A stretch of 54,506 bases of DNA from an uncultured virus (IMG/VR IMGVR_UViG_3300042344_000419) (lineage: Duplodnaviria; Heunggongvirae; Uroviricota; Caudoviricetes), in IMG/VR virus record IMGVR_UViG_3300042344_000419, one strand, 5' to 3'. Both the position numbers and the translations under genes were made by a program. The notes below the pieces were generated by a model. It was not told the origin of the DNA, made no database searches, and saw nothing but the letters and a program-made list of their open reading frames with translations. Positions 1-54,506 of the stretch are shown here, piece after piece. Positions within the stretch are counted from its first letter, which is position 1; every line of letters begins with the position of its first letter.

Positions 1-1043
1 AGGGAAAGCCCGACTCCCCCAGCTTGAATTTGGCAAACCAAAACCTTGCACTCGTTGCTCTGAAAACTCTCAATTGCCTCCTGTCTTTCCTCCGCACTTT
101 GTCCTCCGTAAATTATCATTCGGTCTTTGCTAGGCTCTAGACATAATTCGTCAAGAGAATTCCTGAAATTACAAAAAATAACTACGCTTCGTCCTTCATC
201 GACTAAGTCGTTTGCCATTTCATTGATAATTGGGAGTCGAAGCATCTCGGCTTCTTGCCTCGCCCGGAGGATTTCCGTCATAGGGCTTGGCTTGTCGCTA
301 GCACGGCTGTTCTCAATTTCCGCAAGACGCTCCTGCAAGCTCATCCAAATTGCATCGGAATCTCCGCAGTCGAACGCTTGGCATTGGACTTCGTTGTCTG
401 GGAAGGCGTCGCCCAGCTCTGAAACACGAATTCGTGTGCTTTTGGGCAAAATAGATTCGTGAATTGCAGTCAGCTTGGACTTCCCACCGAAATAGGCAAA
501 GGAACCCCAGGGAGCTTTCTTAACTCCATTCTTAAGCAGCCACGGAAAGAAATCGGTATACTTGTGGAGACCGAGGAGAAAACCAGAGGCTTTCATATCC
601 ATAGGGTTTGAGGCGAATGTGGCAGACAGGAGAAGGGTGTAGAATTGCTTAGACTGGATGAGCATCTTGCCATTTAGAGAGTTTGGTCCCTTGCACTTAT
701 GGACTTCGTCCCAGATTAAGAACGCATCGTGGGGTAGGCTTGCCCACACCCAGCTACCGCTTACAAAATCCCCATAGATAGTCGACCCAGCTCGTAGCTT
801 TTCGTAGTTCAGAATGAAAATAGGTGAAACCCCAGCTTTCTCGCACCACTCCTTCCAAGAAGGGATGACTCCCTTGGGGCAGATGATAGCGAAAGGCTTA
901 CCTAGCTGTTTAGCCACCCACACGGCTTTTGCCGTTTTACCCGTCCCTGTGTCACTCCAATCCGCAGCAATATGGTTCTCCCGGAGGGAAGAGAGTATCT
1001 TCTCCGCAGATTCAGTTTGCCACGAGTAGAGTTCGAAGTTCAC
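1..1043 (-). CDS. SF2 (SNF2-like/DEAD-box) helicase, runs off the window start
   Basis: Not in the ORF track. Manual translation from GTG 1043 gives MNFELYSWQ...DTGTGKT (Walker A), WDEVH (motif II), LSAT (motif III) and QAGGVGLS at the window edge. GTGA overlap with the upstream gene. Confidence 0.88.
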   Translation of the reverse strand, partial: MNFELYSWQTESAEKILSSLRENHIAADWSDTGTGKTAKAVWVAKQLGKPFAIICPKGVIPSWKEWCEKAGVSPIFILNYEKLRAGSTIYGDFVSGSWVWASLPHDAFLIWDEVHKCKGPNSLNGKMLIQSKQFYTLLLSATFASNPMDMKASGFLLGLHKYTDFFPWLLKNGVKKAPWGSFAYFGGKSKLTAIHESILPKSTRIRVSELGDAFPDNEVQCQAFDCGDSDAIWMSLQERLAEIENSRASDKPSPMTEILRARQEAEMLRLPIINEMANDLVDEGRSVVIFCNFRNSLDELCLEPSKDRMIIYGGQSAEERQEAIESFQSNECKVLVCQIQAGGVGLS

Positions 1044-1498
1044 TCAGTTTTAACTCCATACTCAAGAAGCAGTAGGGCATCAGCCGTTGACAAAGTTACG
1101 TCAAGACTTGGGAACAGGTTCTGCGCTTTTGACTTCAACTTGTTCTTCCATTTAGTCTTGTTCCCCTCGGATGTTCCTAGACCTAAAAACCCTTGCCACT
1201 TTTGGGGTCGCACTAGAACAATCCTAGCCCCTAGGCAAGTAAGTGTGCCCAGAAGGAAACCAAAGTTCCTCCCAAAGGTGAACATAGCAGAGCCTGGTTG
1301 AGGACGGCCAATGTACCCGCCTACTTCTTCAACGATACAAGTAGGCTTGTCCAAGTGATAATAGATCTCTTTTAATCTCGCACAGATATCTGGCTCAGTT
1401 TCTGGCATTTTGATAGCGCGTACCCCGTAGGCTAGTTTCCAAGCTATCCCGCCCGATTTCCCCGGATCGATAGCAATGAACTCTTTTGGATGGTTCAT
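1040..1498 (-). CDS. RuvC-like Holliday junction resolvase
   Basis: IAIDPGKSGGIA, IVEEV, SAMFTFG, VRPQKW and ADALLL motifs of phage RuvC-like nucleases. Confidence 0.85.
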   Translation of the reverse strand: MNHPKEFIAIDPGKSGGIAWKLAYGVRAIKMPETEPDICARLKEIYYHLDKPTCIVEEVGGYIGRPQPGSAMFTFGRNFGFLLGTLTCLGARIVLVRPQKWQGFLGLGTSEGNKTKWKNKLKSKAQNLFPSLDVTLSTADALLLLEYGVKTE

Positions 1499-1800
1499 AA
1501 GATTCTAATTTTTTCCTTAACTTTTTCCCGGCTCAGCCAAGCCGAGAGGTCTGATTCGGTCACTCGCGGGCGTCCACCCGCTTTGGAGTGCGGCAGGGGA
1601 TTTACCGCCCTGCGAAAATAGTTTTGAATGGATCTACGAGAAACGCCGAGGCGTTTCATTAAATCTGGAATTCTGTAAATGGATTCGTGTGGAAGAGTTT
1701 TCGGCCAGCCCGACTCATCTACTGGCTCAAGTTCAACCGCCAAGTGTCCGCTGGGGAGTGTTAAGACTCGGACTGATTTGGTTTCTAATACGAGTCTCAT
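1495..1800 (-). CDS. Excisionase-like winged-HTH DNA-binding protein
   Basis: YRIPDLMKRLGVSRRSIQNY...PRVTESDLSAWL (MerR/Xis-type HTH); near the integrase. Confidence 0.7.
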   Translation of the reverse strand: MRLVLETKSVRVLTLPSGHLAVELEPVDESGWPKTLPHESIYRIPDLMKRLGVSRRSIQNYFRRAVNPLPHSKAGGRPRVTESDLSAWLSREKVKEKIRIL

Positions 1801-1991
1801 AAATTAGTCTGTTAGGTGTAAGCGTCAGCACTTATATGTCCAGCGATTTCTTTTTAAAAATAAAAAGATTTTCATTTTGACGAGAAACCCTCGACTGAAA
1901 ACGAAGTGTAGGATCTCTGCATTAATGTATTAAACTTGTTCACAAGTTAAAGGGTTACAATTGTAGTCTTCTACGCGCAAGCCGTTTCCAA

Positions 1992-2027
1992 GGTGTTAAA
2001 CACCATGCACTTGAGGTGTTAAACACC
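1992..2027. promoter_or_regulatory. Tandem palindromic operators GGTGTTAAACACC (two copies)
   Basis: Exact 13-bp dyads at 1992-2004 and 2015-2027, in the divergent intergenic region between the HTH and RHH genes. Confidence 0.65.
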
Positions 2028-2071
2028 CTTAATATATGTTGGCTTATACCAAGTCTCGGGTATCAAACCGC

Positions 2072-2254
2072 ATGCCCAACAAGCGCCATCCCACTAGGAA
2101 ATATATCGGTTTTTGGGGAACTGATGGCCTTAAGCAAAAACTTCAAAAACTTGCGACTAAGAGCGGTACGACGCTCTCGGTGCTCATCACAAAAATACTA
2201 TGGGACTTTGTTAACGGCGCGGATCTTCTGTTGGTTTTTGTGCTACAGCCTTAA
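2072..2254 (+). CDS. Ribbon-helix-helix (Arc/CopG-like) regulator
   Basis: MPNKRHPTRKYIGFWGTDGLKQKLQKLATKSGTTLSVLITKIL has the strand-helix-helix pattern. Start moved to ATG 2072 behind TTGGCT-16-TATCAA. Confidence 0.65.
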   Translation: MPNKRHPTRKYIGFWGTDGLKQKLQKLATKSGTTLSVLITKILWDFVNGADLLLVFVLQP

Positions 2255-2255
2255 A

Positions 2256-2423
2256 TTACTTTTTATTCTGGTTTTTTTCGTCCCACTGCTTCAAGAGCAG
2301 ATGACGAATATATTCTGATGTGGATTGTCCGCGTTTGGTTGCCTCTTGCTGAACCCAAGCGAGCAAGTGTTTAGGAATCGTGAATGTCGCGGTGGTCTGG
2401 TTAAGCTTTCTTTGATTTGCCAT
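2256..2423 (-). CDS. Ribbon-helix-helix (CopG-like) regulator
   Basis: TATFTIPKHLLAWVQQEATKRGQSTSEYIRHLL. Start taken at ATG 2423, overlapping the integrase 3' end. Confidence 0.75.
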   Translation of the reverse strand: MANQRKLNQTTATFTIPKHLLAWVQQEATKRGQSTSEYIRHLLLKQWDEKNQNKK

Positions 2424-3621
2424 GGCTTGATATAGAAATAACGTTGTCGACCGCCTTTGGTCGAATTTCAAAGTATTTCTTGGCTACCTCCTGATTTAGC
2501 GATTCACCATTTACGGTGATCGTCTTGTACGTTCCCAAAAGCATCCCTGGGGAGTGACCGCAGGCGAGTGCCGTCTGTGCTGCATTTTGGGTATATGCTA
2601 GGTGGTACGAGGCAAATGAATGTCTCATACCATTGTCGATCCACTTCGCTGGGAGTCTCGGGTTTTCCTGAGACGCCAACCAAGGGGAAATCAAGGTCGT
2701 GGGGTAACGTGATTTTGTTGAAGCGAGAATGTTTCCTTTAAGATCCTTATAGGGGGCTAGCCATTCAGCAAGGTTGGGCATAAGGGGAGCCAACCGACTT
2801 TGATTGGTCTTAGTGATTTCTCGGTCAAGACGGATATTGCCACCAACCCAGTCGATGTTTTCCCACTTCAAGCGCGCCAGCTCGGCAGAACGAATGCCCG
2901 CAAACAACCCAATCGCGAGGAAGGGGACTAGGTTCTTGTCGCACAAGGTGAGCATAGCTTCCGCTTGTTCTGCGGAGTAAATCTCAACGGGTGGCTTTTT
3001 AAATTTAATCTCCTCTGATTTCTCAGCAGCGTGTTTACGCTCGTCGGACAAATAGCCTTTTCTACGGGCGTAGTTAAACAGGACGATAATTGCTGAACGC
3101 TGATTGTGCCTAGTGCGAGGAGCGTAGGTAGGGTCGGCAAGGTACTCGTCGATATCGTGTGGGGTTACCAGGGAGATAGGTTTGGACATTTTCGAAGCAA
3201 ACCGCCTCAAGAGAGCTCGCATTGTGATCTTCTGAGAATTGGAGTTTAGTGAACTTTCGTTTTTGGCTAGGAACTCTTCCACGAGCGCGGGAACACGGAT
3301 TTCCTTTGTTTCTGCTGGATTGGTTTGGAGATAGGCTTTCACCGCCCGGTCGAGAGGGACGCCGTTAAGCATCGTTTCGCAGGCTCGGTAGTATTGAAGA
3401 TCCCGCATAGTGATTCCTTCGGCTGGCAGAGCGGATCCGTCCGCCAACTGCTCCACGATTACTTTTGCCTCTCGCTTGGCTTCTGCAAGAGATGCCAGCC
3501 CGCGACGCATTCTTTGTTTTCCTACCCGCCAGCACACGAAATAAGTGAAATATTTGCCACGAACTTCGCACTCGTAGATGCGAACTTCTGCCCAGCCCTT
3601 CTTGATAATGATGGGTTTCAT
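2401..3621 (-). CDS. int: Tyrosine recombinase/integrase (phage A)
   Basis: Catalytic motifs GIRSAEL, K in ITKT, MRHSFASY and CGHS...TY. Confidence 0.93.
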   Translation of the reverse strand: MKPIIIKKGWAEVRIYECEVRGKYFTYFVCWRVGKQRMRRGLASLAEAKREAKVIVEQLADGSALPAEGITMRDLQYYRACETMLNGVPLDRAVKAYLQTNPAETKEIRVPALVEEFLAKNESSLNSNSQKITMRALLRRFASKMSKPISLVTPHDIDEYLADPTYAPRTRHNQRSAIIVLFNYARRKGYLSDERKHAAEKSEEIKFKKPPVEIYSAEQAEAMLTLCDKNLVPFLAIGLFAGIRSAELARLKWENIDWVGGNIRLDREITKTNQSRLAPLMPNLAEWLAPYKDLKGNILASTKSRYPTTLISPWLASQENPRLPAKWIDNGMRHSFASYHLAYTQNAAQTALACGHSPGMLLGTYKTITVNGESLNQEVAKKYFEIRPKAVDNVISISSHGKSKKA

Positions 3622-3868
3622 TTCTTGACAGATAGTATTGACAGTCTTGACCAGCGCAACGGAAATCTTTGCCTATTTTTGCCGATTGCGTTTCCGAGGT
3701 TTCCTATGTATGGTCTTTTTATTGAAGGGGTTATCGGAAATTGTTGGAAATAAGGAACTTACGTTTGCGGGGTCATAGCCCAATTGGCAAAAAGTAGAAA
3801 TAGCTATCCTATAGCTAATTACAGAAATCGGTTGAAATTTCTTGACGTTTTCTTGACGGATTTTACAC

Positions 3869-5599
3869 TTGCAATTGAGTGTGAGTCAAAGTTTTGAGAA
3901 ATATGGACGAACTTGGCCTGCTGGAACTACTGAATTAACTATCGAGTTAATCGGCTTCCGCGAAAACTTCTCTCCAGCGCGGGGAGGTTTGGGCAAATAT
4001 GCGCATTTCCGAAGAGTTGTTGAGATACTTTGGCCTTACGATAAGCGAAAAAATAAAGGAGGGTTTCAATGGAACCCCTGGGCGGAAAGAATATTTGAGG
4101 CCGCGTGTTCGCATAATTACTTAGGCATCTCAGGTCCTAAATCCTCGAGTAAAACTCATTGCATTGGTATTTGGGGTTTAGTGAATTGGCTGTGTGATCC
4201 CTTCAATACACTCGTCTTAGTCACCACTACGTCTGTTCGAGAAGCCCGAAAACGTATGTGGGGTGTGATTCGAGAAAGACACATCCAAGTCCCAGGACTC
4301 CCCGGTAAGATTGTTGATTCAATGGGAAAACTTATTATGGAGGAGGCTGGAAGTGATCGGTCTTCGATTACGCTTATCCCCTCTGCCAAGGACAAAGAGA
4401 AGGAAGCCACCGAGAAGCTGATCGGATTAAAGAACAAAAGAGTGTTCTTGCTAGTGGACGAGGCCACGGACGTATCGCCTGCCATCTTCGAGGCTATTCA
4501 TAACCTCGACTCCAACCCCTATTTTCAGTGTATCGCTCTTGGAAACTTTGCATCCGCATACGATCCTTTTGGTCAGTTCATAACGCCCGTCAACACTTGG
4601 AACAGCGTGAATGCTGAAATGGATGAGTGGGACACCGCCCGAGGGAAGTGTATTCACTTAGATGGCGAGCGAACCCCCAACCTCGACTCGGATGACGAGT
4701 GGCCATTCTTGCTCACGAGCAAGCAGCTTCGGGAGGCTCGAGAGTATCAAGGAGAAAACTCTTTGTCCTACTGGCGATTTATCCGCTCATTCCCGTCGCC
4801 TATTGGGGCAGAACAGAACATTTATTCAGAAGCCGATATCCGAAGATACGAAGGTGAGGCACTACCTATATGGGATGGGTCTCCTACCAAGGTTGCGGGG
4901 TTCGACCCAGCCTTCACCAACGGGGGAGATCGAAGCGTCTTGTATATTGGATCCTACGGTAAGACAAATGTAGGAGTGCCTGCCGTAGCCTTTGGCAAGG
5001 CTCACCTTCTCAGGGAAGACTCCACCAGAGCTAATGAGCCTAGGAACTTCCAGATTGCCCGCCAGGTGCGTGAGATATGCGAAAAGGAGGGAGTTAGGCC
5101 AGAACACCTTGCCGTCGACGCTACGGGAGCGGGAGACCCGTTTTGTGACATTTTAAGCGAAATGTGGTCGCCAAGGATCTTTCGGGTCAAGTTTGGCGAA
5201 AAGCCTACAACAATGCCCACAAGCGGGGTATCTCCTGTGAAGGCTAACGAGAAGTTTACAAACCGAGTTACTGAACTCTGGTACGTTGGTGTAGAGTTTT
5301 TGAGATCGGGGCAGCTCAAGGGAATAACGTCTGATCTCGCTAGGGAGCTTACAGCTCGAAAATACAGCACGGCTTCTGGCGGAAAGTTGGTGGTGGAGCC
5401 TAAAAAGGACATGAAAGCCCGAATGGGGAAGTCTCCCGACTTAGCGGATGCCGCGTTCCTGATGCTGGACATCTGTCGCCAGAGATTGAATGCCTACGCC
5501 GGAGGAAAGCTCGTTATGAATCGGGGAGAAGGATGGCTTAAATCGGCTATAAAATTAGACGTAAGCTCGTATGGGGATCGTCAAATCCTTGGAGCTTAA
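3869..5599 (+). CDS. terL: Terminase large subunit (phage A)
   Basis: GPKSSSKT (Walker A variant), LLVDEA (Walker B), and nuclease motifs GFDPAF, DATGAG and KSPDLADA. True start may be 3875 or 3881. Confidence 0.9.
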   Translation: MQLSVSQSFEKYGRTWPAGTTELTIELIGFRENFSPARGGLGKYAHFRRVVEILWPYDKRKNKGGFQWNPWAERIFEAACSHNYLGISGPKSSSKTHCIGIWGLVNWLCDPFNTLVLVTTTSVREARKRMWGVIRERHIQVPGLPGKIVDSMGKLIMEEAGSDRSSITLIPSAKDKEKEATEKLIGLKNKRVFLLVDEATDVSPAIFEAIHNLDSNPYFQCIALGNFASAYDPFGQFITPVNTWNSVNAEMDEWDTARGKCIHLDGERTPNLDSDDEWPFLLTSKQLREAREYQGENSLSYWRFIRSFPSPIGAEQNIYSEADIRRYEGEALPIWDGSPTKVAGFDPAFTNGGDRSVLYIGSYGKTNVGVPAVAFGKAHLLREDSTRANEPRNFQIARQVREICEKEGVRPEHLAVDATGAGDPFCDILSEMWSPRIFRVKFGEKPTTMPTSGVSPVKANEKFTNRVTELWYVGVEFLRSGQLKGITSDLARELTARKYSTASGGKLVVEPKKDMKARMGKSPDLADAAFLMLDICRQRLNAYAGGKLVMNRGEGWLKSAIKLDVSSYGDRQILGA

Positions 5600-5606
5600 A
5601 CACCTC

Positions 5607-5624
5607 TTGACGAATTTTCGTCAA
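5607..5624. promoter_or_regulatory. TTGAC-N8-GTCAA palindrome upstream of portal A (also at 1087-1104 and 7858-7875)
   Basis: TTGACGAATTTTCGTCAA; three copies with the same spacing in phage A. Confidence 0.65.
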
Positions 5625-5643
5625 TGTTAGACTTGCGGGACAC

Positions 5644-7851
5644 GTGTCTATCGAACTCGAGAACATTAACGAGTCTGGGAAAGCCCCTCGGACAAGAATT
5701 AAGGACGCCAAAAGCGCTCATGCAATTTACACGTCCATACGGAACGCCGACGATGCTTCGTCAATTGATCGTCAAAAAATCCAGTCGATGCTCGACGGAG
5801 AGCCGCCGTATTCACCCCAGCAGTTAAAGTCATTAGGGCAGGGATATCGTGCCAATCTAAACTTTGGCGAGTCTGCCGCAGCTCTCGAGACAGCTCTTTC
5901 CGCTTATTCCGATTTAGTTAACTCTGTAGATAGGTTGGCCTCGGTAAAGACATCCGAGGGAGATCCCGCTCAGAAGGTAGAGTGGGAAAACATTATTGCT
6001 GAAGAGTTCCACCGAACAATTACGGATTGGGACGAGTTTTTCTATAAGCAACAAATGCTGGCACATCAATTTGTCTCGCAGGGTGTTGGCGTTGCTTACT
6101 TCGAGGATAACCGCAGTTGGAAGTGGAGCGTGTGCGGTCTCAAAGACTTTAAAGTTCCACGCGGAACACCCGCCTGCGACACCAAGGTCGAGGTAGCTAC
6201 GATCGAGCGCCACTACCTAGTTGGCGAGTTGTACCAGTTTATTGAAAACCCAAAGATTGCGACTGAGCTTGGCTGGAACGTAGAAGAAACTCGCAGAGCC
6301 ATCTTATTGTCTACGGATAATGGAACGAGCTCTAACTCTCGCGACTGGGAGCGCCTCCAAGAGGAACTTAAAAACAATGATCTGATGTACTCTCATGCAC
6401 GATCCAAAGTTGTTCGGTGCATCCACTATTTCGTCAAAGAATTTGATGGAACGATCTCGCATTACATTGCTACTCGAGCAGGGGACTCAGATGATTTCTT
6501 ATTCCAGAAGCCAAGTCGTTTCAAACACGCAAATGAGGCTTTTGTATTATTTTCCTATGGGATCGGCACAAATGGTCTTCTCCATAGTGTGAGAGGCTTG
6601 GGCTACAAGCTATTCCCCTTCATCCAGCTTTCTAATCGTATGCGGAACGCAATTGTCGACGGAGCTATGCTCTCTTCCGCTTTGATGATCCAGCCAGCTA
6701 CTGGTGAAGACGTCAGCAATCTTTCGTTGATGTACAATGGTCCGCTCTCGATTCTGCCTCCTGGCATTAATGTTGTTGATAAAACTATGCCCAATCTGGC
6801 TGGTAATGTGCTTCCGATTGTCCGAGATCTCGAAGTTGTCCGTCAAAACAATACTGGCACTTATAACCCCAAACAGGTTATGCCCGACGGGGATGCTCGA
6901 ACTGCGACGGAGGTTCAGGCTCAACTTGCACAGCAATCGCTTTTGTCGGCTCAGGCGATGAATCTTTATTACATCCCTTTTCAGAAGCTCCTCGCCGAGC
7001 AGTTCCGACGTCTGGCCACTGTCAATTATCGTTCCGACGAGCCAGGTGGCGAAGAGGCTATTGCTTTCCGCAAGAGGATTGAAGCTCGTGGCGTGCCTTG
7101 GAAGGCAGTTCAGAAGGTGTACCGCGTTCAAGCCGTTCGAGCGATTGGAGCTGGAAGCCCGGGTGCCCGTATGCTGGCCTTCAACGAATTTATGGCGATT
7201 ATGCCAAGATTCGACGAGGTGGGTCAGAGGAATCTTATTCGTGACCGAGTAGCCGCACGGGTTGGTTATGACCAAGTTGACCGATATATCCCCAAAGGTG
7301 AGATTGAGCGAATTCCGATCGACGCCAAAATTGCTGAACTCGAAAACGATGCGATGCAAGGTGGCCGTGGCGTAAGCGTAAATCCTGGTGAAAACCACGC
7401 AGTCCACGCCAAAGTTCACTTGGAAGACGCAAATCGTTTCTTGCAGGCTCTGCAACAGAATCAGGTCGACCCTAAAGTTGCGATGTCATATTTACAAGTA
7501 CAGTACCCGCATAGCACGGCACACGTTGAACAGTTGGCTTCAGACCCCTCAAGAAGAGAGGAAGTTGGAGTAGCAAAACAGATTCTCAATCAGATGCGGG
7601 AAGCCGTTGAGAATATCGGCAAACAACTCGCTGCCCAAGCGCAAAGAGAGGCGAGAGCTCGAGCCTCAGAGCAGGGCGGTCAAGTTGACCCCAAGACACA
7701 ACTAGCAATTCAGAAAGCTCAAATTGACTCTCAAATTAAACTTCAAGAATCCCAATTAGATCAAAGGCTCAAGGCGGCTGATGTTCAGCAGAAGATGGCA
7801 ATTAGAGACGCGGAAGCCGCCCAGAAAATACGACAGAAAAGTCTTGCCTAA
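5644..7851 (+). CDS. Portal protein (phage A)
   Basis: 735 aa directly after TerL; ARTATEV motif and Q-rich coiled-coil C-terminus typical of podovirus portals. Confidence 0.8.
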   Translation: MSIELENINESGKAPRTRIKDAKSAHAIYTSIRNADDASSIDRQKIQSMLDGEPPYSPQQLKSLGQGYRANLNFGESAAALETALSAYSDLVNSVDRLASVKTSEGDPAQKVEWENIIAEEFHRTITDWDEFFYKQQMLAHQFVSQGVGVAYFEDNRSWKWSVCGLKDFKVPRGTPACDTKVEVATIERHYLVGELYQFIENPKIATELGWNVEETRRAILLSTDNGTSSNSRDWERLQEELKNNDLMYSHARSKVVRCIHYFVKEFDGTISHYIATRAGDSDDFLFQKPSRFKHANEAFVLFSYGIGTNGLLHSVRGLGYKLFPFIQLSNRMRNAIVDGAMLSSALMIQPATGEDVSNLSLMYNGPLSILPPGINVVDKTMPNLAGNVLPIVRDLEVVRQNNTGTYNPKQVMPDGDARTATEVQAQLAQQSLLSAQAMNLYYIPFQKLLAEQFRRLATVNYRSDEPGGEEAIAFRKRIEARGVPWKAVQKVYRVQAVRAIGAGSPGARMLAFNEFMAIMPRFDEVGQRNLIRDRVAARVGYDQVDRYIPKGEIERIPIDAKIAELENDAMQGGRGVSVNPGENHAVHAKVHLEDANRFLQALQQNQVDPKVAMSYLQVQYPHSTAHVEQLASDPSRREEVGVAKQILNQMREAVENIGKQLAAQAQREARARASEQGGQVDPKTQLAIQKAQIDSQIKLQESQLDQRLKAADVQQKMAIRDAEAAQKIRQKSLA

Positions 7852-7881
7852 ATTGTATTGACCTTCTAGCGTCAAGACACA

Positions 7882-8169
7882 ATGAAAATTCAAGATTGGG
7901 CAAAACGAGAAGATCTTCAATTAGAATGGAAAAAACTCTGGGACACTAATGAGACACTTAAAACAGGTTTAGATGTTTTAAAGGATGTTGCCCTCCCAGC
8001 CGAGGGAAGAGCTCCACAAGGTGTCGATACGATTCAGTACAATGCCTTGATGAATGCACGTCGCGAAGGGTATTACGATGCCCTTCGTAACATCGAAGCT
8101 TTGAAAGAAATTATCAAACCAAACGTAGTCAATCCAGAACCCTGGGAAAACCTTAAAAAGGAAGATTAA
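7882..8169 (+). CDS. Small head-associated hypothetical protein
   Basis: 95 aa between portal and scaffold; positional analogue of 13255-13599. Confidence 0.65.
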   Translation: MKIQDWAKREDLQLEWKKLWDTNETLKTGLDVLKDVALPAEGRAPQGVDTIQYNALMNARREGYYDALRNIEALKEIIKPNVVNPEPWENLKKED

Positions 8170-8172
8170 TCT

Positions 8173-9465
8173 ATGTCCACAGAAACAGTAACAGCACCTG
8201 AAGCAACCTCCCAACCGACAACTCCGGCAACACCGACTCCCGCACCAGCTCCCGCCCCAGTTGTTTCTTTTGCTGACGCACTCGACAAAGCGTTAGGGGT
8301 AAGCGAACCCTCTAAAACTCCCATCAATGAAAAGGCAGCGGCTAAAGCTGTAAAAGCAGAACCCGCACCAATACCAGCTCCAGTTGCCAAGGTTGAGGAA
8401 CCAAAGTCTGAAACCAAAACTCCATCCTCGATCCTTGATAAGCTTGGTACTTTAGGGATAGAACCCAAGGAAGAGGTAAAGCCAGAGACTAAGCCCGAAG
8501 AGCCCTCGGCAGAAGTAAGCCAAGAAGCATCTACCCCGGCCGCACAGACTGCCTTTGCCAAACTGACTAAAGAGTTGAGGGAAGCAAAAGCCAAACTCAA
8601 AGACTTTGAGTCCAAAGTCGCTAATCGCACTGAGGCTGTTGAGGATAAGGGAGGGGATGTCAAAACCGATTCTCAGCTTGCTGAGTACCAAGCGAAAATT
8701 GAGCAGTTCCAAAAAGAGCGGGACGAGCTTGAGGGCGAGTTGAGGATTTCAAGGGTAGAGGCCACTCGCGAGTACAAAACCACAATTGGCGAACCGATTA
8801 AACAAACTACCCAGACGATTACGGATATCGCAAAAGTATACGAACTTAAAGCCTCCCCAATTCTGGATGCCGCACTAGAAACCGATGGGGCGAAGCGGAG
8901 AACCCTCCTCAAGGAACTTACGAGTGAGATGGATCCCGTAGACGCTTTAGCCGTACGAACTAAAGTTGATGAGTTGGCCTTGCTCAACGCCAAGCGTGAT
9001 GAAGTTGTTCGAGAAAGCAAATCAGCTTTAGAGGCAATTGCCAAACGCGATGCCGAAGCAGAAAAGGCGAGCCGTGATCAATACGATCAGGAAGCTAGGA
9101 AAGCTTTTGGAGACGTCTGGAATTCCTTTCAGGAGGAGATGCCTTTGCTCAAAAAGATTGAAGGCAACGAGCCTTGGAACAAAACAATCGACGAACTTCG
9201 TGCAAATGCCGAGAAGCTGGATTCCGAACCGTTGGATCACAGGCAGAGAGCCGCTTTGACGTACCAAGCTGTCACCCTGCCACTAGTTGTCCAGGTATTC
9301 AAAGATTACGTATCTAAAACCAATCAGGAACTCGCGAGCCTCAAGAACAACTTGTCTGAGTATCGGAAAGCAACCCCTGGTGTTGGCTCTGGCGCGTCAC
9401 CAGCCAAGTCGGAAAAACTCGATAAAGGTCTTAGCTTCTTAGAAGCCCTCGAAAAAGGTTTGTAA
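8173..9465 (+). CDS. Capsid scaffolding-like protein (phage A)
   Basis: P/A/E/K-rich disordered N-terminus followed by a long acidic coiled coil; position after portal. Confidence 0.65.
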   Translation: MSTETVTAPEATSQPTTPATPTPAPAPAPVVSFADALDKALGVSEPSKTPINEKAAAKAVKAEPAPIPAPVAKVEEPKSETKTPSSILDKLGTLGIEPKEEVKPETKPEEPSAEVSQEASTPAAQTAFAKLTKELREAKAKLKDFESKVANRTEAVEDKGGDVKTDSQLAEYQAKIEQFQKERDELEGELRISRVEATREYKTTIGEPIKQTTQTITDIAKVYELKASPILDAALETDGAKRRTLLKELTSEMDPVDALAVRTKVDELALLNAKRDEVVRESKSALEAIAKRDAEAEKASRDQYDQEARKAFGDVWNSFQEEMPLLKKIEGNEPWNKTIDELRANAEKLDSEPLDHRQRAALTYQAVTLPLVVQVFKDYVSKTNQELASLKNNLSEYRKATPGVGSGASPAKSEKLDKGLSFLEALEKGL

Positions 9466-9468
9466 TCC

Positions 9469-11004
9469 GTGGACGATACGCCCTTCGTAAACGATGGGGC
9501 AGACACGTCCTTGCGGAAGGCGGTCAGTCTCCTTAACAAGATTGAGGCTAAGACTGGTCGACTCAATGGTCTAGACAACGACCCTTGGGTTTTTATTCCA
9601 GACTTAATGATGAGTCGCCCCAATGTTGAAGGTGTAGTAAACTTTACTGGTTATTATAGATTCGATGGGGTCGATCGATGGGGGATTGCGAATTCGGGTT
9701 CTTGGGATTACACGTATATAAAAAGACAAGTTGTAGAAGATTACTACCTCTTCACGCTTATGTATCACTATGGTGAAACCGGGCAAGAGCTTGAGTTCGC
9801 AGCTTTTGAGTCTCCATCGCCAGATTTTCCTACCAGTATGGATCCTTCTGGGGGCACCGTAGTCTCTGGTTCTCTTTTATTTAACACCGAACAACGAGAG
9901 TCTTTTTCGGTAAGGGTAACTAACCCAGTAAATGTCATATTACCCCCAGTAGCTCAATCAACAGCTACGACGAAAGTGAGATCTGTCGATTCTGCTGGGG
10001 ATGACTTAATGGGTTCCAGATCTGATTCCGCAGCAACGACAGATACTGGAACATTTTCAGTCTTAGCTTTTATTAAACGTGGCCTACAAAATTGGACTAC
10101 CCTGCTTGCTAAAATTCCGACTCTTGTGTCGGGTAGGATTCCAGTTGATGGGTCAGGTGTAACACAACCAGTTAGTGGAACTATTGCGTTGGATGCTACA
10201 AGTTTGGCAGCCCTAGAGAACATCAGCGTCACTTTCCCAGCTACCCAGAATGTAAACGTCACCAATGCGGGGTTGAATGTTTCGGTAACGAATTTGCCAG
10301 CAGTTGTTGATAATATCTATAATGAGGCCGATAGTATCAGCTTCAATGTGGGTGAAATTAAAACATTGCTTAATACTACTCGTCCAGTCTCCCTAGAATC
10401 AGTCCCTTCCCACCCAGTTACAGGGCCATTAACGGATACCCAGCTTCGAGCCGCTTCTGTCCCAGTTTCGCAAGCAACAGCAGCAAATCTTAATGCTACA
10501 GTTGTCGGGTCTGGTTCATTTACCGCCGCTCAAGCGACAGCTTCCAATCTAAAGGCGCAAGCCCAACTTCTAGACTCCGCTGGTAGTCTTTTAACTTACG
10601 CGGCAACTGGCACGGCTGGGACTCCAGGAGTAGACGTTGTATCGATACAAGGAGTAAGTAGTGGCGTTGCGGTTGCTGTTTCTGGTCCAGTAACAGACAC
10701 ACAGCTTAGGGCATCCTCTATTCCTGTCAGCGACAGGGGTAGTGTTGGTCAAGCTACTGTTACCACTTTTACAAGCACCTCCTCGCTGGTTTTGATGGCT
10801 TCGAATAGCGCAAGAAAGCTGCTGACAGTCTTCAATGAAGGCGCCGGGATCTTATATCTCTTGTACGGGGCTGGCACCGCCACTACTGCTAACTACTCGG
10901 TTCGTATAGGTTCTGGAGATTACCTAGAAATTGAAAAGTATACTGGGGCTGTTACTGGCATATTTGGTACGACTGGGACAGCTCGTGTTACGGAAATTAG
11001 TTAG
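9469..11004 (+). CDS. Virion surface/fibre-like protein with internal repeats
   Basis: S/T/G/V-rich. Repeat V[TS]GP[LV]TDTQLRA.S[VI]PVS at 10417-10470 and 10678-10731. C-terminal domain homologous to that of 53391-54389. Confidence 0.6.
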   Translation: MDDTPFVNDGADTSLRKAVSLLNKIEAKTGRLNGLDNDPWVFIPDLMMSRPNVEGVVNFTGYYRFDGVDRWGIANSGSWDYTYIKRQVVEDYYLFTLMYHYGETGQELEFAAFESPSPDFPTSMDPSGGTVVSGSLLFNTEQRESFSVRVTNPVNVILPPVAQSTATTKVRSVDSAGDDLMGSRSDSAATTDTGTFSVLAFIKRGLQNWTTLLAKIPTLVSGRIPVDGSGVTQPVSGTIALDATSLAALENISVTFPATQNVNVTNAGLNVSVTNLPAVVDNIYNEADSISFNVGEIKTLLNTTRPVSLESVPSHPVTGPLTDTQLRAASVPVSQATAANLNATVVGSGSFTAAQATASNLKAQAQLLDSAGSLLTYAATGTAGTPGVDVVSIQGVSSGVAVAVSGPVTDTQLRASSIPVSDRGSVGQATVTTFTSTSSLVLMASNSARKLLTVFNEGAGILYLLYGAGTATTANYSVRIGSGDYLEIEKYTGAVTGIFGTTGTARVTEIS

Positions 11005-11121
11005 GGAGTAGGCGATGCCTCTTTATCAAAAAGTCCCTGCGGAACCAGTTGCCGTACAGATGGCAGCGTTGATACGGCCTTCTATTAGTGGAACATCTTT
11101 TACTGCGCCCTATACTACCAA
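10995..11121 (+). repeat. 127-bp exact direct repeat, copy 1
   Basis: AATTAGTTAGGGAGTAGGCGATGCC...TATACTACCAA, identical to 54380-54506. Confidence 0.97.
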
Positions 11122-11605
11122 TTTAACGGGAACTGGGTCAAGATTTCTTACGCAAGTTTCAACGTCGAATAGATTGCAGACTATAACATCGTCGGGGATA
11201 AGGCATAACCTTGGACTCGTAACGTCCGTCGCAAGTAATACAAGCCTAGGTTTCACAACTTTCAGGTCAATTTCGGACAATCCAATTCACGTCATACCGC
11301 TGGATACTGGTTCCCCAACAACTGGAACTACATTCATAACTCAAAAATCTAATACGGCGTTTACAGTAGCAAACGGAAGCTATTACATATTATCAAGTGT
11401 AGGTTTACTTGGGCCGTACTCAATGACGCTCGCTGATTCAAATTTTACACTTCAATTCTCTTACGATTCAGCTTACTTTACGTGGGCAACTGCAAGTTCT
11501 ACCATAAACGAGTTAACCGCAGGATTAAATCTTTTTCCCTCAACAAATTTGACGGCAGGAACAGTCTACTATGTTTCTCCTGATAATATCCTAAGAATTG
11601 CGTGA
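11015..11605 (+). CDS. S/T-rich beta-structured hypothetical (putative virion) protein
   Basis: 196-aa ORF with GGGAG RBS; follows both homologous fibre-like genes. Confidence 0.6.
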   Translation: MPLYQKVPAEPVAVQMAALIRPSISGTSFTAPYTTNLTGTGSRFLTQVSTSNRLQTITSSGIRHNLGLVTSVASNTSLGFTTFRSISDNPIHVIPLDTGSPTTGTTFITQKSNTAFTVANGSYYILSSVGLLGPYSMTLADSNFTLQFSYDSAYFTWATASSTINELTAGLNLFPSTNLTAGTVYYVSPDNILRIA

Positions 11606-11606
11606 T

Positions 11607-11729
11607 ATGCCCCTCCTCCTCCTCGCTCTCTTGTTCTGCTCCTGCTCGCCAAGGCCAACTGAAAGCGAATCACAACTCCCGAGGTATTCTGATATGTCAG
11701 CGGCTCACGACGCAATGAACGCAAAATGA
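11607..11729 (+). CDS. Small putative lipoprotein (40 aa)
   Basis: Manual translation MPLLLLALLFCSCSPRP...: hydrophobic N-terminus then Cys. ATGA overlap with the next ORF. Confidence 0.5.
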   Translation: MPLLLLALLFCSCSPRPTESESQLPRYSDMSAAHDAMNAK

Positions 11730-11899
11730 ACACCGACGATCAAGCAATCCAAGCCCTCCAATACCTCCTCGATGAAGGCTTTATCTCTCTTGGGTATATC
11801 GACGGAAAGCCTTCTGTATATCTAACGACCAGCGTATCGGAGGCTCAGAAGGCAATTAAATCCATGGCAAAAGATACAGCAGACTGGTGGAAAAAATGA
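11726..11899 (+). CDS. Hypothetical protein (57 aa)
   Basis: MNTDDQAIQALQYLLDEGF...WWKK; ATGA overlaps on both sides. Confidence 0.6.
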   Translation: MNTDDQAIQALQYLLDEGFISLGYIDGKPSVYLTTSVSEAQKAIKSMAKDTADWWKK

Positions 11900-12153
11900 A
11901 TTGGCTAGTTAAGGCTGTCATCTGGTTCTTCCTACCACACCACGACAGGAATATCTTTCTTGAGGCTTGCAAGCTGGCATCCATGCAAATCGAGCAGCAG
12001 GATGAAACAGAGTACTACGGTGGAACCAAGCATGCCATTGCCTATGAACGCATTCGGACGATCTTAGTGAAAAGCGGTTACGCCAAGTCAGACATAACTG
12101 GGGCAGTCATTCATATGGCTATTGCGCTCAGATATCTGCAAAGCATCCGATAG
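11896..12153 (+). CDS. Hypothetical protein
   Basis: ORF track entry; start moved to the ATGA overlap at 11896. Confidence 0.6.
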   Translation: MNWLVKAVIWFFLPHHDRNIFLEACKLASMQIEQQDETEYYGGTKHAIAYERIRTILVKSGYAKSDITGAVIHMAIALRYLQSIR

Positions 12154-12190
12154 TAGTTGACTCGCCCCCGACCAGTCTTACATTACCTAC

Positions 12191-12358
12191 ATGAACTGGA
12201 TTACCGAAAACTTCGCAAATATCATGGCTGTGGTCGGGGCTGTAATCGTGCTGGCTCGCATTATTGTTAAGCTGACACCAACCCCTGCGGATGATGGCGT
12301 TCTAGACAAGATCGTTGCCGTCCTTAAAACACTCGGCCTTCATATCAACGACAAGTGA
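12191..12358 (+). CDS. Holin-like membrane protein (55 aa)
   Basis: MNWITENFANIMAVVGAVIVLARIIVKLTPTPADD...: one TM helix plus TPTPxDD; first gene of the lysis cassette. Confidence 0.6.
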   Translation: MNWITENFANIMAVVGAVIVLARIIVKLTPTPADDGVLDKIVAVLKTLGLHINDK

Positions 12359-12516
12359 TTCGTCTTATTGGAGCCGTCATTGACCTCGTCTTGAGGCTAA
12401 TGCCGACACCAAGGGAGCAAGTAGATTCGGCATCCAAGAAAAAGAGGGATGAGAATCAGGATAGAATCAATCGTACTTTCACTGGCACTAGCGGTATCCC
12501 TTGGTGGGTGCGCTAG
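12355..12516 (+). CDS. Putative inner-membrane spanin component (53 aa)
   Basis: GTGA overlap. Hydrophobic N-terminus MIRLIGAVIDLVLRL then a charged helix; overlaps the downstream lipoprotein ORF. Confidence 0.45.
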   Translation: MIRLIGAVIDLVLRLMPTPREQVDSASKKKRDENQDRINRTFTGTSGIPWWVR

Positions 12517-12682
12517 TACAGGTGCGAGATATCTCCCTCCAGACACAATAACTTTCCTTACAACCGACTATCGGTTTAAGGCTGTGATGAATGGTGGAGA
12601 GGATGTGAAAGGATGGGCAAGAGATGCACTCTCAACAATCAATGAGCTTCAATACCAGCTCGAACTCGAGCGAAACAAATGA
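12449..12682 (+). CDS. Lipoprotein, putative outer-membrane spanin
   Basis: Signal peptide with lipobox LGGC; lies in the lysis cassette. Confidence 0.6.
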   Translation: MRIRIESIVLSLALAVSLGGCASTGARYLPPDTITFLTTDYRFKAVMNGGEDVKGWARDALSTINELQYQLELERNK

Positions 12683-13203
12683 TCACCCGTGCGAAGATAG
12701 AGTCCATATATCAGGATATCCTCAAGGGATTAGAGCCTACCTTCGCAGCTCGGGTGGCTGCATGGAGGGATGCGGTTATTGCGGGCGGTGTGATTCCGTA
12801 TGTTTATTGCGGTCACAGGACACCACAGGAGCAGCAGGATCTATACGAGCAGGGTAGGACAAAGGCTGGGCGCATCGTCACAAATGCGATGGGCTTGCCC
12901 GTGCCCCAGAGCTTTCATTGTTACGGGAGGGCGATTGACTGGGTTCCCGTATTAAAAGTTAAAGAGGACGGATACGAGGCAGACTGGGGAAACATCCATA
13001 AGTACGGCATGGGGATTGAAAACGGGAAACTCTATAACCTTCAGGCACTTACATGGGAACGTCCTCATCTGCAGGACGGGTACTTCAAGGACTGGAGAGA
13101 CCTTGCAAGGCTTGAGCGAAACGAGCCAAAGCAGGAGCCAGTCGTACAGAAGACACAAAAGAAAACTAAGATAAAAGCAGGGCTGATACCCCGCCAAAAA
13201 TAA
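12679..13203 (+). CDS. Endolysin, peptidase M15 (L-Ala-D-Glu peptidase-like)
   Basis: RTPQEQQDLYEQGR, SFHCYGRAID and WERPHLQ zinc-peptidase motifs. Confidence 0.88.
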   Translation: MITRAKIESIYQDILKGLEPTFAARVAAWRDAVIAGGVIPYVYCGHRTPQEQQDLYEQGRTKAGRIVTNAMGLPVPQSFHCYGRAIDWVPVLKVKEDGYEADWGNIHKYGMGIENGKLYNLQALTWERPHLQDGYFKDWRDLARLERNEPKQEPVVQKTQKKTKIKAGLIPRQK

Positions 13204-13254
13204 TAACTGTTTAGCAGTTGACAGTAGCCAGTTGAGCTGTAGCACTTTCCACAA

Positions 13255-13599
13255 GTGGCGACACTATACAAATTCATCAGGGCTTTTTCCGCAGCTTGGC
13301 GTGTCTTTTCCTTTTCTAATTCATCGCAAGCAAAGTGGATCGATGAAGACCGTACCGCACTTGTTCAATTTCTAAACTCTAGGTCTGGCGCAAGACTGAA
13401 AATACTTTTGCTTGGATACTGCGCTCTTCGGGATGCCCGAGCCTGCATGGCTGGTGGCAATCCGTTTGAGGCTGGTAAGTCGATTGGCTGTCGAGAGATG
13501 GTCAGTTACCTAGACTATCTAGGTGCCAGTGATCTAAGTAAAGATTCCGAGCCTGCCAGCGAAGGGGACATGGCAGATCTCGGTCATTTAGTCCCCTAA
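13255..13599 (+). CDS. Small head-associated hypothetical protein
   Basis: 114 aa immediately before the scaffold gene. Confidence 0.65.
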   Translation: MATLYKFIRAFSAAWRVFSFSNSSQAKWIDEDRTALVQFLNSRSGARLKILLLGYCALRDARACMAGGNPFEAGKSIGCREMVSYLDYLGASDLSKDSEPASEGDMADLGHLVP

Positions 13600-13624
13600 A
13601 CTTCGGGAAAGAAAGGACTCCGTT

Positions 13625-14593
13625 ATGTCCAATGAAGCAGTATTAACCGAACCAGCAACGACACCTCAATCGGGTGAAACGAGCGGGGCAGGTAAGAGTA
13701 TTGATGCTGAGTTACAGGAACTCGGAAAACTAGCAGCACAGGTCGATGGCTTTTCCGAACCCAAGGTCGAAGCACAAGCTCCCCGTAAAACAGACGGACT
13801 CCCGTCTGCGGGTCAGAAGGAAACGGCTGAAAAAGCCACTCGTCGCACAGCATCCGCAACAGATTCTGAAAGCGAAGATCCAATCACCAAGGAAATCAGA
13901 AGCCTTGATGTTGGTGAAGAACGCCAGAAAAGCCGAGATCGTCTCGGCAATCTCTGGGAGCAGTTCAATCAAAAGCAGAAGGAGTTTGCGGAGCAACGGG
14001 CAAAACTGGAACAGGAGGTTGAGCAACTTAGAGCTGCTCCTCCCCGTAATGCCCGTGAAGCCTACACACCAGAAGAACTCCGTCAGTACGCTAAGGACTG
14101 GGAGGACGAAGGTCGTGATGATCTAGCTGCCGAAGCTCGCAAAAAAGCAAATACTATCGAGGAGGATGACCTTCGCAGGTCTCGTATCCAAGCCGATCAG
14201 CAAGCTAAATTCGAGAGTCGTGTACGCCAGAACTGGGACAATCTTGTAAAAGAGAACCCAGACCTAACGGATAAGTCCTCTGATCTCTATCAGACGACTA
14301 TGTCCTATATGGGACATCAAGACCCAATGGTGAAGGACTTCCTGAACCGTCATCCAGACGGTCTTGTCCTTGCCAATGCTCTGGCAAAGCTGCAACTCGC
14401 TGGGGAGTCTGCTGCGGATGTTGTGAAAGAGAACGAGCGGTTAAAGGCCGAAAATCAAAAACTGAAAGGAAGAATGTCACTTGGATCTTCCAATCCTTCT
14501 GCGCCTATGGGCGACAAGAAGATTACTGATATGACCACAGCGGAAGCTGAGTCTTATGTCAGGAATTTGGCGATGCAAGCTGACGGCTTCTAA
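13625..14593 (+). CDS. Capsid scaffolding protein (phage B)
   Basis: Acidic coiled coil directly upstream of the major capsid gene. Confidence 0.75.
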   Translation: MSNEAVLTEPATTPQSGETSGAGKSIDAELQELGKLAAQVDGFSEPKVEAQAPRKTDGLPSAGQKETAEKATRRTASATDSESEDPITKEIRSLDVGEERQKSRDRLGNLWEQFNQKQKEFAEQRAKLEQEVEQLRAAPPRNAREAYTPEELRQYAKDWEDEGRDDLAAEARKKANTIEEDDLRRSRIQADQQAKFESRVRQNWDNLVKENPDLTDKSSDLYQTTMSYMGHQDPMVKDFLNRHPDGLVLANALAKLQLAGESAADVVKENERLKAENQKLKGRMSLGSSNPSAPMGDKKITDMTTAEAESYVRNLAMQADGF

Positions 14594-14617
14594 TCAGTTC
14601 TATTGAGGTAAAACAAT

Positions 14618-15670
14618 ATGGCTATGATGACTCAAGGTAACCCAGCTTCGTTGGGCGATCAGTTTCAGGCTTTGTTCTCCAAAAAACTTCTGGACGGCGT
14701 TGCTGAAACGCTCGTTCTGAACAATTACGGAACGAAGTATGACCTGCCCACCAACACTGGGAACAACAGCATCACCATGTTCCAGTGGAATACCACAGCC
14801 GATGGCACTAATGTGAGCAATCTGACCGAAGGAACCCCGATTTCATCTTATCGTGAAGTTGGACTCCGTAAGATCAATGTTCCCCTTACGCAAGTCGGTG
14901 AAGCACTCAAGGTCACAGATATCCTTAACTACAGCCAGCTGTTCTCAGCCCTGCAGGAAGGTATCCGTGCTTTGACGCTCGATGCGGCTCTCCACTTGGA
15001 CACCGTTGTTCGTAATGCCCTTCAGGGTGTGACCGCAGCTGCTGGTATCGCAAATACTATCGCAGCAGCCCGCACTCAGGACATCTACGGCAATACCGTC
15101 AGCAAGATCTATGCTGGTGCAGCGACTGATTTCGCTACACTCGCAACCGCTGGTGCAAGCTCTACCCCTGTTTACCTGACCCCTTCCGACCTTTTGGATG
15201 CAGCTACGCTCATCCGCTTGGATAAGAATGTCAGCTTAAACGAAGAGTTTAACGCTATCGTTGATCCGACTGTCGCTGGTGATCTGCTCAAGGATTCTAC
15301 CGTTGTTAACATCGCACAATACAATACCAAAACTGGTGTCTCTGACATTGTCAAAGGCCAGCTCGGTCAAATCTATGGTGTGAATGTGCAACAGCACACG
15401 AATGCTTGGAAAGAATCCACTGAAGGAACTTATTCTTCATCTGGACACACGGTCTCGACATATGTTCTTACGAATGGTGCCTTTGGTACGGTCAATTATG
15501 GTGGCCAGTCCCCTTACGCTCCTTCCGTTGTTATCGTGGATAAACCCGATAAATCTGATATTCTCAACCAGAATATCTATGCTGGATGGAAAGCGCATTG
15601 GGCTGTTCAAATCTTGAACGCCAAGAAGGCTCGTGTTCTAAAGAGCAGAACTCGCACGATCAGCTCGTAA
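14618..15670 (+). CDS. Major capsid protein (N4 gp56-like family)
   Basis: 350 aa. LP..G.SI.MF, LTEG, GQLGQIYGV and DILNQNIYAGWK motifs; followed by a terminator. Confidence 0.88.
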   Translation: MAMMTQGNPASLGDQFQALFSKKLLDGVAETLVLNNYGTKYDLPTNTGNNSITMFQWNTTADGTNVSNLTEGTPISSYREVGLRKINVPLTQVGEALKVTDILNYSQLFSALQEGIRALTLDAALHLDTVVRNALQGVTAAAGIANTIAAARTQDIYGNTVSKIYAGAATDFATLATAGASSTPVYLTPSDLLDAATLIRLDKNVSLNEEFNAIVDPTVAGDLLKDSTVVNIAQYNTKTGVSDIVKGQLGQIYGVNVQQHTNAWKESTEGTYSSSGHTVSTYVLTNGAFGTVNYGGQSPYAPSVVIVDKPDKSDILNQNIYAGWKAHWAVQILNAKKARVLKSRTRTISS

Positions 15671-15718
15671 CTCTTTAACTAGAGTCGTGACTTGGGGTAC
15701 GTCCCCGCAAGTCTAGAG

Positions 15719-15748
15719 AACCCCCCAGAAATGGGGGGTTTTCTATTT
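15719..15748 (+). terminator. Rho-independent terminator after the capsid gene
   Basis: AACCCCCCA-GAAA-TGGGGGGTT followed by TTCTATTT. Confidence 0.8.
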
Positions 15749-15780
15749 ACAGGATAAGTTATAACTGCTAAGCAGATGGC

Positions 15781-16068
15781 ATGCCAGCATACGAGTATCG
15801 TGAGGCTGACGGGTCAACAACCATCAGGGTTTTGCCAGTTGAAGATAGGGACAAGTTTCCCAACAGGGTTACCGTACCTTCCAGCATTGCTTTTATCGGG
15901 ACTGCCTATGATCCCACAATTACCGCAAACAAGATCAGGGCAGGGTACAAGGCTATCGAATCCAAGGGTGGATTCATCAAGACCCCAAGGCGTGTGTTTG
16001 AAAAGGCTTGGGGTAGCCACGACACCAAGACGGTTATGCGTAAGGGGCAGGCAGTAAATGTCGTATAA
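15781..16068 (+). CDS. Hypothetical protein with an MPxYEY (FmdB-like) N-terminus but no cysteines
   Basis: MPAYEYREADG...; preceded by TTTACA-17-TAAGCA-6-ATG. Confidence 0.6.
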   Translation: MPAYEYREADGSTTIRVLPVEDRDKFPNRVTVPSSIAFIGTAYDPTITANKIRAGYKAIESKGGFIKTPRRVFEKAWGSHDTKTVMRKGQAVNVV

Positions 16069-16324
16069 AAGCCCAGCTTGGCAGCGCAAAGAGGGCAAAG
16101 ATCCATCTGGTGGATTAAACGAGGCTGGCAGACGTAGCTACAATCGGGCTACGGGAGGCAATCTAAAGGCACCAGCACCAAACCCCAAGACAGATGCCGA
16201 CAGGGAAAGAAGGAAGGCTTTTTGCGCCAGAATGCTTGGCATGAAGAAAAAGCTGACATCTAGCTCGACAGCTAAAGATCCAGACTCACGAATCAATAAA
16301 TCTCTGAGGGCTTGGAACTGCTAG
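16058..16324 (+). CDS. Conserved basic phage protein (DUF6321-like)
   Basis: KSPAWQRKEGKDPSGGLN...RRKAFCARM...SLRAWNC pattern. Confidence 0.7.
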   Translation: MSYKSPAWQRKEGKDPSGGLNEAGRRSYNRATGGNLKAPAPNPKTDADRERRKAFCARMLGMKKKLTSSSTAKDPDSRINKSLRAWNC

Positions 16325-16726
16325 GTGAAAGAGGGCAAGAAGTTCGGCGAGCTGGCCGAACAGATGTTCTGCTTGGAGGTTCTTAAGAGGGGTGGGGTTC
16401 CCTGTAAGCCTATTGGAGACTCCCAGCCATACGATTGGCTGGTTGTTTCTGGTGGTAAGATCCACAAGGTTCAGGTCAAAAGCAGCTGGATGACAGTGTT
16501 AAACAGGGTCGGATCAAGGTCTACAAGCAGGTGCAGGGTATGTGTAAGCCATAAGACATCCAAGAGGGGCATATATAAGAAGCATGACATCGATATCATG
16601 GCTATATGGCTTGAGCCGTTTGGGTCTTGGATGATTATGCCCATAGCGAAACTGGGGCAAAAGAAGACCATACAGGTACGGAGGGCTGACTGCGAAAGCC
16701 CCAGCTGGTCTCTTTTAGGTTTGTAA
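16325..16726 (+). CDS. PD-(D/E)XK endonuclease (group I intron-associated/homing type)
   Basis: GELAE...YDWLV...KVQVKS motif order. Confidence 0.75.
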   Translation: MKEGKKFGELAEQMFCLEVLKRGGVPCKPIGDSQPYDWLVVSGGKIHKVQVKSSWMTVLNRVGSRSTSRCRVCVSHKTSKRGIYKKHDIDIMAIWLEPFGSWMIMPIAKLGQKKTIQVRRADCESPSWSLLGL

Positions 16727-16772
16727 TAACTGCTCTTGACTGCTAAGAAGCTACCAATAGAGTACCCAAGAG

Positions 16773-17702
16773 ATGCCGAATTTTACCAAAGGGAAGACAT
16801 TTACCTCCACTGAGGAGCTGACAAATATCAAGCTCCATCAGCTTGTGGAAGATGCGAGCATGAATGTGACGGCTATCACAAGCCTCACAGCTCTTACAGA
16901 TCCAGTTGCCGACACCGATACACTTCCAATCGCTGATGATAGCGCAACAGCAATCCGCAAAGTTGCTGCCTCAAACTTTCTAAAGAAGAACTCATCTTCT
17001 ATTTATGATGCTGGAACCACACGGGTTACTGGTATTGCAACGCCAGTGTCTGCAAGCGATGCAACAACGAAGGCATATGTGGATTCGATTTCTGTGCTTG
17101 CTGGGAATTTACCTCAAGTAACTGCTGCGAATAATGGAAGTGTATTAGTTGTTTCGGGCGGTACTTGGACTGGAGTAGCTTCAAATGCTATTGGTACTAG
17201 CCAGATTCAGCAGGGCGCAGTCATTGCATCGAAACTGGAGGACAGCACAGTAGTGGCTGGAACTTATGGTGCCTCGACATCGATCCCGCAAATCACGGTT
17301 GATGCAAAGGGAAGGGTTACAGGCGTAATCCAAGTAAATGCAGTACCAAGCAATTTATCTGTTAATACAGATCAGCTGGCAGACTCAGCTGTTAGATCGG
17401 CAAAGATATATGATGGTTCGGTGACCCGACCAAAAATAGAAGATCTTGCTGTAGATAACGGCAAAATAGCAAATTCAACAATCGAGCCTGCAAAACTCAA
17501 TTCAGGTGGGGCACTATTCTTTAGTGCAGCAGGTAATGTGGGTGTGGGAACAAATACCCCATCAACAAAACTTCATGTGAACGGAGTTATTACACATTCG
17601 GTTGGAACGATTGGATCAAATGCAAACGGTTCACGATCAGTTACAACTAATACCGCTACGCCAACTGGCGGTGCGGATGGCGACATAGTCTATGTTATTT
17701 AG
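16773..17702 (+). CDS. Tail fibre protein
   Basis: P.SASDATTKAYVD, ITVDAKGRVT, V...KI.D.AV repeats, GNVGVGTNTPSTKLHV, and C-terminal PTGGADGDI. Confidence 0.82.
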   Translation: MPNFTKGKTFTSTEELTNIKLHQLVEDASMNVTAITSLTALTDPVADTDTLPIADDSATAIRKVAASNFLKKNSSSIYDAGTTRVTGIATPVSASDATTKAYVDSISVLAGNLPQVTAANNGSVLVVSGGTWTGVASNAIGTSQIQQGAVIASKLEDSTVVAGTYGASTSIPQITVDAKGRVTGVIQVNAVPSNLSVNTDQLADSAVRSAKIYDGSVTRPKIEDLAVDNGKIANSTIEPAKLNSGGALFFSAAGNVGVGTNTPSTKLHVNGVITHSVGTIGSNANGSRSVTTNTATPTGGADGDIVYVI

Positions 17703-17705
17703 CCA

Positions 17706-18545
17706 ATGCCGACTACATACATTAGAAACGCTGGAACTTGGCCGAAGTTAAAAAAAGCCTTTATAAAGAACGGTGGCAACTGGTCTGAAATCAAGACCAT
17801 TTGGGTAAGGGACTCGGGTGTATGGAATAAATACTTCGTTAATCTGGTAACCGTAAATGTAACCGCACAGAATAATGTAAACTTAAAAACTCTTTATACG
17901 AACCAGACTGGAGAAATCCCAAGCAGCGGTGTTTCGGTCTTATTTAATATAAACGGAAATATAGGAAGCACTAGCACGGGAACGCCATCCCTTATAACTG
18001 ATACATGGCCTTCTGGAACTGAGTTAACAATCAATGTTGGAAGTGGGGTATATATTGCTGGCGCAGGAGGAGTTATTTCATCCGCTGGCGCAAGAAACGG
18101 TGGCAATGGCGGTACTGCAATATCTCTTTCTTACAATACAACAATCATCAATAACGGTGTAATCGGCGGGGGTGGAGGTGCTGGTGGTGGCGTGAACGTC
18201 AGTACTAGTTATGGCACGCTTCTTAGCAATGGTGGCAATGGTGCTGGTCTTACCGCAGGTAGCGGTGCAACACTCACTGCTGGGGGAGCTGCTGGAGGAG
18301 TTGTGGAGACAAATGCCTGTTCGTCTGGTTTTTGTAGCTGTTGGTTTAGGGGTTATGCTGGTGCGGGTGGTGGTCTTGGTGCAAATGGAGTTGCTGGAAC
18401 TGCTCGTTCCGCTGGAAATATGTGCAATACAGACGTTTTTTTCGCTGCTGGTGGAACTGCTGGAACTGCTGGAAAAGCCATAGCATTAAATGGCAATACC
18501 GCAACACGCTCTGGAAGCGGTCAAACGCTTGGGAATGTTGTCTAA
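17706..18545 (+). CDS. Glycine-rich receptor-binding adhesin (T-even gp38-like)
   Basis: Three Trp-containing N-terminal repeats (xxGxW), YIAGAGG and poly-Gly runs; follows the fibre gene. Confidence 0.7.
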   Translation: MPTTYIRNAGTWPKLKKAFIKNGGNWSEIKTIWVRDSGVWNKYFVNLVTVNVTAQNNVNLKTLYTNQTGEIPSSGVSVLFNINGNIGSTSTGTPSLITDTWPSGTELTINVGSGVYIAGAGGVISSAGARNGGNGGTAISLSYNTTIINNGVIGGGGGAGGGVNVSTSYGTLLSNGGNGAGLTAGSGATLTAGGAAGGVVETNACSSGFCSCWFRGYAGAGGGLGANGVAGTARSAGNMCNTDVFFAAGGTAGTAGKAIALNGNTATRSGSGQTLGNVV

Positions 18546-18621
18546 CAAGAAACTAACACTTTAATGATATATTGCGTTAGAAAAATATGAAGCTATTAAA
18601 AAAACAAATAGGAACTATTAA

Positions 18622-19332
18622 ATGACACTAGATCAAATTGCTAATCAGGTCTGTATTAAGACCCACGACACATCAGCTGGGGCGGTAGCTGCTGTTAAAA
18701 CATTTTGCAGGAATCGCTACCAAATGATATGGGACAGCCAGCTTTGGGCGAACAGCATGGCTGTGACCACTCAGGCCATCAGCTCTGGAAGTTCCATTGT
18801 CACAATCTCTGATACGAACATGGATCTCCCTGTCGCAGTCAAGATCGGCACAACCGCAATCGACCCAGCGAACTACGGCTCGGCATTTATGATGGCACCA
18901 AGCTCTTTCACTGAGTCTGGCAATACAACATCCTTCGTAATCCTTTCAAGGTCTGACGCTGGCAATATCAGGCTTCAGCTTTTAAGTGCCCCATCCGAAA
19001 GCGGAACCCTTTCAGTTCTTTGCAAAACCAAGATCCGTATAACAAACAACGGCGTGTCTGCCTACCGCTCGATGGAGCAGGATGACGATGTGTGCGTGAT
19101 CAATACCGCAGAGCAAGCACTGCTGACCCTTGTTGAGGCCGACATGCTGGAATACAAGCAGGCTTACGCCAAGGCTCAGGCCAAACAGTCCGAAGCTCTC
19201 ACTCTTTTGTCATTAGCTCGCAACGTCGAGCGTTCACAAGGCGCATCCCGCTTCGAGGTCTCAGCTGCGTTTAACGGCGAGTGGAGCCGTGATGACTGGG
19301 ACTACGGGGGAAGTACGATCAGCTTCCAATAA
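18622..19332 (+). CDS. Head-tail adaptor / tail tubular protein A-like
   Basis: MTLDQIANQV N-terminus; size and position before the nozzle gene. Confidence 0.6.
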   Translation: MTLDQIANQVCIKTHDTSAGAVAAVKTFCRNRYQMIWDSQLWANSMAVTTQAISSGSSIVTISDTNMDLPVAVKIGTTAIDPANYGSAFMMAPSSFTESGNTTSFVILSRSDAGNIRLQLLSAPSESGTLSVLCKTKIRITNNGVSAYRSMEQDDDVCVINTAEQALLTLVEADMLEYKQAYAKAQAKQSEALTLLSLARNVERSQGASRFEVSAAFNGEWSRDDWDYGGSTISFQ

Positions 19333-19335
19333 GCC

Positions 19336-20940
19336 ATGCCTATTATTTTTGACGAAGCCCTAGATACGCCTCTGGTCTTCGACGGGCAGAGGCAGTTTAG
19401 CGGTGGGGAAGACTCCAACACTCAGGCCAGAATCTTGGGTGAGAACCAGTGTTCTAGTTTGGTTAATGTTGAACTGGATGAGAACGGATTAGCCCATACC
19501 CGCCTCGGACTTGTTCTAGCCCCATCCACTGGTGTTAGTTCCTATATTAGCGGTCTGGCTTCCTACAGGAATACAAGCACAACACAGCTGGTTGCATTCT
19601 ACGGTGGTAATCTCAGATACCTTTCGTCTTGGAATACTGGATGGGTAAATGGCGCATCATCTGCGTATACGTCTGGTAATAGGGTTTATACGGCCACGGT
19701 AGCAGATAAGCTCTACTTTATTGATGGCTCTTCAGCTGGTCAGCTAAAGTACTGGGATGGTTCTGCTGTGACAACCGTGCCAACCAGTGGGGCAGTATCA
19801 GCCCCTGCTGGGATTAATAGGTTAATCAGTGCAAGGGGCAGGTTGTTTGCCGTAACCGAAAGCAATCCAGACACCCTTTATGTTGGTGATTTTTTAACGT
19901 CTAACTTTGACACTATATTGAATGCGATAAGGATTGGTGGAGATTCATCTCCCATAACGGCAATCGTTGAATGGACTGGTGACCGTATCGCAGTCTTCAA
20001 GGAGAACAGGGTATTTGTCGTAAGTGGTATTACCCAGACTTCTGCGGGTGGTTTCTCAGTCGAAACAGTTGAGAACGCCAACGGTGCCCTGAGCCAGTCG
20101 GCAACGCTTAGGGTTGGATCTGATGTTATGTTTATGTCCCGTGACGGAGTTCGGCTTCTGAGCCGTACACTGCAAGGACAGGAGCAAGCGGTCAGCCTTC
20201 CGATATCGCTACCAATCGAGGACAAGATCAAACAGATCGATATTACCCAGCCCAGCGAGATCTCGATGGTGTTTCACGAAAACACGGTGATCCTTTCCGC
20301 AAAGACGGTAACTGGTGGTGCTATCACGGTTGCTTTCGATACCTCCAACAAATGCTGGATTGGCGAATGGTCTGGAAGGTTCTACCCGTATACTGGACTT
20401 CAGGCGACAAACGGCATTGCGCTTCCTAATTCAGTTGCCGAAACGGCACTATTTACTGGCCTTGTTTTTGGAGACAGAAACGGGAGGGTGTATCTATGGA
20501 GAAGAGGGCATAACTTTAACTCTTCAGCAACACGAACATACTCTGACGATGCGTCAGCTACAAATGATAGCGGTGTTGGAATACCCACAAGCATCGCCAC
20601 AAGGGGCATGACATTCGGTGAGGCTGGATCTAGGAAACTTGGGAACAAAAGCGAGATCGAGTTTTATAACTCACATGCAGTTGCAACCATTGAATACTCA
20701 ATGGACAATAGTGATTGGGACACATTAAATACTGTGCCAACAGCGAGCGCACCGCTTGTGCTTCCACTTTATCTTCCTCAGTACTTAGACGGATACCCGC
20801 CAATCCAGACTCATGGTGATACCATGATCGATCAAGACTACTTCAGGGAAATCATATTCAGGGTCAGCTCGACCTCTGGGTATCTAGCAGTCCGTGGTAT
20901 GTCCATATCCGCATACCTCCAGCCCTACCTAGTCACTTGA
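19336..20940 (+). CDS. Tail nozzle / tubular protein B-like (beta-propeller)
   Basis: FSGG N-terminus, RLFA, IAVFKEN and VMFMSRDGV blade-like motifs. Confidence 0.75.
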   Translation: MPIIFDEALDTPLVFDGQRQFSGGEDSNTQARILGENQCSSLVNVELDENGLAHTRLGLVLAPSTGVSSYISGLASYRNTSTTQLVAFYGGNLRYLSSWNTGWVNGASSAYTSGNRVYTATVADKLYFIDGSSAGQLKYWDGSAVTTVPTSGAVSAPAGINRLISARGRLFAVTESNPDTLYVGDFLTSNFDTILNAIRIGGDSSPITAIVEWTGDRIAVFKENRVFVVSGITQTSAGGFSVETVENANGALSQSATLRVGSDVMFMSRDGVRLLSRTLQGQEQAVSLPISLPIEDKIKQIDITQPSEISMVFHENTVILSAKTVTGGAITVAFDTSNKCWIGEWSGRFYPYTGLQATNGIALPNSVAETALFTGLVFGDRNGRVYLWRRGHNFNSSATRTYSDDASATNDSGVGIPTSIATRGMTFGEAGSRKLGNKSEIEFYNSHAVATIEYSMDNSDWDTLNTVPTASAPLVLPLYLPQYLDGYPPIQTHGDTMIDQDYFREIIFRVSSTSGYLAVRGMSISAYLQPYLVT

Positions 20941-20975
20941 CATCTGACAACTGTTAGGCATACAGAAGCATATAT

Positions 20976-21242
20976 ATGGGAGGAGGAGGATCACAGCCAG
21001 CACCAGCACCAGACCCCTACGCTGAAGATCGTGTAGATCAAAAGAGGCGTAGAGAGGCTTACGAGAAGGAGCGTCAAGAGGTTTACATTCCCAAGTCTAA
21101 GGAGATGCTGGCATCCAGCGATGCCCAGCGCAACGAGTGGTACAAGATGGTTAATCAGTACTACCGTGATACCAACCCCCTTCGTAAAGTAGCTGTCACA
21201 GATTACTCGGTTCCAGAGGATCAGCGTGGCCTCGGCCTTTGA
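20976..21242 (+). CDS. Small virion-associated protein
   Basis: MGGGGSQPAPAP N-terminus typical of podovirus internal proteins. Confidence 0.6.
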   Translation: MGGGGSQPAPAPDPYAEDRVDQKRRREAYEKERQEVYIPKSKEMLASSDAQRNEWYKMVNQYYRDTNPLRKVAVTDYSVPEDQRGLGL

Positions 21243-21669
21243 GGAAGACCTAGACTCGATTCAGTCGTTCGTTCAGGAACACTACAGCCCCTCAATGTGT
21301 TGGGGCGACTTCAAGCCTTGGATGCGGTGGTACCGTGAAAACAAGCTGCTTGGCTATATCAAGGGTAAAGACGGGATAGAGGCTATGGCTATGGTCAGGT
21401 TTGTTGACACAGTCCAGAGGGCTATAGAAGACCCATACTACAGCGACCCATACTGTGACATATGCTGGATCGAGCTGGTTATAGCTCCGAAGGCAGAGAA
21501 CCTAGCTAGGCTCATAGACCTGCTTCTTACCGTATGGGGTGATAGGCCAAAGTTCGCTGCAAGAAGGAATCACCTTGGTGGGGTTATAAAAGAGTACCCA
21601 TTTAAAGTCCTGTCCAGACTCTCTTATAAAGGCTTGACCCGTCTGCTTTCAGCTTCTAAACAGATATAG
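21226..21669 (+). CDS. Hypothetical protein, possibly a GNAT-fold virion assembly factor
   Basis: 147 aa between nozzle and ejection genes; CWIELVIA strand. Fold call is mainly positional. Confidence 0.5.
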   Translation: MASAFEEDLDSIQSFVQEHYSPSMCWGDFKPWMRWYRENKLLGYIKGKDGIEAMAMVRFVDTVQRAIEDPYYSDPYCDICWIELVIAPKAENLARLIDLLLTVWGDRPKFAARRNHLGGVIKEYPFKVLSRLSYKGLTRLLSASKQI

Positions 21670-21682
21670 ATAACAAACTAAT

Positions 21683-22711
21683 ATGGGATCGCCTCCTTCA
21701 CCTCCTCCTGCACCGCCACCCCCTCCATCTGTATCTCCAGCTGATACTGGTGCAGCCAACAAGGAGGCGATGGAATACTACGCAACGACAGGGTATCCAT
21801 TAACATTAGAAGCATATCGTCAGGGGAAGGAAGCAAGCGTACCGACTGATATCGATATCATGCGTAAGACCTCGGATGCACAGGTCGAAAACGCAATCAC
21901 ACTTTCAAAGAAATACGGTACCGATGCCGTAGCAGAACAACGCAGAATCTTGGAGATGGCAGACCCCGAGCGGTTTAAGGCCAACCAACAGCTCGGTGAA
22001 AAGATCTCCAGCGAACTTGCTTTGGGATCTAGCCTATCAGCCGATCAGGCTCGGGTTGCAGAGCAGGACATCCGTTCTTCTCAGGCAGCTCGTGGAAACA
22101 TGTATGGTAACGCAGCCAGTGCTGCCGAAGTTCTCGCTAAGTTTAACGTGGGTCAGCAACTCCAACAGCAACGCATCGCAAATACGCAGAGCTATCTTGG
22201 ACTCTCCCCGATTGCCAACGGACAGATTGGTAGCCCTTCGACTGGTGCCTCTGGCTTCTCGCCTAACACAATGCAACCCATGCAGAACGCAGCTTTCTTG
22301 GGGGGTCAGCAATACATTCAGGGTCAGGGTATCAACGCACAGAACTATTCGACAGCGATGTCTGGCTATAACGCACAGCTTGCCTATCAGGCTTCCACCT
22401 ACCAGCCGATGGGCGCACAGATCATTGGCGCAGCTCAGGGTATTGCTGGATTGGGAATGGGTATCGGTGGTCTTGTGTGCTGGGTGGCTCGTGAGGTGTA
22501 CGGTGAAGATAATCCTGAGTGGATGGTCTTTAGGGAATGGATGTTGAGCATGGCACCGAAGTGGATGCTGAACGGATATATCAAGCACGGGGAACGGATC
22601 GCTAATTTCATCAGTGGTAAAGCAACCCTCAAGGGATGGATCAAACGCTGGATGGATACAAAGGTAAAACAAGTTCGCAGGGCTAAGGCCATCTGCGGAT
22701 ACGGAGCTTAA
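21683..22711 (+). CDS. Internal virion (ejection) protein with a C-terminal CWVAREVYG domain
   Basis: MGSPPSPP start, Q/G/A-rich body, then GLGMGIGGLV-CWVAREVYG...WMD. Confidence 0.7.
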   Translation: MGSPPSPPPAPPPPPSVSPADTGAANKEAMEYYATTGYPLTLEAYRQGKEASVPTDIDIMRKTSDAQVENAITLSKKYGTDAVAEQRRILEMADPERFKANQQLGEKISSELALGSSLSADQARVAEQDIRSSQAARGNMYGNAASAAEVLAKFNVGQQLQQQRIANTQSYLGLSPIANGQIGSPSTGASGFSPNTMQPMQNAAFLGGQQYIQGQGINAQNYSTAMSGYNAQLAYQASTYQPMGAQIIGAAQGIAGLGMGIGGLVCWVAREVYGEDNPEWMVFREWMLSMAPKWMLNGYIKHGERIANFISGKATLKGWIKRWMDTKVKQVRRAKAICGYGA

Positions 22712-22712
22712 T

Positions 22713-23636
22713 ATGCCAGATTATTACGGAGGAGTAGCACAGGCTGGAGCGTACATGATGAACTCTGGTCTGGATGCAATTACATCGCAGAGGAAGCTGG
22801 ACGCAGAGAAAGAGATGCAGGCTCAAAGAATTGCAGCTCAAGAAAGAATGCAGTCAGCTAGGTCTGGTGGGGGTTCTTTTGGTGGTAACGATCCAGTCTC
22901 AAAGGGCGCACGGTCTTTTAGTGCAATCACATCAGCACTGAATGCCCACTCAGACGAGCAGATCAATTTGATGGGCGAATTGTCGAAACTAGACAAGACA
23001 ATGCAGGATCGTGGCTACGGAACAGATGAAGATAACACTGCGAAGCAAAGACTACAGGCACGACTGCAGAACAGTGACTATGCCATGAAGATGATGACCA
23101 AGTCTCTTGGTGGTGGGAAGTTCGAGTACAATACGACAGACGCAGACGGATCAACTGTTAAGGCAGTATTTGATTCGGCTGCAGACCTTGAGGCTTACAA
23201 GTCCATGTTTAAGGGCAACGCACCAGAGATCGCAGCTGAGAAGAACTCAAGCATTCTTGGTGGCATCTTTGGAAGTAAGGCAACTGCACCAAGACAAGCA
23301 GCCCCAACTGGCGCAGATATGAGTCCAGTACCAGTGGAGAGAAGCAAGCCTTCGTCAACCAGCGATCAGGTTGAATCTATGATGCAGGAAAGTGGAGTTG
23401 CTGAACCAGCGGAAAACCCAGCAGCAAGAGGTGGCACTGGTCGCCGAGTTCGCAGCAAAGAAGATATTGCGTCTGAAAGTGCGAACGACAGCAGGATGAA
23501 AATCGAAGCACTCAAAAAAGAATTTGAATCAGTTAAAGGGCAAAAGAACGCAAAAGGAAATGTGAACACTGCAGCCATGCGTAGAATTGCAGCAGACATT
23601 ATCGAGGAAGAAAAGAAGCTGAAGTCTGGTAACTGA
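22713..23636 (+). CDS. Internal virion (ejection) protein
   Basis: Low-complexity helical protein between two other ejection-type genes. Confidence 0.6.
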   Translation: MPDYYGGVAQAGAYMMNSGLDAITSQRKLDAEKEMQAQRIAAQERMQSARSGGGSFGGNDPVSKGARSFSAITSALNAHSDEQINLMGELSKLDKTMQDRGYGTDEDNTAKQRLQARLQNSDYAMKMMTKSLGGGKFEYNTTDADGSTVKAVFDSAADLEAYKSMFKGNAPEIAAEKNSSILGGIFGSKATAPRQAAPTGADMSPVPVERSKPSSTSDQVESMMQESGVAEPAENPAARGGTGRRVRSKEDIASESANDSRMKIEALKKEFESVKGQKNAKGNVNTAAMRRIAADIIEEEKKLKSGN

Positions 23637-23638
23637 TC

Positions 23639-26600
23639 ATGGCGATCACACCTTGGGACGACATTAAAGCCCAAGTAGGGTACGACGAATTACCCACCGA
23701 GGGTAAAGTAGATACGATCAACAAGTACTCCCAGTACGTTCAGGAGTATTACACGCAGGTTGAGCCTAGAGATGAAAAGGAAGTTGGTCAGGCTTCCGAC
23801 GAGTTTGTAAAGATTGCATCGCAGGATGCGCTGGGTGACCTCGGTGCGGTTGAGCGTGGATCTGCATTCCTCGGGAATATCTACAAGGGCGCATCTGGAA
23901 CTTTCACATCAGCCTTTAAGGCAGCTGCCCTAGCCCAGCAAGCCATTGGCGAGTCTCTTGGAAACTACGATGACAACACTCCAGTCACTGAGCGTGATAT
24001 CTATAAGATCGCACAGAATATCGACGAGAGTGTTAAGCAGACAACTGGCATCGAAGATCCCCGTCTACGCAATGATTTTATTAATACCTTACTGCCCCAA
24101 GGTCTTGGCAGTGCGCTTGGGTTCTTTGGTGTAGCTGCAGCAGCAGCAGCAGCTGCGCCTGAAGCAGCCGTTGGTGCTGTCGGACTTGGTACAGCAGCTG
24201 TGCTTGGAGCTGCAACAAACGCTGGGTCTACCTACGAGGAGGCAAGGCAGGCTGGGGCAAACGAGTTTACTTCGAGGGCATCAGCCCTAGCTGGCGGTGC
24301 TATCGGACTTACGGAGGCAATACCCCTTGGTGGTCTTGCTGGAAGATTAACGGCTGGAATTGCCAAGAGATCCATCCTTCGTGGTGTGGTCGAGGGAGCT
24401 ACCGAAGAGTTCTTGCAGGAGACTGGTTCTCAGATGGCCAACAACTTCGTTGCCTCTAAGTTTGCTGGGTACGATCCGAACAGGGGAATCATGGATGGGG
24501 CACTGCAGTCTGGTGCGGTAGGACTCGTAACTGGAGGACTGATCGGTGGCGGTGTGAATGCAATCACCCGTGATAACGAGGCTTTCTATGCTGAGAAACT
24601 ATCTGACGAGCTTAAGAGTAAAGCAGACCTAGCTGCATCACTAACTCCAGAACGACTGACACAGATTACTGAGGCAGCAAGAAACGCTAACACAACCACA
24701 CAGCAGAGGATTGATATTGAGACTGGGGAAACAGAGACAACCTCAACCCCCAAGACTGTGTTCGGGGATCGGCTTGCTGGAGAAGTCCCAGACATTGGCC
24801 AGAACCCTGCGATCAATAGCGTACCCCTTGGTCGTAGCGTTAGTCAGGATGGGGATGGCAACAATACAGAGACATTTACTTTCCATACCCCTCAAGGTCT
24901 TTTGTGGGAGGCAGAGTTCAGGACGGGTCAGCCAGTCAGGGTTCGTGACGTAACAGATGACAGTCCACTTCTAAACCCAATCACTAGCCCAGCAGATCCG
25001 AGGACTGCGACACGATCCCAGTTCACGGGTCGCATCATCTCTCCAACCAGCAGTATTGCAAAAGAGTTTGGCTTGGAGACAGAGCAAGAGATGGATCGCA
25101 GGCTGATCGCAGAAGCCCAGCGTGAGATGCAGCTTGGCAGGGTTACAGACCAAACACTTCTCCCAGACAACCAGATCATCCCAGAATCCGTGTCACGAGA
25201 TGATCGTGGCGTGGCTCGTCAGGTTGTCCTGAGCAATGAGATCGAACGGCTTTACAAGATCCGTGAGGGTGTACTCGCAAGGCAGATCCTTGTCGGCGAA
25301 AACCCTAACGCTGGCACAACCGAGTACGATCCTAACACGGCTAGAGAAGTTATCAGGTACGACTCAGAGGGTAACAAGATCGAGAATAAGCAGGAGACCT
25401 CGCAGAGGGTAGCCCGACTTAATCGCATGATCGGGATGCGGGAGACTGAGCTTCGTGGGCTAACGGCAAGACCAGAGGGATACATCCTAGCTTCCGAGCG
25501 TAACACACCGCCAAGCGCATCTCAGAAGCTCTCGCTTGTCCAAGGCTTCCAGAACCTGTGGAACAGCATCTCATCTCCAGCCCTACGCAATGCCATCACT
25601 TTTGAGGTGGGTGACATCACTCCTTTAATTGAATCGGGTCAGGTTCCAAAGGGTGCTGTTGCCTACTACAAGCGGGCTTCGGACGGCAGGAAGGCCATGA
25701 TCTTCTTGTCGGACAAGCTGGCCACGATGCCTATGGCTCGCAGGGAAATGATCCACGAGCTTGGCCATGCCTTCTGGGACACACTCCCAGCTGGTGTGCA
25801 GGCTGAGATCAGGGGTCTATGGAGGGCAGAGACAGAGTCTAGGACAGGTGCTTTGTTCGATGAGTTTGGTGGACTGAAGGCCGAGGTGAGTCCTCGTGTT
25901 ATGGAGTCAGTGCAGGAGTTCTTCTCTGAGCGTTTGGCTTGGACGAACGACCAGTGGGCTAAGGGACTCAGCGAGCAGAACAGTGTCATGGACAAAGCTG
26001 GTCGTGCTTTCAGAAACCTGCTCGACAGGTTCCTCCGATACACGGGTCACGGGGAAAGGCTGAACCTAGAGTTCAGATCATTCTTAGACCAAGGTGACAG
26101 GTTTAAGGGATTACGGACAAGGGTAGAGCAGGCTGTTCGTGCTGGCCGTGCTGGCATTAACGAGGAGCCACAGACTTCGATCCGTGGGCTTACTGGCAAT
26201 GAAAACATTCAGCCGAAGAAGGAGCGTGTAGGAACCACTGGCCAATACGTTGGAATGCCAGAGGGTATTAATAGCCCAGAGAAACTTCAGGAGCTACAGG
26301 ACAAGCTGCAGTCGCTTACATTCGAGGGCGAGGCTGGTAGATTCTGGTACGAGAGAAGCTCCGAAGAGATTCTTAAGATGGTGGGTGGTAATGTCAAAGA
26401 CGCAGAAACTCTTGTTGCATTCATTGCTGCATACTCACCACAAAACAGGGTCTATCCCAACTGGGGTCAGGCAGTCCGTGCTTACGCAGAATACAAGCGT
26501 GGCCAAAAGATTACCCAAGGAAAGACAGGAAGAGATATTGAGCGTGGTCAGAGAATAGCCGATGGGGAGCGTTGGAGTGGAATCAAGACGAACAACTTCT

Positions 26601-29600
26601 ACCACAACCTAATGATTCGGATTGACCCATCTCAGACAGTTAAAGGCGCAACCGTGGATATGTGGATCATGCGTGTGTTTGGTTATAAGTCAGACGCACC
26701 ATCTGCCACACAGTACGCAGCTGCAGAAAACACGATTAAGGAGATAGCTAGAAGGATTGGTTGGGAGCCACAGCAGGTTCAGGCAGCTATGTGGGTTGCT
26801 GGCAAGGCAAAGTGGGAGGACATCATCTGGCCAGAGATTAAGGCCGAGGCAAAGCGAAAGGGTGATTTAATTCAGGTTGAGAATGAGGCTGGGAAGAAGA
26901 AGTGGGAGTTCAGGTCTAAAGAGATTGCTGAAGAGTATAGAAACAAGGCAATGAGCCGTGTGTTCGACAGTCTTAATGTAGACATCAAAGAAGCTGCAAT
27001 GGACTTCAGTGATATGGCAAAGAGGAATCTCGCCACAGTCTCAATGGAGACAAGGTTTGGCACTACGACAAATGAACGCTGGCAGGATAATCTCAGCTTT
27101 GAGCAGCTACTCCAATATCATCAGCAGAAAGAACAAATCCTAACAGACACATCTGGCATCAACATCGTACTCCGTGAGTTCGGTGTACCGATGGATAACA
27201 TGTATAGTGCTGTCGGGCTTTGGAAGTCGCAGACAAACCCACTCACCCAGATCGAGGTTCCAAGCTATCGAGATACTGGATCAAAGAGGTTTGCAGCTGA
27301 TAAGAATATCAAGGCGAATCTGGATGACGCTATATCTGCACTTGGTTTGCTGCTTAAGCAGGATGGCATGGCATACCATCAGCCGTATTTTGACGCACAG
27401 GTAAAGGACTCAAATGGAGTTGAATTTAGGCTTGGAAGAAAGACTACTGCCGAAGAAACAGCCAAACTTAACGATGCCTTTAATAGTGGATATGCGATTG
27501 TAAATGTGAGGGATGGCTTCCGTGTCTTAAAGTTTGACGATTCGATGGATAATGTTGCATTCCATAAGGATGCAAAAGCAAGGGTTGAGTCAATCTTTGA
27601 CGATAGTCAATCGATTCAAATGGACAGATTTGCGTTTGATGGCAACCTAATAGAGAACGATTGGAGCAAGAATACTAATGGCGAAAATTATAGATCTAGG
27701 ATTAAAGAAAGCGGACGATCCGATATTCTCGGAAGGCTTGAGGATAACCTCCGTCCGCAGATCGAAAGGCTCGATGCCTATTGGAGAGGGATTGCAGAAT
27801 CTGGTGGGAGAACAGAAACCGAGTCCGCTGGAAGGCAGGGAGCAGGAACTAAACAAAGCCCTCAAGTCGGAGGCATTCAAGAAGCAGGGTCGCCAGAAGT
27901 AAGAGCATCGACTAGGGGCGCACAGCCTCGCAACGAGGTAATCCAGCAGGCAGCTAACGACTTCTTTGAAGGCAGGATATCCAGAGAAGAACTAAACAGA
28001 ATCTCCGAAGAACAGAAGCCAGCCCGTCCAGTAACATCCATCCCAATCCTCACGGATGATGAGGCAAGGTCATCTCTCGACGCTGGCAAGCAGGGGATGT
28101 ACGGAGCTGCGAGAACTCTTGAGGAGGGAACTCCTGTCGGACTTCGGATTGATATCCCGTCTTATAACAGGACAGGCAACTATGTAGTTACCGTTCACAA
28201 CCAAGCAGAAGGCAAGAGCAGGGTTGGTAAGGTTATTGGATACGACAGGATCGCTGCAGTAAAAGATGCGAGATTCTTTAATGCGTCAGAGAAGGTAACT
28301 CTTTCAATAGCCCAAGGATACTCGAAGACCCCACTTGCAACCGTCGAGGGTAAGTACATTCCAATGGCAAATGCGCCAGCTGGGCTACTTGAAAACTATC
28401 AGCAGGTTGGATTTGACCCACAACGTCACAGCTATTTCTACAGCAAGCAGAACGGCAACCCCGTCATCTCTGCTGATGAGGCTATCCTTATTGGGAATAC
28501 TGTATTCGTTAAGGGTGCGGTTGAGGGCAACAGGGGTGACTTCTTGTTCTCTACACGGGGTGAGCAAGCCCCAGCCCTGATAAACGATATATCTCAAAGA
28601 TTTAACCTCAGCCAAGAGCTACAGAAAGAGGTAGTTGAGAGAATAAGGCTACAAGGAATAACCCGTCAGGTTATCGAGGATGATAACGACTGGCAAAGAA
28701 CAGCGATATACGAAGCCGTTAGAGATATTAGCGAAGATGGAATCCTGATATCTCAACTCCCTGAAAATAAGAAAGCATTGTTCTTAAGTGAAAAACAAAA
28801 AAACATTGATAACATAGTAAATATAGAACAGGGGTATGGTGAAGATGCTCAGGGGGATTTGCTGGACAATGAAGCCATAAGGTATGAGGGAGTATTAAAT
28901 AGGCTCGGTATTGGCGAGGAAAGGCAGGCGCAGATAGGTGAGGCAGGCAAGCTGCTGAATAAAATAGAAAAGTACTTTGATAAAAGAGAAGCTATTCAAC
29001 AAAATGCTGGAGACTATCTTGCATCAACTCGTGGTGAACAGGCAAAGAAGTTACTAGAACCCGTCATCTCCTTTGGCCGTCAACAGCTCCGCACTGGTGG
29101 TGCTTTACCATACGACATCTTCCGCATGACCGAGCAACGTGGATTCAACGTCAACGAGAAGATGCTTCGGGCGCAGAACGCAGTGTCAGATATCGAGGCA
29201 GCGGTGAAGCGTTCCTACGGCAAGTCACTCGACCAGCTCCCCGAGGTAGAGATCGCTAGAATTAACGAGGGTCTACAGAATCCTATGGCTAGGGCTAAAC
29301 TTCCAACCGATGTTGCCTCTGCCGTCGGTAACGCCCGCAACCTGATCGACAGCCTGACCCAAGACCTGCTCCGATCTGGTGCAATCTCCGAAGATCTCAA
29401 GCCCGTCCTCGAGGCTAACAAAGGTGTCTACCTAAACCGCAGCTACGAGAAGTGGGAGAACCCCAACTACAAGAACCCCTTCAACACCCTGCCGAAACAG
29501 GTGCAGAACAAGCTCGTTACCACTGTCACATCCTACCTCCACAACAAGTACGCAAATGCGTACGCCAAGGAACAAAGCCTTGCCCGTGGTGAGGTGGCAA

Positions 29601-31744
29601 TTAATCCTGATTCACAAACATACAAGAACGACTATCAGGCTGGCCTAGCCAAGGCTCGCAGTGGTGGCGTAACAAAGGCCGAGGTGGACGGTCAGATCGA
29701 ATACCTTGCCTCGCCTGAAACCGACAGCCCATTCGGCCAGATCGGTAGCGGGCTGACTAAAGATCTTTCCATCATCACTGCCAGAAAGAATATCCCCGAG
29801 GAGATCCGCATGCTGTGGGGTGAGATCAAAGATCCTCGGGTTAACTTCCTTAAGTCCGTCCAGAAGATGTCTGGGTTTCTCGAGGCACACAACATGCTCA
29901 AAGGAATGCGGGACGCTGGGATGAATAAGATCTTCTTTACCACTCCACGCACTGGGTTCACGACCAAGCTGGTATCGGACGGAAGCAGGACTTCCAGCCC
30001 GCTCAACATGTTCATCGATGGCATGAGTAACGATGTCTACACCAGCGAGGAGATCTCCACCGCACTTCGTAATACATTTGGTGGTCGTGCCAAGGCTCAG
30101 GACTTCTTGGGCAAGATGGGCGAGCTTTACCTCAAGGCCAACGGATTCTCCAAGTTCGCCAAGACTGTGCTGTCCGTGCAGACGCAGGTCAGGAACTTAC
30201 TTGGCAACGGGTCGTTCCTAGTCGCCAACGGATACATCTTCTCGCCTGACGGGATCACGGCACTCAACAAGCTCAGGACGCTGGCACTTCCTTCCGCTGG
30301 TACTCAGCTCGGGATTAACAAGAGCAAAGAGTTCCGTGACTACAACGCCAAGCTGACTCGGCTGGGCATCCTCGGGCAAAGCGTATTCGCCAATGAAATG
30401 GAGTCATACTTCAAGGATGCGAACGTAAGCACAGCTGCCGACTTCCTAGACAACCATGTTACTAAAGGGCTAAAGGCTATTGGCCGTGGTGCCACCAACC
30501 TTTACCAGCTGGGTGACGCAATCCCCAAGATCGTGGCCTTCGAGGTCGAGCTGTCCAGACTCAGGAAGGCTTACCCAACCCAACCGTTGTCCAAGCTGGA
30601 GCCTATGGCAGCTGATAAAGTTCTTAACCTCCTGCCTACCTACAGCCGTATCCCTCGCCTTGGCAACGTCCTCCGCTCCCAACCTTTCGTCGGTGCTTTC
30701 ATCAGCTTCCCGCTCGAGGTGGTAAGGACTGGCTACAATCTTCTCGGCACAATCAACGACGAGCTGAGGAGCGATAACCCTGCCATCCGTCAGGCTGGTG
30801 CCTACAGGCTGGCAGGAACCATGATGGCCAGCATTGGATTCAGCGCAGTCGCAGCTGGCATCGCATCTGCGATGGGTATCGATGACGATGAGGATCAGGC
30901 AATCCGCAAGCTGGATGCACCTTGGGATAAGTATGCTACCAAGCTGTACCTTGGCCGTGACGATAAGGGTAACGTCAATCAGGTCAACCTGTCCTACGTC
31001 GATCCGTACAACTACTTCCGTGATCCTATCATTGCCCTGATGAAGATGGACGGAACTTGGGATCAGAAGCTACTGGAGTCTGTGAAGACAGCGTTCCAGC
31101 CCCTGTACGGTGAGCAGATCCTAGCCAGCAAGATCCTTGATATATCACGCAACACCAAGGGAACTACGGGTGGCAGGGTCTACAACCCAGAGGCAGACCT
31201 AGCCTCGAGGGCAGCTGCCGTATCTGCCCACATGTTTGATGCCTTCAATATCGGAACCGTTGTTTCATCCGTCAGGGTCTACAAGGGTCTTACTGGTCAG
31301 GTGACCCAGACTGGCCGTGCCTACGACCCAGCCCTCGAAACGATTGCAACATTAACTGGTCAACGAGTTGTCACTTTAGATCCTCGCCAGAGCTTGGGCT
31401 TCACTGCCCGCAAGTTCAGCAACAGGCTCAACGATGCGACAGGGATCTTTACAGCTGCCTACTACGACAGGAGCAACGTGAGCAACGAGGCAAGGATGGA
31501 AGCCTACAGGCAGATGAGAAGCTCCCGTAAGGAGATCTTCAACGAAACGTCTGGAATCATTAGTGCAGCCATGAAGCTGGGTGTGAGCAGGGGAGAAGTG
31601 ATGAGGATTCTTAAAGAGCAGGGTGTGAGCATGGACAACTCAAGGGCACTGCTGTCTGGGAATGTGGCCGTCTACAAGCCAGCCAAGAGAGAGATGAAAG
31701 GTGACGCTATTCGGTTTGGTCAACAGGTGTACGCAGAACAATAA
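23639..31744 (+). CDS. Giant multi-domain (polyvalent-like) internal virion protein, 2701 aa
   Basis: N-terminal G/A-rich hydrophobic helices, HELGH zincin motif at aa 706, glycosylase-like motifs at aa ~900-1052, STRG linker repeats, helical C-terminus. Confidence 0.85.
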   Translation: MAITPWDDIKAQVGYDELPTEGKVDTINKYSQYVQEYYTQVEPRDEKEVGQASDEFVKIASQDALGDLGAVERGSAFLGNIYKGASGTFTSAFKAAALAQQAIGESLGNYDDNTPVTERDIYKIAQNIDESVKQTTGIEDPRLRNDFINTLLPQGLGSALGFFGVAAAAAAAAPEAAVGAVGLGTAAVLGAATNAGSTYEEARQAGANEFTSRASALAGGAIGLTEAIPLGGLAGRLTAGIAKRSILRGVVEGATEEFLQETGSQMANNFVASKFAGYDPNRGIMDGALQSGAVGLVTGGLIGGGVNAITRDNEAFYAEKLSDELKSKADLAASLTPERLTQITEAARNANTTTQQRIDIETGETETTSTPKTVFGDRLAGEVPDIGQNPAINSVPLGRSVSQDGDGNNTETFTFHTPQGLLWEAEFRTGQPVRVRDVTDDSPLLNPITSPADPRTATRSQFTGRIISPTSSIAKEFGLETEQEMDRRLIAEAQREMQLGRVTDQTLLPDNQIIPESVSRDDRGVARQVVLSNEIERLYKIREGVLARQILVGENPNAGTTEYDPNTAREVIRYDSEGNKIENKQETSQRVARLNRMIGMRETELRGLTARPEGYILASERNTPPSASQKLSLVQGFQNLWNSISSPALRNAITFEVGDITPLIESGQVPKGAVAYYKRASDGRKAMIFLSDKLATMPMARREMIHELGHAFWDTLPAGVQAEIRGLWRAETESRTGALFDEFGGLKAEVSPRVMESVQEFFSERLAWTNDQWAKGLSEQNSVMDKAGRAFRNLLDRFLRYTGHGERLNLEFRSFLDQGDRFKGLRTRVEQAVRAGRAGINEEPQTSIRGLTGNENIQPKKERVGTTGQYVGMPEGINSPEKLQELQDKLQSLTFEGEAGRFWYERSSEEILKMVGGNVKDAETLVAFIAAYSPQNRVYPNWGQAVRAYAEYKRGQKITQGKTGRDIERGQRIADGERWSGIKTNNFYHNLMIRIDPSQTVKGATVDMWIMRVFGYKSDAPSATQYAAAENTIKEIARRIGWEPQQVQAAMWVAGKAKWEDIIWPEIKAEAKRKGDLIQVENEAGKKKWEFRSKEIAEEYRNKAMSRVFDSLNVDIKEAAMDFSDMAKRNLATVSMETRFGTTTNERWQDNLSFEQLLQYHQQKEQILTDTSGINIVLREFGVPMDNMYSAVGLWKSQTNPLTQIEVPSYRDTGSKRFAADKNIKANLDDAISALGLLLKQDGMAYHQPYFDAQVKDSNGVEFRLGRKTTAEETAKLNDAFNSGYAIVNVRDGFRVLKFDDSMDNVAFHKDAKARVESIFDDSQSIQMDRFAFDGNLIENDWSKNTNGENYRSRIKESGRSDILGRLEDNLRPQIERLDAYWRGIAESGGRTETESAGRQGAGTKQSPQVGGIQEAGSPEVRASTRGAQPRNEVIQQAANDFFEGRISREELNRISEEQKPARPVTSIPILTDDEARSSLDAGKQGMYGAARTLEEGTPVGLRIDIPSYNRTGNYVVTVHNQAEGKSRVGKVIGYDRIAAVKDARFFNASEKVTLSIAQGYSKTPLATVEGKYIPMANAPAGLLENYQQVGFDPQRHSYFYSKQNGNPVISADEAILIGNTVFVKGAVEGNRGDFLFSTRGEQAPALINDISQRFNLSQELQKEVVERIRLQGITRQVIEDDNDWQRTAIYEAVRDISEDGILISQLPENKKALFLSEKQKNIDNIVNIEQGYGEDAQGDLLDNEAIRYEGVLNRLGIGEERQAQIGEAGKLLNKIEKYFDKREAIQQNAGDYLASTRGEQAKKLLEPVISFGRQQLRTGGALPYDIFRMTEQRGFNVNEKMLRAQNAVSDIEAAVKRSYGKSLDQLPEVEIARINEGLQNPMARAKLPTDVASAVGNARNLIDSLTQDLLRSGAISEDLKPVLEANKGVYLNRSYEKWENPNYKNPFNTLPKQVQNKLVTTVTSYLHNKYANAYAKEQSLARGEVAINPDSQTYKNDYQAGLAKARSGGVTKAEVDGQIEYLASPETDSPFGQIGSGLTKDLSIITARKNIPEEIRMLWGEIKDPRVNFLKSVQKMSGFLEAHNMLKGMRDAGMNKIFFTTPRTGFTTKLVSDGSRTSSPLNMFIDGMSNDVYTSEEISTALRNTFGGRAKAQDFLGKMGELYLKANGFSKFAKTVLSVQTQVRNLLGNGSFLVANGYIFSPDGITALNKLRTLALPSAGTQLGINKSKEFRDYNAKLTRLGILGQSVFANEMESYFKDANVSTAADFLDNHVTKGLKAIGRGATNLYQLGDAIPKIVAFEVELSRLRKAYPTQPLSKLEPMAADKVLNLLPTYSRIPRLGNVLRSQPFVGAFISFPLEVVRTGYNLLGTINDELRSDNPAIRQAGAYRLAGTMMASIGFSAVAAGIASAMGIDDDEDQAIRKLDAPWDKYATKLYLGRDDKGNVNQVNLSYVDPYNYFRDPIIALMKMDGTWDQKLLESVKTAFQPLYGEQILASKILDISRNTKGTTGGRVYNPEADLASRAAAVSAHMFDAFNIGTVVSSVRVYKGLTGQVTQTGRAYDPALETIATLTGQRVVTLDPRQSLGFTARKFSNRLNDATGIFTAAYYDRSNVSNEARMEAYRQMRSSRKEIFNETSGIISAAMKLGVSRGEVMRILKEQGVSMDNSRALLSGNVAVYKPAKREMKGDAIRFGQQVYAEQ

Positions 31745-31988
31745 CTGCGTTACGACCAACACGCTTGCCGAAACAAGTCTCCCCACCCCTGCGTCCAAGC
31801 GCAACGAAGTCTCCGTCTTCATCCATCTCCCCAATATAGGAGTGTCTAGGACTGGAGATAAAAACGGAACGCTCCTCAAGGCCATCCTGTTTATCAACGG
31901 AAAGGTAGCCACCGAAGTTATTGGGGATAATTTCCTGAGCAAAAGAAAGCGAACCAATGCTGAGTAATAAGATAAGTGCTAGTCTCAT
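31707..31988 (-). CDS. Small secreted protein (moron-like)
   Basis: Signal peptide MRLALILLLSIGSLSFA; own promoter TTGCCA-17-TAAATT-6-ATG (32023 to 31988). Confidence 0.65.
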   Translation of the reverse strand: MRLALILLLSIGSLSFAQEIIPNNFGGYLSVDKQDGLEERSVFISSPRHSYIGEMDEDGDFVALGRRGGETCFGKRVGRNAVIVLRTPVDQTE

Positions 31989-32301
31989 GGATTCAATTTA
32001 CCTCAAGCTCGCAGAACTGGCAAAGAAGAGCTGTGTCATACGAAGCGGTAAGATCACCCTTAAGATCCCCGTGATCAAATACGCCGAAAACTCGTTTATC
32101 TTTTTCCTTATAGATTCAGAGGAGCAGTGCGCCATCAACCTCAACGTGAAGCTATATGATTTCTTTACATCTAGGGGCATCTGGCCAGATTTAGAGGGTG
32201 GGTACTTCATTGTCTCTGAGTTAACATTGCTTCTGGAAGCCATTGATAGTGAGTACTCTGGAGAGAAGAAGTTCAACTCTTCTACAGCGCAAAGCAGTTA
32301 G
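31987..32301 (+). CDS. Hypothetical protein (strand uncertain)
   Basis: MDSIYLKLAELAKK... reads as protein-like, but an antisense ORF (31998-32276) covers the same span. Confidence 0.3.
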   Translation: MDSIYLKLAELAKKSCVIRSGKITLKIPVIKYAENSFIFFLIDSEEQCAINLNVKLYDFFTSRGIWPDLEGGYFIVSELTLLLEAIDSEYSGEKKFNSSTAQSS

Positions 32302-32425
32302 AGTAAAAGTCCATTTAGGTTTATGATCAGAATGATGGAGTGTCTGCTTCTGTCTGTTACTGTTGATATTTGTCACTATTAATCACCTCTTTTTGCAGGC
32401 ATCGTTAACATTAGGTTAACAAATT

Positions 32426-32746
32426 TCAGGCTGGTTTATTGGATGTTGTGATCATCGAGGAAACTTCAAGTAGCCCAAGTTTCGTGCTGCAATGATCCCC
32501 GTTCTTTACCCCAAAGATAATCCCCTTCCCACCCAGCCCGTGATCGCCAATCCTAAAGGCACCGCCAAACCGCTTGGACTTATCCTTGATCAGCCACTCC
32601 TCATCCACAAAAAGAACTTCCGTACTGCTGATTTTAATCGGGGCTAAGTACCCTCCTATGATCTTCTGAATCTCCTCAAGATGCCCCTTAACCTCAATCT
32701 CTGAGATGGCTGGAGTGGCAAGCGGGTCGATCAGGATAGCTCTCAT
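32426..32746 (-). CDS. DUF3846-like phage protein
   Basis: LEEIQKIIGGYL...LFVDEE...GKGIIFG pattern; ATGA overlap with the integrase. Confidence 0.65.
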   Translation of the reverse strand: MRAILIDPLATPAISEIEVKGHLEEIQKIIGGYLAPIKISSTEVLFVDEEWLIKDKSKRFGGAFRIGDHGLGGKGIIFGVKNGDHCSTKLGLLEVSSMITTSNKPA

Positions 32747-33738
32747 TGCAGTATCCCAATCGCATCCCGAAGGGAATCTTTGGAGATGTGGGTATACCGC
32801 TTCGTGATAGCCCAGCTGGAGTGACCAGCTAGCTGACTGATCTGTGCCATACCAGCCTGCTTCTCTGCCATCATGGAGATAAAGGTGTGACGAAGATAAT
32901 GGTGGGTCGTATTGATCCCAGCCTCCTTCATGGCGTTAGCTACCTTGGTTCCAAGGTGGTTCGCCCGAAGGGGTATAAGCCTAGCGTTGCTGACGAGATC
33001 CATCTTGGAGAAGACATCCTCGAGTACTGGGTGAAGTGGCAGCTCCTGTACTTTCGGGGAACCCTCACGGCTACCCTTTCTCCTGCGGAAGATAATCGTC
33101 TTGGAATTAAAGTCGATGTCCTCACCGTAAAGGTTCACGCAGTCACCAACCCGTGCCCCAGCGTAAAGCCCCAACAAGATGGCTAGGAGTACAGATCCCT
33201 TGGCATGACCTATCAGGGCATCGATCTCCTCCTTCTTGAGGCACCGCCTCGGGGTCTTTGGAGTTCTCTTGAATTGGATCTCAGACCAAGGGTTCTTTGT
33301 GGCAAGGTTCCTCTTGATACCCCATGTCCACAGGCTGGAAATTAAGGCACGATAAAGCTCCTTACTGTTATCGTGCAGGTGCGAGAGGCAGGTAGACATG
33401 AACTGATCACATTCATGCACCCCAATGGATGTGACCTTCTTTGCGCCCATATGCTGGCACAGTCTATCCAGCACGGCTTTCTTCTTAGTTGCCGTATACA
33501 GGGCAAGGGAAGGCTTCGACTCCCAATACTGCCCGATCATGTCTGATACGTTGGCTGAATTGTCAACGTATGGTAGGCCATGCTTGTTGCACCCCTCCAT
33601 CATTCGATACTTTTCGAGGACTGCTCTGGCTACCTCGTTGGGTGACCTTCCAGCTTGGAAGGTGGATACACCCGACTGCCTACCGTCAATACGGTAGTAT
33701 ACATACCAGAACTGTCCCCTCTTGACCAACGATGCCAT
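32743..33738 (-). CDS. int: Tyrosine recombinase/integrase (phage B)
   Basis: GARVGD, HYLRHTF and LAGHSSWAITKRY catalytic motifs; N-terminal arm-binding-like beta domain. Confidence 0.93.
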   Translation of the reverse strand: MASLVKRGQFWYVYYRIDGRQSGVSTFQAGRSPNEVARAVLEKYRMMEGCNKHGLPYVDNSANVSDMIGQYWESKPSLALYTATKKKAVLDRLCQHMGAKKVTSIGVHECDQFMSTCLSHLHDNSKELYRALISSLWTWGIKRNLATKNPWSEIQFKRTPKTPRRCLKKEEIDALIGHAKGSVLLAILLGLYAGARVGDCVNLYGEDIDFNSKTIIFRRRKGSREGSPKVQELPLHPVLEDVFSKMDLVSNARLIPLRANHLGTKVANAMKEAGINTTHHYLRHTFISMMAEKQAGMAQISQLAGHSSWAITKRYTHISKDSLRDAIGILQ

Positions 33739-34005
33739 TTAGCTGGACGCTTGTTTGGCGTTGTAGGTCATTGCCTGCCTCAACATGAACACCATCTTCG
33801 GCGGGTGATTGCTCTCAGTGAGGGAGCGGGACATCTCGTCGATGGCCATCACGCTTTCGATGATGATGCTGTTCTCCGAACGGTCGAGTAACTTACTCAT
33901 CCGCTCGGCTGCTTGTTTCATTTCCTTCGGGCATCTCAGCCCGATATTATACGCTAACGCACCACTGGCAGAACCAGTGACGGTTTTTGTAGCTCTTGTT
34001 TTCAT
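33739..34005 (-). CDS. Arc-like ribbon-helix-helix repressor candidate
   Basis: YNIGLRCPKEMKQAAERMSKLLDRSENSII; abuts the integrase and is divergent from the lytic operon. Confidence 0.75.
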   Translation of the reverse strand: MKTRATKTVTGSASGALAYNIGLRCPKEMKQAAERMSKLLDRSENSIIIESVMAIDEMSRSLTESNHPPKMVFMLRQAMTYNAKQASS

Positions 34006-34098
34006 AGTGACAAAATATGACAGATGACAACTGGTGTCAAATTAAAATAATTTGTAAGCAGATGTTGACATTTGGTGGCAGATTGTTACTTATCCCAT
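34006..34098. promoter_or_regulatory. Divergent promoter pair (genetic switch), both apparently leaderless
   Basis: Minus strand: TTGACA(34040)-17-TATTTT-6-ATG(34005). Plus strand: TTGACA(34065)-16-TACTTA-6-ATG(34099). Several TGACA/TGTCA boxes in between. Confidence 0.75.
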
Positions 34099-34320
34099 AT
34101 GTCACAACCAAAACAGCACCGAAAAAAGTATTCTCCAGAGGAGATTTCACGAATCAGCACACAATCTTGGTGGACTCTTCGTGACACCGCAATCTATCTG
34201 AACCGCACCTACGGATCTGTCCGTAACTGGGCTGCGAAAGTTTCTCTGAAAAGATGTCCGAACGACAAACGATTAACCTGCAAGCGTTGGGTTGATAGTG
34301 CCCTTTTGGGCAAGTCATAG
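34099..34320 (+). CDS. Xis/Cro-like HTH DNA-binding protein
   Basis: WWTLRDTAIYLNRTYGSVRNWA; start moved to ATG 34099. Confidence 0.7.
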   Translation: MSQPKQHRKKYSPEEISRISTQSWWTLRDTAIYLNRTYGSVRNWAAKVSLKRCPNDKRLTCKRWVDSALLGKS

Positions 34321-34384
34321 GACAGCATTTGTCTCACGGCAAATGTATTATTACTAAAAAACAAAATAGAAAGGACGGGAATAT

Positions 34385-35059
34385 ATGAAAGAAGTAGGTG
34401 GATTAAAGGCAATCGACATGAAAGGGAAGGCGTATGTGATGGTGCATACACGAGTGAGCGGTTTTCATGCGATGTATCCGAATGGTCGGATCGAGACTGA
34501 GATTATTGGAGATCCAGCCAGCCATGTATTTATGCGGGCGAAGGTGACTCCGAACGTCGAGCATCCCGAGCGTTACTTTATCGGGCACAGCCAATCCAAG
34601 TGGACTGGCATGATTGCTGGGGCAGCTGCCCTAGAAGTGGCAGAGACCTCTGCAGTGGGTCGTGCTTTGGGCTTCCTGAATATCGGGATCGAGGATGGGC
34701 TTTGCTCCTCCGAGGAACTCGACAAAGCGAAGGCCGTGACCCCTCAGAAGTCAGATAACATCTTCTCTCTGGAGCGGGAGCTGGTTAAGAACAAGTCCAC
34801 TGAAAGCCTTGGCGAATTGACCGAGGCATTCATCAAGATGTGCGACCAGCACCAGCTGACCGATGGCGATCTCTACAAGTTTGCGAGATCCCTTAATTCT
34901 TCATCTTGTAAAAAACTTGGCATCAGTTTCCCAGCGGTGCCAGCGAAGACCGACAAGATCGATGAGCCTTTCATTGGTGTGGCTGATACCGCACTACTGT
35001 CGGCCATCGTCAAGCACGGCAAGCTCGTGGTTGAAAGAATCAAGGGCGAAGTAAAATGA
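34385..35059 (+). CDS. Putative single-strand annealing recombinase (Rad52/Sak-like)
   Basis: YV.V..RV..F...YPNGRIET and AETSAVGRALG motifs; next to exonuclease and SSB-like genes. Confidence 0.6.
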   Translation: MKEVGGLKAIDMKGKAYVMVHTRVSGFHAMYPNGRIETEIIGDPASHVFMRAKVTPNVEHPERYFIGHSQSKWTGMIAGAAALEVAETSAVGRALGFLNIGIEDGLCSSEELDKAKAVTPQKSDNIFSLERELVKNKSTESLGELTEAFIKMCDQHQLTDGDLYKFARSLNSSSCKKLGISFPAVPAKTDKIDEPFIGVADTALLSAIVKHGKLVVERIKGEVK

Positions 35060-35223
35060 CGGCCAAGTTTGGAGAATGGAAGACTGCCACGTTCGGTGAA
35101 CCAAGGGACGTTCCTGTCTCTAAGAAGAGCTGGGATCGGGCAATTAAAAACATTCATACTAAACAACCGAAGAAAACCTCTTCGGGTAAGAAGCGTCTGC
35201 CAAGCAGACGCAAGGTAAAATAG
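35056..35223 (+). CDS. Small basic hypothetical protein (55 aa)
   Basis: Manual translation MTAKFGEWK...; ATGA overlap. Confidence 0.45.
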   Translation: MTAKFGEWKTATFGEPRDVPVSKKSWDRAIKNIHTKQPKKTSSGKKRLPSRRKVK

Positions 35224-35317
35224 CATATCCCTTTTGTGATATGGATTACGAAACCCAAGTACTAGCAATGGAGGCAGCTGTAATGATTATTTTCTTAGTC
35301 ATTGTAGCTAAAGGATT

Positions 35318-36034
35318 ATGAGGACAGTTCAGCTATTTCTCGACGAGCCACACCAGAAGTACAGGAACAAATACGGGGATATCCTGCCGTCCGTTACTTC
35401 AATAATCGGAAAGCATATAGCCATTCCCCAGCTAGTGCCTTGGGCATTTGGGCTAGGCAAGAGAGGCAAGTGTCTCGAGAAGGATGGTGGTAAGAAGCGG
35501 AGGATCGGATCGATATTCCACTTCGGTGCCCACGGCTTCCTTGATGGATTTAAGTGTGACTTCAGTCTGTGTGCCAAGGACGAGGTCGAGTGTGCCGAGG
35601 AGATGATCGAGGGATTCAAGAAGTGGTGGTGGAAGAGCGGTCTGGATCGCATCCACTGCGAGCTTCAGCTTGCCAGTGATAAGCACGGCTTCGGTGGAAC
35701 TGTAGACCTTATCGCTCGGGATAAGCAGGGGAGGCTGGTGCTGGTTGACTTCAAGACCAGCTCATCCCTCAAGCCCCAGTACGAACTGCAGATGGCTGGT
35801 TACAAGATGCTCTACGAGGACTGCCACCCGTTCGACGAGGACATTGAGGCAGTAAAGTTACTTCGTATCGGGTACGAGAACGACATTGAGGAAAGAAACT
35901 TTGAGGACTTAACCCCGCAGATGGAGGCGTGGAAAGCGATCTTGCGCTTCCATTCTGCATACAAACAAATCGAAGATCGCACGAAAGGACAGAAAACATG
36001 GCCACGGAAACGCAAGTCAAAGGCATCAAGCTAA
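35318..36034 (+). CDS. PD-(D/E)XK exonuclease (Cas4/RecB-like)
   Basis: PSVTSI, GSIFH, GGTVDLI, LVDFKTS and QMAGY motifs. Confidence 0.85.
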   Translation: MRTVQLFLDEPHQKYRNKYGDILPSVTSIIGKHIAIPQLVPWAFGLGKRGKCLEKDGGKKRRIGSIFHFGAHGFLDGFKCDFSLCAKDEVECAEEMIEGFKKWWWKSGLDRIHCELQLASDKHGFGGTVDLIARDKQGRLVLVDFKTSSSLKPQYELQMAGYKMLYEDCHPFDEDIEAVKLLRIGYENDIEERNFEDLTPQMEAWKAILRFHSAYKQIEDRTKGQKTWPRKRKSKASS

Positions 36035-36255
36035 ACCTGTTTGGAAACAAACGGGCAGAAGAAAACCCGAAGGCACCTAAGTTCGCCAGCCCTCGCAAGA
36101 AGGATGGAGAGAAGTGGGTGGACGAGGCGATTGAGATCCCTGCTGGCAAGTACAAAGCTGCTTGCTGGGTGCGGGACGATAAGAACGGCAACAAGATGTT
36201 GTCGATCACACTCACCGATGTGGGTGGCACCGTCTCGGGTGGTGATATCTTTTAG
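35998..36255 (+). CDS. Putative ssDNA-binding protein (DUF736-like)
   Basis: LFGN....NPKAPKF...AACW....NGNKMLSI; RBS AAAGGA before ATG 35998. Confidence 0.55.
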   Translation: MATETQVKGIKLNLFGNKRAEENPKAPKFASPRKKDGEKWVDEAIEIPAGKYKAACWVRDDKNGNKMLSITLTDVGGTVSGGDIF

Positions 36256-36413
36256 TGAAAGATAAACCATTCTGGGAAAAGGAAGCTGCTGGCAAGAGGC
36301 TTGGAAACAAGCTCTCGCCTAAAGCAAAAGCCTATGCAAAGGCCAAGGCCAAAGCTGCTGGCAGACCCTATCCCAACCTAGTGGATAACGCAGCTGCCTC
36401 TAGGAAGTACTAA
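36255..36413 (+). CDS. Small conserved basic phage protein (52 aa)
   Basis: Manual translation MKDKPFWEK...AKAKAKAAGRPYPNLVDN. Confidence 0.6.
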   Translation: MKDKPFWEKEAAGKRLGNKLSPKAKAYAKAKAKAAGRPYPNLVDNAAASRKY

Positions 36414-36426
36414 TCGGTAAGCCGAG

Positions 36427-36789
36427 ATGCCAATCAATTCTTGCGCCAAGGGTAAGCGTGGAGAAAGAGCATGGAGGGATTTCCTTCGTGCCGTTGGTAT
36501 CTCGGCTCGGAGAGGTAGGCAGTACTCGGGTTCCCCAGACTCTCCCGATGTTGTGTCGGATGACGGCATGCACTGGGAGGTTAAGTGGGTTGAGAACCTG
36601 AATGTGTGGAAGGCCATCGAGCAGTCGGTCAGGGACTGCGGAGCTGGAAAGGTTCCAGCGGTAGCCTTTAAGAAAAACGGAACAGACTGGCTGGTTGCCA
36701 TGAGAGCTGAGGATTTCCTTAAGATCAAGGGCAACTGCCAAGCAGATGAAACTAAAACGGAGGTTAAAGGAATATGGATAAAGCATTAA
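36427..36789 (+). CDS. Hjc-type Holliday junction resolvase
   Basis: KGKRGER...PDVV...WEVK (PD-(D/E)XK). Confidence 0.82.
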   Translation: MPINSCAKGKRGERAWRDFLRAVGISARRGRQYSGSPDSPDVVSDDGMHWEVKWVENLNVWKAIEQSVRDCGAGKVPAVAFKKNGTDWLVAMRAEDFLKIKGNCQADETKTEVKGIWIKH

Positions 36790-37133
36790 CTGCATTGTTC
36801 TTAAGTGTCTGCATGAGCAACGCAGACCCGATCAAGGTCAGGTTAACAACCTATCATCGTGGTGAGGATTCATACACTCGGAGACTGAAGAGTGCCTCTG
36901 GCTACACGCTCAAGGAGGGCATCTCAGTTGCAGCTGACCCTCGGGTATTCGGCTACGGGAACTGGATCTATATCGACGGCATTGGTGCCCGTCAGGTTCA
37001 CGATACTGGGTCTGCTGTGATCAGCAGGAAAGCAAGCGGTGGAAAATTCCCCGTGATCGATGTGTTCTTTCACAGCCGTAAGGATGCGGAAGCGTTCGCT
37101 AATTCCCACAAGTACGCACTGGTATACCGATGA
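36774..37133 (+). CDS. 3D (Asp-Asp-Asp) domain protein with signal-like N-terminus
   Basis: VAADPRVF.YG..IYIDG, DTGSAV and IDVF. Confidence 0.82.
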   Translation: MDKALTALFLSVCMSNADPIKVRLTTYHRGEDSYTRRLKSASGYTLKEGISVAADPRVFGYGNWIYIDGIGARQVHDTGSAVISRKASGGKFPVIDVFFHSRKDAEAFANSHKYALVYR

Positions 37134-38422
37134 AGGACTTCGCCATGTTTGACTCGGAGATCGAGGGTCGTGTCCTTGCAACCGCAATGTCCGATCCAGA
37201 TGTTCATAAGGAAATCTGTGGCTGGTCTTCCGACCTGTTCGGCAATCCAGTCTCCAAGCAACTCCACTCTTTGATGGTCAGGCTCGGTGCCAAGGGCGCA
37301 CCTGCCGATCCAGTGCTGTTGGTTGGCGAGCTGAAGAATGGTGAGCGTCAGATGATGACCCACTTCGTTGGACAGCTTGCGACCAAGGATCTTGTACCAA
37401 CTGCCAAGCACCTAGCTTCCTTCGAGGACAGGCTGGTGGAGATGGCCAGACTGCGTTCGATGTATGTTGCAGCTGAGAACTCTCTGCGACTGATTAAAGA
37501 TGGGGCACCATCAGCCGAAGTGTCGGCATCGATGGAGGAGTATACCAACACAACCAGCCTCGGGAGATCCAAGGGAGTTGACATCGGGGATGCAGCCCAC
37601 TCGGTAACCCAGAAGGCAAGAGACCTTATCAGGACTGGGGCTACCTACTCTGGCCTGCCCACTGGATACTCTGAGCTGGATCATTGTATCGGAGGGCTGA
37701 CCAACGGGCACCTGATCCTACTTGCTGGGTTTACCAACATGGGTAAGTCGGCCTTCGCTATTCAGCTTTGTTACAACGCACTGAAGAACGGCAACAAGGT
37801 CGGGTATATTTCGATGGAGCTTACCGCTGGTGACATTGCCGAGCGTATGATCGCACTGTCCGAGAGGTTCAGCACGGATGAGCTGAGAACACTTGGAAGC
37901 ATCACGCCAGATCAGCTGGCCACGCTGGACTCCGTTGCGAACGAGATGCGGGAACTCCCGCTGGTGGTGATGGATCGCCCGACATGGTCGGTCAACGAGA
38001 TCAGGGCTGAGGCCAGAAGGCTGAAGCGGAAGGGGTGCAAGCTCCTCGTCATCGATCTACTCGGCAAGGTCAGCGTCGATACCAAGAAGCAGGACAGTAG
38101 GGCGAGGGAGCTTGAGCTTGTGGCAGTGCATACCAAGGCACTTGCCAAGGAGCTGGACATTCCGATCCTCGGTTGCGTCCAGCTGAACAGGCAGTCTGTC
38201 TACGACTCACAGGCAGAGCTTCACCATCTAAAGGACTCCAACGGACTGGCCGAGAACGCCGATGAAGTTCTCATACTTGACCGCAGGAACCCCAAGATTA
38301 ACGACTTCAAGCTATTTGTTAAGGTGAGGAAGTCTCGTCGTGGATCGAACCACTCAGACATCCCATTCAAGTTTAACCCGAAGCACCAGAGTTTCCGTTA
38401 CGAGAAGCCAGATGCACTATGA
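37130..38422 (+). CDS. dnaB: Replicative DNA helicase, DnaB family
   Basis: LPTGY.ELD...GGL, AGFTNMGKS, SMEL, LVID, QLNR and LKDSNGLAENAD. Confidence 0.9.
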   Translation: MKDFAMFDSEIEGRVLATAMSDPDVHKEICGWSSDLFGNPVSKQLHSLMVRLGAKGAPADPVLLVGELKNGERQMMTHFVGQLATKDLVPTAKHLASFEDRLVEMARLRSMYVAAENSLRLIKDGAPSAEVSASMEEYTNTTSLGRSKGVDIGDAAHSVTQKARDLIRTGATYSGLPTGYSELDHCIGGLTNGHLILLAGFTNMGKSAFAIQLCYNALKNGNKVGYISMELTAGDIAERMIALSERFSTDELRTLGSITPDQLATLDSVANEMRELPLVVMDRPTWSVNEIRAEARRLKRKGCKLLVIDLLGKVSVDTKKQDSRARELELVAVHTKALAKELDIPILGCVQLNRQSVYDSQAELHHLKDSNGLAENADEVLILDRRNPKINDFKLFVKVRKSRRGSNHSDIPFKFNPKHQSFRYEKPDAL

Positions 38423-38655
38423 AGATCGAAGTTAAAGTTCAAGGCAACTGCGAACAGTATCATTTGACTACTACCAGCTTCCTTGGAGAATGTCGCCTCG
38501 GCTCACGATGGGTTATGGGTGGAGACCTGCCCGATCTCGGATGGGATCAGCCTACAAAGGTATTGGCCGAGGAAGCGAGGAAGCAGTGGCAGTCTTATAT
38601 CGACGAACGTCAGATCAACAGAAGCAAATCATCTCGACGAAGGGGGACGAAGTGA
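38419..38655 (+). CDS. Hypothetical protein
   Basis: ATGA-coupled to dnaB. Confidence 0.6.
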   Translation: MKIEVKVQGNCEQYHLTTTSFLGECRLGSRWVMGGDLPDLGWDQPTKVLAEEARKQWQSYIDERQINRSKSSRRRGTK

Positions 38656-38852
38656 CCACTTACGAAGACCAATCGAAGCGGGCACTGGAGATCGGCCTTC
38701 AGCAGGCAACCGAATGCAATGAGCGTTTATGGCTACACAACCGAAGAATGTTTGGTGCCCTTTACCATGTACACGAATCGATCAAGGCCATGAAAGAAAA
38801 GCCCGAGTGGATGAGCAGAGTTGTTGCAGCACTCGAGGACAAGGAGCCGTGA
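38652..38852 (+). CDS. Hypothetical protein
   Basis: GTGA overlap start; MTTYEDQSKRALE... Confidence 0.55.
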   Translation: MTTYEDQSKRALEIGLQQATECNERLWLHNRRMFGALYHVHESIKAMKEKPEWMSRVVAALEDKEP

Positions 38853-39049
38853 GCTGGGATGGATATTGTAATCTCATTGTTGAAGGACATGTGGTGCCTG
38901 CTGGGTCTTGGTTTATACGCCCCGAGGGGCAACAAGGTTTTACCGAAGACGATCTCATCTACTACACCAAGCCTGATGGAACTCAGGTGGGAACAAATGC
39001 GAGCGAGGTCGAGATCGTTGACCCCGTCTACGGAAAGGTTTACCCGTGA
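38849..39049 (+). CDS. Hypothetical protein
   Basis: GTGA overlap start; MSWDGYCNL... Confidence 0.55.
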   Translation: MSWDGYCNLIVEGHVVPAGSWFIRPEGQQGFTEDDLIYYTKPDGTQVGTNASEVEIVDPVYGKVYP

Positions 39050-39261
39050 TTACCTTCCTTCCTAACGAACGCTGGGTTCAGACACCCAAGGGCGAGGGGC
39101 TATGGCTTGCCCTGATTGACTACGGAAAGACCGACAACCCTGTCTACCTGATCGAGCTGAACACTGGAGAACATATCTGCGTGGATATGTGCGAGGTCAG
39201 GGGAACTGAGAACGCCATGTACGGACTGGACAGACCAAGCCAGCCAGAGAGGAAGATGTGA
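39046..39261 (+). CDS. Conserved small phage protein
   Basis: VQTPKGEG..LALIDYG pattern; GTGA-coupled. Confidence 0.65.
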   Translation: MITFLPNERWVQTPKGEGLWLALIDYGKTDNPVYLIELNTGEHICVDMCEVRGTENAMYGLDRPSQPERKM

Positions 39262-39572
39262 CACACACCACTTGCATGACCGCACCCATCAGCCGTTACA
39301 CTCCAACAACCGAGGAGCTTGCGGAGACTGCATATCGAGCAGTGATCGACACCATGAACGAAAGCCTAACATCTGGCAAACATGGTGACGGTTCATGGAA
39401 CCAAGGCGTTGAATCTGACCCACGCTGGCACCTGAGTAGGGTAGCCAGACATGCCATACAGGCAGTCATGCTGCTGGATGGTGTGGATCTGAAGGATCAG
39501 GAGTCGGTCAGAATCCATACAAGAAACGCATTGGCCAGATCCTGTCTAGCCCTTGCACAATTAGGAGGATAA
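39258..39572 (+). CDS. dATP/dGTP diphosphohydrolase-like (DUF5664-type) protein
   Basis: GKHG..SW..G, RH and D.ES...H..NA pattern. Confidence 0.5.
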   Translation: MTHTTCMTAPISRYTPTTEELAETAYRAVIDTMNESLTSGKHGDGSWNQGVESDPRWHLSRVARHAIQAVMLLDGVDLKDQESVRIHTRNALARSCLALAQLGG

Positions 39573-39576
39573 CAAA

Positions 39577-40287
39577 ATGCCAGTCATAATCTTGCCAAAG
39601 CCGAAAAAAGAATTACCCTCAGTGGAGGTCGCAGTGAATAGTGGGAAGGGAGAACCTTCCACGGGCACCGTCTGTTCCTCAGTATGCAGCCCTGTTAAAC
39701 ACACTGCCGACCCTTTATTTTTAGATACTCCAACTGTTAAGCAGGACATGACAGCTGGGGTGTGTAGCCCGCTGGTGTTCACACCGAACCAGTGTACCTC
39801 GATCATCTTGGATGCACAGGTGACTGGGATGGAGAGGGCTAAGATTCTAAGGGGAGGGAAGTCGATCAAAGGTTATGCGAGGACATGCTCCTCGGCATGG
39901 CTCCCGAGGAACGACAAGAACGATTGGATGTATAAGCGGATGATTGAGGCCACGGCTGAGATCAACGCAAACAACTACGGGTTCCAGATCGATGGCATTC
40001 AGTCCATCCAGATCCTGCGGTACCAGCCACTCCAGCGGTTTGATTGGCACTATGACACCTACCCAGATTCTGGCAGGAAACTAACCGCAGTCGTTAACCT
40101 GAGTGACCCGAAGGATTATGTCGGCGGTGGTCTCAGGATGTTGGGTGAACTCCACAACAAGAAGTATGTGAGGGATCGTGGTGCAGGGGTCTGGTTCCCT
40201 AGCTGTCTAAAGCATTGTGCAAAGGCACCTTGGTGGGGCGAGCGTTGGGTTCTGGTTGCTTGGTTCCTCGGAGGAAACTTCCGATGA
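39577..40287 (+). CDS. 2OG-Fe(II) dioxygenase (prolyl-4-hydroxylase-like)
   Basis: FDWHYD, RKLT, DYVGG, FPS..KH and GERWVLVAW. True start may be ATG 39748. Confidence 0.88.
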   Translation: MPVIILPKPKKELPSVEVAVNSGKGEPSTGTVCSSVCSPVKHTADPLFLDTPTVKQDMTAGVCSPLVFTPNQCTSIILDAQVTGMERAKILRGGKSIKGYARTCSSAWLPRNDKNDWMYKRMIEATAEINANNYGFQIDGIQSIQILRYQPLQRFDWHYDTYPDSGRKLTAVVNLSDPKDYVGGGLRMLGELHNKKYVRDRGAGVWFPSCLKHCAKAPWWGERWVLVAWFLGGNFR

Positions 40288-40547
40288 AGTTCACCAAGGA
40301 ATACCTGCAGGAGGCAGCACCCGAGGCGATGAAGGCAGACGGGTACGATGACTGCATCGTCGGGATTGGTTACAGGTGTGGATCAAAAGCCGTGCTGGTC
40401 TACGACATCGACATGGTCGTGGAAAAGATAATGAAGAGGGATGGCTGTAGCTACGACGATGCCCTCGACTTCTTCGAGTACAATATAGGCGGGGCTTATG
40501 TTGGTGACGGGACTCCCTTGTTTATGAATCGGAGGTTCGACCCGTGA
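40284..40547 (+). CDS. Conserved phage hypothetical protein
   Basis: ADGYDDCIVG...VYD...FFEYNI.GAYVG..TP pattern; ATGA start. Confidence 0.7.
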   Translation: MKFTKEYLQEAAPEAMKADGYDDCIVGIGYRCGSKAVLVYDIDMVVEKIMKRDGCSYDDALDFFEYNIGGAYVGDGTPLFMNRRFDP

Positions 40548-40660
40548 TCCAAGAACTCCCCAGCATTCTTATCAGTGCAGTTGTTGTGCTTGGTTTACTA
40601 AGCATCTTCCTCGTCGGGTTTATCTTTATCTGCGACGAGATCATCCAAAGGTTCAAGTGA
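40544..40660 (+). CDS. Small membrane protein (38 aa)
   Basis: MIQELPSILISAVVVLGLLSIFLVGFIFI...; GTGA overlaps at both ends. Confidence 0.55.
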   Translation: MIQELPSILISAVVVLGLLSIFLVGFIFICDEIIQRFK

Positions 40661-41214
40661 TCAAGGTTCGCCTCGAGCTTTATGAGATGCAGCTGGCCTG
40701 CTTGGTTGGCAAGGCGAGGAACTTGTCGGCACTCGTGAAGTCATCGAGGGATGCGTACCCTAGCGACAGCCAGAACGCATGGGGTCAGCATATCGACGGG
40801 GCGGGTGCAGAGCTGGCGTTCGCCAAGTTCATTGGCCTGTACTGGGACGGGTCGGTGGACACCTACCGAAGCGGGACGGGGGATCTTCCGTTCACCCATG
40901 TGGATGTGAAGCACTCCCGAGATGGTAAGTGGAAGGTGAAGGAAAGGGACAGGGGGGAATTGGTTTTGGTTAGGGGCACGATGCCCGAGTACATCATCGA
41001 GGCGTACTGCACTGCCGAGGATGTTAAGAAGTATGCTCCAGCATATAGCGAGCCTAAGTTGTGGGCGGTGCCCGAGGACGAGAGGCAGAGGGATTTCACA
41101 AGCCTCAGAAAAAAGCTGTGGCGTAGGGCATTTGATGCGAGGGAGGGATTGAACCAACCCCCGATCAAATCCGCTACCGAATTACATAAGTGTATTTCAG
41201 TAGGGTCTCTGTAG
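40657..41214 (+). CDS. PD-(D/E)XK-like nuclease-fold protein
   Basis: GAGAELAFAK...GD.....VDVK. Confidence 0.6.
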   Translation: MIKVRLELYEMQLACLVGKARNLSALVKSSRDAYPSDSQNAWGQHIDGAGAELAFAKFIGLYWDGSVDTYRSGTGDLPFTHVDVKHSRDGKWKVKERDRGELVLVRGTMPEYIIEAYCTAEDVKKYAPAYSEPKLWAVPEDERQRDFTSLRKKLWRRAFDAREGLNQPPIKSATELHKCISVGSL

Positions 41215-41341
41215 CCGTCTGCGTAGCAGATGCTAACAGGATAAAAGAAAGACACAGGGTCAGTCCGATAGCCACCCCGCATAGAACAAGCGTGGTTGCA
41301 CGAGCCTCCCGAATCTTTCTGTCAATAGTTAACTCAATCAT
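41174..41341 (-). CDS. Small membrane protein (55 aa)
   Basis: RBS AAAGGAGG; MIELTIDRK...LVLCGVAIGLTLCLSFILLA. Confidence 0.55.
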   Translation of the reverse strand: MIELTIDRKIREARATTLVLCGVAIGLTLCLSFILLASATQTATETLLKYTYVIR

Positions 41342-41360
41342 CTGTTCCTCCTTTCTGTTT

Positions 41361-41630
41361 TTATCTGTCTCCGTACAGGGGTAACTCGAACTTGGTATTG
41401 AACCTATGCTCGAGCCACTTATCTATTGAGACGAGAGATCCTATGATCTCTTTCTTTTCTTTCTGTGTTATGGCTTTCGCCATGACCGAGTCTTTGCCAA
41501 CACGCACGATGTGCCTGAGCCAGTACCACTGATTGATATTGGGGCAGGACTTCATGTTGTTACCCTCACGCCGAATGCGTTTCCGCATTAGCTCGGAGTG
41601 AGTGCCGAGCAACACACCCGACAGACTCAT
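41361..41630 (-). CDS. Hypothetical protein
   Basis: ATGA-coupled ORF in the early operon. Confidence 0.5.
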   Translation of the reverse strand: MSLSGVLLGTHSELMRKRIRREGNNMKSCPNINQWYWLRHIVRVGKDSVMAKAITQKEKKEIIGSLVSIDKWLEHRFNTKFELPLYGDR

Positions 41631-41761
41631 TTCGTTTTCTCCTCGATGAACTCCAGCAACGCCTCTCGGACAATCGATCCGAGTGATCGGTCACCAGACT
41701 CCTTCGATATCTTCTCCATGTCTGCCCGTATTTCGTCGGGCAGGTTGACACTAATTCTCAT
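41627..41761 (-). CDS. CopG-type ribbon-helix-helix protein (44 aa)
   Basis: Manual translation MRISVNLPDEIRADMEKISKESGDRSLGSIVREALLEFIEEKTK; RBS AGGAGG. Confidence 0.75.
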   Translation of the reverse strand: MRISVNLPDEIRADMEKISKESGDRSLGSIVREALLEFIEEKTK

Positions 41762-41945
41762 AGCTCATCTCCTCCTGTACCTGTTCGAGACCAGCCCGAA
41801 CACTTTCTTTGATGTGAACCTCTGCGACACTCTCGTCGAGTTCATCCGTACTTCGGATGACTCCCTCGTCTTTGAGTGTCTCGAGGATGGTTGCAGCAAT
41901 CGTGTCGAGTGCTTCGTCATCCTCAAGAAGCTGGGTTAGCTTCAT
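41751..41945 (-). CDS. Acidic hypothetical protein
   Basis: 64 aa, strongly D/E-rich. Confidence 0.6.
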   Translation of the reverse strand: MKLTQLLEDDEALDTIAATILETLKDEGVIRSTDELDESVAEVHIKESVRAGLEQVQEEMSYEN

Positions 41946-42789
41946 TATTTTCTTCCCTTTCTTGGTTGTCTGTCAGATCACGAACAGCCTTGAAAAGCTG
42001 TTGGAGCTTCCAGTTGTTTTCGTTTCTCAGCTTCTCATCATGGATGCTGAAGTTGAGTCGCAGGTCGCATGAGATGTGGCTCGCATGATTCCCGCTGATC
42101 GTCAGGTCGACTCCGACCTTCCCGACTTTCTTCGTGTGCTTACTCGACGGCCACTCCGAGCGGAGACACTTGTCGAGTGAGTAAGATGAGTTCTTGGTGA
42201 AGACATCTTCCCTTGGATCATCGAGACGGAATTTGCTTCCCTTTATAAATCCAAGAGACCTCCTCAAGGCAAGTACTGTCCTCCTGTTACGCCTCCTGTT
42301 GACTGCATGGAATGCGTTCTCCGACTCGTACTTTGCGGGTAGCTCCCCAGCCAGCTTGTTCAACTCAGCGAACAGGGCTGGCACATAGGCCAAGCTGTCG
42401 CTCTTGAATCTCCACTTGATTGGTAGCTTGTAGTACTGGGAGAGAACCAGCCCCCAGTCGGACTGGATGCAGGTTGCCTCACCTCGCCCGCCTTGAAGGT
42501 AAACTCTTATGTCTGATCCACGGACAAAGATTTCTCCTAAGCCGTGGAGCTGGGAATAAGCCTCGGCCTTTTCCTGTATCCACAGACTCGCCTTGTGCCA
42601 CGCATCGTTTGATTGCGTGTCCCAAGTTGCCTTGCTGGGGATCAGTCGAGGGATGTTTCCCCCGAGGGCATTTGTCACCGCATTCCTGATGATCCTTTCC
42701 GACACCTGCTTGGGTAGCAGGGACAGGAGGTTGGTCTTGGTGACCCAAACCTCCTGACCCTTGCCAGCTCTGTTTTTAATTACGCTCAT
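41923..42789 (-). CDS. Hypothetical protein
   Basis: 288-aa ORF, ATGA-coupled. Confidence 0.65.
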   Translation of the reverse strand: MSVIKNRAGKGQEVWVTKTNLLSLLPKQVSERIIRNAVTNALGGNIPRLIPSKATWDTQSNDAWHKASLWIQEKAEAYSQLHGLGEIFVRGSDIRVYLQGGRGEATCIQSDWGLVLSQYYKLPIKWRFKSDSLAYVPALFAELNKLAGELPAKYESENAFHAVNRRRNRRTVLALRRSLGFIKGSKFRLDDPREDVFTKNSSYSLDKCLRSEWPSSKHTKKVGKVGVDLTISGNHASHISCDLRLNFSIHDEKLRNENNWKLQQLFKAVRDLTDNQEREENNEANPAS

Positions 42790-43307
42790 TTTGCCACCAC
42801 CTTTCTCTTGCTGGATTTGTTTCGCTTTAGTTTAGGGAAGTGCTTGCCGTCTCTAAGATGCGAGATGTCTCCCGCAAGGTAGTAGGCAAACGCCTCGGTC
42901 AACCCGTAGGCCAAGGCCAATGCTGGATCTGTAAACCCAAAGTCACTGCTTATTGATCCAGCCTTAGCTTCCCAGCAGGGTGAGGAGGTGGACGGAACGA
43001 ACCGACCATCCTCAGTGCGACAGAGTAGAATCTCAATCTCTCCGTCACCCTTGGCGAAGATGGATGGAGTAAACTCCCAGCCATGTCCGTCCTCTGGCAC
43101 ACCGCTCCTACTGATCAACTGTTTCGCATAATCTGTTGCCTTGGGTCGGATGATTGATTCGATATCGTTAATCGAATCTGAGTCATCTTCTCCGTATAAC
43201 CTCTGACACTTTTCGTATGCGTTATTAAGTTCAAGAATCTTTGACCTGTCAGATTTGCTGAGTCGGTCAAATATCTCTTTGATGTGTGTTTTGTTTTTGT
43301 TGTTCAT
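42786..43307 (-). CDS. Hypothetical protein
   Basis: Start moved to ATG 43307 (MNNKNK...) behind AAAAGGAACAGACAAC. Confidence 0.65.
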   Translation of the reverse strand: MNNKNKTHIKEIFDRLSKSDRSKILELNNAYEKCQRLYGEDDSDSINDIESIIRPKATDYAKQLISRSGVPEDGHGWEFTPSIFAKGDGEIEILLCRTEDGRFVPSTSSPCWEAKAGSISSDFGFTDPALALAYGLTEAFAYYLAGDISHLRDGKHFPKLKRNKSSKRKVVAK

Positions 43308-43378
43308 GTTGTCTGTTCCTTTTAGTTGTGGCTTGGGAGCTGACCCACATTGGGTGAGCCAGCTCCCTCGCCGATTTG

Positions 43379-44629
43379 TCATCCCTCCCGAGGGATGTTG
43401 ACCAGCTCCCCATACGGGGGCTGGATGCCTTCAGTGTTGGAGTGGATCGCCCAGACAGTCGGGCAAACCTCAGCTCCCCAGTTGCTGACTTGGCCGTCAG
43501 TGATGAAGACATGTGCCTTCACCTCGTTGCCCTGACTGATCAGGTCATCGAGTTTCACCGAGGCATCGTCGAAGTCTGTGCCACCACCGCCCCGCAACTT
43601 GGGGAGGGGATCGCCGTCGAGGTATTCCTCGAAGCCGTAGTGTTCGGTATCGCACGAGCCGATGAAGACTTTCGCCTTGATCGACTGGGCACACTCCTGC
43701 ACCTCGGCGATGGCCTGCTCGTAAAGCTCGGGGCTGATGCTCCCCGAGGTGTCCACCGAGATCGCCAGTACGCCTGCACCCTCAGAGCTGAGGCTCGGGA
43801 GGATTGCGGTGCGGTGACGGCGAGATGGCCTACGCCAGCTCCAGTCATCGTTGGTCTTCTCGGTCAGCAGTCGGCGAAGTGTGTCCCGCCAGTTGACCGC
43901 TGGTTTGCGTGAGCTACCCAGCAGTCGGTCAAGCCCAGCGGGCAGGTTGCCAGCGAGTCGGGCTGTAGCCTCTGCACCAGCTACTGACTGAAGAATCTTT
44001 TCAGATACCTCGGCCTTCTTCGCTTCGCTCAGTGGCTTGCCGTCCTCGGTTGGGTCTTCAACCTTGCCCCACTCGGATGACTTGTCTGGCTCGCTGTCAG
44101 ACGATTGCTCGTCGGACTGCTCATCGCCACCAGCTCCCGAGCTGGATGACTTGTCATCCTGTTTGCTGGATGACTGGTCATCCTGCTTCTGCTGTTTCTG
44201 CTTCTGCTTCTCAGCCCTGTCTTTTGCCAGTATCTCGTAGACCTGATACTCGGACAGGTTGCGGTACTTTTCATCGAGGAGACCGCCCTCGGGCAGGTAG
44301 TACCCGCCGTCTTTTAGAATCAGGTTGATGACATAGTCACACGCCTGATTCCAGAGCTGAGGGTCACGGCTTCCACGATTGACCGAGTGGAGCAGTGCGA
44401 TGTGAAGCACCTCGTGAGCGATCAGCCCAACAACCTGCCTCACATCCAGCTTCTCGAGGAAGCTGGGTGCGTAGCGGATTCTCGTGCCGTCCGTGCATGC
44501 CGTCTCGACTGCCTCGTCCAGCTCACTGGGCAGACCGCATGCGATTGCCCCGAAGAACGGGGCATCGCACACGATCCGCACCCGAGCCTTCTCGAGTATC
44601 GACTCTGCAGATAGTTTTTTCTTGTTCAT
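43379..44629 (-). CDS. Metallopeptidase-VWA protein (DUF2201-like)
   Basis: TACTDG, AHEVLH (HExxH), D/S/Q-rich linker, MIDAS DTSGS, GGGTDF and ITDG. Confidence 0.9.
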   Translation of the reverse strand: MNKKKLSAESILEKARVRIVCDAPFFGAIACGLPSELDEAVETACTDGTRIRYAPSFLEKLDVRQVVGLIAHEVLHIALLHSVNRGSRDPQLWNQACDYVINLILKDGGYYLPEGGLLDEKYRNLSEYQVYEILAKDRAEKQKQKQQKQDDQSSSKQDDKSSSSGAGGDEQSDEQSSDSEPDKSSEWGKVEDPTEDGKPLSEAKKAEVSEKILQSVAGAEATARLAGNLPAGLDRLLGSSRKPAVNWRDTLRRLLTEKTNDDWSWRRPSRRHRTAILPSLSSEGAGVLAISVDTSGSISPELYEQAIAEVQECAQSIKAKVFIGSCDTEHYGFEEYLDGDPLPKLRGGGGTDFDDASVKLDDLISQGNEVKAHVFITDGQVSNWGAEVCPTVWAIHSNTEGIQPPYGELVNIPREG

Positions 44630-44647
44630 CGCTGAACCTCCTTTTTG

Positions 44648-45682
44648 TTAGGCCACCAACAGGTGACCACGATTCGCTACCCACTCTCCGTAGTGCGGGC
44701 AGATCTCAACTTTTGGTGCGACCTTGGTCGCTGTCTTTGAGGCGAAAGCCTCGAACGCCTCGCCGAGTCGAGGGATGTAGCTGAAAAACGCTTTCGAGTT
44801 TTTCGCATCAACCTTCAGCCTCGCCGTCAACGCACCGATCAAAGCCCACCGAACCTCGGGCTTGGTCGGCACCGATGCCTTGGCGGGATTCGCCAGTATC
44901 TCGTCGGGCAGAGTTGCCAGCCCCTCGTAGACCGAGAGGAAGCCGTGCAGGTCAACGCCCGCCGTCCCGAGCGAGGCGGTGAGCCAAGCGGGAGAGGTGA
45001 GCTTTGCCTTCACGAGTCTGTCAACTGCCTCCCACGAGCGAGGACACGCCACTTTCTTGGCGAACTCGGCGGTGGGTTCTTCAGCGAACCGATCAGGTCG
45101 GAACTGCAGGAAGCTGAGAATCTCGGGGGAGATCCCAGCACCGCCTGCCCATCCGAGCCAGTGGTTGAGGTCGGGCAGAACTTCGATGGTCGCATCGAAT
45201 CGCCCGATCAACGGGGAGATGAGCCAGCCCACGCCAGCCCGATCAGTGCGGGCATTCGTCGCTCCGACGAACTGCACACAATCGGGGATGCGTTTGCCTT
45301 CGACCTCCCGTGCCCAGATGATGTGTTGCAGACCTTTCTGCACCGCCTCACTGGCCTGACCCAAGTCATCGAGGAAGCACAGGGTGGGCTTCTTTGCTTT
45401 CAGCAATCTCCTGAGCAGTCCGATTGGATCGAACACCGCCGACCCGTCGATCACCACAGGCAGACCTTTGTAGTCTGTGGGGTCAGAGCAGGCAGGGGTA
45501 TCCACGATGACCTCGGGGTCACCGCCGATCTCGGAAGCGACCCGCTTCCAAGCATCCTGCACGATGGCAGTTTTGCCGACTCCCGCCCGCCCGATGAGCA
45601 GGCAGGAGATTTTGTTTTTGAATGCCGTTGCGAGATCGCTCGCAAGGTTACCGATTTTTATTTGGTTGATGTTGTTGTTCAT
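44648..45682 (-). CDS. MoxR-type AAA+ ATPase
   Basis: GRAGVGKT, FLDDL, ATN and CPRSWE. Confidence 0.88.
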   Translation of the reverse strand: MNNNINQIKIGNLASDLATAFKNKISCLLIGRAGVGKTAIVQDAWKRVASEIGGDPEVIVDTPACSDPTDYKGLPVVIDGSAVFDPIGLLRRLLKAKKPTLCFLDDLGQASEAVQKGLQHIIWAREVEGKRIPDCVQFVGATNARTDRAGVGWLISPLIGRFDATIEVLPDLNHWLGWAGGAGISPEILSFLQFRPDRFAEEPTAEFAKKVACPRSWEAVDRLVKAKLTSPAWLTASLGTAGVDLHGFLSVYEGLATLPDEILANPAKASVPTKPEVRWALIGALTARLKVDAKNSKAFFSYIPRLGEAFEAFASKTATKVAPKVEICPHYGEWVANRGHLLVA

Positions 45683-45792
45683 TGTCTATTCCTCCGTTTT
45701 GTTTTTGTTTTGTTTGTGCACCCTGCATCCGCAGGGATCATGGCAACGCACCCCCGAGGAGATGCGTTGCTGATGATCACTGGTTCTGATTC

Positions 45793-45972
45793 TCAGCCCC
45801 TGTAACCACGCTGAATTAGCCCGAACCTGATCTCCGTTGTCTCGTCAACGATCTCTTTGCAAAGTTCTTTTATTTTTGCGAAGTCATCGTCGGGAGTGAC
45901 TGAGGCGATGTGTGCTATCTCGCATATCTCGCCAAGTCTCTCGAATATCTTTATGAGTTTTTCGTCGTTCAT
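45793..45972 (-). CDS. Hypothetical protein (59 aa)
   Basis: Manual translation MNDEKLIKIFERLGEI...; RBS AAAGGAACAGA. Confidence 0.6.
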   Translation of the reverse strand: MNDEKLIKIFERLGEICEIAHIASVTPDDDFAKIKELCKEIVDETTEIRFGLIQRGYRG

Positions 45973-46000
45973 GTTATCTGTTCCTTTCTGTTGAGTGCTG

Positions 46001-46873
46001 TTAAGCAGATGCCACAGTCCCGAGTGAGGACTGTAGACTCTGCAGTGTGTTTAGTACCGACTTGGATGCGACCACCGCATCCTTCCTGACCGCCTTCGAG
46101 TCCCGCAGAATCTGCGGGTCGTTGAATGCGACCAGAGTTTTCCGAGCGTCCGAGAGTGCCTGTGCAATCTCGGCGTTGCCCGTGAAGTTCAACGCCTCTG
46201 CCTCGGCGATGGTCTCGCTGATGGCAGTGATGGTTGAGTCACGAAAGATCGCCTTGGGATTCGCCAAGGTGCGACCAAAGTGAGCGACCACATCAGCCAC
46301 CCTGTCGAGCAGCTGTCTGTGAGCGTCAGCCAGTCGGGCTGAGATCGCCTGCTGGGCACGAGCCTGCAGGCGGGGGTCGTTGAGGTCGGTCTCCCGAGGG
46401 AATGCCTCAGCGTCGAATGTCACCTCGAAGCGGGAGCGAAACTCGCTCGAGCTGGAGGGGTACTCCGATGCGTTGAACAATCCGTTCAACCTGACCTCGG
46501 CCTCGTTCCTGATCTCGTCGTAGCGGGCACAGAGATCGTCGGCGAGTCGGTTGAACTCGTCGACCAGTCTGTTGTGTGCCTCGGTGAAGGCTTGAAACTG
46601 AGAGATCGGGAGAACCCGACTCTCTCCCCGCCACGGGAGGGTGAACTTGTAGAAGTTCTCCCTGATCCGAGAGGCAACCTGATTGACCGACTTCAAATAG
46701 TCGGGTCGGATCAGTGCCTTGACGAATCGCCCGCCCTGCCCAGCGGAGATCGAGTGATTGGCCTCGACCTCGCTGGTGGCTTTACGATCCTGTCTGCCAC
46801 CGATGAAACGCCTGATCGAGAGATCGACCAGCCGTGCGTAGCTGTTGAGTTGCGTTGTTGTTATGTTGTTCAT
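46001..46873 (-). CDS. DUF3150-like phage protein
   Basis: LV.LSI, D.KA..EV, K.LI, TLPW, RLNGLFN..EYP and IFRDST motifs; upstream of the AAA/VWA pair. Confidence 0.7.
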   Translation of the reverse strand: MNNITTTQLNSYARLVDLSIRRFIGGRQDRKATSEVEANHSISAGQGGRFVKALIRPDYLKSVNQVASRIRENFYKFTLPWRGESRVLPISQFQAFTEAHNRLVDEFNRLADDLCARYDEIRNEAEVRLNGLFNASEYPSSSSEFRSRFEVTFDAEAFPRETDLNDPRLQARAQQAISARLADAHRQLLDRVADVVAHFGRTLANPKAIFRDSTITAISETIAEAEALNFTGNAEIAQALSDARKTLVAFNDPQILRDSKAVRKDAVVASKSVLNTLQSLQSSLGTVASA

Positions 46874-46977
46874 GTCTGCTCCTTCTGCCCTGTCGGGCGG
46901 TTTTGTTTTTGTGTGTGCCCCCTGATCTCAGGGATCACTACAACCCTCGGGGCATTCCTCCCGAGGGCTGAGGGTGA

Positions 46978-47151
46978 TCACTGCTTTCGCAACCACTCCG
47001 CTGGGACTGACATTTGCAGTCCTTTCGGGAGTGGGATGACCACTGCCTTGTCACCGCCAAGGAAGCCCCTGAAATTTACAAGGGTGTCCTCGTTGGTGAA
47101 GGGCGAGTGCATCACCAAAGTCTCGTCGACTTGGAATCGCTCTTCGTCCAT
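46978..47151 (-). CDS. Hypothetical protein (57 aa)
   Basis: Manual translation MDEERFQVDETL...; RBS AAGGAGG. Confidence 0.6.
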   Translation of the reverse strand: MDEERFQVDETLVMHSPFTNEDTLVNFRGFLGGDKAVVIPLPKGLQMSVPAEWLRKQ

Positions 47152-47166
47152 GTGTTCCTCCTTTTG

Positions 47167-47331
47167 TTATTTGTTTTTTAGTGCGTTCAATTCCTGACCA
47201 AGCACTGCGACTCGGTTGAAGGCATCCAGTGCCGTATCTGCCACAACCCTCAACGCTTCCCTCAGCCGAGCGACCTCGGCCTCGGATTTACTCAACTTTA
47301 CTCTCACATCGCTAATAGTTTCCGATTTCAT
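47167..47331 (-). CDS. Coiled-coil hypothetical protein (54 aa)
   Basis: Start moved to ATG 47331 behind AAGGAGGAGCAGAC. Confidence 0.6.
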   Translation of the reverse strand: MKSETISDVRVKLSKSEAEVARLREALRVVADTALDAFNRVAVLGQELNALKNK

Positions 47332-47573
47332 TTTGTCTGCTCCTCCTTCTTTTTTTGTTCCTCCGATTCCAAACATTGATCGCAACCGCACCGACGAGAA
47401 TCTCTCAAAAGAGAGAAGCACTGGGTGGGTGTGTCCTCGTGGATGATGTGCGAGCCTTCCTCGTAGCCGTAGTATCCGACTTTCAAGTAGACCCAGAACC
47501 CATCACCAACTGACCGCTCGTCGCTGATTTCCTCGACCCTGTGGTCTTTAAGTATCTTTTGAATTATTGTCAT
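47328..47573 (-). CDS. Hypothetical protein, first gene of the early operon
   Basis: RBS AGGAGGACAGAC; CxCxxC near the C-terminus. Confidence 0.65.
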   Translation of the reverse strand: MTIIQKILKDHRVEEISDERSVGDGFWVYLKVGYYGYEEGSHIIHEDTPTQCFSLLRDSRRCGCDQCLESEEQKKKEEQTK

Positions 47574-48002
47574 GTTGTCTGTCCTCCTGTTTTTTGTATG
47601 ACCTCCGCTTACTGGGCTGAGATCATGCCTGCCCCCCGACTAACATTGCCGAGGGGCAGGGTATGATATCAGTTCTTAAATTTTAATCAGCCGATGCAAC
47701 TGCTCCCGCTAGTCGTGCATCGCTCGAGTGATTAGCCCGAGGCCGTTCTGTTTATCCAAGAATCAAAGTGCCCTCCGAAAGTTTCCCGCATCCCTGCGGG
47801 TCACTGCCAGCTGTACTCGTTGCAAATTTTAGACCTCGAAACTTTTCTGGTCACCCGATCATAAAAGATCGTCGGTACCATGTTATCGTCTCGGGATTGC
47901 GGGGAGTCTCCGATATGTGGGGAGAATTTCCCTCGAGGAACGCACTCTGAAGCGTCGAACGACTTAGTATCGCCTGTAGAAGTTGTGGTGAGAACTGTCA
48001 CC

Positions 48003-48031
48003 ACTTTGCACCATTATGATTATCCTGTCAA
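48003..48031 (-). promoter_or_regulatory. Putative early promoter
   Basis: Minus-strand TTGACA(48031)-17-CAAAGT; adjacent palindrome AACTGCTTTGTAGAT at 48030-48044. Confidence 0.5.
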
Positions 48032-48625
48032 CTGCTTTGTAGATTGTTTATCTGCTTTATGACACAAGACAGGGGAAGGCAGGGATCGTCATCACACAGC
48101 CCAAAATATCGCACGAGGATGCCCGAGGAATCGATTTGAGGGTCGGGGTAGTATGGGGACAGCGGGTAGCTTTCACTCGAGGGCAGGTCTCATGCACGAA
48201 TCTTGCGAACCATTTATTTTTATAAGCAGAAAGGTTCGCTTGGTTTCGATTGGGTATCTCTTGCGAGTGATAGACGGATGGATTCCAGAGGGGAGGGAGT
48301 TGTCATAGGGAGAGAGCTTACTCATCGATGGGTTTATCTCGTGAGCAGTAAGCCTCCCCGCAAGGGGAGAGGCTTGTGAGTTGTCACCGATTGGGAAATT
48401 CGCTCACAGGAAAATTCTTTTCATGCTCGGGTTTGACCAGCCCTCACGCTCGAAGGATCGAGTATTTTCGCCGTATTTATTATGAGCTGGAGGAGTTCAC
48501 GAGTGCCAGCTCTCGAGATATTCGCAACCCACACGGCTCTGTTCGATCTTTCATCCGCTGGGAGGACAACTGCTTAACAGCTGAAAGTGGTCGACAGATT
48601 AAAGATTGCAATTAAAAACTGATCC

Positions 48626-49249
48626 GTGCCGAAAGAATTAATGAGGAGGAAGCGGGCGAAGAAAGTTGAGCCAGCAAAAGACCTGAGCGTCGAGATGGTG
48701 AACGGCTCACCAGTTGTCACGATGCCAGAAAAGATTCCCGATCCTGTTCCTGTTCCTGTTCCAGTCGTGCAAAAAAGAGGACGAGGAAAGCCGAGGACAA
48801 CATTTGAAAACTTCAGTCAGACGAAAATCAAAGAGCTGTATCGACTCGCTCGTCTCGGGATGAGTCTGAAAACTATGGCAGGTGCTGTGGGCATTGGGAT
48901 CGGGAAGCTGATCGAGATGAAGGAGCAGAGCAGGGAATTTGCCGAGAGACTAGATGCAGAGCGAGAGAACTTCATCGCCGACAACCTCACAAAGCTCAGG
49001 AATCACGCTCAATCATCGCCTCAGTCAGCCCAATGGCTACTCGAGAGAGTAAGACCAGAGGAGTTCAGCCAGAAGACAGAGCTAAGAGTCTCAGGTGGAA
49101 CGACTAACACTCTCTCGTTGGATGTATCATCTGCCATCTGTCAGAGATTGAGTGAGGCACGATTGCAGAGCATAGATGTTATTCCGTTAACAGAACCACC
49201 ACCACAGCTTATGGAAGTACCTACCACTGAACAACAATGTTCATCATAA
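48626..49249 (+). CDS. terS: Terminase small subunit-like HTH protein
   Basis: HTH LGMSLKTMAGAVGIG and SAQWLLERVRPEEF motif; upstream of TerL. Confidence 0.65.
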   Translation: MPKELMRRKRAKKVEPAKDLSVEMVNGSPVVTMPEKIPDPVPVPVPVVQKRGRGKPRTTFENFSQTKIKELYRLARLGMSLKTMAGAVGIGIGKLIEMKEQSREFAERLDAERENFIADNLTKLRNHAQSSPQSAQWLLERVRPEEFSQKTELRVSGGTTNTLSLDVSSAICQRLSEARLQSIDVIPLTEPPPQLMEVPTTEQQCSS

Positions 49250-49422
49250 AAGATTAGAGCATCAAATCTTTCTTCTTCTTTTTTTGAAAATCAACAACTT
49301 ACATCAGCTCCTCAGGATTCTCCAGATACCCCGTACCACCACCCCACCCCCCATGCGTCACACTAAATATATAGAGACGAGCAACCCACCACCCACCTGC
49401 ATTATCGGCTACAGGGGGGTAC

Positions 49423-49668
49423 ATGAATAACACACCCCCACCCCTCGAAATGGCGAAGAATTTTGCCCAAGGAATGGTCGAGTGGGCAGGGGATGGATTC
49501 AAGATGCAGCCCGAGGCCGAGACCGCTCGAAGGCTAAAGATCTGTGAAGAGTGCAAAGATCATAAGGATGGACGCTGCATGCTTTGCGGATGCTTCCTGA
49601 AGGTCAAGGCAGCCCTGTCTACTGGGAAATGCCCAGTTGGAAAGTGGCACCCCGAGGAGCCTGCTTAA
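49423..49668 (+). CDS. Cys-rich zinc-finger protein (DUF6171-like)
   Basis: RLKICEEC...CMLCGCF...K.......CPVGKW. Confidence 0.75.
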   Translation: MNNTPPPLEMAKNFAQGMVEWAGDGFKMQPEAETARRLKICEECKDHKDGRCMLCGCFLKVKAALSTGKCPVGKWHPEEPA

Positions 49669-49671
49669 CCC

Positions 49672-49903
49672 CATGCCTTGGAATTACACCGAACACAAAG
49701 CCCGCCTTCACTCCGATGAAGCCTACAAATTACAGTTCTACGCCAAGTGCCGAGAATGGCTTAAACGCAGGGTTCGCAACGATCCAGACTACGCACTCAT
49801 CCACCGAGTCAAACGGCGCATACAAGCCCGCAAGCGACGAAAGAAGGCCAAGCTGGAGGCGAAGCGGTTAGCCAAGGAGAAGTCCAATGTCCCAAATGAA
49901 TGA
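49672..49903 (+). CDS. Basic hypothetical protein
   Basis: MPWNYTEHK... K/R-rich ORF; start coordinate approximate. Confidence 0.5.
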
Positions 49904-51311
49904 ACTGCAGAAGCTGAAGTTCCTGTCCACACTGGCTGGGTTCTCCAGCCACTACCTTGGGATGGACAGCCTTTACCCTTGGCAGATCCAGTGCATGGAT
50001 GCTCTTGATGCTGGTGGCAGAGTGGCTGTCAGGGCACCCAACGGATCGGGCAAGTCCAGCTTCTTAGTGGTACCAGCCATCATATGGCACTGTGCTGTAT
50101 TCCCTAACAGCTATGTGATCGTGACTTCTAACGTAGGCAGACAGATTAAGTCAGGCTTGTTTGCCACTGTACACAAGTACGCCTCCAAGCTGAAGGGCTG
50201 GACGGTTAACTCCAACGAGCTGATCAGCCCGATTAACGGGAGGGCGGTGGCCTTTACCACCGACGAACCCCAGCGGATGGAGGGGTGGCATCCAGAGGGC
50301 AGCACCACGGGTGGCAAGGGCAACCTGATGCTGATCTATGACGAGGCCAAGTCCATACCTGCAGAGATCTGGCATGCAGGTGAACGCACCCAACCCAACC
50401 GTTGGTTAGCTATTAGCAGCACAGGTTCAGCAAACAGCTTCTTTGCCAAGTGCTTTAGGGAACATGCTAAGTTCTGGAAGACCTTCACTATTCCTATCGG
50501 CCAGTGCCCACATATTACGGACGAGTCGATTAGAAGACTTAAGGAGCTGTATGGGGATGACCACCCGCTGGTCAGGAGCATGATCCATAACGAGTTTGTG
50601 GATGAGGCTGATAACGAGACCGTGATCTCGGAAACCAAGATCCATGACTGCAGGGCTACACCCCCAACCCACTTTCCTATGGATAGGGTGGCTTTTATCG
50701 ACTGGGGTGGGGCAGGGGTTGACGAGACTGCCGTGGCCATCATGGACGGGAACAAGCTGTTGCCTCTAATCATCATTAAGGATCGGGACGAGATGCGTAC
50801 CGTCGGACGGGTGATAAGGGAGCTGCGGGCGTTTCAGGTTAACCCCAAGCTGGTCTGGGCTGACAACGGGGGTATCGGGTCGCCCATGATTAGGCGCATG
50901 GACGAGCAGGGGTACAGCGTCAACCGTGTGAACTTTGGTACGGCTGGTTTGGCTGGGTACGCCAACAAGGCTTCCGAGATGTTGTTTACGGCAGGCAAGC
51001 TGATTGAGGACAGGGGAGTGATCCTGCCCAAGGACGACATCATGGACGGACAGCTGTGTACCCGCAGGTTCTTCTGCACATCCAATGGCAGTATCAAGCT
51101 GGAGTCCAAGGCTGAATATAAGCAAAGGACAGGTGGAAGCAGTCCAGATCGTGCGGATGCAGCTGCTGGAGCCATCTGGGCTTATGTCAAGACCAGACCG
51201 AGCTTGACCTCAAATGATGCTGGTGGTAGTCATTTGCAGACAGATGTATTCGGCAATACCATCCAAACTAACTTTGAAGATGCCAGAAGTGGCTTCGACG
51301 CTGGGGACTAA
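49887..51311 (+). CDS. terL: Terminase large subunit (phage B)
   Basis: YPWQ, APNGSGKS (Walker A), IYDEAK (Walker B), FIDWG and SPDRADA. Confidence 0.92.
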   Translation: MSQMNELQKLKFLSTLAGFSSHYLGMDSLYPWQIQCMDALDAGGRVAVRAPNGSGKSSFLVVPAIIWHCAVFPNSYVIVTSNVGRQIKSGLFATVHKYASKLKGWTVNSNELISPINGRAVAFTTDEPQRMEGWHPEGSTTGGKGNLMLIYDEAKSIPAEIWHAGERTQPNRWLAISSTGSANSFFAKCFREHAKFWKTFTIPIGQCPHITDESIRRLKELYGDDHPLVRSMIHNEFVDEADNETVISETKIHDCRATPPTHFPMDRVAFIDWGGAGVDETAVAIMDGNKLLPLIIIKDRDEMRTVGRVIRELRAFQVNPKLVWADNGGIGSPMIRRMDEQGYSVNRVNFGTAGLAGYANKASEMLFTAGKLIEDRGVILPKDDIMDGQLCTRRFFCTSNGSIKLESKAEYKQRTGGSSPDRADAAAGAIWAYVKTRPSLTSNDAGGSHLQTDVFGNTIQTNFEDARSGFDAGD

Positions 51312-53150
51312 ATGACCACGCAAGAGCTGTACGATGCTTTTTGCGATGACCTTAAAAAGCGAACCACTTGGGAGGATCGGCAGAAGGTTTGGTACACCAT
51401 GTGCAATGGTGGACTTCGTCGTAAGCGTAAACCTTGGCCGAATGCAGCCGACCTTCACTATCCTTTAGCGAACTCGATCATCAATAAGTTCGTACCGTTT
51501 TACATAAACCAGATTTACTCAGCTGAGAATCTGGCCAGCTTTACCCCACGCAAACCTCAGATGCAGTCTCTGCGCTACGCAGCGGAGAGCTGGTTTAACT
51601 ACATGCTGCGTGAGCGTTCCAATTTTGAAACCGAGATGATGGTCTATGTGTCGGCCATGCTTCGTTGCGGGATCTCGTTTATGAAGACATCTTGGGATGA
51701 AGCCAACAGGTCGGTCAAGTTTGATGCAGTTAACCCGATGTATCTTGTGTTCCCGTACTACACCAAGGACATGGAGAGCTGTGATCGGATCTGCCACATC
51801 ATGGAAATTTCTGAAGGCCAGTATCGTCGCAATGAGGCGTACAAGCAGGACGATGATTTTATTAAGCGGATCAAAGGCGAGGGGAACTCGGCTGGTGCTG
51901 GGGTTCGCTCGTATGATCAGCACAAGCTAGGCAAGCAGGGTCTGACCGAGGGCAGCATGCGGGATAACATCATTATCTGGGAGTGCTACTATCGGGATGA
52001 CAAGGGGAAGATCATCGTGGAGACCTTCAGCCCGCAGGCTCCTGACGAACCTATTCGCCCTAAGTTTGAGCTTCCCTATGCCCACGGGCAGATGCCGTTT
52101 GTGCCGTGCATGCTGGAGTTTACTCCAGACAAAGGTTTTTATTCCAGCCGTGGAGTTTGTGAAACGGTTGCAGCTTTTGAAGCTGCGTTGACCAAGACCA
52201 TGAACGCCAAGGCTGATGCGATGAGCCTCTACAACTCACCGATGTTTTCCTCTGATCAAGACATACCCAATGTGAACAATATCAAATTCGGCACAGGGGT
52301 TCTCTTGCCCACGGGAGTTAAGCCAGTACTAATGCCCCAGCCCCCAATCAGCTTTGATCAGGAGATGGTGCAGATGCGTCAGGTCTCCGAGTACTTGGTG
52401 TCGATGCCCGACTTCGGCCTGACGCAGGGAAGACTCGGAAGCTCCAAGCCCCGCACGGCTACCGAGGTGCAGAATATCGGACAGCTGATGGGGGTGAACA
52501 CAGATCTCCGCATTAAACTTTTCAGGCTGGCGTTGAGCGAAATCTACAAGCAGGCATATGCAATCCTAGTTGAGTACGCACACGACCAGCTTCTCTTTGA
52601 ATACCAGAACCAGTTCTCGGCTGTCCCTGCCGAGGCAATCATCTTTGATTACCAGATCAAACCTTCGGGCAGTGCTGACGGTGTGAACCGAGTCATGCAG
52701 TACCAGAAGGCTTTGGTGCGGTTCCAGACCCTCCGTAACGATCCGTACATTAACCAGCCAGAACTCCGCAAGGATCTGCTGGAGGTGGACGATCCCCACC
52801 TTGTCAACCGCATGTTGATCGATCCGCAGCTCAAGAAGCAGATGCAGGCCGAAGAAGCTGGAAGCGAGAATCTGTTGCTCGACCAAGGCTTCGGTGCTGT
52901 GGCTGTTGAGCCTGCCGACGATCACGAGGTGCATGTTCAGATCCACATGGATCGACTGCAGTTGGCTGGTCAGCGTGGACAGCAGCTCGCTCAGGATAGC
53001 GGTGCTGCCTACACCCAGCATTTACAGCAACACATCCAGTTCCTTTCACAGACTAACCCGAACCTCGCCAAGCAGATCGGCGCACAGATTATGAAGGCTA
53101 TGCAGACTGAGACCAAGAATGCTCAGTTCCAGCAGATGTTACCGCAGTGA
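51312..53150 (+). CDS. Portal protein (phage B)
   Basis: 612 aa after TerL; KPWPNAADL, RTATEV and DDHEVH motifs. Confidence 0.85.
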   Translation: MTTQELYDAFCDDLKKRTTWEDRQKVWYTMCNGGLRRKRKPWPNAADLHYPLANSIINKFVPFYINQIYSAENLASFTPRKPQMQSLRYAAESWFNYMLRERSNFETEMMVYVSAMLRCGISFMKTSWDEANRSVKFDAVNPMYLVFPYYTKDMESCDRICHIMEISEGQYRRNEAYKQDDDFIKRIKGEGNSAGAGVRSYDQHKLGKQGLTEGSMRDNIIIWECYYRDDKGKIIVETFSPQAPDEPIRPKFELPYAHGQMPFVPCMLEFTPDKGFYSSRGVCETVAAFEAALTKTMNAKADAMSLYNSPMFSSDQDIPNVNNIKFGTGVLLPTGVKPVLMPQPPISFDQEMVQMRQVSEYLVSMPDFGLTQGRLGSSKPRTATEVQNIGQLMGVNTDLRIKLFRLALSEIYKQAYAILVEYAHDQLLFEYQNQFSAVPAEAIIFDYQIKPSGSADGVNRVMQYQKALVRFQTLRNDPYINQPELRKDLLEVDDPHLVNRMLIDPQLKKQMQAEEAGSENLLLDQGFGAVAVEPADDHEVHVQIHMDRLQLAGQRGQQLAQDSGAAYTQHLQQHIQFLSQTNPNLAKQIGAQIMKAMQTETKNAQFQQMLPQ

Positions 53151-53386
53151 ATATCGTAGACGTTGACATGTCGGATATCAGGGAACGCCTCGCAAGAATG
53201 GAAGAGCGTCAGGTCGGCCTGTGTTCTATGCTTGAGCGGAGCCTTTCTAACTACGGGGATCTGGTTAATCGGGTGACGGCACTTGAGAAACTTAAAGGAC
53301 ATTTCTACTTAGCAGCTGCCATCGTCGGCACGGCTGTCTCCATATCTTGGGAGTTGATCAAGACCAAGTTCTTCAGCAAAGGATAA
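53147..53386 (+). CDS. Small coiled-coil plus TM protein (holin/XhlA-like)
   Basis: ERLARMEE coil then C-terminal hydrophobic FYLAAAIVGTAVSISW. Confidence 0.6.
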   Translation: MNIVDVDMSDIRERLARMEERQVGLCSMLERSLSNYGDLVNRVTALEKLKGHFYLAAAIVGTAVSISWELIKTKFFSKG

Positions 53387-53390
53387 TACA

Positions 53391-54389
53391 ATGCCCAGCA
53401 ATCAAGAGTTTTTCGATGCAATCAAAAATATATCGGTAGATGCCGATACGCTTAATCTCAATACCGATCAGGTCGAGAGTAAGCTCGACACGGCTAATGG
53501 TTTGCTAACTACGCTTTCTGCGGATACTGCAATTATTAAGACTGACATGTCTAACGGGGTGTCGATAAGTGGAGCAATCGGAGCATTTAACAACTCTTTA
53601 GTTAACGCAGGAACTATATTTAGTTATGGCGGTGCTGGTAATTACGGATTGTTTGATGCGGGAACTGATGCTGACTATGTCGAGTTTAGGGTAAATGGTG
53701 GAGGCGGAGGTTTTACTCACAACATTGCTCTTTCTGTTTCCAACTCTCCTTTTTCAACTGGTGCTGGTACTAGCAATGGCTCAGTAACGGTATTTAATGA
53801 CAAATATCCATCTTCTCAGGGCGACCCAACGGCCTATCGATTTATAAATTCACCTCTTACCAGTGGCTCGGCAGGCAACTATGTCTTTAGTTTGTGGTCT
53901 GGAAGTACCAAGTATAGATATGTAAGATTAGATGTAACGGGTGGTGGTGGAGGTGGCTGGTCTGGAGTATTCAATTCATACAGAAACTTAGGTCTTAATG
54001 CTACAATTGGTGGAGATAACAGGATACTTAATAGAGTGCCAATCGCAGGGGTTGTCGATATAAACAGTTGTACAAGTTCACTCCCATGTACAGTCAGCGG
54101 AACCGTAAATACATATCCGCTACAAGGCTCATCTGTATCTAACACAAACTTTTCAAGCATCACATCCGCTGAACTCGCTCCAGCGTCTGTCAATAGGAAA
54201 TCCCTAACCGTGTACAATGAGGGGACTGGAACACTCTTTATAAATGTTGGTGCAAGTTGTAGCACCACATCGTATCAGGTGCGGTTACTGGCGGGAGATT
54301 ATTGGGAAGCCCCAGCGGGTCAACAATCCCTTCAGCATAGCGGAATCTTTAGTAGCTCAGGTACGGCAAGGATAACTGCAATTAGTTAG
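53391..54389 (+). CDS. Virion surface/fibre-like protein
   Basis: N-terminal coil, G/S/N-rich beta region, and a C-terminal RKSLTVYNEG...GTARIT domain homologous to 9469-11004. Confidence 0.6.
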   Translation: MPSNQEFFDAIKNISVDADTLNLNTDQVESKLDTANGLLTTLSADTAIIKTDMSNGVSISGAIGAFNNSLVNAGTIFSYGGAGNYGLFDAGTDADYVEFRVNGGGGGFTHNIALSVSNSPFSTGAGTSNGSVTVFNDKYPSSQGDPTAYRFINSPLTSGSAGNYVFSLWSGSTKYRYVRLDVTGGGGGGWSGVFNSYRNLGLNATIGGDNRILNRVPIAGVVDINSCTSSLPCTVSGTVNTYPLQGSSVSNTNFSSITSAELAPASVNRKSLTVYNEGTGTLFINVGASCSTTSYQVRLLAGDYWEAPAGQQSLQHSGIFSSSGTARITAIS

Positions 54390-54506
54390 GGAGTAGGCGA
54401 TGCCTCTTTATCAAAAAGTCCCTGCGGAACCAGTTGCCGTACAGATGGCAGCGTTGATACGGCCTTCTATTAGTGGAACATCTTTTACTGCGCCCTATAC
54501 TACCAA
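54380..54506 (+). repeat. 127-bp exact direct repeat, copy 2 (window end; contains the 5' part of the 11015 gene)
   Basis: Identical to 10995-11121. Confidence 0.97.

Follow-up and report, generated by a model that had tools for sequence, protein, structure and literature searches.

An uncultured phage with about twenty palindromic words held at zero, and the loss of Pro-Gly and Gly-Pro from its proteins

Introduction

Elimination of restriction sites is a known strategy of double-stranded DNA phages. According to the part of the survey of Rusinov et al. (2018, PMC6286503) drawn on here, about one phage genome in ten shows complete or near-complete elimination of Type II sites, and temperate phages rarely eliminate them. 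Such avoidance is usually seen as a matter of synonymous codons, and the portion of PMC8410138 consulted treats it as a synonymous-codon effect. In our literature search, we found no paper in which site avoidance had cost a phage its Pro-Gly or Gly-Pro. Here, we describe an uncultured phage, phage B, as a genuine and very strong example of this known strategy against restriction, and a well-replicated one. It stands out by its breadth, by its cost in conserved proteins and by the turnover of the words concerned across its family. In this case, two dipeptides have disappeared from entire proteomes and a 91%-conserved pair of portal residues has been rewritten.

Two phages in one assembly

The window, by which we mean the whole analysed stretch of 54,506 nucleotides, is an assembly chimera of two phages joined through a common tail gene. 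Positions 1-10994 are a fragment of phage A, a member of a 62-75 kb lineage that is unrelated to B. This fragment carries a resolvase, an integrase, a terminase, a portal-like protein and a tail gene, and over 8.8 kb it is 93.5% identical in nucleotide sequence to its nearest genome, G002. Positions 10995-54379 are the complete genome of phage B (43,385 bp). The last 127 bp of the window (54380-54506, plus strand) are an exact repeat of 10995-11121, where the circular assembly overlaps itself. The joint of the circle is crossed at 100% by each of the independent contigs L006, L022 and L024; B is therefore a complete circle.

The two phages meet in a tail-gene cassette of 618 bp (10995-11612, plus strand; ORF 11015-11605). 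It is identical in A and B, and thus the assembler crossed from A to B there. Four public sequencing runs (X1-X4) were compared over 9600-12600; the window may itself derive from X1 and X2, which are not independent. In these two, 10995-11612 forms a single unitig of 618 bp, entered by two paths and left by two, and the depths roughly sum: in X1, 21.4 for the unitig, 10.7 and 14.2 for the entries and 13.9 and 9.3 for the exits; in X2, 98.8, 56.3 and 47, and 55 and 52.7, respectively. Of the two low-depth runs, X3 has the entry of B and the second exit, and X4 has the second exit. The first-pass annotation had taken the difference in word content as independent support for a boundary at 10995. 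This does not hold, since the boundary is not a point and 10995-11612 belongs to both phages. The contrast between A and B arises from chimeric assembly, and is no demonstration that they have different hosts.

The cassette carries the only GGNCC of B (position 11411) and its only Gly-Pro. It has one banned site against 6.6 at the rate of A, and its GC content is only 42%, both of which bear on the direction of transfer. The cassette also occurs, at 85%, in a third phage (L197). A contig of the A lineage (L198) is 93% identical over 10519-11030, and a phage of the B family (L200) shows a 73% domain match to the tail gene of A. The variable tail gene of B (53391-54389, plus strand), whose C-terminal domain is homologous to 9469-11004 of A, forms the first part of the swapped region. 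Because this tail gene was recently exchanged, the hosts of A and B would overlap, and the two phages probably share hosts. The window also serves as a warning, being a chimera joined exactly at such a recently exchanged gene.

B encodes a terminase large subunit (49887-51311, plus strand), a portal protein (51312-53150, plus strand), a major capsid protein assigned by family match (14618-15670, plus strand), tail fibres, a virion protein of 2,701 amino acids, DnaB, an AAA ATPase (44648-45682, minus strand) and an M15-type endolysin. By this predicted gene content, B is a double-stranded DNA virus of prokaryotes. Searches for tRNAs and Rfam families gave no match. A gene for a tyrosine integrase, also recognised by family match (32743-33738, minus strand), suggests that B has the potential to be temperate. 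An integrase in a purged genome counts against an explanation by Type II restriction, given what the consulted part of PMC6286503 reports for temperate phages.

Palindromic words missing from phage B

About twenty palindromic words are held at zero in B. Over 10995-54379, CCGG, CGCG, CCWGG (CCAGG and CCTGG alike) and GGWCC are all absent, where a maximal-order Markov model expects 118, 66, 118 and 60, respectively; the log10 of the Poisson probability is -51 for CCGG, -29 for CGCG and -51 for CCWGG. For a codon-aware null, synonymous codons were also shuffled 100 times within 43 genes of B chosen from the ORF list. The shuffled genes contain 116 CCGG (minimum 84), 86 CGCG (minimum 68) and 80 CCWGG (minimum 57), and the minimum for GGWCC is 36. 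As these minima are far above zero, the missing words are not explained by codon usage. The avoidance of many restriction-type sites that had been proposed from the sequence thus stands against both nulls. It had been said that CCGG, CGCG and CCTGG are missing from B and suspected that CCAGG and GGWCC are as well, and the counts agree in every case. The purge is, however, not limited to these words. CCNGG is absent as a whole, GGNCC occurs once, GCSGC occurs twice (positions 11700 and 14984), and the degenerate palindromes GRCGYC, GRGCYC and RGCGCY are absent. For the banned words of B, the observed to expected ratio lies below 0.1, the threshold for elimination.

Among the 64 six-base palindromes 28 are missing, against 0.48 expected absences, and these include the AT-rich GAATTC, AATATT and ATGCAT as well as GGATCC. 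When the five core words and ACGT are set aside, only three other six-mers with an expectation of at least 6 are missing, and these are part of GRCGYC, GWGCWC and GRGCYC. Thus, the affected words are short palindromes, some of them degenerate, and asymmetric words are spared; no comparable zeros were found for split patterns of the Type I kind. GATC, GCGC and GGCC had been described as common in B. This is right for GATC (300 observed, 319 expected), but GCGC (45 against 84) and GGCC (96 against 164) are common and yet about halved, and ACGT is reduced as well (34 against 113), because many six-base contexts of these three words are banned.

Selection by many Type II restriction enzymes of the host is, in our judgement, very probably the cause of this purge; the counts are direct and the enzymes are read from the words. 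B is one of a group of related tailed phages of 40-45 kb in which no methyltransferase was found and which would escape restriction by carrying no target. A genome with a new target word would be cut on entry into a strain with the cognate Type II enzyme, and in this way the words would be kept at zero. The zero counts, the specificity for palindromes, the location of exceptions mainly in swapped DNA and the switching of banned words among clades (see below) fit such selection.

Most of the banned four- and five-base words are classic targets of 5-methylcytosine (5mC) methyltransferases, and for this reason avoidance of methylation stays a minor rival. B would then avoid host 5mC marks that either expose its DNA to modification-dependent (Type IV) cutting when it enters another host or make it replicate poorly. 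The absence of GAATTC, AATATT, ATGCAT and GGATCC, which are typically associated with methylation of adenine or at N4, is against this idea, and so is the fact that GATC is not avoided. On the other side, T7 is nearly without GATC (6 against 143) and CCWGG (2 against 87), the words of Dam and Dcm in E. coli, the part of PMC10644984 used here describes avoidance of host methylation by T5-like phages, and a freshwater Verrucomicrobia bin encodes an M.SinI-like 5mC enzyme for GGWCC (PMC6329791, in part). Type IV sites are, however, no more than weakly under-represented in the consulted portion of PMC6286503. Altogether, we regard avoidance of methylation as unlikely.

Loss of two dipeptides

CCNGG is contained in every Pro-Gly codon pair and GGNCC in every Gly-Pro codon pair, so that these words cannot be avoided by synonymous change and selection has altered amino acids. 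In the proteome of B (12,291 residues), Pro-Gly is absent and Gly-Pro occurs once, where 40.4 of each are expected, and these are the two most depleted of all dipeptides. Pro-Gly is absent from all six complete genomes of the B family in which it was counted (B, G005, G004, G069, G070 and G071), each with 30-44 expected. Two more distant relatives (L159 and L160) keep the Pro-Gly positions.

The two bans force amino-acid change even at conserved positions of the portal, the terminase and a Walker A motif. Residues 328-329 of the portal are Thr-Gly in B and its genus, and Pro-Gly in 116 of 128 full-length homologues (91%; of 150 listed, those shorter than 550 amino acids were dropped). At the same position, the sister genus has Pro-Ala in all 14 loci that cover the site. 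Position 179 of the terminase is Thr-Gly in B and Pro-Gly in 75 of 120 homologues; since another 35 of the 120 have Thr-Gly as well, this change is less telling than that in the portal. At position 128, B has Pro-Gln and 39 of 120 homologues have Pro-Gly. In the AAA ATPase, position 33 in the Walker A motif is Ala-Gly in B and Pro-Gly in the sister clade that tolerates CCWGG.

The words might also decay without selection, if methylated C deaminates to T. C to T is indeed the most frequent single substitution of the inner C (25 of 59 for CCGG compared with G004, and 30 of 99 for CCWGG compared with clade B3), and TGCG is in excess in B (351 against 256). However, more than half of the single changes, at sites retained by sister clades, are other than C to T, and the products of deamination stand at expectation (CTGG, 566 against 548; CTAGG, 41 against 37). 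The escape changes in B are a mixture of transitions and transversions. Erosion would moreover lead to an equilibrium rather than to zero over 43 kb, and would not exchange a 91%-conserved Pro-Gly for two different escapes. A loss dominated by C to T, as in CpG-like methylation-driven depletion, is not what is seen in B, and erosion is largely refuted by the substitution spectrum. We thus hold mutational erosion to be very improbable.

Turnover of the banned words among relatives

Near-complete genomes of the family show that the banned set turns over and converges. Close strains of B contribute 53 overlapping and redundant loci (638 kb in total), in which only 13 matches to CCGG, CGCG, CCNGG or GGNCC are present. 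Eleven of them lie in variable tail DNA and one at the first base of a contig. The remaining one is a CGCG in the core of strain L009, which counts against the Type II explanation. Clades further from B have different absolute sets. In the clade of L017, L126 and L127, ACGT and CAGCTG are also banned, and GCSGC and GGATCC are kept. The clade of L025, L124 and L125 keeps CCWGG and GGNCC and has about half of the expected Pro-Gly, and CCGG is banned (0). G004 keeps CCGG (206) and CGCG (180), with CCNGG, GGNCC and ACGT at zero. All 26 loci L133-L158 of the sister genus, whose terminase is 43% identical, are free of CCWGG. One member of this genus, G070, has nearly the set of B, with CCGG, CGCG, CCNGG and GGWCC at zero and GCSGC at 2, and in G069 and G071 of the same genus CCGG and CGCG are not below half of expectation.

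That banned sets vary by clade and recur across genera fits a host fingerprint, as expected if the sets track hosts. It is much harder to reconcile with the idea that B purged the targets of its own site-specific nuclease, by which it digests host DNA. Three PD-(D/E)XK genes are present in B (16325-16726, 35318-36034 and 36427-36789), but two of them match exonuclease and RusA families, and the same PDDEXK_5 family occurs in the unpurged A-lineage genomes G002 and G010. One enzyme cannot account for about twenty unrelated words or for the turnover among clades, and this explanation is hardly credible.

Under Type II selection, the clades would infect host populations with different sets of enzymes, and the banned set would shift and recur accordingly. 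A more far-reaching reading, which we offer tentatively and hold to be somewhat short of an even chance, is that the sets, by convergence, mark distinct types of uncultured host (probably Verrucomicrobiota) like a barcode, and are gained and dropped when a clade changes its host. Restriction pressure would then outweigh the conservation of core proteins of the virion and the motor; the portal would have escaped independently in two genera (Thr-Gly and Pro-Ala), and Pro-Gly would have returned in the one clade freed from the CCWGG ban. The terminase tree is a quick tree with a long branch to the genus of B, and it leaves retention and reversion in the CCWGG-tolerant clade unordered. If the reading is true, the family is a natural series for the protein-level cost of evasion and for predicting host enzymes from phage sequence.

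Phage A, methyltransferases and hosts

Phage A had been described as not purged, with CCGG at 11 positions and with CGCG and CCWGG present. All 11 positions are correct; one more, at 9779, had been missed, giving 12 in 1-10994, where CGCG occurs 24 times, CCAGG and CCTGG seven times each and GGWCC four times. A thus shows no purge like that of B, but largely the same words are 2-7-fold depleted. Counted against Markov expectation in A and B separately, as the first-pass annotation had suggested, the zeros of B lie far below expectation and the depletion in A is smaller: CCGG 12 against 28, GGCC 19 against 39, CATG 6 against 22.5, and GGWCC plus GGSCC 5 against 37, with GCGC also depleted. G002 behaves similarly (CCGG 66 against 175, GGNCC 50 against 231, CATG 52 against 158), and RCCGGY and WCCGGW are almost missing from it. 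A may meet partly the same enzymes as B.

No methyltransferase gene had been recognised in B, and a Pfam search found none in 49 ORFs, a result that leaves room for unrecognised enzymes among unannotated ORFs. By profile search, PF00145 is absent from five of five complete genomes of the B family, and PF01555 from G004 and G005. In the A lineage, PF00145 is present in three of five records (G002, G003 and G006) and absent from G010 and G073. G010 is complete, has no methyltransferase by PF00145 or among 25 ORFs scanned, and is undepleted (CCGG 518 against 513 expected). The lack of a methyltransferase hence does not force a purge, which counts against the Type II explanation. Self-methylation was considered as the reason why A is unpurged and was found insufficient, since G010 is unpurged without PF00145 and the three carriers, although they encode a C5 methyltransferase, are partly depleted. 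It was also considered that A keeps CCGG only inside self-methylated CCSGG (10 of 12 sites in A and 52 of 66 in G002). This is equally explained by the loss of RCCGGY and WCCGGW, with GCCGGA and TCCGGC surviving (11 sites).

The runs with DNA of B or A are labelled as lake or freshwater metagenomes. Concordant hints in the sequences point weakly to Verrucomicrobiota as the host. The best cultured matches to the terminase of B and the integrase of A are Akkermansia phages (24-31%). The sole organism-named homologue among 120 of the B terminase is from a Chthoniobacteraceae bin, and all four organism-named homologues among 120 of the A integrase are Verrucomicrobiota. The Verrucomicrobia phage P8625, like B, is almost free of GGNCC. 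Matches to B in a protein atlas are to virus clusters only, and a search for the integrase in metagenome contigs yielded 16 loci, among them no prophage with host flanks; the contigs that carry its 11 good matches are all 45 kb or shorter. A Burkholderiaceae host was rejected, as the single GTDB match is a phage-only contig of 3,967 bp in a bin, with matches in one of 59 genomes of that family, and is probably misbinned. The word set of B yields predictions about the restriction systems of its host in the lake, and also a means of gauging what evasion costs.

Comparison with known systems

B resembles the cases of Type II avoidance in double-stranded DNA phages in the consulted part of Rusinov et al. 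(2018, PMC6286503) in that short palindromes are eliminated, no modification enzyme was found and non-palindromic words are spared. It differs from them in being unusually broad (two four-mers, three five-mer families and 28 six-base palindromes) and in bearing an integrase. It also differs in that the effect was traced into the proteins and through a family of phages, with host enzymes inferred from the words. The Staphylococcus Rosenblumvirus phages, including phiAGO1.3, all lack GGNCC like B, and site elimination is named as the basis of their wide strain range; unlike B, their hosts and enzymes are known (Sau96I and Sau1) and fewer Type II words are involved, as far as the consulted part of PMC6346686 describes. 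Coliphage T7 is like B in its podophage-sized genome, in missing 19 of 64 six-base palindromes and in the near loss of CCWGG; it differs in that CCGG, CGCG and GGNCC each exceed a tenth of their expected counts, GATC is avoided and Ocr is encoded. Anabaena phage A-4L and Verrucomicrobia phage P8625 have, like B, nearly or fully lost GGNCC and have no Gly-Pro (34 and 24 expected), and 33 of 64 six-base palindromes are missing from A-4L. As Gly-Pro is thus lost in two of seven reference phages, the dipeptide effect is not unique to B. Unlike B, however, both keep Pro-Gly (32 and 21). None of the seven has both dipeptides at zero, and the closest is the AT-rich sk1, with one of each against 9.4 expected.

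Sequences common to the two phage lineages

The 618-bp tail gene at 10995-11612, where the assembly path crosses from phage A to phage B, is present as identical copies in two unrelated phages from the same sequencing runs, and a third phage (L197) carries a copy at 85%. The tail genes of A and B that adjoin this cassette end in a common domain of 70 residues, which may be a recombination joint. The two lineages have a second element in common, a stretch of about 165 bp of B at 39052-39212 for which the A-lineage genomes G006 and G010 give matches of 77-79%. In B it lies upstream of the 2OG-Fe(II) oxygenase region.

Relatives of A and B

The A-lineage genome G002 encodes a C5 cytosine methyltransferase of 484 aa (L064:1501-2955), and a 172-aa ORF is nested in another frame within this gene. 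G010 (L164-L167) is a complete 75-kb A-lineage phage without palindrome depletion. Neither a search for PF00145 nor a scan of 25 ORFs found a C5 methyltransferase in G010. The genome does carry a DNA polymerase of family A and an ORF of 5,241 aa. For B, a 4-kb contig of its family (L132, VERI01000053.1) lies inside a Burkholderiaceae genome bin; this placement is probably a misbin.

Further words, genes and lifestyle of B

B (10995-54379) contains a single GCTNAGC and a single CCTNAGG, both palindromes of seven bases. Its count of TCN7GA is 152 against 215 expected, a deficit of about 30%. The 2,701-aa virion protein (23639-31744), with DUF7178 and L5 gp82-like domains, is possibly injected and is a candidate for anti-defence functions. 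On the minus strand at 43379-45682, a MoxR-like AAA ATPase is paired with a DUF2201 metallopeptidase/vWA gene in a GC-richer block.

The tyrosine integrase of B (32743-33738) is intact, and no integrated copy of B was found among 16 metagenome loci. Among temperate phages, complete site elimination is atypical, according to one published study (PMC6286503).

What the first reader, a model, noticed from the sequence alone, without database searches (positions are those of the whole stretch)
45683..47670. Repeated covarying RNA motif in front of early genes
Seen on the coding (minus) strand. Before the AAA gene (45721-45782): CAGU GAUCAU-ca-GCAACGCAUCUC..GGGGUGCGUUGC-c-AUGAUC, then hairpin CCCUGC/GCAGGG. 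Before the DUF3150-like gene (46920-46983): CAGU GAUCAC-ccu-CAGCCCUCGGG..CCCGAGGGUUG-ua-GUGAUC, then CCCUGA/UCAGGG. Before the first early gene (47621-47670): AUCAU-ac-CCUGCCCCUCGGC..GUCGGGGGGCAGG-c-AUGAU. The upper stems differ in sequence but keep 11-13 bp, the basal stem covaries (U-A versus C-G), and wobbles are G-U only on this strand. Each is followed by an A/C-rich spacer and an SD. Inference: a conserved cis-acting RNA element. RNase III-type processing sites as in the T7 early region fit well, but it may be an undescribed structured motif.
Basis: partly seen in the sequence, partly recalled or inferred. Interest (0 to 1): 0.75.

Follow-up and report, generated by a model that had tools for sequence, protein, structure and literature searches.

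The report
Two-state RNA hairpins between phage genes
An uncultured phage places three copies of a conserved folded RNA signal in front of its early genes, most likely so that a host enzyme cuts the long message into protected pieces, as phage T7 does, though no cutting has been shown.

Summary
The three copies are real, sit on the coding strand of the early operon, and covary in related phages (93.4% of cells paired, 14 of 20 pairs compensatory). The element is larger than reported: a 10-position lower stem, a 2x1 loop and an 11-14-bp upper stem. The 3' arm of the lower stem has a second partner downstream, giving two folds within 0-5 kcal/mol in 20 of 20 instances. The ribosome-binding site is not sequestered by either fold.

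Best reading (0.65): an RNase III processing signal working like T7 R0.3-R1.3. The predicted cut is R|UGA, after which the downstream message refolds into a blunt 5'-terminal protective hairpin. Geometry fits, but the match to E. coli sequence rules is not significant at family level (p 0.16-0.18), and no RNA end was mapped.

The upstream-most copy sits directly behind an unreported, covarying ~330-nt structured leader RNA, which it would release. There is no Rfam match, and the motif was found only in this phage clade. Verdict: new variant of a known kind.

The parts
47617..47672 (-). Copy 3 (first in the transcript), long fold A: lower stem 47672-47663 with 47626-47617, 2x1 loop, 13-bp upper stem 47660-47628. 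Predicted cuts 47661|47660 and 47626|47625.
   Evidence: (61.8 bits); cut sites inferred
47598..47626 (-). Copy 3 alternative fold B / predicted 5'-terminal hairpin of the downstream product
46929..46983 (-). Copy 2, fold A: lower stem 46983-46974 with 46938-46929, upper stem 46971-46940. The TGA stop of the upstream 57-aa ORF (46980-46978) lies inside the 5' arm. Predicted 3'-strand cut 46938|46937.
   Evidence: (66.0 bits)
46915..46938 (-). Copy 2 alternative fold B / predicted 5'-terminal hairpin
46885..46900 (-). Small extra hairpin just before the SD of the 290-aa gene; on the plus strand it is followed by a T-run (terminator-like for antisense transcription)
45732..45782 (-). Copy 1, fold A: lower stem 45782-45773 with 45741-45732, 12-bp upper stem 45770-45743. 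Predicted cuts 45771|45770 and 45741|45740.
   Evidence: (62.3 bits)
45717..45740 (-). Copy 1 alternative fold B / predicted 5'-terminal hairpin
45683..45716 (-). A/C-rich unstructured spacer and SD (GGAGG 45695-45691) of the AAA gene; equivalent spacers follow copies 2 and 3
48003..48031 (-). Putative sigma-70-type early promoter (-35 at 48031-48026, -10 at 48008-48003); recognisable in relatives down to 61-64% AAA identity; not called by the consensus scan
   Evidence: conservation; not listed; function inferred
47673..48000 (-). ~330-nt structured non-coding leader RNA candidate (helical core 47963-47692) between the promoter and copy 3
   Evidence: weak RNA-contig hint; no Rfam hit
47328..47573 (-). 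First early ORF (81 aa), strain-variable, no family
46001..46873 (-). 290-aa DUF3150-like ORF
   Evidence: no Pfam hit
44648..45682 (-). AAA ATPase (AAA_5, phrog_1297)
43379..44629 (-). Metallopeptidase-like plus VWA-like protein (DUF2201_N, DUF2201)

Best explanation
Each copy is a processing signal for the host double-strand nuclease RNase III in a polycistronic early transcript. SHOWN: the two-storey helix, its conservation by compensatory change, the competing downstream helix, and an SD that neither fold sequesters. INFERRED: (1) host polymerase starts near 47997 and reads leader, copy 3, small genes, copy 2, the DUF3150-like gene, copy 1, AAA and VWA; (2) fold A forms first because it is complete before the rival strand is transcribed; (3) RNase III cuts the 3' strand at R|UGA, alone or together with a cut at the foot of the upper stem; (4) the freed 3' arm pairs with its downstream partner, so the new 5'-monophosphate end is buried in a blunt hairpin, followed by an open A/C-rich spacer and SD; (5) if only the 3' strand is cut, the upstream piece keeps a 3' hairpin. 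The result is separately stable early messages, and at copy 3 a free ~330-nt structured RNA.
For: Helix of about two turns kept by compensatory change while terminal loops vary freely in length and sequence, as expected for a shape-and-length reader. Upper stem 11-14 bp, never under 11, in 14 of 14 distinct hairpins; 11 bp between cut and loop is the shortest reactive length for E. coli RNase III (PMC1540722 section 10). With the in vivo E. coli pair table (PMC6212723 Table S4) the best mean register is R|UGA with the bulge between the cuts. It puts U-A at D' in 12 of 12 stems, A-U/U-A at D in 11 of 12 (the only A-U-rich column of a G-C-rich stem, and it covaries A-U to U-A) and U-G at J in 9 of 12. 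A bulge between the cuts was seen in 80% of E. coli distance-3 targets. Independently, the downstream helix ends at that same U: the first base of the product is paired in 19 of 20 instances for this cut, against 11 of 20 for a cut one base upstream. The scoring method ranks the known register first for 3 of 5 T7 sites, which score -26.7 to -31.5 against -22.8 to -26.4 here (T7 positions other than R1.1 recalled). Placement matches T7: only in the early operon, between genes. Copy 3 follows the leader RNA in 11 of 11 true leader loci; relatives without the leader lack that copy and start with a short leader straight after the promoter.
Against: No RNA end was mapped. With column permutation and the best of all registers allowed, the observed score is reached by 15.8-18.1% of 3000 permutations (0.6-0.7% only for the fixed register); only 5 of 12 stems individually prefer this register. 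C and C' are C-G (10 of 12, 12 of 12) and K is C-G/G-C where E. coli prefers A-U/U-A; position A is unpaired. Fold A is only marginally favoured (unconstrained lower-stem probability 0.01-0.97). One RNA-library contig runs uncut across copy 2 (X3, 46896-47052), which fits precursor RNA or DNA but shows no cut. The host is unknown, so E. coli rules may not apply. The sequences are related and mosaic, so pair counts overstate independent events. The motif is dispensable before AAA (absent in L003, L004, L016).
Confidence: 0.65

Rival explanations
1. Non-cleaved structural element: the helix is bound but not cut (by RNase III or another double-strand binder, host or phage), or acts only as a barrier to 3' exonucleases after decay starts elsewhere.
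For: C-G pairs in the proximal box and a bulge near the centre; binding without cleavage is documented for RNase III (PMC1540722 passages). The family-level sequence match is not significant.
Against: A barrier needs only the upper stem; it does not explain the compensatory conservation of both the lower stem and a rival helix for the same strand, nor why the rival helix ends at the best-scoring cut.
Confidence: 0.14
2. Processing by another nuclease (phage-encoded, or a host enzyme with different rules) at the same element, with the same refolding outcome.
For: Invariant UCA/UGA core and C-G pair depart from E. coli RNase III preferences; several early genes have no known family.
Against: No RNase III-like or RNA-specific nuclease family among the 44 ORFs scanned (the nuclease hits are PD-(D/E)XK, resolvase, exonuclease and one HNH-labelled PHROG); the 11-bp minimum and D/D' pattern suit RNase III.
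Confidence: 0.08
3. Translational or transcriptional switch (riboswitch-like or ribosome-driven) in which folds A and B set expression of the next gene without cutting.
For: Two near-isoenergetic folds in 20 of 20. Three unrelated upstream genes stop at the TGA inside the 5' arm, and six other copies begin 2-13 nt after a stop, so a terminating ribosome could melt fold A.
Against: SD unpaired probability in the window is 0.87/0.86, 0.84/0.49 and 0.76/0.94 for folds A/B, so no on-off occlusion; no terminator-like site at any copy on the coding strand; copy 3 has no upstream ORF; no conserved loop bases for a ligand.
Confidence: 0.07
4. Self-cleaving ribozyme.
For: Repeated structured element before genes; a cut there would give the same refolded product.
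Against: No Rfam match at gathering score or at E up to 10; unpaired positions are not conserved and there is no multi-helix core.
Confidence: 0.03
5. DNA-level element: single-strand hairpin promoter, operator, or recombination cassette boundary.
For: G-T wobbles also form in single-stranded DNA; gene content between copies varies between strains; arms contain GATC.
Against: The fold is on the coding, not the template strand; no RNA polymerase family was detected among the 44 ORFs or in the 2701-aa protein; GATC is lost in some copies and is common genome-wide (343 sites); a host-type promoter already heads the operon. A side role in module exchange is not excluded.
Confidence: 0.03

Closest known systems
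RNase III processing signals of the phage T7 early polycistronic mRNA (R0.3, R0.5, R1, R1.1, R1.3)
   Same: Between genes of an early transcript made from a host-type promoter; 9-13-bp upper stem over an asymmetric loop and a lower stem; U-G-A-U just 3' of the upper stem in R0.3, R0.5 and R1.1. Five signals in a ~7000-nt precursor (PMC3867540 passage); R1.1 cut at nt 5887 (PMC8708148 passage).
   Different: No sequence homology (model R2 has no hit in T7 400-8000). The loop is 2x1 and the lower stem nearly perfect. T7 downstream products fold weakly (-0.7 to -6.8 kcal/mol over 45 nt), whereas here a conserved rival helix of -9 kcal/mol or better is built in. The best register is one base upstream of the T7-like U|GA. 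The phage encodes no detected RNA polymerase and carries an integrase.
E. coli intramolecular RNase III targets (PMC6212723) and the minimal substrate uR1.1 (PMC1540722)
   Same: Helix length, 11-bp minimum, A-U/U-A at D and D', G-C/G-U at E, U-G at J, bulge between the cuts.
   Different: C-G at C and C', C-G/G-C at K, unpaired A; family-level match not significant.
5'-terminal stem-loop mRNA stabilisers (ompA, papA type)
   Same: A paired 5' end blocks 5'-dependent decay by RppH and RNase E (PMC3997798 passage). Distant relatives L160-L163 have a short hairpin leader directly after the promoter, ending in the same A/C-rich spacer.
   Different: Here the hairpin would arise only after an internal cut and refolding.
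Two-state intercistronic hairpins noted in other phages by this scan (e1-6290773, e1-6177982, e1-6117796; unchecked AI notes)
   Same: Described as hairpins between early genes with an alternative fold before the next gene, read as processing sites.
   Different: Other genomes; sequence look-ups of this motif and region found no look-alike. I did not see their sequences.

Membership tests
RNase III processing signal (T7 early type) | Double helix of about two turns | tested here: met
   20 scored positions, 93.4% paired, 14 of 20 compensatory, slid controls 31-44% paired
RNase III processing signal (T7 early type) | At least 11 bp between the cut and the apical loop | tested here: met
   Upper stem 11-14 bp in 14 of 14 distinct hairpins, given the predicted register; rule from PMC1540722 section 10
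RNase III processing signal (T7 early type) | Asymmetric loop or bulge at the cleavage site | tested here: met
   2x1 loop in all instances (partly by construction of the descriptor, but the same in the MAFFT alignments)
RNase III processing signal (T7 early type) | A-U/U-A at proximal-box position 2 (D and D') | tested here: met
   D' U-A 12 of 12, D A-U/U-A 11 of 12 in the best register
RNase III processing signal (T7 early type) | Preferred A-U at proximal-box position 3 and U-A at distal-box position 1 (E. coli preferences, not absolute) | tested here: not met
   C: C-G 10, G-C 2; C': C-G 12; K: C-G 10, G-C 2 of 12. C-G occurs at C and C' in 10 of 85 E. coli targets each
RNase III processing signal (T7 early type) | Overall match to the in vivo pair-frequency table beyond chance | tested here: inconclusive
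   p 0.16-0.18 over all registers, 0.006-0.007 for the fixed register; T7 control 3 of 5 first-ranked
RNase III processing signal (T7 early type) | Intercistronic position in an early polycistron | tested here: met
   All copies between promoter and AAA gene, none elsewhere in the window or in G002-G005; polycistronic transcription itself is inferred
RNase III processing signal (T7 early type) | Cleavage by RNase III giving 5'-P and 3'-OH ends | not testable with these tools
   Only assembled contigs were offered
T7 R0.3-R1.3 sequence family | Sequence homology with the T7 sites | tested here: not met
   No R2 hit in T7 400-8000; direct comparison
Rfam-catalogued ribozymes, riboswitches and phage motifs | Match to a covariance model | tested here: not met
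   0 hits at gathering score; 2 chance hits at E 1.7 and 4.6 in 40000-49000; 3 chance hits in four relative loci
Translational riboswitch / SD-occluding switch | SD paired in one fold and free in the other | tested here: not met
   SD unpaired at least 0.68 in fold A for 19 of 20, at least 0.42 in fold B for 20 of 20
Intrinsic terminator | Hairpin followed by a U-run on the coding strand | tested here: not met
   No minus-strand terminator-like site at any copy
tRNA / tmRNA (for the leader RNA) | ARAGORN call | tested here: not met
   0 genes in the window

The most novel reading that the evidence does not exclude
The element is a translation-gated processing switch and the maturation signal of a new phage non-coding RNA. 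In the intercistronic copies a ribosome terminating at the stop codon in or next to the 5' arm flips fold A (cleavable) to fold B (uncleavable), so cutting reports whether the upstream gene is translated. Copy 3, with no upstream gene, is always cut and releases an abundant ~330-nt multi-helix RNA of an undescribed class that acts early in infection.
Probability: 0.2. Interest if true: 0.72.

Novelty: new variant of a known kind. Interest (0 to 1): 0.45.

Why it matters
RNase III signals in phage early transcripts are known from T7. What this adds is a compact design in which the same strand first completes the nuclease substrate and then, once cut, caps the new 5' end. That would solve the usual problem that RNase III cuts destabilise the downstream RNA, and it gives a portable ~100-nt module testable in E. 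coli and usable for expressing operons as separate stable messages. It also points to an undescribed ~330-nt structured phage RNA whose 3' end would be made by this signal.

Tried and rejected
No own genome was held. Rfam: nothing. ARAGORN: nothing. Cultured phages: no DNA match to 45650-48600; one weak capsid match at 26%. Host not found: no capsid relative in genome contigs.

Model R1 was built with a structure string that I mis-registered by two columns (one search showed 29.6% paired). Its hits served only to find divergent copy-3 variants; all claims rest on the corrected structure and model R2.

A tighter pattern gave 18 stretches, 8 from other contigs, none with the hairpin. A genome pattern scan also hit its limit; 80 of the 120 stretches were tested with R2, best 20.6 bits, none of the six shown with a proper upper stem. 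R2 found nothing in the 61-64% AAA relatives or in 68 loci of distant AAA homologues; a sequence-free hairpin test upstream of 61 of those gave 1 A/T-rich hit. The leader pattern gave 17 stretches, 11 true and 6 chance. The upstream-element pattern gave 4 stretches, 1 new and chance.

RNA contigs: holes and contig ends near the copies were not used as evidence of cutting; X2 and X3 have no cover over the leader. An adapter-bounded insert ending at 47667 in X1 is a single contig and is not counted.

T7 GenBank records did not list the RNase III sites. Fremin 2023 (PMC10690425): contig ids and short motif terms not found in the readable supplements, but the alignment archives and PDFs could not be read, so prior listing there is not excluded. 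Literature searches for this architecture returned nothing describing it in the listings. GATC methylation, N4-type hairpin promoter, terminator and SD-occlusion readings were rejected as given under rivals. No complex or structure prediction was run.

Full report
CONTEXT. The window from about 11.7 kb to its end matches a 43-45-kb uncultured phage. Records G002 (43,053 bp) and G003 (44,591 bp, direct terminal repeats) carry both its capsid gene and its early region. Window 1-11.7 kb has no match in them and has its own terminase and integrase, so it is probably another element. The phage has terminase, portal-like, capsid and tail-fibre genes, a 2701-aa virion protein, an integrase and a DnaB helicase; no RNA polymerase family was detected in 44 ORFs. 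The early operon runs on the minus strand from 47573 to about 41.2 kb: small strain-variable ORFs, a 290-aa DUF3150-like gene (Atlas lead only), an AAA ATPase and a DUF2201/VWA protein. The host is unknown. RNA libraries holding part of the region are labelled lake water (four laid; four study codes of one year, possibly one campaign).

OBSERVATION. The three copies are as described. A descriptor gives 3 hits in the window, against at most 1 in 100 random copies. Coding-strand folds have z of -3.5 to -4.4. From loci found by AAA and 290-aa protein homology I collected 16 distinct hairpins. With a 10-position lower stem, a 2x1 loop and 10 scored upper pairs, 93.4% of 320 cells pair, 14 of 20 pairs show compensatory change, 0 of 500 shuffles reach the covariation score, and slid controls pair 31-44%. 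These sequences are related and mosaic, so the counts are not independent events. G-U outnumbers A-C 18 to 2. Invariant positions are UCA/UGA in the lower stem and one C-G pair in the upper stem; loop letters and loop length vary.

The 3' arm of the lower stem has a second partner 16-23 nt downstream. In 20 of 20 context-distinct instances (from 10 loci chosen to cover the variants) the two folds lie within 0.0-5.1 kcal/mol, the long fold never being the worse. In 12 distinct arm pairs the rival helix has U-A at its second position in 11 and a pair at the first position in only 4, so it effectively begins at the U of R-U-G-A. The SD follows an A/C-rich spacer and is largely open in both folds. 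No coding-strand terminator is present. In intercistronic copies the 5' arm starts at or just after the upstream stop: three unrelated genes stop at the TGA inside the arm and six others 2-13 nt before it; for one copy type in L156 the upstream gene was not resolved.

DISTRIBUTION. Model R2 finds 3 copies in the window, 2 in G002, 1 in G003, 2 in G004 and 3 in G005, all in the early operon, and none in G001, a partial record. It finds none in relatives at 61-64% AAA identity, in 68 loci of distant AAA homologues, or in T7 400-8000. The copy before AAA is absent in L003, L004 and L016. The motif is therefore clade-restricted and is gained or lost with gene modules.

THE LEADER. A conserved promoter-like sequence lies at 48031-48003. 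Between it and copy 3 is a ~330-nt ORF-free region that folds with z -2.68 (other strand -1.88). In 8 sequences its consensus has 71 pairs, 96.8% of cells paired and 20 pairs compensatory; most compensatory changes come from one divergent sequence, and the structure was derived from this alignment. It has no Rfam or ARAGORN match. Copy 3 follows it in 11 of 11 true leader loci. G003 and L160-L163 lack both leader and copy 3 and have a short leader right after the promoter. In RNA libraries X1 and X4, contigs over the leader have depth 90-202 against about 11-38 for the long contigs over the conserved genes; X2 and X3 show no cover there. Contig depth is a poor measure and DNA may be present, so this is a weak hint only.

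MECHANISM TEST. I scored every register with the E. coli in vivo pair table (PMC6212723 Table S4; section 27 and passages read). The best mean is the 3'-strand cut R|UGA with the extra loop base lying between the two cuts. It places U-A at D' (12 of 12 stems), A-U/U-A at D (11 of 12), G-C/G-U/A-U at E and U-G at J (9 of 12). It also starts the upper product at the foot of an 11-14-bp helix, matching the 11-bp minimum in PMC1540722 (sections 10, 11, 22 and passages read). Against it: C and C' are C-G, K is C-G/G-C, and permuting columns reaches the same best-of-all-registers score in 15.8-18.1% of 3000 trials. As a control the method ranks the known register first in 3 of 5 T7 sites, second in one and third in one; the R1.1 position is from PMC8708148 (passage) and the other four are recalled from Dunn and Studier 1983, not seen. 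The T7-like cut one base later (U|GA) remains possible. That the scoring register and the end of the rival helix point to the same U is the main reason for preferring processing followed by refolding. B. subtilis RNase III is reported to share these preferences (10.1101/2023.03.12.532304, passages), which makes them plausible for an unknown host. Protection by paired 5' ends is taken from PMC3997798 (passages), and single-strand cuts leaving 3' hairpins from PMC3867540 (passages).

WORKS LIKE VERSUS IS. It most likely works like the T7 early RNase III signals. It is not a sequence homologue of them, two E. coli base-pair preferences are not met, and cleavage is untested, so I do not file it as a proven member.

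NOVELTY. No Rfam family matches. Four literature searches (listings and abstract starts only) showed no description of it. For PMC10690425 I saw the listing, the supplement list, two supplement searches and part 1 of one table; its alignment archives and PDFs were unreadable, so the motif or the leader may be among its 10,000 candidates. Earlier notes of this scan describe similar two-state hairpins in other phages; they are unchecked AI notes and not evidence, but they suggest the design recurs. Verdict: real, new variant of a known kind, interest 0.45.

Noticed in passing
window 47673-48000, minus strand: ~330-nt structured non-coding leader RNA candidate with long-range covarying helices, no Rfam match, high contig depth in 2 of 4 RNA libraries. 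A possible pseudoknot between a conserved pyrimidine run and the GGGA loop was seen by eye and not tested. Deserves its own finding.
   Followed up: partly
window about 48282-48558, minus strand; homologues in L156, L159, L160, L163: Second conserved multi-helix element between the small-terminase gene start and the early promoter, kept in relatives down to 61% AAA identity (41 predicted pairs, 14 compensatory in 5 sequences). In L160-L163 a promoter-like sequence lies just upstream. No Rfam match; strand and function not settled.
   Followed up: partly
window 46885-46900: Small hairpin next to the SD of the 290-aa gene, changing sequence but kept in relatives, including those without the motif there; reads as a terminator for antisense transcription on the plus strand.
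   Followed up: partly
window 47983-48003, minus strand: Inverted repeat overlapping the -10 box and predicted start of the early promoter; varies between strains; could be an operator or a 5'-terminal hairpin of the leader.
   Followed up: no
window 1-11700: Not matched by G001-G003; carries its own helicase, resolvase, integrase and terminase, so the window joins two phage-like elements (chimeric assembly or an insertion).
   Followed up: partly
window 41627-41761, minus strand: 44-aa ORF with a weak hit to the nickel-responsive regulator NikR model (E 0.0015); by recall a ribbon-helix-helix type, a possible repressor at the end of the early operon.
   Followed up: no
L160:5590-5660, L163:4315-4385: In distant relatives the early promoter is followed directly by a 45-nt hairpin leader ending in the same A/C-rich spacer and SD, resembling the predicted processed 5' end.
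   Followed up: partly
whole window: GATC is over-represented (343 sites against 251 +/- 13 in shuffles).
   Followed up: no
window 45793-45972 and 47167-47573; L154, L155, L022, L024, L164, L026: The small ORFs between the copies are swapped between strains that are otherwise 97-100% alike, each with a near-identical ribosome-binding leader, suggesting cassette exchange.
   Followed up: partly
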